From positions 5,270,001 through 5,334,000 of the forward strand of contig CDRNST010000093.1 in assembly GCA_977016875.1 (NCBI GenBank): DNA of 64,000 nucleotides, written 5' to 3'. The DNA comes from Pavona decussata (lineage: Eukaryota). Below are positions 1-64,000 of this stretch, in pieces (the stretch's first letter is position 1; each line of letters begins with the position of its first letter). Position numbers and translations under genes: made by a program. The notes under the pieces are model-generated. The model did not search any database. It was not told the DNA's origin and saw nothing but the letters and a program-made list of their open reading frames with translations.

Positions 1-966
1 TTGATATCACAATATTTTGACATTTCCCACAAACGTCCCTTACTTTAATCTACTGAACTGGAGTATGATATTTAGAGACATTGAATACATAATTTTACTG
101 CAAAGTGAAAGTGATTTATTCATGCCGACACTAGCATATTTGTGTCGTCGAGGGTATGTGATATTTGTTTTGTTTTTCCAATGGCCTGTCATCATACTTC
201 ATATTATATTTATTTTCCATAGTGCAAAAGTAACAGCTGTCTTCTGTACCTATGTACAAGTGTAATAGAAAATAAATTTTGAAATTGAAATTTTAAAAAT
301 GAAATTAGATTGAAGTGTCATAGTCAAGTTCAAAATGAAATAATGCTCTTAAATCTTTGAAAAGCTGTTCTCTACTTTTCCCTTCATTTTCATATTCTCT
401 AATTGAAGAAAACATCTTTTGAATAGAAAACAGGAGGTTAAAATATAACAATAGTGGAAAGTTGTCATAGGAATTAGTGTGGTTTAGAAGGAATTTTTGA
501 CTAGTGCTATTCATTTAATTGTGAGTAAATTTTTAGTACTTGTCTGCTGAGTACTGATTAATATGTTGCTCACTGCAACCTAGATCTTTATATCTTCCAG
601 AAAAATGTAATCTTTGAGTGATAGTAATAAGTTTTTATTAGTTGGCGTGTTCCACATCTGCCTTTTAATAAATTGAGATTCACAGAAAAAGGGACAACCT
701 ACTGTAGCCTGTTAAAAGCACTTTTTTTATTCATTTTCATTTAAATAAGTCTTTGGGGAGAGTTGCATCTATTGACCTGTTGATCTCATGCCTGTATCGT
801 TTCTGTTGGGCACCGTCCGTTCTTGTCCAGGCCGTATCTCATGGAGATGTTAAATTGTGTGTCAGAATTGTTTTATTTGCCTGATCAAATCTTCATGCTG
901 TTCTCATTTGAAAATTGAAAACAAAACTCCTTATCAATTTTTCTTCCCTACATTTGAGCCACTAAA

Positions 967-1201
967 AGTGTCAAATTCCGCTTCTGGTTGGTTACAATAC
1001 TACAAGAATACTAGTCGTAAGATTTTTTAATTTCTCAGTTGTTTTTCGTATGCAGAGGAATAAAACTGTGCGGATGAAAATGTGAATGGGATTGTTGAAT
1101 ATTCAGAATGAAAAAACTGAGAAAAGAGAAACTTTGACGTCACAGCCCCTGTCTCCCATCTTGCTTGGTATTGTACCCAACCAGAAGGGAAATTTGACAC
1201 T
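967..1201. mobile_element. MITE-like inverted-repeat element in JPT-like intron
   Basis: AGTGTCAAATTCCGCTTCTGGTTGG at 967 pairs imperfectly with CCAACCAGAAGGGAAATTTGACACT ending 1201; inner TTTCTCAG/CTGAGAAA arms also pair. Confidence 0.6.
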
Positions 1202-1326
1202 GTTATACACCTAAGTAATTTTTCTAATTTTCATATGAGAACAACAAGAACATGTGATCAATCAAGGAAATCTCATCTGTCATATACACTTCAATGAAGA
1301 TGACTTATTTTGTATGTCTGTTGCAG

Positions 1327-1786
1327 AGTGCTGGCACCTCCTGGAGGCAAAACTTCAATCAGTTTGTTTGGCAATGAATCCAACCCTCAGCCAGAGCCTA
1401 CAAGGAGAGAAGTGAACCAGTGCCAAGTTGCACGAAACAGATCTAATGTTTTTGCCTCTGATGCCCCTGCTCCAGAACCAGGTGCTACCCACCATAAAGA
1501 AAGCCAACAAAGACGACAACAGTCCAGTGTGTTTGGCGAGCCAACCCAGCCTGTGCCAAAACCTTCCTTTGAGCCTGAACCAAGGAAGCCACATGTAGTT
1601 AACCCTCATCAAGAAGCTCGGCAAAAGTCACATGTGTTTGAGGAACCAACAGCACCAGCTAAACCACCTCCACGAAGAGGAGATGATATCATCACTGGCC
1701 ATGGCTCAAGTGCAGAGGACAAATCTCACACGTCTGTTAAAGTCCGTGCACCGCCTGGTGGAGTTTCACACATCTCATTTGGATAG
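1327..1786 (+). CDS. Jupiter/HN1 (JPT1/JPT2-like) microtubule-associated protein, terminal coding exon; upstream exon(s) not identified, probably left of the window
   Basis: Acceptor ttgcag|A at 1326/1327 (phase 2); N-terminal RVLAPPGGKTSISLFG and C-terminal RAPPGGVSHISFG* match the two PPGG motifs of the HN1/Jupiter family; TAG 1784-1786. Confidence 0.85.
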
Positions 1787-4611
1787 ATTTTTTGTTGAAT
1801 ATGAAACTGATTTTTTTTAACTTCACTCTTAATAATATTGGTAGCCTTATTTGGTTTATTTGCCCAATATGACCAGTTTACTTCAAGGTTAAACTTGTAG
1901 CATGTATCCTATACAGTGAATCTTTTGAGAAACTAAAACCCCCAGGATATGGAAAAGAACTGATTGAAGCAGGATTTTGTAAAGATGGTTACCTAATAGA
2001 GTAGTCACCTGGATAGATTGAACTGTATCATCATTCTCTGTGCAATACAACCCTCCAAATAGTAAGCGTTTTGGGTGCTATGACAACTAAAATTTAGGTA
2101 ATGACAACCTCAGCCAAGAATTATCCACCTTACAACTAAACCTGAAGACTCAGTGGCCAATGGGCCACCAAAGATAATATTTAACTCGGAGGGTTGGATT
2201 GCAATTCAAAGACTACCACTGGCTCAATAAATTAGTGTTGTCGATCTCACAATTTTAAGCCTATATGAGAACAGGCAACAGCCCTTGTGACATGGGCTCT
2301 TTAAGAACATGATTCATCTAAGTCAATGCTCCCTTATTCACACAGAAAAGATAATAATAAGGCCATCTACCATTGGTATGTTTTATTTTTTCATTCTGTC
2401 ACAAGACCACATTTTGTCAGATTCACAACTTTCCATACAGACCACCATTTGGTCTTGGCTCATAATGTTCCTTGAAATAGCTGGATTTCAGAATATATTT
2501 TTACTTTCACCAAGCAAAACATCATCAGTGCACATTAATGACCAAAGTTTGACAATTTAGGGTTTTTTTATTACCATTTTTGTTTTTTCTACACCTGTAC
2601 ATGACTGGTAAAAAAAGCTAATTATTTTACATTGTTACCCTTTTTGTGTGTGGGTTGATTGGAAGACACACGTCCAGAAAATGCTCTTTTGAATGTTGTT
2701 TTGTAGTATTTAATCCTGGAATAGTATCTATCAGCTTTCCAATGCCTGTGACCTTAACTAAATGCTCCAAGTGGTAAAACAAGATTCAGCTAAGTAATAT
2801 AAATAACAATTTTAGTTGTGCCTTGCCATGTTTAATTCCTGTCAGACTAACTTACAAATGCAAGCTTGCAGTAACTTATACAGATTTTGAATTTTAAGGG
2901 AAGAAATTATCTTGTACATGTCCCTCACAGCCCCTGTGTAGTAGTGTTTATATTATTTTAATACCATATAAGTTAACACTATTTTAAGTACCCAGTATAT
3001 TATAGCAAAAGTGTATTCTTATGTGTTTGTTATTTAGAATGTAGACTGTCAATCCTGCCGTTATTTCCCCCATTAAGCGATTGCCCCCCCCTCTGTTAGG
3101 AAACTTTTCAAAATATTGTTCACCTCCCCACTATAATAGCCTACCTTGATGAATAATCTTACCCCATTTTAACCATATTTAACAAATAATCTCCCCAAGC
3201 TATTAATGGATTAAGTAAATGTATGTTAAAAGTGTATAATTATCTATTTTGCTGCGTAAGATATCCACAGTAGAATCACAATAACTTGAACTGTCAAGGG
3301 ATACAAATCTGTTTGGGATGTTGTAAGTTGGAGGTTTTTTTTAAGGTTAAATTCTACGATAGAGCAATGCTGCGGTAAATGCATCTGGTCTTGTAAGGGG
3401 GGGGGGGGGGAATAAGGATACCGATACTCTATAAAGTTTGATATGGTGAGGGTACACCTAGAGGTTAACCCCCTTAACCATTTCACAAACCAACTTCTAC
3501 CAAAATGGTAGCATTTTTACCCCTTACCGCCTCTTCATGCAATTTCTGCCAAGAGTTCCCAGTTCTTGGTACCCTTTCTAATATTTGGATTTAACTGTTA
3601 CCCTTTTAAAGGTTCATAGTCTTGTTTTGCTACTCTTCCAAATTACCCTTTAATAACATACTATACTATGAAGATGAAAAATGTGGCCCTTTTTTAGGTG
3701 GAGCCTACCCCTTCCCCCACTTCTCTGGGAATTTGGTTTAGAAAGATGTTAGAGTTATTGGGATTCTACTGAAGATAATAGATTAATAGCGATAGCCTTA
3801 TCAGGTGCTGTTTGTATATCTTTGCTGGCAGCACAATGGATGTAATTGATCACTGGTTCTTTTGTTTTCATTTTTCCCTGGTTGAAGGCAAACAATAATA
3901 TTCTCCCATGTAGCATACCCCAAGTTAGACATTGTTAGTATTTTAGGGTGTAAAATTGTGCAGGGATCTGCTCGTCGTATTCTACAATACACTGTACTTT
4001 GCTTGTGTGTTAATAAAATTAGTGGTGTCCTGTGAAGTCCTCTTCTCTTATTTTAAATTATCAATTCAAAGAAAAATCTGAAAAGCTCAGGATGTTTCTA
4101 GGTTCAATTTATTTCAAGCTGCAAAATGTGCTCATTTCATAGGCAATGAAAATTGCGAGAAGCAAATATGCTTTTAAAGGTTACCACAGAACTGCAGTGA
4201 ACCAGCATTAAAAGAGTGAATTTCATTTAGGAATTCCTTTCTTTTGTACTTTAACTTAGTGTAGTGTAATAAATGATAGGTACTAACTGACATGTGTCTT
4301 TTTTTATTTAACCTCTAAAAATTGTTGAAACAAATACCAAATTAAAAAATAAAAAACAAAAACAATACCAAATGTCAACTCTTCATAAAAAAGAACCCTT
4401 GCTAGAACAAGGCAAAACAATAGTTATTTCAACTGACATAAACATCTTGGTGACCACCATTTGTGTACGTAATGGTGGCAGTTGGTTGTTCTTTATCAGG
4501 ACTTCCACTCCCGTGTGAAGTAAGAAGTTGCCATAAAAGTAAGGTGTCGGCTAAGTGGGAGTTGACTGTAAGTAAACTGGAGATCGAACTGAAAAACATC
4601 AGACTTTCCAA

Positions 4612-4807
4612 TGTTAGTGTTCCAAAAATCAGTTTCTTTTTTCTATCCATTCTTAAAACCTCTTCAAATTTCACTCAAATTCAGGTAGAGCCCCACCTTA
4701 ATTGGAGAGTTCAGTAATTAAGGCGGGGGTACACCTGAATTTGAGTGAAATTTGAAGAGGTTTTAAGAATGGATAGAAGAAAGAAAATGATTTTTGGAAC
4801 ACTAACA
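4612..4807. repeat. ~200 bp palindrome formed by two head-to-head ends of the same MITE family
   Basis: 4612-4700 is the near reverse complement of 4718-4807. Confidence 0.8.
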
Positions 4808-5134
4808 GACAGTTGATACCCACGCAAGAGCACCCCGGGTTTCTAGTGGACTAACTTGGTATCCGTCTATTAATTATTAACCACAAATTCTAATTTTAAA
4901 ACTTCACTAAATCTTCAATATTTCTTATTTCTCTTAATTTTACTACTCTTTTGAGAAAAACTATCTCCTCCCAAATATGCCTACAAATCACCCAAAAATT
5001 TACAAAACACCCCAAATCATTGATTTGTGTAATGAGCATAGGGTTTTTGTATTGCTTGAAACGCGAACGAGATATTTCGGTCCGTTGAACCGAGTTTAAG
5101 CGGCGTGAAAACGGTTTTCAGGTGTACCCCCGCC
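4722..5134. mobile_element. Non-autonomous DNA transposon with TTAA target duplication (Kolobok/piggyBac-type)
   Basis: TTAA|GGCGGGGGTACACCTGA ... TCAGGTGTACCCCCGCC|TTAA; TTAA at 4718-4721 and 5135-5138. Confidence 0.8.
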
Positions 5135-5816
5135 TTAAGACGAACATTTTCAAGAAAATCATTGATGTAATCGACATCAACCTGAAAGATGTCAAGAAAT
5201 CCACGAGGTCAAGACTTCTGTCAGAGTCCAAGTAAATTCCACTTAAATGTTAAGAAAGCTATGTTCTTGTCCCCCTTTAAGGTAGCTGTAGCTTTAGTCA
5301 AGCGAAGTTTTTGTTGTCAATACTTGTGAATGGAAATTGAGTCAGACACGCTCTCTTATAAATGCTCCTCTCCCCCAATCAAATTAGATAATTCATTCAG
5401 TTATTTGGTCCACCCTCCCCCCCCCTCCCCCCCCGCCCGCCCCAATGCCGCAAATCAGCCAGGAGCTTGTGAGAGGCTCTGCCTTGGACTTTACAACCCA
5501 CCCCCTCCCCAATATTTGAAGAATACCCTACTCCTAAGTTCAGGGGTTAGTGAGTCAGACCATTCCCTTCTTTGCATGTGTAGTTGGCGTGAAAAATTAG
5601 GATCGAGGGGCAACACAGGTACAGACGTCCACGTGCACAGGCTCCAGAAACTGACCGAAGAGAACCTGGAAACTACATTGCTGCTACAGGCTGCAGAGGC
5701 TTGTGGGATCGGAATACCGCTTAGTATCCACGCCATGTTTCCAAACAGATTTTGAAAATTTTCCAAGCTTTCATTTGGAATTCTCTATCATGCCGACGAA
5801 TCATTTCATCTAGGCA

Positions 5817-19831
<14,015 letters not shown>

Positions 19832-20466
19832 CGACAGAAGATGTGGGTGTTGAACGCACAGACTGGCTGTTGTGGATAGCATGTTGATAAAACTGTGTCA
19901 ATGCTGTTAATATGTGGAGTTGTAAAGAAGCAACACCTCTTATCCCCACAAGACCATTGCCCATTGGTCCATTCCATTTTCTAGGGCATGCTAGACTGAA
20001 TAGCCCTTCTTTTGTGCGTGGGAGAGTTCTTTGTCTCACTTAAGATGAAGTTCTTTGAGATGTAAATATTCTGCCTAATGTTTTATCCAGTTGAGGACAG
20101 GCACATATTTATAACACAAAACTGTACCAAGAATTATTCCTCACCAGTAAAGTGATGGCATTTTCGGGGTAAATGCTAAACTGAGTGGGAGGGATGGGGT
20201 GGGGTGAAGTGGGGTGGGGTTGAGGGCTTATTTTCCAAAGCCTGGAATGAAAGACTTGTGGACGTTTGTGTTACTCATTGGTCAATCAGGAAAGCATAGA
20301 TTATTTTATTTCAAAGTAACATGTTAATTGTGCAACATCCAATCAGTTGTAAGATCAATGCATGCTTGGAATTTATTCATCTTGTATCTGATTGGCTGAA
20401 AAGACAATAAACATCTGCGAAAGAATTCTGGAATTCATGCTTTCCAAGGCCTGTTTTAAACTGTTT

Positions 20467-20877
20467 GGGCCAGTTCAGATGCTGTACTTCACATGAGCCA
20501 AATCAAATTTAATTAATTAAGTCCATGTGAAGTATAGCATCTGAATCAATTCAGAATGGCCAATCTAATTCAGATCAGCTCAGCTGTTTTCCCTGCCTGG
20601 CTTAGCTGGGAATAAGAGCTGTGGACTGGATTTGATTTAGACACCGTACTTCAGATGAGCCAAATCACATGCATAAATTATTAAACGTATTTTTCCAGCA
20701 GTTTTTCCCTGAAAGCATGTACAGAAGAGTGTTGAGGGAGATGAACATGGCGGCCTGAATTCATTTCAGCTGAATTAAGTTTGGCATCTGAATCATTTCA
20801 GCCAGGCTAAATTATTTGGGTCTGTCTAAATACGAATTCAATTCAGCTCATGTGAAGGACAGTGTCTGGACTGGGCC
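20467..20877. mobile_element. MITE in probable TMEM185 3' UTR; same family as 54676-55057
   Basis: GGCCAGTTCAGATGCTGTACTTCACATGAG ... CTCATGTGAAGGACAGTGTCTGGACTGGGCC; internal subrepeats collinear with the 54.7-55.06 kb copy. Confidence 0.65.
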
Positions 20878-21938
20878 TGCCTCTCATAAGCCATACTTAC
20901 TGATACAGACATGAGTTTAAAAAAAAATCTTAAGGGATATGACACTGGAATGATTATGTCACTTGGTAAAACACATATTAAGCCGAGGGCTACATATATT
21001 TGAAAGAGGCCCAAACGACACAATAAATTTCCTTGCATATACCATACCAGATCCTTACAGCAAATCTTGTCAATACAAAAACAATGAAATTATCAGAATA
21101 GTTAATATTTAAGTATTACAGACGTAAAGCATAAATGTAAAATAACTCATGCTGGCAGCCGAGAATATTCGCTGTTGTGTTTTTCATGTGTTTAATCACA
21201 AACTTTATGTTCAAATCTTATTTTCCAGAACAGAAAGCTATTTTATTGCAATGGTTTCTTAAAAACTTGTATAATAAAGTTATCTAAAATGAACTGTGAA
21301 TGCTAAACTGTTTTAATGCCTATAACAAGAACATCATGGTAGTTATGGGGTTCTTGATCATATTACATTTTTGATGCAATATACAAGGAAGAGTGTTTCA
21401 TCTTATTTCCAAACACCAAGAAATGGGTTGAAAAAAGCTTGGAAATTGGATGAAACACTCTTTTGAGTGTTTGATAGAGCTTCTCAAACCATTGATAATT
21501 TTTGGAGAAATTCAAAGCAAAAGTTCACGAAATTTTACAATTATAATAAAGATCACAATAATTCCAAACCTCCTTCATGGCAGTAATTTCCTTTGTTTTA
21601 TCTCTATGAATAATTTATTAAACAAGATGCCTATACTGGCATTTACGTGTGATGCCCCTTGATTCTTATAATTGTATGCTTCGCAGACTATCCTAGCTAA
21701 TGGAATATTTTGAGTCACAAAGATAGCGTTATGTTGTTTCCCTTGTGTTACGCGTCTTATCGTTATACCAGAATTTCTATTACAATAACGTGGCCTGACT
21801 CACGTTTCTGGTTATGTAAATAAAAGTGTAAGATTACAAATTGTTTTCGTTTCATCAAAAAAAAAAAAAACAGAGAGAAAACAGGCAAAAAGCTTTCCTA
21901 AATGAAAACTTTTAGTACAAATGGACAATCAACCCTTT

Positions 21939-22689
21939 CAGGCCCGTAGCAAGGCTAAAACAAGTGGAGGGGCCGAGCAAAAACTGGTTAAACAAAACTA
22001 CTCTCCCCCTGCCCCCTCCCTTCCCCCCGGCCGGTCACTCAAAAAACAGACCGATCAGGCAGTTTAAAATGTAACAAGAACATCAAAAAAGCAGTAGATT
22101 TAGTAAGTAAAACAATAACTTTGCACCTGCATTACACTTTTTGGTACAGTTCTTTGCCGTTTCTTTTACGCAGACTACCACATGAAATTTCCTAATTTCA
22201 CGTTTGAAGGAGGACATAAAACACGACTTTTAAATTTGGAATCGGGCAGTAAGAATCCAACTGCAGGATAATTTTTTTTCTCTGGCTCTTGAGAGGACAT
22301 ACTTGTGTGGCTTTTTATAATTACGTGTGAGCACTAAATTGTTATAAAATAAGGGCATTTATATTGCGGATGTCAGTTTATTTCAACAGCTTTCACGGCT
22401 TAAAATTTGTTGATTTCAATCCATTTTGGTTCTTATTTCCGATTCACAAGGTACCGTAGAAGTGCCTTTGTTGTTGTTGTATATAAAAACAAACTGTTAG
22501 CGAAGGAAACTGACAGGTACCGTAGTAAACAAATTATTGAAAACGCACTTTCAGCATCAGAGTTCAAGACTGATTGATCGGTGCACATTTATTTGTTTCA
22601 CTTATATATTTTTTACACATTGTTTTTTAACTTCCAAAAAATCAGGGGGGGCTCAAGCCCCCGCTGCCCCTCCCCCTGCTACGGGCCTG
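21939..22689. mobile_element. Non-autonomous DNA transposon with CAGG termini and 5-bp duplication (hAT5-like)
   Basis: CCTTT|CAGGCCCGTAGCA ... TGCTACGGGCCTG|CCTTT. Confidence 0.75.
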
Positions 22690-23948
22690 CCTTTAATCTT
22701 TTTGTAAAGTAGATTTCCAGTTGCGTTTAAGCATCAATATGACAAAGTGATGCGATCTGTGTTTTAGCTTAATGACCTTTCCCCCGCATATTCTGGATGG
22801 TTCTACAACTGTCAAACAGAAGCATGATTCCTTCGCCTTGAACTCTCCGATTTCCACCGTTTTTACTGTCGAGTGCTTCTTAGAAGTTATTCTTTCGATT
22901 TACCGCTTCAAAAGGGTTAATTTTCTTTTTGAAAACGGCACATTGGAATCTAAAACATTAAAACAATATGGCCACGCCACTAAAGTCAAGCCTTTTCAGT
23001 TCCACCGAGAGACCACTAGGACCTGAATAATCACAATAGTAATTAACTCCCCTCCGATCCCTCCTGACCTACACTAAGATATTGCATTCTGATTGGGCCG
23101 TTTTTGTTAAAGACAATAAGGGCAATAGGAGACAAAAAGATCCCCTCTAGGAGAAAACTGAATTTGATACATCTAAAACGAGTTAATAATTGAAAGATGC
23201 GCATTTGTGGATACAAACGGCCCCCATTTTATAACGTGGGCTGCACAGGCATCCCACGTAATAAACGAGTTTGGGAAAAAATATACAAAACAGTCCTTCC
23301 ACATTTTACAAACAATAAAATGGCCATTACACGTTTTGCAAGAAATGAAGACATTTTTGACACAAACAGGCATTACTGATTAGCTTTTTTTTGGAATGAT
23401 ATCCATTTAGCACTACCTTGTTGGTGTGGGGCAATTCCTGTTACAAAAAGCGAAGATTTTCCAACAAAGCACAAAGTAAGTAAGTTGTGAAATGCCCACA
23501 GTCATTGCTTTACGTGGACTTTGTTTCCTGGATAAAAGTTCTCCATACATGTAACAAGATTGCATGATACTTTATTTGTTCATATTTCATATTAATTTTT
23601 GTAACTTGTAAAGTACTTTCAGAAATATTCCTGAAGGCCACTTTAGTGGGTATGGTTCACCACCATATTATTACAGGAACCACGATCAGATGCTTCCTCT
23701 GAGACTCAAGGACAGGTAAGTCAGAACAAGGGAAGTCAAAATGGGTGCAAAAACACTTCTTCACTGATGTTCCTCCTGCCCACCCCAGGTGAACAGATCT
23801 GAACTTTATATCAACATGTTATTTCACTTTTGAGAGTTTACACTGTAGATTCTCTCATACGGTGTGGTGTTGTGCTCTGCACCCGAGTTGGATCATCTGC
23901 CATCATCAGTATGGGATATCGCCATGGTGATGGCTGTTGTTGAGTCAC

Positions 23949-26260
23949 CTAAACTTTCTCCATTGCTGCGGGAGGGCCAACAACTTCTTCTGAAACCATA
24001 AAATCCTCCTAAACAGAAAAAACAAAAACAAAAATCAGTACAGTTACAGAAAGTAGAGTTACTGTAGTCCTTGAATAAGTACCCAATGCACTTCAAATAA
24101 TTTTAAGATATTAGGTGGGAGGCACTTTGACAAGTGGGACACTTATCTAATTTCTCCCAAATCCTGGTTCTGTTCCTCTGGAAGTTCACAGCTTTCACGA
24201 AGAGTGCAATATTTGGGACTCAATATTATTGAAAGAACAATTATTTTGAAGACAAAAGAGCTACATGCAAAACTATACTTGTATCTGGAAAAGAAACTGG
24301 CTTCTTACATTTTAATGTCGAAAATAACTAAATAAATGATTGTAACAATATTAATTTTGTAAAAAAAGAATGTTTTAGCAACATTAAAAATGTTATGCTC
24401 ATCCTTTGCTGGGGATGTTGAGGATGAATACTTATTTGAGGATTTCCAGCATTAAAATTTCTCCTTCTCCATCAATGACTGCAGACAGGTTATGGTAAAC
24501 AAAAAGAATTTATCTTCATTCTAAAATGTTCCCATGTGTAACATGAGACTGGTTTTAAAAACTTACAAAGTTAAGAATCTATAGAGAAACATTTACAAAC
24601 AATTTAGATCTTGGAAAAGAAAGCCCAAGGGTAAATAAAACTGGTTGCTGCAAAATGACTAACCAGGTCATAAATGACTCGCACAATCAATGAACAACTT
24701 GGACAACGAGCCACGTCTTCCCCATTTTCCAACTCTTCCTGTAAATAAACAAAGAGAGAGAAATATAATTATGTCTGTCTGCTTGTAACATAAAAATAAA
24801 TAAATGTTCCCAGGGCCAGTGGGAATTTGGCAATGTTGGTTTTTGTGAAGAGAGGAAAACTTGAGTACCCGGAGAAAACCCTCGGAGCAGAGATGAGAAC
24901 CAACAACAAACTCAACCCACATATGACATCAACACCAGGTGTCGAACCAGGGCCACAATGGTGGGAGGCGAGTGCTCTCACCTCTGCACCATCCCTGCTC
25001 CCCCGTATGTAAAAAATTTCAGCATGTCATGTTATATGATGTGATATGTCATGATTTATGTACTTATTTCTAAACAATATCTACAATGGGATACATGGTT
25101 GTACCTGACTCTAATGTGCAAAGAGTATTAAAATAGAATGTTTTCAGAGTCAGAATAGAAGAAAAATTTCTTGCAAAGCATGAATCTAAATGGAGTTGAC
25201 TATTTTGAAGTCATTATTGCAACTATTAACTTCGTTATTCATTTAAATAATTAATAGTATACAATTGAAATTCAAGCTAAGTCCTTCCAATACTTAATGG
25301 TTGGTTTGCTTGGGGTCTGTCAACATATTCACTTGTTCTGTCATGCCAATCAATGACCAGCGATAGGACCAGTGTGTATATAAAAATAAATATTCATTTG
25401 TTCTCTTCTTAACGTCCCTGAATGTTTACGTCAGTACCCTATCCTTCCTAATGGCCACTTAGAATATTCAACACCCTGACCTTGTCTACAGGAACAGGGT
25501 GAAAAAGATTGCGGATCAGCAGATTTGGACAAGAAAACTGTTTGGGTGTCAGATTAAATGGATTCTTTCCAAGAATTTGAAGATCCTGCAAATGCAGCAG
25601 AATGCAGAGTGTTGCATCTTTATGTTTTATTTTATTTTATTTCATTTTTTATCAAATTCAGGATTGGTGGATTTCATCCTTCCTCCCCCCTCCCCTCCTC
25701 CCTGGGGAAAAACATGCACATGTATACTGGTGTATACACTTGTTTCATGCATTTCTTCTACTGAAGCTGGAATATTTTCATTTCGTGTTGATCAGCGAGG
25801 AATGTACGCCTCTGCCACATTAGCTCCTTAACATGTGAATATCTCCACTATTAAGGTAAAGTTTTCCGGATTCAAATAATTTACTGCCAAAACATTTGTG
25901 GATTGACGGATTTGGTCAAAGCTTTAAGCGACTGGTGGATTTATCACAGAGCCACTTAGCCGAGTAAACATACACAGTCACATACGCTGATTTATGAGTA
26001 CATTTTGCTAGTACGGCAGTAGTGCATGTATAAAATCTTTCCGAACTTAGCTTCCTAAAAATATAATATATAGATGCGCCGATCAAACTGGACCAATTCA
26101 AAACCTTAAAATCCAACCTACTGTTTCGTAAGATAAAAGTTGTTCTACCAACCTTTGTAATTTGAAACTGATCGCCACAAGGGCACGGGTAGAGATAAGT
26201 CTCAGATTCCTCGTCGTATTCAAAGTCTTCAATTTCTACTTCATCGTGAAATACAGCCAT
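23949..26260 (-). CDS. DPH3: Diphthamide biosynthesis protein 3 (CSL zinc finger), 3 exons, 80 aa
   Basis: Exons 26260-26153, 24738-24664, 24008-23949, GT-AG, phase 0; [36 protein letters not shown]|[25 protein letters not shown]|[19 protein letters not shown]. Confidence 0.96.
24810..25004 (-). mobile_element. tRNA-derived SINE-like repeat in DPH3 intron 1
   Basis: Minus strand GGGGAGCAGGGATGGTGCAGAGGTGAGAGCACTCGCCTCCCACC...GGTTCGACACC has A-box and B-box-like motifs followed by a non-tRNA body. Confidence 0.65.
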
Positions 26261-26389
26261 TACTTCCTTCCTTCCATGCGTGAGAATGGCGCAATATACT
26301 GAGCATCCAGGCCTCTCACTCGGACAACTTGGGAACTATAAAGACAGTAATCTTTTACTTCCGCTCTTCCGCCTAGGCAACTTGAATTT

Positions 26390-26852
26390 TTTTTTTTTTT
26401 TTTCCCTTTTTGTTCTTAACTGATTTTTAAAGCTAAATTCCAGGATTTATATATAAACTGGGCATGTTTAGACTAAAAATAACTATGAATCGATAAAAAA
26501 AGTAACCTGGATTCAACAATCGGCCCCCACAATAACCAAATTTGCAGGCCTGACACTACGGCAAAGGGCTTATTTATTTGGGCCAATATTTCAACTAGTA
26601 CAACTAGTCTTCTTCAGGCGCTAACTCTGAAGAAGAAGACTAGTTGTACTAGTTGAAATGTTGGCCCAAATAAATAAGCCCTTTGCCGTAGTGTCAGGCC
26701 TGCAAATTTGGTTATTGTGGGGGCCGATTGTTGAATCCAGGTTACTTTTTTTATCGATTCATAGTTATTTTTAGCCTAAACATGCCCAGCTTATATATAA
26801 ATCCTGGAATTTAGCTTTAAAAATCAGTTAAAAACAAAAAGGAAAAAAAAAA
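26390..26852. repeat. Near-perfect ~460 bp palindrome, Penelope-like inverted terminal structure
   Basis: Arms ~26390-26617 and ~26628-26852 are reverse complements with a few mismatches and a ~10 nt loop; a partial third copy follows at ~26855-26890. Confidence 0.85.
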
Positions 26853-27346
26853 TACCGTAGTGTCAGCCCTGCAATCCGTTTGGTTTATTTACATGAAAGT
26901 GACACCTGGCACGTGCTTTTTTACTACAAGGGATCCGGGAACGGAATGTATTCAGAACAGTTTATTTTGCGTCGTGTAGTCTCCTGCATCCAAAAGTTTC
27001 CTATAATAACCTTGTCCCCTTATCGGGCCATGAAGTAATTTTTCTTTGATTGTTCGTATATTTTTGGTACAAGCTTGCCAGGAGCGAATTAGGTACCTGA
27101 TTCGCTCCTGACATTGCCCAATACATTCAATGAGGAGTTTAAAATTCAAGATTTAATTGACTAAAGCTTATAAGTTTTTGGAGTGGCTCCCAATGGATCA
27201 CTGCCCCACCTACTTCAGCTCATGAAGGCACGCAATCACGTTAATTTTATCGAAATTATCCATCTACATCTACAAGGATAATTTGCGACGGGATAAACCT
27301 ATCATCGCAAATATAAGGAAAAACAGAGGTGAAACAGTTCAGTATA

Positions 27347-28285
27347 TAGTCGGACCTCTATTAAGGGGCCACCCTGGGGACTTTGAAAACTGGCCGCTTA
27401 ATAGAGGTTGGCCGTTGAATAAGGGCCGGGTCGCACTAAGCGAATTTTTGTGTCTTCTAATTTTTGGCGGTCAAATTTTTTGGCAAACATTTTTGAACTT
27501 CCAATTTTTAGTCTTGGTCGCACTACGGAAATTTGCAGTTCCAAAACGTCTTTGACTGACAGCAACATCAGTCATAACCCGCTGGGGAAAATGACCCTTC
27601 CTCTCCTGTTACATCAGGAAAAACAAAATGGTTAACGTGACAATGTCTCGGCAACCCAGGAGTGCCCCAATTTCGTCGTAAAACATGCTTTTCTTCTTCG
27701 ACCCTCCAGTCTGGTAACTGTTCCATTTCTTTGCTTCTTTGTAACGTTCTATTAAATACTTGATTTTCTTCATACACTTGATTTCATGCGAGCGTTTAAA
27801 TCGTCGCAGATTTTAATCCACTCCGTTCGTGACTCTCTGCTCTCTAGCCACTCGTGGTTTTCGGCCCACAACTGAACAAGCAGTCGTTGCTCAGCTTGGG
27901 CGCAGGTGTCATACTTTCCTTTTTTGCCTTTCTTGCTCCGCTCAGGAGTGCTGCTAGCACTCGCTTCGCTACAGTGAATGACAGCTTAATTGCTGTACAA
28001 ACAAAATTGGCCGCTTTGCCAAAATTTGGTCGCCTCCGAGGCAGCACTTCGGTGTCTTTGAAGATTGGCGAAATTTTGGCAATCCGCGAAAAATTGGCAA
28101 GTTTTGGAAACGTGAGGTCGCACTTATTTTGCAGTACGTGTTGACAGAGTCTCACTTAAATAAACAAAATTGGCTCTAGTGCGACCCGGCCCTTACTGAC
28201 AAAATAATAATTCAGGACTTTGGAAAGTGGCCGCTTAATGGAGGGTGGCCGCTTAATAGGTGGCCGCTTAATAGAGGTCCGACTG
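27347..28285. mobile_element. Tc1/mariner-type MITE (TA duplication) interrupted by a nested element
   Basis: TA|TAGTCGGACCTCTATTAAG ... CTTAATAGAGGTCCGACTG|TA; internal TGGCCGCTTAAT subrepeats. Confidence 0.75.
27423..28192. mobile_element. Nested PIF/Harbinger-like non-autonomous element
   Basis: TAA|GGGCCGGGTCGCACTA ... TAGTGCGACCCGGCCC|TTA. Confidence 0.75.
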
Positions 28286-28471
28286 TATTATGTAAATAGA
28301 GACGTGACAGCTGTCAGACGCTAACGGAACTGAAAAGATAAAAGGCCTCTTGTTGACAGGAAGCCAATGAGTGGGCAGAGGAACACGATTATGGAACTTT
28401 CCATATTCAAATAAACTGTACTCGTCCGGCAGTCGGAGACCAGCAGGAACTGCTTGTTGATAGCCATCAAC

Positions 28472-28859
28472 ATGTCACAGAAATGGAAGAAACTGGCCAA
28501 TATGGGAGCTCTAAGGAAACAAGACCATCAAGACGGCCATGTTGATTTGGACAACCTGAGTGAAGTCGAACCTGAGCTTTTCATCAAATTTGTGCGAATC
28601 CCAACGCTCAAAACATACACGAGTCTGATCGCAAAACTTAAAAGCTGCCCCAAAAAATGGCTGACAGAGTTTTTGGTGCTAGGGGGGTTGACAACGCTGT
28701 TCGAAGTTCTGGAAAAACTCTGCGAGCGTGGTCTGGCCAAGTTTTCCGATGCATTTCTGCAACTTGAATGTGTTCGGTGCATTAAAGCTGTGATGAGCGA
28801 TGTGACCGGTTTGGAGTTTATATCCAGAGATCCCACACTCACTACCAAACTCGTGACTG
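28472..28859 (+). CDS. INF2: INF2-like formin, variable first coding exon V1 (N-extension + first part of DID/GBD)
   Basis: ATG 28472 MSQKWKKL...EPELFIKF...WLTEFLVLGGL...LQLECVRCIKAVM...KLVT; donor G|GTGAGT, phase 1 (388 nt). Confidence 0.9.
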
Positions 28860-31800
28860 GTGAGTAAAAGTTGTTTACCTTGTCCAAAATTTATTAAGGT
28901 ATAGTACTGCTTAGTGGTGTAGTTAAAACAAATGTTTAAAATTGCATTTAATAAGGCCAACTGAAGTCTAGTTGTCAGTTTTGAACCAGTTTGGTTTGAC
29001 CATTCAAACGGAACAAAGGCACACAACGACAGTGTTCTGATGTGTTCCCAGATCTTTTTGTGGCCTTTTAAAGACGTATTTGTGTGAGCCAATACACATT
29101 GATCCACTCGGGTGGTTTACCTGATTTAGGTAAACGAATTGGTTTTACGAAAATGCAAGCTTACCTTCTTTCGCATTTTTAATGACTTATTTACCCCTTC
29201 GAAAACGAAACGAATTACTTTTTCGGTGTTACGAAATTCTGAGTTGACATTTTGTCAAAGAAAACTGAAGATTTTCTTTACGACTAAATCCGTAATTCTT
29301 GGGCGATTTAAGTCCTCGCCCCCCGAACAGATATACACCTAAGCAAACTGTTGGATACCCCTGATGTCCCTGACGGAAGCTCTTAAGCTTCAGTAAAACT
29401 TGCCAATATAGCACGTGTATTGTTCCTTTTTCAATATCTTACAAATTCAAGGGTTTCCGATATAAAAACAAATGGTATTTATATAATCTTGAGTTAATTT
29501 TAGGCGAAAAGACTTCTAAAAGGGGGGTAAGAAAGAATAGTTCCAGTCACGATCGCCAATTTTTTGACTGCCTATCTTATTGTAGAATTCGAGCCAAACT
29601 ATTTGCGTTACATTACATAATTGTTTATTATGTTAATCTTCAGAGAACTATATCTGACAGTTTATTCTAATCATTTTGAACTTGAAAATGGTATCATGAC
29701 GACTCGATTTTATCGTTGATTTTTACTTGTTTATCTATATCTTATCAGTACTGTCAATAAAATGAAACATCTTGGAATACTGTCGAAAATATAGAGAAAA
29801 ATTCAATGTTCTCTACACTTCTCCCTTACTGTAAAACAGTAGTGGAAAATCGAAAGAACTATCCTCTCTTGACTTCGTGTAGTCTGCACTGGACTCATGA
29901 AAAATTACACAGAAAAATTGATAAATAACTGTTATAAGAATCAAACAAAAACAAGGCGACCGCAATCTTAAAAAATTGTGCCGCCCAAATTCTGACAACC
30001 TGTCTCTTCAGGCAAATGTTTTGAGGCCGCAATAAGGAGGGGCTTCAGATATTTATAGGTACGAAAGGGTGTTATTTAAAATCACGAGTTTTGAAAAAAC
30101 TTACAATCTTTTCCTAGACAACTACCTGAAAGATAGCACTAGCAGACTGTATATTACGAATTCATTTTTACCTTCACACACAGACATATATAGTTCTGCA
30201 CATTCCGAGGTATGTCCCAAAAGACTGGACTTTAAGAGATCGGTTTTCCTATAGACTGAAACTGACTAATGATTTCACCATTGGTACGCCAAATTTTTGA
30301 AGTATTTCTTTATTGTTTCAATTTAAACATGGGAGGGGTGGCTTAATTGGGGGGGGGGGTATTAAAATATGTAACCTCCAAACGGGGGGCTTATTAGAGT
30401 TAACATCGTCTTCAGCATATATCATAAGATGCCATAAAAACTACAACTGAGGAGATTTTCAAACTGAACACCATTAGATTTACACTGACCGCCAATGAGA
30501 AGGCAGCAACTGGCTACATTGCATTCTACGACTTCCTCTCGACCTTTTGCCCACAATTTACCTCCACATGTTGTTTATGACATCCAGTTCACATAAGAAT
30601 TAATTTTGTTTATCAGCTAATGACAAAATGCGATTAATTAAGAGTGTTGTCCACGTCCCGTTTGATATCGCAGTGACTTAAGAAGTCTTTAGGAAGCAAC
30701 ATTGGCAATCTTGCCTAAAGTGTAAGAAAGTTATGCTTACTTTTAATATCACCACAATTTCTGTTTACCATTGACTGTTAGAGCCAATACGGTATCGTAT
30801 TCAATATATATCGTGCGATGTCATAATGGCTAGGAACTATTGAGAATTTGAGACTGAACACTCTTAGATTTAAAGTACACTAACCACCAATGAGAAATCA
30901 GCAACTAGTTTCCTTACAACTTCCTTTCCACCTTATGCGCAGAATTTACCACCACCGTGTCCGGTTGATTAGAATTTTATCTCAGTGTTTATCAACCAAT
31001 GCCAAAGTTCCATTCATTGAGAGTGTTGTGGTTTGATACGACATTCGTTAAATTAAGAGGGCTTAGAATAATATTGTCCTTGGCAGAAGTTTTTTTCGCG
31101 GATCCCATTGGCAATTCAAAAGAGCTGTTATCATTGAGAAGCTTTCCCACTTGATACTGCAACAGGACGCAATATTTTCTAATTTTTGAAATGATTTCAG
31201 TTTTGTTACAAGTAATTTTTTGTACGTACGTGGTATAAATCTGTTTAAATGTCCTGAATAGGAGAAACTTAACGGCGGTTCCTCGTACGAACGCCAGCTT
31301 TTGAGATCAAAATTCTAATCTGGCTTGAAGTCAAGCCAAATACCGTGTGTTTCTTAGAGAACCAATCTCAGTGTACTTCACTACTGAATACATGATAAAT
31401 GGTAATCCAGGATTGCCAGTTTAACTTTTTAGTCTATGGATGAAATCCTGCATAAACTGCGACAATTTGAAATTTTTGAATTTTGAAATTTTACGACTGG
31501 AATTACCCTATTTCCTTGAACAAGCGACGAGGGACTTGTCTCACACTTCGAATTCTTGTGTATTTAATACTTGACTTTGGTCAAGTTCAACAGTTCAAGT
31601 CCTTGACCACGGTAAATATGTACTATATATGGCAATTTTTTTATTGGTAAGGGTTGAGGCGTTGTTTGAGTTTCCTGGGCACATAAGGGGGTGATTATTC
31701 ACGGGTGGTAGTTGACGAGGAAATACCATTACACTGATACGCTATTTTAATAACGCTAAACTACAATCGACTACAAAAAGAGTCTACGGAAGCATTCAGG

Positions 31801-32862
31801 GGGATTCCCATGTCTCGATGTAGCTAAAGGCCTGCTACCCCGTACAATCATCAAAAAAATCAATGCCTGTTCAATAGCTAGGTTTTAGAGTAAAAAATGA
31901 CAAAATAGCACTCGAAAACCACTTAGTTTTCCTTTCATCATGTTGAGTATTTCCGTTTGATTTGTGTTCAGTATCACTGGTATGAATGACGCCGGAACTC
32001 GCATTTCTCGAACACCCAGTGAACACAAGACTCACAATTAGATCACATTTTCCTGCCATACGCGGCCGTCAGCTTCCTACATTTGATAGTCATCAGTGTA
32101 CACCAGTAAGGCTCGCAACGTGCTCAGCGTACGGCTTGCACGAGGAAGGGGATCATAGTTCATTTCACTCAATAGCCGTGGTCACACTACACAAATTTTT
32201 ACCCAGAGAAAAAGTGTAAAGTTTACTCATAATGAAACCGGGCACATCGGTACAGCCAGCATGTGGGGTTGTCTAGATCTTATAAAAATGACATTTCGGT
32301 CGCCAAGTTGAAGTTTTGGCACGCAAATTAAAAACGGAACCATGCTCGAATCATGCAAGAACCATGCTCTTGCTCGAATGTCAAAGCCAATAAAAGAGAA
32401 GTTTTCGTCTCAGTTTCCTGCTACTTCTAATGTTACCGATTTCAATGGATAATTTGCTTTCCCTAGGAATCAAGTCAAGTTTCCCGATCCCGAGGGCAAA
32501 AGTGTGTAGTGTGACCTTGGTTATGTCTTCCGGCCCTTTCGTTCCCGCCTTTCCACTGGCGCGACGCTGTTGTCCAATCAGATTTCAGATATGCCCCGTC
32601 ACAGTCGACGCGCGACCAACCGAATTCATCCTTTCGTGTCATTATTCAAAATACTTAAACCGATGACATAACTGTAAGTTGTTATTTGAATAGACCTGTT
32701 GGTCGGTAAACATTATCGTCATTGAATAATTTGGTAGACCACCGGAAACATGTGGGCGCGAGGAGGAACTCAAACCATACAAGCCTTGATCGAGTGATTT
32801 TAAACAGAAACTTGTCAAAATTTTTGCCAGAGTAGACCCCGGCTTTCCTGAGAACAGTGGAC

Positions 32863-33247
32863 ATGGCGTTCTGGAGAAGATTGTCGCTGAAAGCCGGGAT
32901 TGGCGTTCCGGACGAGAAGGACGGTGAAAATGATCTCCAGAATTTAAAAGAAGTTGAACCTGAGCTATTTATCAAGTTTTTGCGAATTCCGTCGCTTAAA
33001 ACTTATTCGAGTTTAATCACAAAACTTGAAGACTGTTCCAAAGAATGGTTGAGGGAGTTTTTGGAGCTTGGAGGGTTGACGTCGTTGTTTGAAGTTCTCC
33101 AGAAACTCGGCGAGCGAGGTCTGGCTAAATTTTCCGATGCCTTTTTGCAACTTGAATGCGTTCGATGCATTAAATCTGTAATGAACAATGTGACCGGATT
33201 GGAGTTTATGGCAAGTGATGTTTCGTTGACAAGACATCTTGCAAATG
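32863..33247 (+). CDS. INF2: INF2-like formin, variable first coding exon V2
   Basis: MAFWRRL...EPELFIKF...WLREFLELGGL...LQLECVRCIKSVMN...HLAN; donor G|GTAAGT, phase 1 (385 nt). Confidence 0.9.
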
Positions 33248-36200
33248 GTAAGTTAAGATTATTTGTGTTGTTCTTCAGTGAAGAATGAAGTGTATTCCAA
33301 AAGCAATTATGTGATTAGGTTGGGAGGCGCTGACGTATTTGAATCCATTAGCGTCTTTTGTTTGCCAATATACGATCGGTACGAGAGGGCCGTGAGTTAA
33401 CACATCAAACAAAGTAAATTGCTTTGAATAGTTAGCAGTATCTTGAAACAAAGTTCCTTAAAATCTGAAAGTTAGAGTGAGGAATTTTAATTTACATATA
33501 TTCATGTCTTGTTCATGAGGGTTGTTTTCAAAAGACTGCCAACTGTTGGTGTTTCAAGTGCGTGCGTCACGTTATTTGTGAATGACATTTGTCAATTTTC
33601 AAATGGGCTTTCGTGACTTCTCCGCTGTGAAGCATATGCATATTCATGCAAATAAAGTTTTGTAAAATTTTTACTCTTATTTTCGTCGCTGGCTAGCCCA
33701 TCGAATTTAATAACTCCTTTGAGTTCAAAGGTGCTTGAAGCTTATCAAAAGTCTTATTAGTTGATAAAAAAAAATAGATAACCAAATTAGCGAAGCGTAT
33801 CTTCGTATAATGATATGCAAAAGCTAAGTCGCTCGTACCCACATCACATAGTCAGTAGTATCAAGTTTATTTGTGTTGTCGTATTGAGTGGGCTTGAAAA
33901 GACACAAGGAAAACGGCAGCTCGATCAACGAATTACGTAAATCTGTTTGCATTTTGGATTGTCTAGATTCCTGTGGCGAAAGAGTTATCAGTATTATGAC
34001 TGAAATGAAGACAAACTTTATGATTGTTTTGTCTAGAACAGTAATACTGCAGCAAGATAAGCTCAGAAGAACAAAGGTTTTTACGACTTACAATCATAAT
34101 TCAAATACCTCTAGCGTACTTTGTTTGTGCTTAATTATTTGGCCGTGATTACGGTATACGTATAATTTTTTCTGTACCCTGTGAAAAAAACTGAGCCTGT
34201 GTATGTAATCTTCAAGTGTGACCTTCCAAATTCTTTGTGGTGCTTTAAATTGCTAAATTTCCTCTCAGATATTCGTATTTCCATCTGGGTTTCTGTGTTC
34301 CATTTTTAGGAGGTAAATCGAGGTTAATTAATACTTCGACACAATACTTATCACATAAACTCATTTGTCCATATATTAAATGGGTAAACAGTCGCATCAC
34401 CCACTCTTTGAGTTTGATGCCTGTGTGGCTCAGATCAGAAGGTTGGAGAAAAAATCCGCGTGCAAAGATCGTGATGTTTAGCCGGTTGCTTCGTCATATT
34501 TTGGTGATTTTGTCTAGTGACATATTTTGGGTGTGAAAACATAGTTGAGCGACAGATCTAGGTACCCAGGTCCCTCAGAGCTAGCCGACCATTCATTATT
34601 GATTTATTTTTATTTTTGTTTTTATTGAGTCAATTTGTTTAAAGCGAGCTGTTCAAACAGACCTGATGCCCATGCGCGCGATGAAAGAATTAGTTTATGA
34701 ATCTAGAGCATTTGTTTACGTGTTATTTTAGTATCCATTGCTTTTCTTCGCCTACGGCAAGTTCTCTTATCTTTAGCTGACCAGGCATGCAGCTGCAAAC
34801 TTAGGTTTTAAATATCTATTGCCCTCGGCAATGCTTAGGGTGGGGGTCTTTCTTTAAAAGTTCAGCCTGGCCTTATTGGGATACATTAGCATAAACAACA
34901 AAATTAGACTATAAATTGAAGGAGCTTGGCAAACTTAGTGCTCACTGAACATATCAGAGTGATTTGCTAAACAGTTTTTGTTAAATGACTTTTGAAAGTA
35001 TCTTGAAAGGTTTTACAAAGAATGGTGACTCGCCAAGCCACACAACAGCCTGCAGAGTATGCCAGAACTCGACCTCATGCGTGCAAAGACATTTCATATT
35101 TTACTAGCGTGCACCACGTGCAGTATCATCTTCGACGTTACCTGATGCACTGACGCGTGCAGATTGTACATTTCAGTATAAAACCTCACCTGAAAATCTT
35201 AGTTGTAGGGGTAGAATGATATATTTTCGTTTCAAAGTAACGTAAAAAACGCTTTTTTTTTTAAGTTCTATTCCCATAAAAATTTATCAATGTAAGACAA
35301 ACATATACTTAAATAAGAGTGGAAATTTAACATTCTGAACGGTATGTAGTAAGGGTTATTTTCCAGCAAATTTCTTCAGTAAACTAAATTTGGCGTTCAT
35401 TATGCCAGAAAGTTTTGCGTGCGCACAAAACGCGCGCGAACGATAGTCGCGCGTGTGCCTGCCGGTGCCATGCTGTGCAGACTGAGCCATACATTCTTTG
35501 TAAACTTCGCAGCTATGAAAGCTAAGTTTTTCCCGAGAGAATTGAGCATATCTCACTGATCAGTTCACCCTAATTCCCAAGTTTGACTTGATAATTTCTG
35601 TCATTTGGTTTGTGGTTTCCTTTTGTTCGTAGCGTATTGCTTCACATATGCTAATAACGAAAAATGTAAACAATGACGTCAGCAAAGATTCCCGTATAAA
35701 GTGCGGAAGTTAAACCTCTGAGGCTGGAGTCACGAAGCCATTAAAGTTAAGATGTAACCTAGATATTGTTTCTTTGTGAATCCGGTCCCTGGACTTCCTG
35801 GAAGTTCTAACCACGTATATCAGTGTTTTCAAGATGGCAATCGTCGCGCGGTTTTGAATGAAGACCAATGAAATATTTTTCATAACTAACTATTTTAGTG
35901 TGTCCAGATAAAATGTGAATGGTTTTAAATGAAAGCTACTAAAATTGCATTCAGGAATGGACAAAATACTATCTTAAACATGCCGTGCTCTGAGTTGAAA
36001 AAACTTGAATTGTTTTGGAGGCTTTTGTTTTTGCGTTTGGGCTGAACCTTGATCTCTTGGCAGGCCTCTGTATTTATAAGAGATTCAGCTGAAAAAGAGA
36101 TCATATTCAACTCCCTTCTAGAGTGCCTAGCTTAACCTTTTTTAAGTGGTGTGAATGAAGGCCTGAAGTGCAGTCATTGAAAGTATTATAAGTGTCCTGT

Positions 36201-36929
36201 GTATGCGACACATGCACTATGTTGCTCACAGAAAGCAAAATAAGAAGCTGAACATTTGGCAGCAGTAGTCAGTCCAAGTTACAAGAAATCATTCACCGTA
36301 TTTCACCTGATAATAGAAAGATTTAGAATCGAGTTTATGGGAAACGGCAAACGCGAGATTCGCGTTTATGTTTCCTTGAAAAAAGTGAATACATAGATGA
36401 GAATAATGCAAAATGATTCTGGCCTTTGATGCTGACGCAAAACTACTCAATTTTACTGAGAAGAGGCAAATGTAGGATAAACATGGTCACGTAGTCAACT
36501 CTGCCGTTTGCTGAATGTTACCGGCTTAATCCTTAGGAAATAAAGGCTAAAATTAGTTTTACAGATTATATATTTTCAAACTAGGGAAGGAAAACCTCGT
36601 TGAGGTATACCAGTTGGCTGGAAAAAAGCCGGTTTTTGACAATTATTCCACGAGTTGGCTTCTCGCATGATTCCTATTTGTAAACGTGGTGGTTTGTCAC
36701 GCAATATGCAACTATTAAAGATTTCGTGATCTATCTCGCCTCGTTTTGGGTTTGCACTGATTAGAATAATATTATCCGACAGCTGGGTTTAAAACAAGAG
36801 GACCGTAACCATTTGCAGCTGACAATTACAATTGTTTGCTATGAAAATATCGTCCTTTCGAAACTGTTGACGGACTGAAGTTGTTTGTAGTCACGAATGT
36901 AACATTTTGCTCTCCACAATTTGCTAAAA

Positions 36930-37329
36930 ATGGCAAACTCGGGCTGGAAGAGACTCCGAAAGTCGCCTATCTTTCAGCAGAATGTCCACGTGGAATCAAA
37001 CCAGGGACAATTCAGCAACATCGAACCAGAATTGTGCATTAACCTGCTGCGCATACCATCGCTGAAAAACTTCTCCTCGCTTCACCCTAAACTCGCCAAA
37101 TGCTCAACCGAATGGATGTCAGACTTTCTTTCCCTTGGAGGTCTGGATGTGCTTTTGAACGCTTTGGAGATCCTATCAGCGCGTTTGTCCGCTTCAAGTC
37201 GCCATTTTGCCTTCATGGATGCGTTTGTGGCGATCGAGTGTGTTCAGTGCGTCAAAGAGGTCCTGAACTCTCAAGGAGGAGTGCAGTATTTTCTGACCTC
37301 GCCAGATCTTGTCTGCCAATTAGTTTACG
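36930..37329 (+). CDS. INF2: INF2-like formin, variable first coding exon V3
   Basis: MANSGWKRL...EPELCINLLRIPSLKNF...WMSDFLSLGGL...IECVQCVKEVLNSQGG...QLVY; donor G|GTAAGA, phase 1 (400 nt). Confidence 0.9.
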
Positions 37330-39525
37330 GTAAGAAAATGTTTTCCTGTTGGGCAAAACTATGCTTGCTTTAAATATTCTGCTTTATTAAAACCTTGTTT
37401 GTAATAACAATTGGCGTAAAATTGCCCCGTGGTCTTTGTCCTCGAGTTTCGCACATTTCAGTATTTCACTATTTCAGTTTCTAAAGCTCCGTCACGGAAC
37501 TTGCAATAGGATCTCTTTGTTTCATTTTCGCTTATTTTTACAATGCTTTTCACCCTCTCCTCGGCTGTAAAAACTAAAGATGCAATCATAACTGGCTTTC
37601 TAAAATGTCTGCGCCAAAGACATTTGGTCTACCACCTACTACGCAGCACATTAAGATTCACATACTTCTCGAAGGTTAAATACTCACTGTACTAAATTGG
37701 AAACGTTCAGAGAAAACAAACAGGCGGGGGTATTTTACTTTGCTCGTAAAATGAGCCATTTTAGACAAAGCTATCATATCACAAAAATTAGATAATTTTA
37801 GGCAAAGCTATCATATCACAAAAATTAGATAATTTTATCCTAATTCGCTTTTTATAACAAACGAATCGCGGTTTCCGGTGACAAGTATTATATGCAGTTA
37901 AATCGACAGGATACTAATCCAAATTGGACGTTAAAGGGATTACTTGTACTGGAGTCAAGTGAGAAGACTAAACCACAATGCCGGTTCCTTACGGTGTTCT
38001 GTTTCAAGCTGATTCTTATAAGTTTTACAACGGAAGTCTTTATCTCATAAGAATACCTCTTTGGAGAAAGCGCGCGTGCTCATTATGTGACTTAGAAAAC
38101 ACACAGACTGGAAGTGATTGTCAAAATTGACAAGCACGTTAGGAAGCACCACCGCTCCATGCGTAACTCTTTCCCAGAAGTCACGACCTTTTAAGCTCCA
38201 CTTGTGTTCTATATTTGTTGCTTTAACAATGTTAGAACGCTCAGCACCTCAGTTTAGGTGATGGGGGCGAGGTGGGATGATGTTTGACAAACAGATTTTT
38301 TGTTGAAGGAGTATTGGCAAACATGTTGTTAGTCTCGTCAGTACACGTACGATGCAATCATAAGCATTATCTATGGAATGTTTACCAGCGAAAGGCAAAA
38401 AGACGCCAGGAGACGTGTGGCGTACAAGGCTGATAACTATTACAGAATACCTGAAAACTAATATCCTAATTATGCGACAAGATAATTAATCATAAAAGTA
38501 TCCGATAAGGATGTAACCAGTTTAAAGTTCACGTGAATACTAATTAATTGAGAGTAGTTTCATTGGGATCTAAGTTTTTGTGTCAAAACTGTGCTAACAG
38601 TTAAAACTTAATATCTTCGCTCGTTCGCTCCTTCGGTTTAGTCTTTTAAAATAACGAAATAAAAAATGGGTGACAGAGACCCTTTTAGAAAAACGCCCTT
38701 TTCTTTTAAGGATATGGTGTAGTAAATCAAACGAGTTATCTTTCTAAAATTATAACCGTCCCCGTTTACATACCAGGGGCACCCAAGGATATCTTAAAGT
38801 CCTTAATCGCCTCACAAACTGAAATTCGGATTTAGGTCGTAAAGAAAGTCTACAGTTTTCTTCGGCAGTGTCAGCTCAAAATTACATAACACTGGAAAAC
38901 TAATTTCTTTTGTTTTCGAAGGGGCAAATATGTCATTAAAGATGCGAGAATAGGTTAGCTGGCATTTTCGCAAAACCAACAATAAGCTCGGGAAATAAAA
39001 TTCCATTTCCTAAAACTTTCCGCACTTTAAATTTTCAGCTAAAGTATCCGAACAGATCAATCTGTATTAACTTACACAGATATGTCTTTAAAAGGCCTCA
39101 AAGCGATCTGGAAACACAGGAGACAAATTTTAAGGATTTTGCCTTAATGTTCTCGCTGGGTGCCTCATGTCAGCGATAATTCGTCTTTATTGCAAAAACG
39201 GCTAATGAATTTAGGCGTCTATAGCTTTGGTTTGGTGTTTTTGCTGTACGTTAAGCAAGTCACTTTGATTAATTATGTCAGTGCACATGTCATTCATTTC
39301 TTGCCATAATTCTGAAGAACATTAATACATGAAGTTATTGTCCCTTGGTGCTTTTACGTTTGCATATTTGCAATTTTGTGATCGCTGTTTGTCGCTAAAA
39401 AAGCGAGATTGGCCTGTAGAAAACGGCGCGCTCATTGTTACCATGGAGAATGCAATGATTGGCATTTAAATGGCCCGTGCCCTGCGGGAGCACCAAACTA
39501 CCTGTGAAATGTATTCTGTTCCAAG

Positions 39526-39901
39526 ATGTCGCGAATGGCCGTTAAAAACAAATGGTCTTCTCTGAGAAGACAACTCTCTGGCGCAGATCAAACATGTCTG
39601 CTTTCAAACGAAGCGTCTCCTGAATTTTGCGTTCGATTGTTAAAATCCCCGTCTGTCCAAAACTACCATGGCATTCGAAGCAAGTTGAAGAGTTCTTCAG
39701 ATGATTGGATGGCTGAATTTCTTGATAGAGATGGAATGGAGGTCTTGTTAGGCGCTTTGGAGAGATTAAGCTCAAGGAAATTATTTGTGGACGCGGTTAT
39801 GCTTCTTGAATGTACATGCTGTATCAAATCGGTGTTAAACTCCAAAGCTGGATTAGAATTCATGATTGGAAATCGCGACTTTACGAGAAGACTTGGTCGA
39901 G
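39526..39901 (+). CDS. INF2: INF2-like formin, variable first coding exon V4 (ATG 39526 or 39535)
   Basis: MAVKNKWSSLRRQL...PEFCVRLLKSPSVQNYHGIRSKL...WMAEFL...LECTCCIKSVLNSKAG...RLGR; donor G|GTTAGT, phase 1 (376 nt). Confidence 0.9.
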
Positions 39902-42443
39902 GTTAGTTATTTTCAATCAATTTTTGAAGCTAAGTTTTCTCGTGTCTGTGTGATTGGGAATCTGCTCGTCGCTTATAAATCGTTTGCGAATCAAAGAAAA
40001 TGCTTTTCATGAACTTTAGTTGGCTTATAAAGGTTTGGTATATTGAAACAGTATTTTAGTTTTCATTGAAAATTGCAAGCTGTGCATGTCACCTCTAAAG
40101 GACAAAAGTGCAACGTTTCGCGCCCTTTCTTCGTTCATTCTTGATTAAAACCAAGTTTTCTTTTGTTCCATTACAGGTAAAGCGTTCTAAGCTTAGTATT
40201 TTGATTAAAAATGTGCAAAGAAAATGCCAAAATTTTGCGTTGGAACTCACGAAAATGTCCATCTCTTTGCCTCAGACAGTTTTAATTAAGAGAGATACAA
40301 AAAATATAAAAATAGTAACGTTATGCGAGCCACTAGATGTAATGACCGACAGGTGTTTAACTGAAAGCATTTTTATCCTCTGTTCATAAATTATATTTTC
40401 CTGACAATATGACCACAACTTAGATAACAGTATGGCATGTACATTAGCCCAGACATTTAGACTCTTTTAAACTAAAAACACCATTTTAGTTTTATCAGAG
40501 GTGGGAAAACACAGTTGGACAGAAAATAAATAGATCACCTGTGTTTGAATAGCAGAAGATTCTAATAGATTTTACAGTCAAGCAAACTGCATGAAAAATT
40601 TATCGTTGGCAAAGATTGTGGTTATAAACCTGATTCTTAGTTTTATGACTTGGTTTGTTCCATTTTCTGGGAAGGACCCGCATTCTTTGAGGTTCCAGCT
40701 ATGATAAATGAAATTAATAAATAGAAATTATTTTACAATATTCGACTTAAGGAAAACCAAGTGTTCTCAAGCGTTCCTAAGGATTCCTTTGTCACTTTTA
40801 CTTAATGTTTGTTTTCTTTTCTCATTGTGATTTAGAATTAACGAATGTGATTTTTAAAGATCATAACTCGAGCTTAAATGATATCAAGCACTTTGTTGCG
40901 GACAATACAAGCATTTTTTTGTTGTCTAATGATGTGCTCTCTTTGCAAGAAATGAGACTTATCTAACGGTTGTGATAACATTTTAGATAGACCACCACTT
41001 GTAAATTACGCGAGTTATTGCCTATTTTAAAAGCGAGCAAAACCATGTTTTCTTGCTATTCGCTGCTAGAGACAATGGTATACTCTGTGTCCTCGGGAGG
41101 TTAATTGTAAATACGAGCTACATGTGAGAATTACTGATTTCGGATTGCAAACATTTGTTTCAGTGTCTTGTCTACAGACAAGTGCCTCATGTTGAAGGAT
41201 GGTTGCGCTCGTCTTCGAAGAGCGTGCAACATTTTGTTTCTGTAGACAATCGTCTGGTGATGTGAAAAATTTCGACATTTCCAAATCTGAAAGCTACGCA
41301 TCATACCCAGCCACTAATATATACAGCTCTTTCGACAAAGGTTGTCCAAAAAAGGCGTAAAAGCGTACGCGACAATGCCGAAAGGTAGTCTGGGAAATAC
41401 CCAATAAATTTCAATATAAGTTCAGAATCAATAAACTTCAATAAAATTCAAAATCAATAAATTTCAATAAAAGCTCAGAATCCATATTGTCCGCCATCGC
41501 TTTACCACATACGAATCGGTTCCGTCTCCTGTTGTCGCATTACACGAGAGCAAATACAAAAGATCAATGACACACTGGCTCGGGTACAATGCGTTATTGA
41601 AAACAAAGAGAATGCAAGTGATGAACAGGCACACTAGGACAGAACCAGCAAATCAGATATTCGTATTTTTCCATTCCTGGTTAGTTTGTTAATTTATAAG
41701 GCAGCCGAATAGGTTGCAAACCACTCCGTAATTTTTGTGGTTTCCGTCCTGAATTCACACAGTGTGTGCTTTCTGTTTCTTGAAAGTTCGCTCTGACCGC
41801 AAAACAGACGCCCGTGTTTTGAATCTGAGTCACCTTGGCGATGGCCTGCGTCGCAGACAGTCTATACAATCCCTGGTGTCGAGTTCTCTACAGGTCTTGA
41901 ATGACAAGACAGGCTCTCGAGTGAAAAGTCCGGCTGCAAGGCAGGCTACTTTATACGTCATTTCCGGCGGCTTATCAAGCCGAGGATTCCAAAGAGTTTG
42001 TAATTTGTTTTAAAAAACAGTGATTGTCGTTTATAGAAAACTGAGATAAAAGTAGGAAAACACAACTTTAGGCTACCAGGAGATGTTTACCTAAGCTGTC
42101 GCTTCTGGTGTTGGCGTTTCGGAAATGCCGCTGATCACTTGAGTCCGAAACAAAAAGGTGACCGAAAGATGGTGATTATAATCATTATTAACTAATTCAC
42201 AGCTTTTGAGCAAATAAGTTCCTCTCAGGGGATTTGGCTTTTATTTTACAACCGGACAAATCGCAGCTGCATCAGAGCGGTACGTTCACGACTACATTGA
42301 GGTCAAGCGAGACACTCTCAACGTTGAGTGTGTTCACCCAGAGCTTTACATCTGCAACTAAATCAGTCGCCGCGAAAAAATACGACCTAAAGAACTGGCG
42401 AAGCTGATGTTTTGAAACCAGAGTGTGGCACTTGAACTTACAA

Positions 42444-42846
42444 ATGGCCCTCAAATTCTCGAGACCAGCTAGTTCAAGATGGCGAAAGATTTCTGGAGAG
42501 AACCAAGACACACATTCTTCTGTTCTGTGCGGGCTAATAGCGGATGCAGATCCCGAATTGTGTGTCAAACTCTTGAAAACCCCGTCGATGAAACATTTTT
42601 CCGGGATTCGGCCTCGTCTGGAAAAGCCTGCTAGCGAGGAATGGCTAAGTGAATTCCTTACTCTCGGAGGACTTAACTGTTTGCTTGATGGTTTGTCGTC
42701 TTTGTCTTCTGGTAGTGGACTTACACGTTTCACCGAAGCCCTTGAACAAATCGAGTGTGTAAGGTGCATTAAAGCGGTTATGAATTCTCCAATTGGCTTA
42801 GAGCTAATGACTCGGACCAACGATTTAACTCGGTCGCTGATAAAAG
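42444..42846 (+). CDS. INF2: INF2-like formin, variable first coding exon V5
   Basis: MALKFSRPASSRWRKI...ADPELCVKLLKTPSMKHFSGIRPRLE...WLSEFLTLGGL...IECVRCIKAVMNSPIG...SLIK; donor G|GTAAGA, phase 1 (403 nt). Confidence 0.9.
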
Positions 42847-44072
42847 GTAAGAGAGAATAAATTTTTACCGCCATAAATAAATAGCGTTTGCCGGCATTAG
42901 AGGTTTGCGAACACCTTCCGTCTTCGAAATATTTCAATTTTTATACAAACGTTTTCAGTCCTAATTTCTGCAACGATAACGCGTACCGTTATCGAAATTA
43001 GAATTTTTTTCTTCTAAAGAAATACAGTTACGAATGGCTGTCAAAATTTTTATCTTTGAAAAGCGAGTTGGATCGAATTAATGAGTCAATATAAATTCAC
43101 CTATTGAATCTAGCGCTAGCCTTTATTTGACGTGGTGTGTAAAGAGTCCAGTGAACGAATATTGTTTGTTTGGGATTTACATGTAAAAGGAGGGGGAAAT
43201 TTGCATATGAAAGTTGGTTCTATTTTGCTTTCTACTATAACGACAATATGGCGTTTTTCCAGTTCATTTTCGACTTTATTATGACTGCAGTCAACCGGTT
43301 ACTCACACAATGAAATATTATTGTTGAATCAGTCAACTAAAATCTTTAAATTTTCTCGGAGTACACGTTTGTTACTACTGAGCGTCGATGATCTTTGCTT
43401 CTCTCCTGCCAGGCATGAGGCATTGTTTATGTATTTTATTTGGCTTTTATTTGGGTGTTTGAGCGCGGGAAAAATGTTACGGGGATAGTGAACTATTAAC
43501 AGATACTCAAGCGACGAAAATTACGGGGCAGACGTCACGTGACCTGTTTCGAAGAGCGCGTTTGATGCAGTAAGTGACGTTTCTGTCTTTGATTGGTATA
43601 TCTTAATTTCTGTATTTCCGCTGACGGGTAGGAAGACAAATGGACCTCCAAATCTCCTTCGCTTCTGTTTTCAATCTTCACAAGTACTCGGGTAGGCATT
43701 CGTATTTGCTTGCATGCATTCCACCCATGTGCGTTGCAAACCATGTGATTGTCTTTCGCGTTGCGGTGTTGGCGTGGTGGACAAGAACTTGAATCGACCT
43801 CTCAGATTTTGCGTCCAAATTACGGACACAAAATGCTTTTCAGGAAGACCTTGGCTCCTAAGGTAACTTTGAACAAGGTCGCTACCAAGGTTGGCTTTCA
43901 TCAAATTATGCAACGTTAGCCCCGATCTCATTGGTTGCGTCACCATCAACATTTCAGAAAATACTTTCTGCGTTCGCGGCCACTCATTTTACGCTAGCAG
44001 AATAGAGCCGCATGAGCGTTGGTTTAATACGCTACTACTTCATATATTGTTGCTTTACATTTACTAACTTTT

Positions 44073-44462
44073 AGGATGGTGCCTATCTTTGTGAGTGCGC
44101 ATGCGTTCTGCGCATCTTAGTCCGTTTACGATGTTCCGAGAATCTCGGGGTTATTTTTAAGCACAGTAGAAAGATATTTTTGCGCGGCTTATCAACATGA
44201 GGAAGAAAGCAGATCGAAAGAAGATGCTATTAGAATAAAAAAAAAATGGGGGAAACCACTCATTTATCAGACAACAAGGCGTCAATCAGGACGAAATGCC
44301 ATTACTGTAGAGCATTTTAAAGCTTTTTAGATCTGTTTTTTTTTTTTATGAAAAATGCGAGGTTACCTCCAATTTTCTTTTTGGGTTCTAGTAGTCTTTG
44401 CACAGATCTACTTTTTGCGCATAACGATTAACCACTGAAAAATGCCTTAGCAGGCACCGTCC
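44073..44462. mobile_element. Older copy of the GGACGGTGCC-terminus MITE family
   Basis: GGATGGTGCCTA ... AGGCACCGTCC; interior collinear with 48382-48762; partial third copy at ~59070-59192. Confidence 0.6.
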
Positions 44463-45269
44463 TACGATATGAAAATATAAATGCAGTTATTTTACGTAAG
44501 TCGCAAAAAGAAAAATAGAAAAAACGTCAAACTGATCGGCATCAATATTTGATGTTTGGTAGTATTTTTTTGCTACGTGACCGCTGTTTCCTAGGATAAC
44601 TATCACTGGCGTAGAAATGCAATAATTATCTTTTTGGTCCAAATCATTCAAATTTCAAAAAAAAATATAAAACAAACACTCGTAAGTACTTGCTGCATCA
44701 GAGAGATATTTACAATACATGTCGGTCACAGCTAATTTTGCTTTAAACTGATTGTGAAAATACATGTGTTTTCGGAACTTCCCCAAACGGGCACCTCTCT
44801 TGTTAAAGTAGACATTCAGTCATGTTCCCAGCCTCACACAAACTCTAACAGAGTCTTAACTTGCCAAAAAATGGATACCTCTTAAGCGGCAAGTTGTTTA
44901 AAGTATCAAGGTGTAGATTTACGCGAGGATCAGCCATATTGTAAGCTGTATATACAGATAACCGACCAGAATCTAACTAAATTGTATATTGGGTAGATCT
45001 ATATTCACCTTGATGAATGAATTTTTAATTCTTAAAAGCCATTGTCTGGTCTGAATAAAAAAAATTAGCTTTAGAGTGTTTTGAATGCAATTTGGATGAA
45101 ACAGAACCACAGGAAAGCGCTGCTCAGTAGCTTTCGTTTGAATGATCAAACGAACTCAAAGTTAGGATTCAAAACATGGCACGAAAGACGGAATATGCGG
45201 CGAGTGAAACCGTTGATTTGTTAGAGTAGGATGTTTTCCCATGCAGAACTAGCTTAAAATATATAATGT

Positions 45270-45483
45270 TTTGGGAAAGGATTGATATAGAAATAAATAC
45301 CAAAAAGTGTCAAAAATGGCTTTGAAAGAAACACAGACGTTTCGGGTATATAACCCTTCTCCAGTGTGGAGAAAACCGTTGAATTACGCTACCGGACACA
45401 CGCGCGCATATGAATAGTAACGCGCGCATGCATTAAATTCAATTCAATTATAGCTAAAAATTGAACTTTCCTTTCACCTTTAA
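45270..45483 (-). mobile_element. Short retroposed insert with 16-bp target duplication and hammerhead-like motif (Penelope-like)
   Basis: TTAAAATATATAATGT at 45254-45269 and 45484-45499; minus strand CTGGAGA-AGGGTTATATACCC-GAAAC. Confidence 0.55.
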
Positions 45484-46364
45484 TTAAAATATATAATGTC
45501 TAACATTCAAGACTTGTTACAACAGTGGACTCTGCGCGCTATCTCGCTATCTTTTGCATTCGAATTCCCGCTTTCTTGACCAAAAATTTGTTTTTCTTGT
45601 GCGTTCGTGACAGCAGGAGTCTGCGTTATATAAGCAATGATATTCAATTTCCAGATTCAAGGTACTGTTTGAATGCACCTGCGCTTAAATGAAGAACAAT
45701 TTCAAGTAATGATCACCTAATGGTTGGACTCCAGCTCAATTCAAATTGCACACTTATCTACAAACATGAAAAACCTCACGAACGTTAAATAGATATATTT
45801 TTTGGTTCAGCAAAGCAAAATTTTAATCCAATACCTCATACTTGTTTAAGGATTATATAAATTTATTTACGTCTTGGTGTATTCAACGAGCCTTGTCAAC
45901 AAAACAAACAGTGGAAAATGGTAGCTCATTTGCTATTCCAATTTTAATTACAACTTAGGCCTCTTACTGTAGAAATACTGCCTTAATGAATAACAAAACA
46001 TTAAATAGTATGACATTTGCAAATCAATGTTTCTATTCACAAAAAATCTGCCCTAGTTGCTCCTTTAATATCACTACGGATCTACAGTTCAGTTCGGTTT
46101 ACGTTTTTGTCTCGATTTAATTTCTTGATCGAGAATCTAACGTCCCAAGATTTAATCCTTCACGCGCACGAATTTTAAAAAAGGAAATCATGCTTTATAT
46201 CTCCAGTGGGCAGCGATTTGCATAGGGGAACGTTTAATAACGAGATAAGCCTAAACAGTTTCAGCTTATAATAACTTTTTCGCTGACCGCAAATGGTTTT
46301 CTGATTTATTTTTGTTTAATGGAAGCAAGGTAGTTTCTCTTCCTTGTTGCCTAAATTCGTCATT

Positions 46365-46761
46365 ATGGCTAATTTAAAATGTGCAAAAAGATGGAACGTT
46401 GTGAGGCAACAGTTTAACTGTTCGCGGGATGAAAAGCAAGTTGAGAACATCAACATTTCCAGCGATGTCTCTGCCGAACTGTGCGTCCGTTTGCTCAGCA
46501 CTTCGTTCCAGCAGAATTTTTCCGGACTCAAAACAAAACTTCAAACGAGCTCTGGTCAATGGATTTCAGAATTTCTTATTCAAGGTGGAATGGAAGCTCT
46601 CTTTCAAGCTCTAGAAAGGTTAAGCCGAGGCGGGAGAATGGCGTTTGTGGATGCGTTTATGCAACTGGAGTGCGTGAATTGTATCAAAGCGGTTATGAAC
46701 TCTAAACAGGGGCTGGACTCCATGATACAGAACAAGTCTTTGGTTCGTAGTCTGGCTAAAG
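46365..46761 (+). CDS. INF2: INF2-like formin, variable first coding exon V6
   Basis: MANLKCAKRWNVVRQQF...AELCVRLL...NFSGLKTKL...WISEFLIQGGM...MQLECVNCIKAVMNSKQG...SLAK; donor G|GTTGGC (weaker), phase 1 (397 nt). Confidence 0.88.
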
Positions 46762-48381
46762 GTTGGCGTTGTTGTATTTTCTTTAATCCATTTGTTTTGT
46801 TAACGACATGTTTTCAGCTTTTGCCTTTGGCGAATTAAGTTTTGAAGTGCTAAGTGAGTGCTATATGTTTCAGTTTTTACAAATGGATAGTTCAAAACTA
46901 AAACATATTTTCAGAGGTACTTTTAAAAGCTTGGCCGATAGATCAAGGAAAAATATTTTTCCTCGAAATTTAATAATCTGTAACTACGAAACGTAAAAAA
47001 ACTGTCACCGATTCGAGTTTGTGTCGGCGGTGAAAATTCTCTTCATTACTTTCTGTCCTGTCAAATTAATCATGCGTTATGAGTTCTGGGTGGGCGTCAT
47101 TTTGGTTTCACTTGGAAACTCACCGGGAGTCTCATTATAACACTACTAGTTTACAGTGATATCACTTAATATGTAAAATGTCTCTTCGCTCATTAATTAC
47201 TTTCACGACTTAAAAGATATTGACTTGTTTTGGCATCTAAACATGTCTTAGTGTTAAAAATGTCGTATGTCAAGTAAGGTAATCCACAAACAGTGCCCGG
47301 TTTGCTTTGTTCGGCAAGTGCCAAATTTGTTCTCATGTCGTGAAGAAAATGAGAAGCGTTCACATCCTAAGATAATTGGAATTCATTTTTGTAAGAGTGT
47401 GTCTTTCCGGTAGTATTAATAAAACAAAAAAGCGCTCGAGGCGAAAAGGAAGTCCGAAATTATATGAAGAAAAACGTGTTGTTAATCTTCCACGCGGGTA
47501 AACTTTGTCTTGGGTTGTATACAAACTGTTTGCAAATAGTTTTGTGACTTGATTAATATCATCGTCTGATCTTGACATATATACACGGGTAAAAGTGTTT
47601 ACTTGGCACTTAAATTGCAACTTTTTCATTATCGCTTTTCTCTTTTCTTCTGAAATGGAATATTTTAATTACCACAATAGCGTGGCAGTGATGTAATATC
47701 GTGAATTATAAGAAACTGGGTCATTGTACAATGCAGCTCCAGCGATTTGATTGGCTTAGCGGCCACGGTATATGAGCCATTATACCATGCCCGAGAAATG
47801 GCGACAATTAAATTGTGCGATAGCGATATTTCTTTACTGTTTTTAATAAAACAATTATTCCAGTAACGCTTGTTGGATTTGAGATGATTATAGCCTCGTT
47901 GGTTATCTATCATCTCTGTCATATCCAAGGCGCGCTCGTGGAATAATTGTCAATTTTATTTACCTTGGCCTGACAAATTCATACGAACCAGTCAGGCTCT
48001 TCTTATCATCACTACCTGATAATTTTCACTTATAAAATTGATGCAAAGTTACGGATACAGTTCAGGCAGACACACGGAGAAGCTTAGATTCAGTGTTAAG
48101 TGGCAAATTTCCAAAAGATTGACAATGCAAGAATTTTTTTGTCGAAAATGTGTCTTATGAAAACTGACTACCTCCTGGAATACCAACGAAGCGCGCTTTT
48201 GATTCAGGGTTGGGTTACTTCAGGGCGCAGGAAAGATTGTTTCTTTCATTTTATGGATTCTAGAGTGTATTACTTTTAGATTTGTTATTTTCACGCATTA
48301 TGGGAGGGTTTTACTCGCTTTTTCGTCATAACAAAAGCGTAGGGTAATTTATGTACACTATGCTTACAGATCAAGACTTAA

Positions 48382-48762
48382 GGACGGTGCCTACTTTTGT
48401 TACTGCGCATACGTTCTGCGCATCTCGAGATACTTGCGTTTCCTATGGGTGGCGCCTACTAATACAGGGATATTTTTGTGCGGTTTAAAACTATGCGGAG
48501 AAAGCAGAACCTAGCAAGTGCTCTTGGTATAAAAAAATGGGGGTTCAGAGATAAAAAAAAAAAAGCTTCAATTTTGAACAAAACGCCATACATTTCTTTG
48601 TATTTTACTGTTTTTCAGAATAATCGTTGCTTAATTATCTCTAAAAAATGCGAGGTTACCCCCAAATTTCGTTTTTGGATTTCAGTAGCCCTTGCTAAGA
48701 TCTGCTTTCTCCGCATAGTCATAAACCAAACAAAAATACTTCTTTATTAGTAGGCACCGTCC
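48382..48762. mobile_element. MITE with TTAA duplication (Kolobok-like)
   Basis: TTAA|GGACGGTGCCTAC ... GTAGGCACCGTCC|TTAA. Confidence 0.8.
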
Positions 48763-49352
48763 TTAAAGTTATGGCTTGTATTAATATTGACAACATAAAT
48801 AGAAACTTTGTATTTTTCCATGATTTTATGTTCTTTCATCTCTAATTGCGACGATTTTACTCGCGAAATTTTTACCAGACGATTTTGCACTATTCTCTAA
48901 GCCAAACCCCGCCAAAACTAAAGGCATTTTAATAAGTTAGAACATTTGTCCTGTGTAAGAAAAAATTCACACGACAATTTTGTTCAGTTTTGTTGTACTG
49001 GCTGTCAAGGTAACTTTACCGAGAAGAATTCCTGGATTTTTTTTTTTTCGCGTGAGCGGCACTGCGGGACCATGCAGTTCGGCCACAAACCAACTAGTTC
49101 CCAAACTCTTCCTTTCAGCTCACCTGTAATATTTCTTTGCCCGGCCCAGGCTGGTCAGAAACGATCAGGAGAACTATCTAACCGGTACTGTTAACCCACT
49201 GGCCGGTCAAGACAGCGTAAACAATGAATAATTTACCAGAATTCCATTCCCTGCAGTTTATTTGTAAACCATGTTATTTCTCTCACCAGCTAATAGTTTG
49301 AGTTAAATGGTACATGCAATGCTGATATTCGTTTCTTCTCGTTCAATTTCAG

Positions 49353-52300
49353 CTCTGGACACGAACAACACCATGATTAAGAAACAAGTTTTTGAACTTC
49401 TCTCCGCGCTGTGTCTTTATTCCACTCAAGGACATCAACTGGCTATAGATGCACTCGAGAATTACAAGGTATTTTGTGTGAAAATATGATTACCTGATAG
49501 CTTAGTGACTGGCACAGAAGCCATGATGGTTTAAAGGTTAACGCGTTGGACGTTTGATTGTAAAATCAGCGGCTTAACTCCTGAGTGCTTTCCATTAAAC
49601 CAAACTTTTTAGAAATTTTGATTTAAACAAAATGGATCAGGCCGGGGAGACAGACAGAAGCCTAACAAACTTGTTGCTTTTTGAATAAAATGAAACTACA
49701 ACAGTCAAGGCCACCGGCGCGTAACATGAAGGTCCCATCTTAGGGAAACCTACTCAACCCGTTTTGTTAATAATGTTTCAGATTTATTTATAAACGGTTT
49801 TTTAAGATAAGATTGATTTATCTTCTCACTAATCCCCATATATTCTTTACGATGCAAGTTGGGAGGATTTGTTTCAACACAAAACATTTTTTATCCTTTA
49901 GCAATCATTTCACCTATTCTCATGACCGTACATGAAGTGACAATGTTCGTGCATTAAGTGATGATGTAAGATGAAGTTAGATTCTGATCACTTTATACGT
50001 TGCATGTTACGTCATGGCGCCCATGTTGGTGGTTAGGAACAATGCAAAATATGTACGCAAATTTTCTTTTGTTTTGGCACCAACATGGCGGCAATACAGT
50101 CAACCTATTGGTTCCGACCGAAGCGTTAAAGGGAGAAACATGAACATACAGGCATACAAGACCCCAGAAAGACTTAACTAATTTAGATGTTGTGATATTG
50201 TGATATTTGCTTTAATTTAATCCGACATTTTTCTTTTTTTATTTCATTTGAACGCCAGCTCACCAAAGGACAAAGGTACAGATTTAGTCTGATCATCAAT
50301 GAACTCAAAAATGCTGAAGTGGTTCCATATATGACCACTTGCCTGGCTTTTATAAACACCATACTGATCGCCACCGAAGATTTTGACGAGCGGGTTAGAC
50401 TGCGAAACGAGTTTGCAGGTGAGAACAGAAACATTTGGTACCTAACTATTGCACAGCCGATTTTACAGTTGTGTGCTTAGTGACCTGGTCTTTGACTGGA
50501 AGCGAGGCTGGGCTAACCTTGTTGTGATACAAACCTCACTGCTTTTCATATGTACATCATGCTGTTCTTATGCTAACTGCTATGAAAAATAGTGAGGTTT
50601 GTATCAAAACAAAGTCGTCCCCAGCCTCGCTTCCAGTCAAAGAGCAGGTTACTAAGCACACAGCTGTAAAATGGGCTATATTGAATTTATTTTTGAACCT
50701 CGAGGCTTACCAGGATCAGCAATTTTCGTCTTTGTCATAAGACTGAAAAGAAGGCATGTTTGAAAACGTGAATGGATCCAAACCTCTATACTCTGCCTAG
50801 TATTTCTTTTTCTTATTCCAAATTGTAACGTTTTAACTAAACATAAACTCGAATGAAGACGTATATGCACGTGTACATTTTATACATCGAGACCTGGAGA
50901 GGTTACAGTGGCCTTGACCAAAAGATAAAAGCCAAATCTTCATGAACAAAGACATTGTGAAGGAAAGCTGAAAATTACAACTGGCCTCAAAAAGGTTTGT
51001 CAAACAGCGCTACAAGAAAGAAGCTAAAACTGTTAATTTGTGCGTTATTTAACTGTCGTCGAGTTAGACCACCTATTTTCAATTTTGCAGGTATTTTCCA
51101 TGCATTGTCGCTTATCGCAGCTCCGTATTGTCTAAATAATTGGTCACAACTTAGTTCCTTGCCGTTCAATGGTTGTGTGTTACTGCCTGCAGCGAGAAAA
51201 TTGTCGCGTAAGGTGCTTGTGGTTTAAATATTTATTGCAATTGGTCAGCATAGAGAACGTTTATTTACATTTAGAATTCGTCCCCGTGAATTCTGCTCCG
51301 TGCGAAATAGCAGGTGTATGGATCGATCTAAAAAACACGTCGATCTTTTTCATAACAACACTTTAGAATCGCAGGAGATTTCTAGTAGTTCTGAATATGA
51401 AAGCCTGCTTTTCTTCGACAAACATTTTGAAGCTTTCTCAGATTATTGTGGGGTTGTAATTGTCATCAAATAATTCGAGAAAAGAACATTTTTTTGAGGC
51501 GAAATTATCGTGGCGTAGAAAGTATGTCAGCATGGAACCCTGTTTTGCTGCAAATTAATGGCTCCGATATATTCCACTTCAGGTTTGGAATTGCTGGATA
51601 TTCTGAGTAATTTGAGGTGAGAAATAATTTAACAGTTAAAATTAAGAAAATAGACTATGATATGTAAACTATTTAGAGCTTCTACTGTATTTCGTTTCCT
51701 TTTTTCTATGCGCACTAAAGCTACACGACTGGTGATAACAAAATAAGTCCAATATTACATGCGTGGTGAAGTTTTACTCGCGAGCTTTCTTGTAGTAGCT
51801 ACACAATACAATGACGGTGTTTTGGATATCAACATCGCAGACGCGTACGGTCGATCAGAGAAAACAAACTACACCGCTAATGTGTGACGCTTTTTGAACT
51901 GAATACACTAATAACATTAGTTTCACGAAGCTTGGGAATCGTTAAAACTACTTACCTAGATGGCGAAATTTTATAACAAGAAAGAAGTGAGCGTTTTTCT
52001 TTGCGGGTTCACAGAAACCCTTCAGTCCGAGCTAAAGTCTCAACGTTAAAATGAATCCGAAATGTCGAGCAGAAAGTTCTGCGTTCTTAATTCCATTCAG
52101 GACACTTTCTAAAATATTACAGTGTAAAAAGACATCCTGCGTCTCCGAGGATGGAATAATGACGAAACGCTTTTAAAAAATGGTTTAACAATTTATGTCC
52201 AAGACCTTGGTGACTCGAAATGGAACTCAGGAAGATTTTAAAAGAAGTGCTTTTATGTTCGGGACATTGTTGCTATTTTTCCCACTCTCTTTCAGTAGAC

Positions 52301-55300
52301 TTGCACCTTTCAAAAGCTCTATTTTCACTGGACCCCGATAACCTCCATTGTTTTTTAGGGTTGGGAGCATTGTTCTATTAAACTCCGTTTCAGATCTTCC
52401 AGGGAAATTAAATTATTTTATTTCCACCAGACATAATGATGACGAAGACTTGTTGGTTCAACTTGATGTGTTTGAAGAGCAAAGGTTAGAAGATGAAGAA
52501 GAACTTAGCTCTCCTGAAGGAGTAAATCTCACTTCACACTTGGACGTCTTTCACGCCCTGTTTAAAAAGGTTTGTTAATGCTTTGCAGTATGTCTTTGTT
52601 CTTCTTTATCCATTATTTAAATCTTATACGTTTTTGAAGTGTTCTCGGCGCTTGGCGTTCCACTCCCATTGTGTTTAAATTTATCAAAACAATCATGATC
52701 GAGATATAAATCTGGTTCAAGGTAGAAATCTCTGCTCATATTTTTCCCTGTGTTTCGCAATCTTTGCATTTGCCGAGAGCGCGTAACCCTTTGTTCATGT
52801 AAGAAACCCTGAAACGTGACCATTCAAATGGAAACTATCAGACAGAACTTCCCTACTGTATCATATACTGTACAGGGTGCTTCCAGTTTTTGAGTCTGTG
52901 GATGAAATCCTATACTAAAGTGTGACCATTCAATTGAAAGCTATTTAGCAGTCATTGCTGTTTTTTGTTCTGAACCCAGTAATTTCTGGCAATGTTGTGT
53001 GTATAATTATCATGCTGTACAAAGTGGTTCTAACGTTGAGTCTATTTTTCAAATCCTAAAGTGTCACCATTCAAATGAAAACTAATGAGCAGTACTTTCC
53101 AGTGGTGCTGTTTATTCAATATTGTGCTGTACAAAGTGGTTCTAACTTTTGAGTCTGTCAAGGAAAGCTTACAATGAAACCATTCAAATGGAATCCACCG
53201 AACAGCTTTTTTCAAGTCTTGCTCTTTGTTTATTATTATTTTACAGGTGAGCAACAAACCACAAGGTGTGAACCTGTTGAGTATCTTGCAAAACCTGCTT
53301 CTCATAGATGACGATTCTCCCGTGTCGGACTCAGTGTGGGAAGTGATTGAGAAACTTGTCAAACGAGCTGTGAACATTGAAAGCGCCACTCGAGTAGAAT
53401 CATTGTTGGAGGCCGGCGAAAAAGAACTGATCGGCTTGGAAAAGGGAGACAAAACCGAGCGAAGCAACTCTCCAGATGAAAGCTTAATTGGACAGCGAAT
53501 GTCCGTGGCTGAGCAATCCTCGGAAGATGTGCGTTCAGCTTGTTTGCTTTCCGTTCCTAATGATAGACATAATTCTACAGGTACAAGCGAGGTTTTTGAA
53601 GAAGTTGAAGCTTCTTCTGCTGGAACTGTACTAGAGGGAGCGTGTCCGGTGAATTTTTTCGACGAAGCACCTTCGCCTTCTGTTCAAATTCTTGAAGACG
53701 TCATACAACGAAATAAGGAAACGGATGAAAGATCTTCAGCAAACAGAAAGGAACCAAACGTCCGATCAACCAGCCCTGATAACCTACTTGACCTTGAAAG
53801 TGTAGCTATCGAACTTGGCGTGGTAAAGCCTCCCCCACCGCCTCCCCCACCGCCTCCCCCTCCGCCACTGCCAGGACAGTCAAGTGGTGATGACGACATA
53901 CTGACGACTCACGCTGCACCAGTTGAATCCGCTCCACCCCCTCCCCCACCACCACCTCCGCCTCCCTTACCTGGACAAGATGCCAGTATTCCATGCGGTA
54001 TGCCTTTTGCCTTGCCCCCAGGCCCCGGAGTTCCTCCTCCCCCGCCGCCACCACAACCCGTGCCAGGAATGGGCGGAGTCCCGCCACCTCCTCCTCTTCC
54101 AGGATTTGGCAATGTACCCCCTCCGCCTCCCTTACCAGGAATGGGTGGGGTACCCCCACCACCTCCTCTTCCTGGAATAGGAGGAGTGCCCCCACCGCCA
54201 CCACTACCGGGAATGGGAGGGGTACCTCCTCCCCCTCCCCTACCAGGAATGGGCGGGATACCCCCGCCACCTCCCCTCCCTGGTATGGGGGGAGTGCCTC
54301 CACCTCCTCCGTTACCTGGTTTGGAAGGGGTTCCTCCTCCACCGCCACCTCCAGGGGTAGGTGGTGTTCCACCCCCGCCCCCTCCTCCCGGTGGCTTTGC
54401 AGTCACTCGAGGCTACCAGCAGAATGTTCAACGGCGTGTCAGCTGCCCTGTCACCCCTGCAGTGAAACCAAAGAGTAAAATGAGGTCCCTGGCGTGGCAG
54501 AAGCTTCCTCCCCACGTGGTACAAAGAAGCAAGACTTGTGTCTGGGCGCGAGTTCTAGCCCTGGAAGTCGTGCAGCCTGATTTTCACCTTGAGGAGGAAT
54601 GGTTTTGTCAGAAGAAAGCTGTTGCCAAGAAAACTGAATCAAAAAAGAAGGAATCTACAGAGGTAAGACTCTCCTGAGCCGAACCTAATACCTCGAATTA
54701 AGTACATGAAAAGTTCGGCGTCTGAATCAGTTGAGAACGGCTGTTTTAATTTGGAACGGCTCAGCCGTTCTTCCCGCCTGGCTCAGCCGGGAATTTTGGC
54801 TTTGGAACGGCTTTGATTCAGACGTCGAACTTTTCATGAACCGAACCTAATGCATAAATTATTATAACGTATTTCAAATAATAATAAAAATAAATAAAAA
54901 TAAAAATGCTAACATTTCGATTGGTTTTGCTTCAAGTAAATTAAGTTCGGCTAATTAAGTTCGGCGTCTGAATCAAAAGGCGGGATTTTCGTGATTTGGG
55001 CCGACCTTAATTTGAATTAAGTTCGGCTCATGAAAAGTTCGGCGTCTGAACTAGGCCTTTGTTATTAATATTTTGAACATTAACATTTATTTTATTGCTT
55101 TTCTAGGTTACTCTCCTTGATCCGAAGAGGAGTCTTAACGTTAACATTTTTATGAAGCAGTTCAAAAAGTGAGTATTTTCTTCATCTAGACTTCGTGCAC
55201 CCCTCTTTTGTTTTCTGTCAACATTGTGGTCCAAGACGAAAGTCGCCTGCTACATTTATCCTCTTTCTCTCCATTTCAAACTAAAAGTACATTAAATGGT

Positions 55301-58300
55301 GATGGACGGGAGAGATAACTATTTGTATTTCAATACATTGACTTTGTTTCTTTTCTTTTCCTTTTTTATTTTTCAGAACCAATGAACAAATCGTGGAGAT
55401 TATCAGCAAAGGGGACAGCAAGGCGTTCGACGTCGACGTTCTCAAAGCGTTCATTAAACTTCTACCAGATAACACTGAGGTAAGTATAAATACAGCGCTT
55501 GTAAGCAAACTCAAGCTGTTTGCCTGTTGAAAAAGTAGATCACTACTTAGAGCAAACGATAAAAACCTGTAAACGTTTGTATAAAATTGAGCTTTATTAA
55601 AGTTAACACAAATCGTCGTAAAGTGTTGCCAATGCACAAAAGATCTGGTCAGACTGAATTGAACTCAAACCGATGCACAGTCAGAATCAGTTTAGAAATG
55701 TTGGTGTTTGAGAACTGGGGAGAGGAAATCCGGAGAACTTAAGAAAAACCCCACAAAGGTGGAAACTGGCAAAGCCAGACGAGTTTCAAGACACAAATGA
55801 GAGTGTGTTCGGTTCTCAAACCAACGATATATTGCTAAACGAGCGTCTAATACACTGCGGGAAAACCTGTTCCCAGCGTGCTGCTCTTCTTAACAGAGGC
55901 AAAGCAACTCCATTTTGTATATAACAATGTTTTTATTTGTACCTTTAGAAAGAAATGCTCAAAGGTTTCTCTGGAGACAAGAAGCAGCTGGGATCAGCAG
56001 AGAAGTTTCTACTGGCTGTCATCTCCATTCCCGGGNNNNNNNNNNNNNNNNNNNNNNNNNNNNNNNNNNNNNNNNNNNNNNNNNNNNNNNNNNNNNNNNN
56101 NNNNNNNNNNNNNNNNNNNNNNNNNNNNNNNNNNNNNNNNNNNNNNNNNNNNNNNNNNNNNNNNNNNNNNNNNNNNNNNNNNNNNNNNNNNNNNNNCTCA
56201 ACCATCTTAGAGGTTTTGCACGAAAATTAGTTCTTAATCACCTTTGAAGCGCATCAAGTGCACCTCAGACTCGACTTGGGTCATGGGGGTGGGGGGCGTG
56301 TGCGGGCTTATTTCCCGAACAGCGACTGCTAATCGAGCTCACGCGTACCATTGTTGTACAGGCTATAGCAACATTTGACAGCACCTTAGCCCTGTCTTTG
56401 ATAACAATCAAATCTGAATTCCCTTCTAATCGATCAAAGACCGCCTTTACAACGTTTGACGTATGTCAAAAGTGAGATGTAAAGGCAATTTTTCTTGATT
56501 TTGTCTTATATAACTGTGAACAAGTGAGCGAAGAGAAATATGTGACTCAAGGGCTAATGGGGTGATGGTTCCTGTCGTCTCTTTGCCTTCCACCGTTCGT
56601 CGATTTGTTTTCGACCTCTCCTCTGCCAAAGAGCCTGTTCACAGTGTTATTATTTCCTCCCGTTTGCTTACAGATATAGCCTTCGCCTTGAAGCAATGTT
56701 GCAAAAGGAGGAGTTCCAACTCACCCTTGATACCATTGAACCGAGTATTGAAGCCTTGAAGGGAGCGATGAAAGGTGTGTGTGTTTGCTATACATGGAGG
56801 CTTTCATTGTAATTCACATTGAAAAAGTCTAAAATTTTATTTGGTAGCGGATAATGTGTTGCCAAACAAAAAAACACTGCAGAAAAATTCTGCTCAGTAG
56901 CTTGAACAATTAAATTGTCAGTATTTTAATCAGATTTCGTCCACAGACTTGAAAGCTATTGGCTTGCACAAAACGCAGGCACAGTAAACGGCACCGCAGG
57001 GGAATACTGCTCGATAGCTTTCATTAGAATGTTAACACCTTAAGATTTTATCCACTGACTCAAAAGGTAGTTCCTTAACAGCATAATAAACAGCACTACA
57101 GGAAAGTATTTTTCAATGACGCTAATTAAAGTAGCCACACTTTAGGATTTCGCTCCCGTACTCAAAAGTTAGAATCGTCTTGATCTTGTACAACATAACA
57201 AACAGAACCGCAGGAAAGTATTTTTCAATCCACAGACGTAAACGCGAAATAAATAGCACAACAGGAAAGTGCAGCTCAGGAGCTCTCATTTTTAGGTTTT
57301 TTGTCCACAGAATCAAAAATAATGTAATATTGGTCTCATTTCTTTCTTTCCTTATTCTTTAGATATTCTTCAAAGTGAGATTCTTCCCGAAGTTCTTCAG
57401 TTGATTCTGATTATTGGTAATTTCTTGAACTCTGTAAGTAACGCTTTCTCTCCGATATAATTTTCTCTGAGCTGTGTGCTTGTGAACCACAGGAATAGCA
57501 ACGTTCTTTTTCCATCTGATCCTGTCTTTCTTGCCACAGGGCGGGTATGCAGGGAACGCCGTCGCTTTTAAGATCAACTCACTTCTGAAGATCGTGGACA
57601 CGAGAGCCAACAAACCTCGCATGAACCTAATGCATTTCTTAGTTCACGTAAGTTAGTTCAGCTTTGAGATTATTCATTTTATTTTCATTTTATTTTCTCT
57701 TGCTTCTGTGACAACAAGAGACGCTGACAAATGTGTTTCCGCCTTTCAGGTCGCTGAAGAGAAGCGCGAAGAAGTGCTGAAATTCCCGGACGACATGACT
57801 CATCTAGACAAGGCTGTGAAGTAAGTTTTCTAATTACCAAACCAAAGCCTAGGTCATCAATGTTAGCCAATCACGAAAAACAAATAAAGGGACGAGGCAA
57901 CCAAAACTCGAAGCAAGAAAGTACAAGCTTTGCCAAGCGCAGAAAAAACATGCAAGCGGTCATTAACGCGGGAAGCTGCAAAGTGCGCGAAAACATGCAA
58001 CAGTTGCCAAGGGCGGGAAAGCGTGCAACAGTTGCCAAGGGCGAGGAAGCGTGCAACAGTTGACAAGCGCGGGAAAACATGCGTTCGGTGAACTCGGCAA
58101 ACTGTGCGAAGCTCTGGAAAACATCAGGCCCGAGTGATGTTTACGTTTGTGTGCGCTACATTTGACGAATGTACCTTCATTTTATTTGCTTCTCTGTTTT
58201 TATTCTATTTTAGGTTATCTATAGACAACATCACAGAGGAAGTGAAAACTCTAAAGTCCAAGATAAAAGAACTCGACAAGGCGATGAAAACCGGACCGAA

Positions 58301-60121
58301 AGACGTTTCAGCGCAGTTTTCAGATTATATCGAGGTACAGTGTTTTTGTTTATCTCTCTGTTGTTGATTCCTTAAACAAAACACTTTGCTGCACGTGGTT
58401 ACGAGAGTTGGTTTACGGAAAGCTGATGAAATGTTAGTGGAGACTGGCGATGAGGAGGGAGAAATACCTCCATCGCTTCATTCTGGAGAAACTCAAGCTC
58501 GGAGTAGAACAGACCTTAGGGGACGTTTCGTTAGATCGGACATGGAGGGTTTATTGGAGTTTTCGCTTTGCCTAGAGGGATAGTAAACAGTGGTAGAGAT
58601 CAAGTTTGACAGAACATAACAGGTCGTTTCATGTTAAGTTCAGTTGATCATCCTTGGCAACTAGGAGAATTTTGCGAAGGATCCTCGAAGGATACAATAT
58701 TACCATTAATGTATAAGAAACTCAATTTTCAACTTTCCCGTCTAAATCGTGAAATATTAATACAAATCTGATTTTTCTTTCATCACTTTATTTCCAGACC
58801 GCCGCAAAAAAGGTCAAAGAACTTGATGACGGCCTCAGCGAGATTCACACTCTGACAAAACAACTGGCGCTGTATTTTTGCGAGGACGAGGGAAAGCTAA
58901 AACTGCAGGAACTGTTATGTTTATTCAAGACCTTCTGTGATCAGCTGGTCAAAGCTAAGAAGGTAACATGAACCTTGAATTAGTTTGATGTACAAGGCGT
59001 TTATTTTATAATTATTGTTGCTCAATTGGCTCTGAAAGATACGTAGGTTTCCCCTTTCTTTTTTGATTTCAGTAACCCTTGCTCAGATTTTCTTTTCCCA
59101 CATAGTCGTTTACCATCCTTAAGAAATCACAGTTTTCGGACTATCCCGAGATGCGCAGAACGTATGCGCAGTAACAAAAGAGGCACCGTCCTTGTTGACT
59201 GCTTAATCATTAAATTATCTTATTTGGTCGAATTATTCAAAAGTTGCATTTGTAAGGACAGCATTCGAGTTAGTTTAAAGAAAGAATGGAAATTTACCGT
59301 CGAGTATTCACGTTTTCCTTAAAAGTCTGAATGTGATCCTGCCACACTATTGGTGTGATGAAGAAAAGCAAAGGAATGTACTAAGACTAAGCACGTGCGG
59401 AGCCACTGTTTTTCTTATTAAACTTGCTTTACGTGATGTTGTCGTGGCCGTCGCCCCTCGTGGTTGCCTTACGTTTTCTATTTTAAGGAAAGGTCGTGCG
59501 CTGATCGGCTTAAGTTTCGAAGAAAGGAAAACAATAAATTTTAAATAGCCACGAGATACAGCCTTGATTGATGGAATATTTCCAGTAATTAATTGATTTC
59601 CAGTTGTTGAGTGATTGGTAGAATGCGTTCCAGTGCATTTGAAACTGTAAATTTTCAATTTATGTTATTGATTTAATGTATTAAATAGTGGTACACTTTC
59701 CCTTTTCTTTAAGGAAAACGAACAATTTCGTATTCAAGAAGAGAGACGGAAGGTGCGCGAGAAAAAAAGACAAGAAGAAGCAGAGCGAAACGCTAAGGCA
59801 GGTGGAGTGACAAAGAAAGGCAAACCACGTCCATTGGACGAGGAACAGGAGGGGTGCATTGTCGACCGGCTTCTGGGTGAAATCCGGAAAGGGTTCCCCC
59901 TGCGAAAGAGCTCCAAGAATACCCCATCTGGGATCAAATCGGCATCTCCCAGAACGAGGCTGAGTCAAGAAGGAGGAGGTAAAGCTAAAAAGGGAAAGGA
60001 TGAGATCCAAAAGTTCTCGAGTCCGGCCAAGATAGGCGCTAAGCTAAACTCCACGGACGGGGAGGAAAATCGACTAGTGTTGAAGAGAAATCTTGACGGA
60101 CCGTCCCTTCCAATTGCGTAG
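49353..60121 (+). CDS. INF2: INF2-like formin shared (constant) exons: rest of DID/FH3, FH1, FH2, WH2/DAD
   Basis: Exons 49353-49468, 50259-50418, 51583-51616, 52431-52569, 53247-54662, 55107-55168, 55377-55479, 55949-56034, 56674-56774, 57363-57433, 57540-57647, 57750-57820, 58214-58334, 58798-58962, 59714-(59978 or 60121); phases all consistent; [33 protein letters not shown], poly-Pro FH1, [40 protein letters not shown]2/[21 protein letters not shown]. Confidence 0.93.
50455..50678. mobile_element. Palindromic MITE in formin intron
   Basis: ATTTTACAGTTGTGTGCTTAGTGACCTG...GACTGGAAGCGAGGCTGGG mirrored by CCCAGCCTCGCTTCCAGTC...CTAAGCACACAGCTGTAAAAT. Confidence 0.75.
52815..53195 (+). repeat. 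Degenerate tandem repeat of ~100 bp units; inverted relatives at ~56870-57310
   Basis: Recurring (G/T/A)ACCATTCAA(A/T)TG and GTACAAAGTGGTTCTAAC..TGAGTCT blocks. Confidence 0.6.
54066..54389 (+). repeat. Coding 36-nt repeat x9 in FH1 ([12 protein letters not shown])
   Basis: Nine consecutive 12-aa units in the 53226 ORF. Confidence 0.9.
54676..55057. mobile_element. 5'-truncated MITE, same family as 20467-20877
   Basis: Repeated AAGTTCGGCGTCTGAA motifs in both orientations; ends ...CATGAAAAGTTCGGCGTCTGAACTAGGCC. Confidence 0.6.
56036..56196. other. Assembly gap (161 N)
   Basis: Run of N starting one base into the predicted splice donor of exon 55949-56034. Confidence 0.99.
57930..58130 (+). 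repeat. Degenerate ~27 bp tandem repeat
   Basis: Repeated CAAG(C/G)GCGGGAAA(A/G)C(A/G)TGCAACAGTTG. Confidence 0.7.
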
Positions 60122-60844
60122 AGTTTTGGTATCTCAGTATTAGCACAGGCTTTCCTCTTTAAAGGACCTTTTAGAACAGGAACAGGCGTAATTCCTAGAC
60201 GAAAATAATTAAATTTGGTGAGTTTAGATTGGCTTTGCTCAGTGAAAATGTTTAGCCAAATGTTAAACTCCAAGTATTATTTGAAATGGAATACAGTATG
60301 TAATTTTCAACGTTTATAAATTTGGCAAAAACATTCAGGTGGGATTGTTAATTGAAGTAAGAAGGCCTGCATTTTCAATGCGCTGAATTCATTTTTCTAT
60401 TTTTTATAAGTCGAATTAGCAATTGCAGAGTCTATTTGGACGTTAAAAATGATCGATTTTGCAAAGTTTTTCATTCAATGAAGTTGCAAAAAAATAGGAG
60501 TTTTATTATAGAATTTTGTAACGGAAATTTCTTGTCGCTTACTGCCTATTTCAGGCCAAGACATGTTTTTGCACATACCTTTTTTTGACAAGTGGCCTAT
60601 CATAGACCCTACCATGTTCATTTTGTCTTTCCATTGTGCTTAATTATTTATTGTAAGTTTTTCTACTGTAGATATATATTTTTTGAGAAATGCCTCAATA
60701 ATGTCAAAAACATATGCTTATATATTTTTTGGTAAAGTTTATACTTTTGATTAAAACTGTAGAGGATTGCTGTTAATTTGAGAATACCATGGTTTATTTA
60801 TTTTGATTAAAAATAGAAGTGGTCGCTCATCTCCGTGGCTTTGC

Positions 60845-60940
60845 GTTTTGATCGAGTAATCTTCGGTTATTATCGGTGTTTTGATCGGGTAATCTTCGGT
60901 TATTATCGGCGTTTTGATCGGGTAATTTTCGGTTATTATT
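60845..60940 (+). repeat. 33 bp minisatellite x3
   Basis: GTTTTGATCG(A/G)GTAAT(C/T)TTCGGTTATTAT three times. Confidence 0.85.
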
Positions 60941-62344
60941 GGAATGTTCCGAAATTTCAAGAATAAGTCAAAAGATTCTTAAACAAAGTTTTGCATATTT
61001 AAGTATTTCTCAAGTTGGCAAGGAAAGTGTTCAATGTCTTTTGCTTTTAACCTTTCATGTAATATGAAAGGACTCTGAATCTATTTATTGAAAACAAAAC
61101 AATATCACACGATAATTAACTTAAAGATATTGATCGATTTTCTTGGCAGATATTAACAATATTTAATATCTTATTCATCCCTCTCGAACTTAAACTCCAT
61201 ACACCCTTCATACCAACTTGTAACTGACCCTCCCTTTTTAGAAATTTCTTTTGATAAAAAGAACATGAGAAATGTTAGGATATATTTATTTATCGCTTAA
61301 AATATACGCTGTTTAAGAAAATTGAGCGAATCCCTTGAGACATCGCTATATTGCCTGCGGCAAATTTACTGTGTTTACGTCTTCTAGATCTTATCAATCG
61401 GATATTTTGAACGGTTTTTTTCTTTTTAAATTAGCCAAGTGATTAAACATCGATTAATCAGGCAAAGTGTTAATTTCTTGGCGCTTTCGTCTTTCTATTT
61501 ATCCCACCCAGTTGGCCGCAATTCCTTTTTGCTTACGTAAATACAACCAACGTAATGCAAACTAATTGAATATAATAATATTTGATTGACTTTCTGAAGT
61601 GGGTGATACTTGGAGCAATTTCCTGAGTTAAAACTTCCTTGCATAAGTTAGATCTGTCTTGTTTTCGCAACTTCAAGTCTTGTTTATGTAACTCAGTTTG
61701 AAAGGTCAATCTTATGATAACACTTCTTTGAACCATGCTAAAAATATCATGTGTTTGTTTCCAAATTATTTCACGTTTAGCCAAGCGCGAAATATTTGCG
61801 TTGAAGGCAAATCTTGAGTCGAGAATTATTAAATCTCTCCGAAATACTTTTAATAGTTTTCTTTCTTGTCTATTCAAGATTTTGCCTAGCAAAGAGAATG
61901 TTGAAGTTGCATGGCGAAACGGCGTTTCCTACGCATGCAACAATTATTTAAGTTTAGCATGGTGTATTTCCTTAGGGTTCCGAACCAGGCTACTTTTCGT
62001 CTCTTACCAGTATAGAATTTACTTTATGATCGTCAGCACTCACTGACAGCGTTTCATAAAAGTTTGAAAAGCACAATATGCATTGCGTTGAATTTGATCG
62101 CAACAAACTAAATGAACAAAGATCGAACAGAAGTAATCCTTTTTTTTTTTCGATAGTTAGAGTGGTAATGGGGAGACCCTTTAAGGTTTTTTCGCATGGA
62201 AACGAGGCTATAATCACGTGAAAGACCTAAACCTTGCACGTGGCTGTTACGTGAGGGTTGGTCTCAACTGTTAGCTATGCCAAAACGTGTGAACCCACGC
62301 ATTCTTTAAGCTTCATTACAGCTTTTAGAGGTCCCTTCCGTTAA

Positions 62345-62882
62345 CCACTTTTGTGATGGCCTCCCGCCTGAAGTGTTCGACAACATGTTTCAATATGCTA
62401 GTAATATACATGACTACAACACAAGATATGCAGCTAAGCATAAGCTTTATAAGCCGAACGTACGAACTAATGTAGGCAAACAATTAATCTCCTTCATGGC
62501 AACCGATATTTGGAAAGACCTTCCAACTCGTTCAAAAAAACTCATACAAAGTGTGTCTGCTTTTCCGAAACAAATTATACGTTATTTACTGTCAGATCAA
62601 CAAATGAACTAATTTTCTTTTATGCTAACCTCGTAACATAAGTTAACATTTTACAATTAATAAGTTCTTCCTTCCTTTTGCTTTTTCATTTTTTTTTTCT
62701 TTTTTGCCTTTTTTGCCTGCTATCTAGAACCTAAATTAGCCAGGGAGCTAACAAGATAACCAAATGGTTCATTTAGCTTCCTTGCTTGCACATTATTTTA
62801 ACTAATAATTAATTTAATTCTATGTATTACACAACAAGATTGTAAGAATCAACTATGTACATTAAAAAAAGCACAAATAAAG

Positions 62883-62926
<44 letters not shown>
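62345..62926 (+). mobile_element. 5'-truncated LINE 3' end (ORF2 C-terminal tail, 3' UTR, (TTA)n tail)
   Basis: LPPEVFDNMFQYASNIHDYNTR...RTNVGKQLISFMATDIWKDLP resembles CR1/L2-group ORF2 ends; AATAAA then (TTA)n at 62883-62926. Confidence 0.75.
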
Positions 62927-63028
62927 GTTGGCATCCTCATTAAAGTTTACCCTCAACTAAAAAGACCAAAAGGTTAATTATGTTTGTGACAATTGATTAA
63001 TCTTTTATTTATTTGTTTTTATTTTTAG

Positions 63029-64000
63029 GCTCTAAAGAGTTCATTATTCCGGAGGTTGACGAGAACGCGCCTGTGTCGGCCAACTCGAGCAAGATGCTTG
63101 TGGACGGAGACGAGAGAGGTAAAACACAGCTGGACCACAAGGTGGCCACAGGAAATAGAGAAATATCGCAGAAACTCGAAATGGAACCTGTTAACGAGAC
63201 AAAAGCACCAGCTGTAAACAGTTTAGAAGGAAGCGCGGGAACTTTAACACGCGAGCAAAGTGATTTTCCCACATCCAAAATAGAACAGAATAAACGTGAT
63301 GTTCTTTCTGTGATAACTGAAAGTAAATCAGAAGAAGATGTAGCGAATCAAACACAGGAAGAACAGAGCAAACAGGTCAGGGAAGTGGAATCTTCAAAAG
63401 ACACGCATAATTTTGATAAACACACTCACGCACCGGCTGGAGTACACCTTGCTGACAAAACTGGTGATTTAGTTATCGTAAACGGAGTTCATGAAGATCT
63501 ATTTTCCACGGAAGCAATTCAAAATAGAAATGACAAAGCGAGGCCAGAGCTTGTAACAGTGAAAGAAGGATATAGTTTAGCTGCACCAAAACAAAAAGTA
63601 ATTCTTGCTAATGAAGAACAGAATTGTGCAGAATTAAATGGCACTTGTAATGAAAAGGGCATTGGACAGCGCGAAGACGACTCCAGAGGACAACAAAGAA
63701 CAGTTGATGTCAACAATGGCTTGTTTCCATTGGATTCGACGAATAAACGAGGAACAGGACCAAAACAAAATAAAAACGACAATATTGTTGGCAGTTTCAC
63801 TTCATCAACTCCAATTAAGGATTCACATGACAAATTACAAACTTCTTTAGCATTATCAGATATTCCTCTGGATTTTGAACAGTTAGATGCTAGCTCTGGA
63901 AAAGACAACAGCTTAAACTCTTCAGTTATTTCACCGGAACGAGAACCCACGAATAACAAGGTGAATGAAATCGAAAAATGCGGGAAACCAGAGACTGTGA
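63029..64000 (+). CDS. INF2: INF2-like formin, long low-complexity C-terminal exon (runs off window)
   Basis: Strong pyrimidine tract ...ATTTTTAG|GC; stop-free frame to the window end (SKEFIIPEVDENAPVSANSSK...; E/S/T/N/K rich); phase 1 matches donor G|GTAAAG at 59978/59979. Confidence 0.8.

What the first reader, a model, noticed from the sequence alone, without database searches (positions are those of the whole stretch)
28288..46365. How is one cassette chosen: separate promoters or mutually exclusive splicing?
Seen, favouring promoters: CCAAT near 28364 (V1) and 32574 (V2); two reverse CCAAT boxes (~39408, ~39458) plus TTTAAA (~39465) before V4; no convincing acceptor before the V1 or V6 ATG. 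Seen, favouring upstream exons: acceptor-like sites before V2 (TTTTTGCCAG, 32830) and V4 (TTCTGTTCCAAG|ATG). V2 also has a donor (GTAAGT, 32674), which would give it a private 157-nt 5' UTR intron. Known: human INF2 has a non-coding exon 1. Inference: separate promoters are more likely, but a V1 transcript must skip five cassettes over ~20 kb, so a selection mechanism is needed either way.
Basis: partly seen in the sequence, partly recalled or inferred. Interest (0 to 1): 0.7.

Follow-up and report, generated by a model that had tools for sequence, protein, structure and literature searches.

The report
Coral formin gene with six alternative first exons
A stony-coral INF2-type formin gene carries six tandem alternative first coding exons, and cross-species comparison suggests each is switched on by its own promoter, as in the known UGT1A and protocadherin clusters, so no special exon-skipping mechanism is needed.

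Summary
The window is from a stony coral, not human. It holds one INF2-like formin gene with six paralogous first coding exons, V1-V6. Each has its own ATG, an in-frame stop upstream and a phase-1 GT donor. Shared exons follow from 49353.

Comparison with seven other coral loci and Nematostella separates signal from noise.
- **Conserved:** the V2 CCAAT box, and the V4 module (X-box-like site, reverse CCAAT, TTTAAAT) in all six coral loci that carry V4.
- **Not conserved:** the V1 CCAAT, the V2 GTAAGT donor (lost even in the sister species) and both acceptor-like sites.

V4, V5 and V6 have cassette-specific conserved upstream blocks, while mid-intergenic controls have none. No conserved leader exon lies between the head-to-head DPH3 gene and V1. 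Acceptor-like sites upstream of cassettes score no better than random windows.

Best reading (confidence 0.72): a variable-first-exon cluster of the UGT1A type, with one promoter per cassette. Cassettes lacking an acceptor are removed as intron, so nothing has to be skipped.

No spliced transcript could be retrieved, so start sites remain inferred. The cassette order, with DPH3 upstream, is the same in Nematostella, so the array predates the coral-anemone split. It is a new member of a known kind. The scan had noted this stretch before.

The parts
26150..26260 (-). DPH3-like exon 1 (CSL zinc ribbon), head-to-head with V1. It bounds the space available for any shared leader exon.
   Evidence: ORF. 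It is 97% identical to L008 and 92% to Nematostella L016, both in the same head-to-head position; Pfam Zn_ribbon_CSL.
28472..28859 (+). V1 cassette: ATG to phase-1 donor (G|GTGAGT).
   Evidence: Drf_GBD E 1.5e-13; boundaries; orthologues in L004, L008, L007, L001.
32574..32748 (+). V2 upstream elements: CCAATCAGAT (32574) and ETS-like ACCGGAAA (32741).
   Evidence: CCAATCAGAT lies 289-376 nt upstream of V2 in 5 of 7 copies; L006 keeps the CCAATCAG core. ACCGGAAA lies 107-150 nt upstream in five V2 copies.
32863..33247 (+). V2 cassette: ATG to phase-1 donor (G|GTAAGT).
   Evidence: Drf_GBD E 1.7e-13. It is 67% aa and 82% nt identical to V1.
33248..33365 (+). Conserved intron stretch directly after the V2 donor; contains GGCGCTGACGT.
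   Evidence: Noncoding-only blastn E 6e-14 to L008 and 4e-9 to L004; alignment.
36930..37329 (+). V3 cassette: ATG to phase-1 donor (G|GTAAGA).
   Evidence: Drf_GBD E 4.7e-9; clade support 99. Upstream conservation is weak.
39427..39525 (+). V4 proximal promoter-like module: GTTnCCATGGAGA (X-box-like, 39437), reverse CCAAT (39458), ATTTAAAT (39463), then a conserved leader.
   Evidence: 80-90% identical in five coral species. Noncoding-only blastn E 4e-41, 1e-23 and 1e-22. The 17-mer is unique to this position in six loci.
39526..39901 (+). V4 cassette: ATG to phase-1 donor (G|GTTAGT, with an unusual T at +3).
   Evidence: Drf_GBD E 1e-10; clade support 100.
40565..40632 (.). Conserved noncoding element between V4 and V5, with a GGTTATAAAC core. 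Function unknown: enhancer or extra promoter.
   Evidence: blastn to L002, L004 and L009; alignment; no Rfam match and no excess RNA structure.
42175..42238 (+). V5 upstream conserved block, 269-206 nt before the ATG.
   Evidence: Aligned in five species; noncoding blastn E 1.6e-14 to L002 and 1e-4 to L004/L009.
42444..42846 (+). V5 cassette: ATG to phase-1 donor (G|GTAAGA).
   Evidence: Drf_GBD E 4.6e-9; clade support 99.
45896..46364 (+). V6 upstream conserved region; the strongest part is 45896-46069.
   Evidence: blastn E 5e-46 (L002) and 7e-38 (L009) on noncoding sequence only; alignments.
46365..46761 (+). V6 cassette: ATG to phase-1 donor (G|GTTGGC, weak but conserved).
   Evidence: Drf_GBD E 3.9e-17; clade support 98.
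49216..49352 (+). Conserved intron upstream of the first constant exon, including an acceptor-like TTATTTCTCTCACCAG 63 nt before the real acceptor.
   Evidence: blastn to L002 and L009; alignment.
49353..49468 (+). Constant exon 2 (phase-1 acceptor ...tttcag|CT), the shared target of all six donors.
   Evidence: It is 78-80% identical to amphioxus and starfish INF2 directly after their GBD.
50259..60118 (+). Further constant exons: FH3/DID (50259-50421, 52403-52569), the FH1 proline-rich exon (about 53250-54670), FH2 exons (N gap at 56036-56196) and a DAD/WH2-like exon (about 59714-60100).
   Evidence: Open segments; tblastn with INF2 homologues; exon boundaries.

Best explanation
The locus is a variable-first-exon gene cluster in a stony-coral INF2-like formin. 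Six paralogous first coding exons each encode an alternative GBD/DID head, and each has its own start codon and 5' splice site.

Each cassette is transcribed from its own upstream promoter. The promoters differ from one another, as in UGT1A. They do not share a common element, as protocadherin promoters do.

The donor of the transcribed cassette is spliced to the acceptor of constant exon 2 at 49353. Cassettes further downstream lack 3' splice sites, so they are not recognised as exons and are removed as part of the first intron. Cassette choice is therefore promoter choice, and no separate skipping mechanism is required.

**Shown here:** the exon anatomy, conservation of cassettes and donors, cassette-specific conserved upstream blocks, and the absence of conserved acceptors or a conserved leader.

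**Inferred:** that the conserved blocks are promoters, where the start sites lie, and that each mRNA carries one cassette.
For: Anatomy:
- Six Drf_GBD exons lie on one strand. Each has an ATG, an upstream in-frame stop and a phase-1 donor. The donor fits the phase-1 acceptor of exon 2.
- These are the only six such exons in the 602-Mb genome.
- Full-length INF2 homologues align to each cassette and then to the same downstream exons.

Conservation of the array:
- The order V1..V6-C2 is conserved in other corals.
- Nematostella has DPH3(-) followed by five cassettes in the same order.
- Each cassette type forms a supported clade.
- The phase-1 donor is kept in nearly all orthologues.

Promoter-type evidence:
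- Noncoding-only blastn finds conserved proximal blocks for V4 (E 4e-41, 1e-23, 1e-22), V6 (5e-46, 7e-38) and V5 (2e-14). Five mid-intergenic controls find nothing.
- The V4 block holds an X-box-like site, a reverse CCAAT and ATTTAAAT at fixed spacing, 55-100 nt from the ATG, in five species.
- V2 keeps CCAATCAGAT and ACCGGAAA.
- ACCGGAAA recurs 107-160 nt upstream of V1, V2 and V3 copies in several species.

Against a shared leader:
- Between DPH3 exon 1 and V1, nothing is conserved between the window and L008.
- Acceptor-like sites upstream of 36 cassettes score no better than random 250-nt windows (mean 5.6 vs 6.4) and are not positionally conserved.

Precedent:
- Cell-type-specific alternative promoters have been validated in Nematostella (bioRxiv 10.1101/2025.07.01.662323).
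Against: - There is no transcript, CAGE or chromatin evidence. Three protein-database searches retrieved only unspliced genomic ORFs for corals.
- V1 and V3 have little conserved upstream sequence, so their promoters are not visible by footprinting.
- The conserved blocks of V5 (206-269 nt upstream) and V6 (about 300-470 nt upstream) lie far enough from the ATG that private non-coding leader exons cannot be excluded.
- The acceptor scoring matrix is crude. True constant-exon acceptors scored 2.4-9.8, overlapping the random maximum, so that test has low power.
- Conserved noncoding blocks could be enhancers or splicing elements rather than promoters.
Confidence: 0.72

Rival explanations
1. There is a single promoter and a shared non-coding leader exon upstream of V1. 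The six cassettes are internal, mutually exclusive exons, and one is chosen by splicing regulation (Dscam/Mhc type).
For: - From general knowledge, human INF2 has a non-coding exon 1, so the homologous ATG exon is internal there.
- Acceptor-like sites exist in the window before V1 (score 10.5), V5 and V6.
- All cassettes share the same phase.
- Intron sequence after the V2 donor and before the C2 acceptor is conserved.
Against: - No conserved block exists between DPH3 and V1. The DPH3 head-to-head position holds from Nematostella to corals, leaving about 1-2 kb for a leader.
- Acceptor-like sites are not enriched and not positionally conserved. The V4 and V2 candidates are lost in relatives.
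- RNAduplex found no excess pairing between the conserved C2-upstream intron and the introns after each donor (z from -2.05 to +1.29 over six tests).
- Promoter-type motifs are conserved directly upstream of V2 and V4.
Confidence: 0.08
2. Only some cassettes are used, for example the proximal V6. The others are decaying duplicates that are not normally expressed.
For: - Gene models in public annotations join only the proximal cassette to the constant exons (Nematostella P0318).
- V1 and V3 lack clear conserved promoters.
- One V3 copy in L001 lacks an obvious donor.
Against: - All six ORFs are intact with donors in the window and in most orthologues.
- Each type forms a clade spanning many coral taxa at 65-99% identity, while the flanks are unalignable.
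- The order is preserved to Nematostella. That depth of purifying selection is incompatible with unused exons.
Confidence: 0.1
3. Each cassette is capped by spliced-leader trans-splicing at an acceptor in front of its ATG.
For: Acceptor-like AGs occur close to some ATGs (V4 at 0, V2 at -5 and -33). SL trans-splicing exists in hydrozoan cnidarians (general knowledge).
Against: From general knowledge, SL trans-splicing has not been found in Anthozoa. The AGs are not conserved.
Confidence: 0.02

Closest known systems
UGT1A (UGT1) variable-first-exon cluster of vertebrates
   Same: A tandem array of paralogous first coding exons, each with its own ATG and donor, all spliced to one set of constant exons. 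The upstream regions differ from one cassette to the next, which suggests tissue- or cell-type-specific promoters (PMC3325998, PMC1885805).
   Different: The protein is a cytoskeletal formin, and the variable part is its N-terminal regulatory GBD/DID head rather than a substrate-binding domain. There are six exons of about 390 nt. The lineage is cnidarian. Promoter activity is not demonstrated.
Clustered protocadherins (Pcdh alpha/gamma)
   Same: Variable first exons spliced to constant exons. Downstream variable exons are removed as intron. Choice is made at the promoter.
   Different: No sequence element shared by all cassette promoters was found (no 7-mer conserved upstream of 4 or more cassette types). 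A stochastic choice of the CSE/CTCF type is therefore not indicated.
Mutually exclusive exon clusters (Dscam exon 4/6/9, insect Mhc)
   Same: Tandem duplicated exons of equal phase, of which one is expected per mRNA.
   Different: The cassettes carry the start codon. They lack conserved 3' splice sites and no common upstream exon was found. No docking/selector complementarity was detected.
Vertebrate INF2
   Same: The same domain order: GBD/DID, FH1, FH2 and a DAD/WH2-like tail. The cassette corresponds to the first coding exon, and its boundary with the exon beginning ALDT.N matches deuterostome INF2.
   Different: Deuterostome INF2 homologues aligned here have one such N-terminal exon per protein. 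Hexacorals have five to seven or more alternatives.

Membership tests
Variable-first-exon gene cluster (UGT1A/Pcdh organisation) | Tandem paralogous exons in one orientation upstream of shared constant exons | tested here: met
   Six Drf_GBD exons at 28.5-46.8 kb with constant exons from 49353; these are the only copies in the genome.
Variable-first-exon gene cluster (UGT1A/Pcdh organisation) | Each variable exon has its own start codon and a 5' splice site compatible with the first constant exon | tested here: met
   ATG, upstream in-frame stop and phase-1 GT donor in all six; the phase-1 acceptor lies at 49353. Donors are conserved in orthologues.
Variable-first-exon gene cluster (UGT1A/Pcdh organisation) | Variable exons lack functional 3' splice sites | tested here: inconclusive
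   There is no enrichment (mean 5.6 vs 6.4 for random windows) and no positional conservation of acceptor-like sites. The scoring matrix has low power.
Variable-first-exon gene cluster (UGT1A/Pcdh organisation) | Each variable exon is preceded by its own promoter | tested here: inconclusive
   Cassette-specific conserved upstream blocks with CCAAT, TATA-like or ETS-like motifs exist for V2, V4, V5 and V6. V1 and V3 are weak. No TSS data are available.
Variable-first-exon gene cluster (UGT1A/Pcdh organisation) | One variable exon per mRNA, spliced to the constant exons | not testable with these tools
   No spliced coral transcript was retrieved. The only support is a Nematostella gene model that joins the proximal cassette to the constant exons.
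Clustered protocadherin type specifically | A conserved sequence element shared by all variable-exon promoters | tested here: not met
   No 7-mer is conserved upstream of 4 or more of the 6 cassette types. At DNA level only the V1 and V2 coding parts resemble each other.
Mutually exclusive internal exon cluster (Dscam/Mhc type) | A common upstream exon and a 3' splice site in front of every alternative exon | tested here: not met
   No conserved block lies between DPH3 and V1, and acceptor candidates are not conserved.
Mutually exclusive internal exon cluster (Dscam/Mhc type) | Docking/selector RNA base pairing | tested here: inconclusive
   RNAduplex of the conserved C2-upstream intron against the 250 nt after each donor gave z from -2.05 to +1.29, not significant over six tests. 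Only one candidate docking region was tried.
INF2 (inverted formin) family | N-terminal GBD/DID followed by FH1, FH2 and a C-terminal DAD/WH2 | tested here: met
   Drf_GBD. FH3-region exons are 58-80% identical to amphioxus and starfish INF2. A proline-rich FH1 exon and a DAD-like exon appear in the open segments. FH2-region tblastn hits. The best full-length relatives are named inverted formin-2. The WH2/DAD assignment rests on recognising the motif by eye.

The most novel reading that the evidence does not exclude
Hexacorals have kept, since before the coral-anemone split, a five- to seven-member array of alternative first exons. The array swaps the autoinhibitory and regulatory GBD/DID head of their single INF2 formin under cassette-specific promoters. 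One of these (V4) carries an RFX-type X-box next to an NF-Y box, which may point to a ciliated-cell isoform. This would be a UGT1A-like diversification device applied to an actin regulator, and it has apparently not been described. Public annotations split it into separate small 'genes'.
Probability: 0.55. Interest if true: 0.6.

Novelty: new member of a known kind. Interest (0 to 1): 0.45.

Why it matters
In mammals the INF2 N-terminal DID/GBD is the part that sets autoinhibition and partner binding. An ancient, conserved set of interchangeable heads, each with its own regulatory DNA, would mean that corals and anemones tune one formin to different cell types by promoter choice rather than by gene duplication.

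It also has a practical side. Gene predictors mis-annotate the array, either as separate 130-150 aa proteins or as chimeras of several cassettes (Pocillopora P0001, Orbicella P0282, Nematostella P0080 and P0335). Expression and orthology studies of coral INF2 are therefore likely to be wrong at the 5' end.

It can be tested directly with existing Nematostella chromatin and long-read data.

Tried and rejected
**Transcript evidence.** Three protein-database searches were meant to pull out spliced products and their 5' UTRs.
- Queries: the cassette profile A2; profile A4, with the window's exons as separate rows against a sea-cucumber backbone; and the Nematostella partial protein, constant region only.
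- Corals returned only single-exon genomic ORFs that read through the donor.
- The representative search gave deuterostome, arthropod and brachiopod INF2 but no full-length coral protein.
Exons were always given by reference.

**Shared promoter motif.** No 7-mer is common to the cassette types. Self-blastn shows no DNA similarity between cassette flanks.

**Docking/selector pairing.** Not significant (the first attempt timed out).

**CpG islands as promoter marks.** The whole formin locus has CpG o/e of 0.9-1.15, so no islands stand out.

**V4 module in Nematostella.** A look-alike (TTACCATGA...CATTGGTTAATATGGCCCG) lies about 300 nt upstream of the V4-like cassette. Its local alignment score equals that of other places in the locus, so it is not above chance.

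**Structured RNA.** Rfam found nothing credible in 26-50 kb (one mir-2209 hit at 28 bits against a gathering score of 70, inside the palindrome). The V4-V5 conserved element has no excess structure.

**Literature.** Searches found no description of an INF2 or formin first-exon array.
Full report
**What the window is**

The window is not human. The cassettes' closest named relatives are from stony corals: Pocillopora, Oculina, Desmophyllum and Orbicella. The assembly is 602 Mb. The N run at 56036-56196 was left untouched.

**Anatomy**

The + strand between 28.4 and 46.8 kb carries six open reading frames that align with each other: V1 and V2 are 67% identical, the other cassettes 32-38% identical to V1. 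All six match Pfam Drf_GBD.

| Cassette | ATG to exon end | Donor |
|---|---|---|
| V1 | 28472-28859 | GTGAGT |
| V2 | 32863-33247 | GTAAGT |
| V3 | 36930-37329 | GTAAGA |
| V4 | 39526-39901 | GTTAGT |
| V5 | 42444-42846 | GTAAGA |
| V6 | 46365-46761 | GTTGGC |

- Each cassette starts at an ATG preceded by an in-frame stop, and each ends at a GT donor in phase 1.
- The next exon starts at 49353 behind ...tttcag, also in phase 1. It encodes [17 protein letters not shown]..., which in amphioxus, starfish and other INF2 proteins follows directly after the GBD.
- Downstream lie FH3 exons, a proline-rich FH1 exon, FH2 exons and a DAD-like exon.
- The best full-length relatives are all named inverted formin-2.
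- The genome has no other copy of the cassette.
- A DPH3-like gene lies head-to-head with V1, 2.2 kb away.

All the listed motifs exist at the stated positions. CCAAT, however, occurs at chance frequency in the region: 20 observed against about 20 expected. Their value can only be judged by conservation.

**Related loci**

Using proteins from the first search, I fetched the orthologous arrays from seven other coral loci and from Nematostella.

- The order V1-V2-V3-V4-V5-V6-C2 is conserved.
- Some species have extra V1, V2 or V3 copies.
- Nematostella has TMEM185A, DPH3(-) and then five cassettes in the same order: V1/2-like, V3-like, V4-like, V5-like, V6-like. A JGI model joins the last one to the constant exons.
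- A tree puts each cassette type in its own supported clade, and all cnidarian cassettes together against deuterostome INF2 heads.
- The phase-1 donor is retained in nearly all orthologues, including the unusual +3 T of V4 and V6.

The array is therefore old, predating the anemone-coral split, and every cassette is under purifying selection.

**Promoters versus splicing**

*Upstream conservation.* Noncoding sequence alone, 500 nt upstream of each ATG, was compared by blastn with the distant corals.

| Region | Result |
|---|---|
| V4 upstream | E 4e-41, 1e-23, 1e-22 |
| V6 upstream | E 5e-46, 7e-38 |
| V5 upstream | E 2e-14 |
| V3 upstream | E 0.004 (marginal) |
| V1, V2 upstream | no hit |
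| Five mid-intergenic controls | no hit |

*V4 block.* This is the clearest case. GTTnCCATGGAGA (RFX X-box-like, varying exactly at the N position) is followed by ATGATTGGC (reverse CCAAT) and ATTTAAATGG. All lie 55-100 nt from the ATG, at fixed spacing, in five species. The 17-mer GATTGGCATTTAAATGG occurs only there in 228 kb.

*V2, V1 and V3.* V2 keeps CCAATCAGAT 289-376 nt upstream in 5 of 7 copies, and ACCGGAAA 107-150 nt upstream. ACCGGAAA also sits 119-160 nt upstream of V1 and V3 copies in other species.

*Sites that fail the test.*
- The V1 CCAAT is not conserved.
- The V2 GTAAGT is TTAAGT in the near-identical locus L006.
- The AG before the V4 ATG is AAA in two species.

*Acceptor-like sites.* The best site within 250 nt upstream of 36 cassettes scores no higher than in random windows (5.6 vs 6.4), and its position jumps between species. 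This matrix is crude, so the lack of positional conservation carries more weight than the score.

*Leader exon.* Between DPH3 exon 1 and V1, nothing is conserved between the window and L008. In the window that space is partly filled by a 458-bp palindrome and an inverted-repeat-flanked insertion.

*Other checks.* No motif is shared by all cassette types. No docking/selector-type pairing was detected.

**Interpretation**

The pattern fits the known variable-first-exon organisation: own ATG, own donor, distinct conserved promoter-type elements, no conserved acceptor and no conserved leader. It is closer to UGT1A (distinct promoters; PMC3325998, PMC1885805) than to protocadherins (a shared promoter element).

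Cell-type-specific alternative promoters are documented in Nematostella.

**What is not shown**

- No start site or splice junction was seen. The protein collections returned only unspliced genomic ORFs for corals.
- V1 and V3 promoters are not visible by footprinting.
- The V5 and V6 conserved blocks lie far enough upstream that private non-coding leader exons remain possible.
Profile A4 held the window's exons as separate referenced rows.

**Verdict**

The promoter reading is supported (confidence 0.72), and a shared-leader splicing model is unlikely (0.08). This is a new member of a known kind, of moderate interest. The same stretch was already noted twice by the first-stage scan.

Noticed in passing
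window 26395-26852: A 458-bp near-perfect palindrome (95% self-complementary) lies in the DPH3-V1 intergenic region. A weak mir-2209 look-alike (28 bits, below gathering) sits at its centre.
   Followed up: partly
window 27344-27448 and 28166-28288: Inverted repeats flank about 0.9 kb just upstream of the V1 proximal region. The right-hand side includes three tandem GGCCGCTTAAT units that other species lack, so this is probably a transposon insertion.
   Followed up: partly
window 40565-40632: A conserved noncoding element between V4 and V5 (core GCATGAAAAATTTATCGTTGGCAAAGATTG.GGTTATAAAC) is shared with L002, L004 and L006. It has no RNA structure signal and its function is unknown.
   Followed up: partly
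window 49262-49289: A conserved acceptor-like tract (TTATTTCTCTCACCAG) lies 63 nt upstream of the true exon-2 acceptor. In L002 it is followed by GTTAGT, like a recursive splice site, but not in the window or L009.
   Followed up: partly
window 39902 and 46762: The V4 and V6 donors have T at +3 (GTTAGT, GTTGGC), which is rare. It is conserved in orthologues, whereas V1 and V2 have consensus donors. This may limit their use as cryptic donors in transcripts started upstream.
   Followed up: partly
window 1-26300 versus 26301-64000: CpG observed/expected is 0.48-0.64 over the upstream genes and 0.74-1.15 from 26.3 kb onward, with 0.89-1.15 over the variable-exon region. This suggests the formin gene is not germline gene-body methylated.
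   Followed up: partly
window 33248-33365: The intron directly after the V2 donor is conserved in L008 and L004 and includes a CRE-like GCTGACGT.
   Followed up: partly
L001, L007, L008: Copy number varies between corals. L001 has three V1-like and two V3-like cassettes interleaved. L008 has a 6.1-kb tandem duplication of V2. L007 has two V2-like copies 14 kb apart.
   Followed up: partly
proteins P0001, P0282, P0080, P0335, P0028: Public annotations mishandle the array. The Pocillopora meandrina model strings pieces of three cassettes together. The Orbicella, Oculina and Nematostella models call single cassettes as separate 130-150 aa proteins.
   Followed up: partly
window 62310-62609: An open frame with the C-terminal motif typical of non-LTR retrotransposon ORF2 tails lies in the last intron of the formin gene.
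   Followed up: no

Follow-up and report, generated by a model that had tools for sequence, protein, structure and literature searches.

An INF2-type formin locus of the coral Pavona decussata with six tandem, probably alternative, first coding exons

Introduction

Does one formin gene of the coral Pavona decussata begin in a single way, or in six? The question is raised by a 64-kb stretch of its genome (assembly GCA_977016875.1, contig CDRNST010000093.1, positions 5,270,001 to 5,334,000, forward strand; referred to here as the window), in which an earlier note had described six homologous open reading frames (ORFs) ahead of one set of formin exons. The formin INF2 drives the rapid calcium-triggered actin burst, and human disease mutations cluster in its N-terminal DID. 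How INF2 autoinhibition is tuned by the N terminus is a matter of ongoing work (PMC9616786, PMC12632326).

Results

Six paralogous cassettes upstream of one constant region

The + strand of the window carries six intact, diverged paralogous ORFs, referred to here as cassettes V1 to V6, each with its own ATG and each with a phase-1 G|GT donor at the same aligned position (Table 1). The donors of V4 and V6 are nonconsensus (GTT...). All six cassettes match the Pfam model Drf_GBD above its curated cutoff (E values of 5e-17 to 4e-9), at about positions 30 to 165 of the model. The cassettes align with one another over their full length, with 20 invariant columns and 32 to 67% identity to V1, the upper value being that of V2. 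Because E values among the paralogues are ≤1e-18 and collinear orthologues occur in other genomes, the array lies far beyond chance. In an alignment to human INF2 (residues 9 to 327), a cassette spans ∼40% of the DID fold, or roughly its first 100 residues, and in alignments with other INF2 proteins the N-terminal Met of each cassette falls on residue 1. All six ORFs read through the donor and then stop within 1 to 26 codons. No seventh cassette was found by tblastn in the window, and a whole-genome Drf_GBD search returned the six cassettes, one unrelated formin ∼121 to 137 kb upstream, and nothing else.

The donor G of any cassette, joined to the acceptor CT of constant exon 2, yields Ala-Leu-Asp-Thr in frame. 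Exon 2 shares 79% identity with INF2 of amphioxus and of sea star. Within the window, no further copies of exons 2 to 6 were found at the protein level (to E = 100) or at the nucleotide level, and neither tblastn nor domain searches found FH1 or FH2 exons between the cassettes. In these respects the locus is laid out as a variable-first-exon cluster: tandem paralogous first exons with their own ATGs and 5′ splice sites of common phase, followed by one constant set whose single acceptor fits all six.

The constant region encodes the rest of the DID, an FH1 region with about ten PPPPPLPG repeats in exon 6, and then FH2. A 161-base N gap (56036 to 56196) lies just past one FH2 exon and outside the cassette array; Montipora residues 927 and 928 border it, and thus the coding sequence seems to be complete across it. 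In tblastn searches, the Oculina and Montipora proteins align within the window only to about residue 1500 of 1600 to 1800. In deuterostomes, full-length relatives go by the name INF2. For the orthologous N terminus of Montipora, the best solved relative is human INF2 (9azp; E = 7e-89, compared with 1.7e-27 for mDia1). The protein has an N-terminal DID without a full Rho-binding GBD and is nearest to INF2 among formins; FH1 is followed by FH2 and, as judged by sequence pattern, by a C-terminal WH2/DAD motif. By these sequence features, the gene is an INF2-type formin, as the earlier note had proposed. Its description of the six ORFs, of a single-copy next exon at 49353, and of intervals free of FH1/FH2 exons was likewise borne out, with every ORF, ATG, donor, and Drf_GBD match recovered and the acceptor real.

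Table 1. Positions of the cassettes, the constant exons, and a conserved upstream block (window coordinates)
Feature	Position	Strand	Remarks
V1, alternative first coding exon	28472-28859	+	Donor G|GTGAGT at 28859; ORF 28472-28858; Drf_GBD E 5.5e-13; orthologues present in other corals
V2, alternative first coding exon	32863-33247	+	Donor G|GTAAGT at 33247; ORF 32863-33246
V3, alternative first coding exon	36930-37329	+	Donor G|GTAAGA at 37329; ORF 36930-37328
Conserved noncoding block upstream of V4	39430-39510	+	Holds TTTAAA and ATTGG; conserved in 3 coral genera
V4, alternative first coding exon	39526-39901	+	Donor G|GTTAGT at 39901; ORF 39526-39900; complete W-x2-L-x3-L motif
V5, alternative first coding exon	42444-42846	+	Donor G|GTAAGA at 42846; ORF 42444-42845
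V6, first coding exon closest to constant region	46365-46761	+	Donor G|GTTGGC at 46761; ORF 46365-46760; complete W-x2-V-x3-F motif
Constant exon 2	49353-49468	+	Acceptor TTTCAG|CT; encodes (A) and, continuing, a 20-residue stretch; single copy
Constant exon 3 (DID/FH3)	50259-50418	+	Drf_FH3 match at 50247-50417
Constant exon 4 (12-residue stretch)	51583-51616	+	Splice sites and phase; Montipora residues match
Constant exon 5 (end of DID, dimerization region)	52431-52569	+	96% identical to Montipora
Constant exon 6 (linker, FH1, start of FH2)	53247-54662	+	Open frame, splice sites; Pfam Drf_FH1 E 9.4e-16
FH2 exons, about ten, short	55107-59971	+	Pfam FH2 match at 57537-57830; tblastn with INF2 proteins
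WH2/DAD-like motif (14 residues)	59864-59905	+	Sequence pattern; identical in Montipora-cluster transcripts
C-terminal tail exon	63028-64000	+	Gene continues beyond window end

Joining of cassettes to the constant region

Direct variable-to-constant joining is found for three cassette classes in RefSeq isoforms of Montipora and for one cassette in Nematostella. In isoforms X1 to X6 of Montipora foliosa and X1 to X3 of M. capricornis, a V6-, V3-, or V2-type N terminus stands directly before the same 11-residue stretch, and the junctions to exon 2 fall exactly on the predicted residue. The V2-type exon is joined to exon 2 in Montipora X3/X6, the V3-type exon in Montipora X2/X4 and in Oculina XP_078369378, and the V6-type exon, with the same GTTGG donor, in Montipora X1/X5. 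These first exons map to one array, on a Montipora-like contig (L006). In Nematostella, cassette 5 and exon 2 are joined in gene model P0412. The V2, V3, and V6 classes thus serve as alternative first exons in the Montipora RefSeq isoforms.

In no species does an annotated isoform make correct use of a V1-, V4-, or V5-type exon; in Oculina, one GenBank model begins at V5 and arrives at the constant part via implausible exons. RNA contigs from four small coral metatranscriptome runs, which may derive from another coral, consist of dispersed repeats where they fall on positions 36880 to 42879, and V3 to V5 are uncovered except for a V5 trace at a depth of 1.25 in one run. No spliced coral transcript fragments of 220 to 700 amino acids were found in the protein database. 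We infer that P. decussata uses all six cassettes.

Conservation of the array and selection on the cassettes

Cassette searches of other cnidarian genomes, which had been suggested as a check, retrieved collinear arrays in corals and Nematostella and a single first exon in an octocoral. The array of Nematostella comprises five collinear cassettes, with ATGs and G|GT donors at the same position, followed by single copies of exons 2 and 3. In the tree, Nematostella cassette 1 pairs with V1/V2, cassette 2 with V3, cassette 3 with V4, and cassette 5 with V6 (ultrafast bootstrap of 94 to 96); cassette 3 and V4 also have in common the unusual donor GTTAGT. Since the collinear cassettes of Nematostella pair with the coral classes, the array is older than the anemone-coral split. 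V5 orthologues are present in L002, L009, and Oculina, and V5 is missing from the Montipora-like contig. Donor phase and position are invariant across all classes and species, and conservation stops exactly at G|GT, the read-through tails varying by species. Among the taxa sampled, the array appears to be a hexacoral feature.

Relative to coral L002, dN/dS is 0.11 for V1, 0.15 for V2, 0.06 for V3, 0.15 for V4, and 0.07 for V5, at dS values of about 0.8 to 2.2. In the same comparison, the downstream flanks are unalignable except for one 91-nucleotide match after V2, and the upstream flanks contain only short alignable blocks, the strongest of them ahead of V4. These values indicate that the V1 to V5 coding sequences are under purifying selection. 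Some corals have arrays that have lost cassettes, and unused copies visibly decay: the Montipora-like contig carries a V1 pseudo-exon with stops, and a V3 copy in L009 has no donor.

Upstream sequence and the calmodulin motif

The conserved block upstream of V4 is TATA-like, lies ∼60 nucleotides before the ATG, and is a candidate core promoter of V4; what remains of the intervals is mostly unalignable. Upstream of V1, V2, V5, and V6, only weak conservation is seen, and V3 shows none. No promoter motif common to the cassettes was found, and CCAAT is not enriched. Ahead of V6, a pyrimidine-rich stretch is followed by AG ∼35 nucleotides upstream of the ATG. Each cassette may have a separate promoter.

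The N-terminal motif W-x2-Φ-x3-Φ of human INF2 binds calmodulin and has a role in Ca2+/calmodulin activation (PMC9616786, PMC12632326). The residues of this 1-4-8 motif are W11, L14, and L18 in the human protein. Its Trp is invariant in the six cassettes. The full motif is present in 7 of 7 V4 and 28 of 28 V6 orthologues; elsewhere it occurs in 0 of 41 (V1), 1 of 20 (V2), 2 of 14 (V3), and 0 of 6 (V5). The N-terminal stretches are conserved inside a class and different across classes. The classes may differ in Ca2+/calmodulin control.

Discussion

The locus is probably a single gene for an INF2-type formin, with six paralogous versions of the first coding exon arranged in tandem. Each cassette would be a true N terminus, made up of a short extension (which in human INF2 carries the calmodulin-binding helix) and the start of the DID. 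A transcript would begin at one cassette, whose donor would join the single acceptor of exon 2, and any cassettes downstream of the chosen one would be removed with the first intron, as in UGT1A and the clustered protocadherins. The resulting formins would have in common the rest of the DID, FH1, FH2, and WH2/DAD and would differ in the N terminus alone. For hexacorals as a whole, we put forward a broader account more tentatively, at somewhat under even chances: that a cluster of five or six first exons of the UGT1A/protocadherin style has existed since before the split of anemones and stony corals, with V4- and V6-type isoforms switchable by calmodulin and the three or four other isoforms answering to other inputs, and with promoters chosen by cell type or stage without CTCF.

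The same array could instead be read out from one shared upstream promoter and a noncoding leader exon, with the cassettes spliced in a mutually exclusive manner. The lack of a promoter element common to the cassettes and the pyrimidine-rich stretch and AG ahead of V6 are in keeping with such a scheme, but we consider it unlikely: the Met of every cassette aligns with INF2 residue 1, the TATA-like block of V4 is conserved in three coral genera, weaker conservation is also seen upstream of V1, V2, V5, and V6, and the known arrays of this layout, protocadherin and UGT1A, have one promoter per variable exon. It is less probable again that only some cassettes function (e.g., the V2, V3, and V6 classes) and that V1, V4, and V5 are silent remnants of exon duplication. 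RefSeq lists isoforms for just three classes, RNA coverage of V4 and V5 in the four metatranscriptome runs amounts to the single V5 trace, and cassettes have been lost in some corals; yet V1, V4, and V5 are intact here with ATG and donor, their dN/dS of 0.07 to 0.15 contrasts with flanks that are unalignable apart from short blocks, V4 has a Nematostella orthologue with the same donor, and a cassette that is truly dead, that of the Montipora-like contig, bears several stops.

That the cassettes are independent small genes for ∼130-residue DID fragments, possibly decoy regulators, is improbable in the extreme. Although each ORF stops shortly past its donor and gene callers report the cassettes as separate proteins, a cassette holds only ∼40% of the DID fold, conservation ends at the splice site rather than at the species-specific stop, the donor is invariant in phase and position, and RefSeq isoforms connect cassettes to exon 2. 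An assembly artefact, in which collapsed or duplicated haplotigs give false tandem copies, can be all but set aside; it is a general possibility only, the one N gap lies outside the array, the cassettes are merely 32 to 67% identical, and the same ordered array recurs in separately assembled genomes of other corals and Nematostella.

The six-version first exon that we favor closely resembles that of the vertebrate UDP-glucuronosyltransferase 1A locus (UGT1A): tandem paralogous first exons with their own start codon and donor but no acceptor, an N-terminal specificity part spliced to one common downstream exon set, and variable copy number with pseudo-exons in the array. UGT1A differs in being an enzyme rather than a cytoskeletal regulator, and a UGT1A first exon codes for an entire substrate-binding domain, the coral exon for a regulatory helix and part of an armadillo-repeat domain; one promoter per exon has been demonstrated for UGT1A and may hold for coral INF2. 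The clustered protocadherins (Pcdh alpha and gamma) also combine variable first exons with constant exons and show birth-and-death evolution, with orthologous and lineage-specific exons. Their variable exons, however, are ∼2.4 kb long and encode a whole ectodomain and transmembrane segment, and their choice is stochastic, via a conserved promoter element, CTCF, and cohesin; in coral INF2, no common element was found. CTCF is absent from non-bilaterians (PMC10719294).

Vertebrate and other deuterostome INF2 has orthologous DID, FH1, FH2, and WH2/DAD regions and the same ...|ALDT exon boundary, and its W-x2-L-x3-L calmodulin-binding motif is kept in the coral V4 and V6 classes. Unlike the coral gene, however, deuterostome INF2 has one N terminus per isoform set in all sets inspected, and extra diversity comes from whole-gene paralogues or downstream splicing. 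The known mammalian INF2 isoforms differ at the C terminus (CAAX and non-CAAX). The octocoral Dendronephthya gigantea (XP_028397616) has this gene too, and its first exon ends at the same boundary (G|GTAAAT), but, in contrast to Pavona, there is a single first exon, with none further within 10 kb upstream.

Several expectations of the earlier note can now be assessed. Its variable-plus-constant layout agrees with the Montipora isoforms and the Nematostella model, and, as it had foreseen, annotation pipelines break the cassettes up into fragment genes. The proposal that one locus makes several formins holds in the Montipora RefSeq isoforms for three classes (V2, V3, and V6), whereas the V1, V4, and V5 classes are without an isoform. 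It was aware of no description of this layout for a formin; our literature searches turned up none either, but databases partly capture the array by listing three N termini as Montipora isoforms.

We rate the coral INF2 array as a new instance of the variable-first-exon type known from UGT1A and the clustered protocadherins. In cnidarian annotations, the array accounts for a set of chimeric models and spurious "Drf_GBD-only" gene fragments. It also amounts to a natural experiment, in which six long-conserved N termini, two of them with the known calmodulin motif, are set on one identical catalytic core; comparing the cassettes could reveal which N-terminal features set calmodulin sensitivity, autoinhibition strength, and partner choice. 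As a variable-first-exon cluster of an intracellular regulator in non-bilaterians, animals without CTCF, it bears on how promoters are chosen without the vertebrate looping machinery. If the broader account of hexacorals is correct, no variable-exon cluster would have been described before for an actin nucleator, and, because Nematostella is genetically manipulable, the array would offer a tractable non-bilaterian model of isoform diversity by promoter choice.

Six First Coding Exons and One Constant Region

The earlier note described six tandem open reading frames (ORFs), each with its own ATG and a common phase-1 G|GT donor, and this description held in every detail. The six donors share one aligned codon position as well as phase, all six cassettes (V1 to V6) score above the Pfam cut-off for Drf_GBD, and their end-to-end alignment contains 20 invariant columns at an identity of only 32 to 67%. 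The nearest database relatives of the proteins of the window (G000:C93:5270001-5334000) are from stony corals. V4 of Pavona decussata carries an additional upstream ATG (window 39526-39537, MSRMA...); since the V4 orthologues of two other corals begin at the second ATG (MAR...), the true V4 start may be 39535.

A profile built from the cassettes was used to find full-length relatives, which were INF2 proteins of amphioxus, hemichordates, echinoderms, and vertebrates. When these proteins are placed on the window, their first ∼120 to 140 residues match every cassette, and the remainder matches one copy of each later exon. The C-terminal tail extends past the window end. That the constant exons are present in single copy, as previously proposed, was upheld by a permissive search of the whole window, the intervals between cassettes included: no second copy of exons 2 to 6 was found up to E=100. 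A run of Ns (56036-56196) lies directly 3′ of the FH2 exon ending near 56035. Because Montipora residues 927 and 928 fall on either side of it, the run seems to hide no coding sequence; orthologous proteins continue unbroken into the next exon, at 56675.

Features of the INF2 locus in the window, with motif counts among cassette orthologues and Nematostella partners in the cassette tree
Feature	Position	Strand	Evidence	Hydrophobic position 8	Partner in tree
V1	ATG 28472, donor G|GT 28859	+	ORF, splice donor	0/41	Nv1
V2	ATG 32863, donor G|GT 33247	+	ORF, splice donor	1/20	Nv1
V3	ATG 36930, donor G|GT 37329	+	ORF, splice donor	2/14	Nv2
V4	ATG 39526, donor G|GT 39901	+	ORF, splice donor	7/7	Nv3
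V5	ATG 42444, donor G|GT 42846	+	ORF, splice donor	0/6	
V6	ATG 46365, donor G|GT 46761	+	ORF, splice donor	28/28	Nv5
Constant exon 2	49353-49468	+	INF2 protein matches		
Constant exon 3	50259-50418	+	INF2 protein matches		
Constant exon 4	51583-51616	+	INF2 protein matches		
Constant exon 5	52431-52569	+	INF2 protein matches		
Constant exon 6	53247-54662	+	472-codon open exon, ∼10 PPPPPLPG repeats, Drf_FH1 match		
FH2 exons, ∼10	up to 59971	+	INF2 protein matches		
WH2/DAD-like motif [14 protein letters not shown]	59864-59905	+	sequence		

Exons entered the analysis one at a time, with natural Montipora isoforms taking the place of spliced models. The orthologous Montipora N-terminus matched human INF2 (9azp) with an E value of 7e-89 and mDia1 with 1.7e-27. 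In the 9azp alignment, the cassettes correspond to human INF2 residues 1 to ∼130, comprising the N-terminal extension and the first ∼100 DID residues. The gene is clearly an INF2 orthologue.

Across the whole 602-Mb genome, no Drf_GBD matches were found beyond the six cassettes and a different formin ∼121 to 137 kb upstream of V1, and no seventh cassette was found in the window. The second formin (G000:C93:5132969-5148502) is of the Drf type, with GBD, FH3, and FH2 matches. Its identity to INF2 is only 28 to 38%, and its FH2 motif reads GNYMNAGSRN, which points to another subtype, outside the array. A second INF2 gene was sought and not found.

Annotated Isoforms and Transcripts

RefSeq holds "inverted formin-2-like" isoforms from Montipora foliosa (six) and M. 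capricornis (three). Three types of N-terminus occur among them, with 74 to 80% identity to their orthologues V6, V3, and V2, and in each type exon 2 ([14 protein letters not shown]...) follows immediately at the residue predicted. The Montipora locus was represented by a Montipora-like ENA contig (L006), on which the V2-, V3-, and V6-type exons sit in one array; this contig also shows V6 to use its unusual GTTGG donor. V4 is intact on L006, yet it is used by no RefSeq isoform. An Oculina RefSeq model has a V3-type first exon, and in an old Nematostella model (P0412) the fifth cassette is joined to exon 2. The proposal that the cassettes act as alternative first exons is therefore supported in part, in relatives of Pavona decussata, by the Montipora isoforms for the V2, V3, and V6 types and by P0412; against it stands the finding that no annotated product makes correct use of a V1-, V4-, or V5-type exon. 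An Oculina GenBank model starting at V5 reaches the constant part via implausible exons.

Four small coral metatranscriptome runs share 15% of the words of 39501-49500; a reading of this share as three exons plus exon 2 was rejected, as its source is dispersed repeats at 38.7 to 39.2 kb and 41.3 to 41.9 kb. Among run contigs on 36880-42879 (V3 to V5), none lies on V3 or V4, which neither supports nor refutes their use, and V5 has a trace of depth 1.25 in one of the four runs. One of these repeats, a MITE-like unit of ∼115 nt (window 41318-41435, also at 41.3 to 41.9 kb and 38.7 to 39.2 kb), has >1,000 first-look candidate copies in the genome, often as inverted pairs ∼40 nt apart; coral metatranscriptome contigs are rich in it, and it gave rise to the misleading 15% share. 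Spliced coral transcripts were also sought among database proteins: a query of cassette length retrieved only ORF-type calls running into the intron, and a 400-aa query retrieved no coral fragments of 220 to 700 aa.

Annotation was expected to split the array into fragment genes, and it does: single cassettes are entered as proteins in Nematostella, Desmophyllum, and Oculina. In the JGI v1 annotation of Nematostella DS469701.1, four of the five cassettes are separate predicted proteins of 127 to 147 residues. In Pocillopora meandrina, protein P0001 combines fragments of three cassettes in a chimera. The databases hold the arrangement in part only, as three isoform classes in Montipora and elsewhere as separate 110- to 150-residue "proteins" or chimeras.

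Age and Evolution of the Array

Nematostella DS469701.1 (L001 10001-19855, L004 10001-13588) contains five tandem cassettes (Nv1 to Nv5), 2 to 4 kb apart, upstream of a single copy each of exons 2 and 3. All five have an ATG and a G|GT at the homologous position, and an unusual GTTAGT donor is common to Nv3 and coral V4. In a maximum-likelihood tree, Nematostella and coral cassettes pair at ultrafast bootstrap values of 94 to 96, Nv1 with V1 and V2 jointly; V5 forms its own clade, Nv4 is a long, unplaced branch, and V4 and V6 are closest to bilaterian INF2. Nematostella and coral share one chromosomal order of cassettes. Together, pairing and order indicate that the common ancestor of stony corals and sea anemones already had at least four cassettes arranged in this way, and probably five; the V1/V2 duplication is placed after that ancestor. 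An octocoral has one first exon only. Deuterostome INF2 isoforms were considered as a precedent for alternative N-termini and rejected, as all inspected sets share one N-terminus.

Compared with a contig from another coral (L002), V1 to V5 have dN/dS values of 0.06 to 0.15, with synonymous sites near saturation; downstream flanks are unalignable except for a single short match following V2, and alignment upstream is confined to short blocks. On L006, several in-frame stops mark the V1 orthologue (960-1367) as a pseudo-exon, and V5 is absent between V4 and V6 (14352-18560). A further coral contig (L009 423-18676, ENA ERZ25067872) carries three V1-like cassettes, a short V2-like remnant, two V3 copies—one lacking the donor end—V4, and V5. 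Its V1-V3 unit is duplicated, a lineage-specific segmental duplication within the array. Such decay and duplication argue that the array evolves by birth and death. As unkept cassettes decay, the intactness of all six in Pavona decussata speaks for their use.

Cassette Choice

UGT1A and the clustered protocadherins have the same layout as this array, and UGT1A is the closer analogue because there, too, the variable exon encodes the N-terminal portion of one polypeptide. A looping mechanism like that of the protocadherins is unlikely, since non-bilaterians lack CTCF (PMC10719294). We judge it fairly probable that choice depends on separate promoters rather than on mutually exclusive splicing from a common leader. 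Each cassette encodes a true initiator Met; an upstream exon common to them would therefore have to be non-coding. An ∼80-nt block with TTTAAA and ATTGG, ∼60 nt before the V4 ATG, is conserved in three coral genera among which the surrounding DNA is mostly unalignable, and it fits a candidate promoter of V4's own. Upstream conservation of the remaining cassettes is weaker or absent. No element common to all cassette upstreams and no shared TATA position was found there; a shared CCAAT/ATTGG element was rejected for lack of enrichment (0.65 versus 0.55 per 250 nt).

Differences between Predicted Products

The sole calmodulin-binding site of human INF2 consists of W11, L14, and L18 in the N-terminal extension and is required for Ca2+ activation (PMC9616786); the N-terminus additionally acts in autoinhibition (PMC12632326). 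The motif was scored across many coral assemblies, 116 cassettes in all, with a hydrophobic or other residue at position 8 deciding whether W-x2-Φ-x3-Φ is complete. The Trp is present in all 116, and position 8 divides the classes (see the table); Nematostella orthologues have the same split into complete and incomplete motifs by class. Within the V3, V4, and V6 classes, the first 35 residues show strong conservation, but they differ between classes; the helices around GGLxxL and ECVxCIK do not vary. On our reading, the cassettes would swap the regulatory helix together with the outer armadillo repeats, against a constant core fold and a constant DAD-binding half of the DID. V4 and V6 may accordingly give calmodulin-switchable isoforms, with the other classes responding to other inputs.

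The arrangement had been thought undescribed, and our literature search agrees: no paper was found on variable first exons in any formin, and a survey of animal formins that includes Nematostella does not mention it. The array is real and old, and it comes with a testable functional hypothesis.
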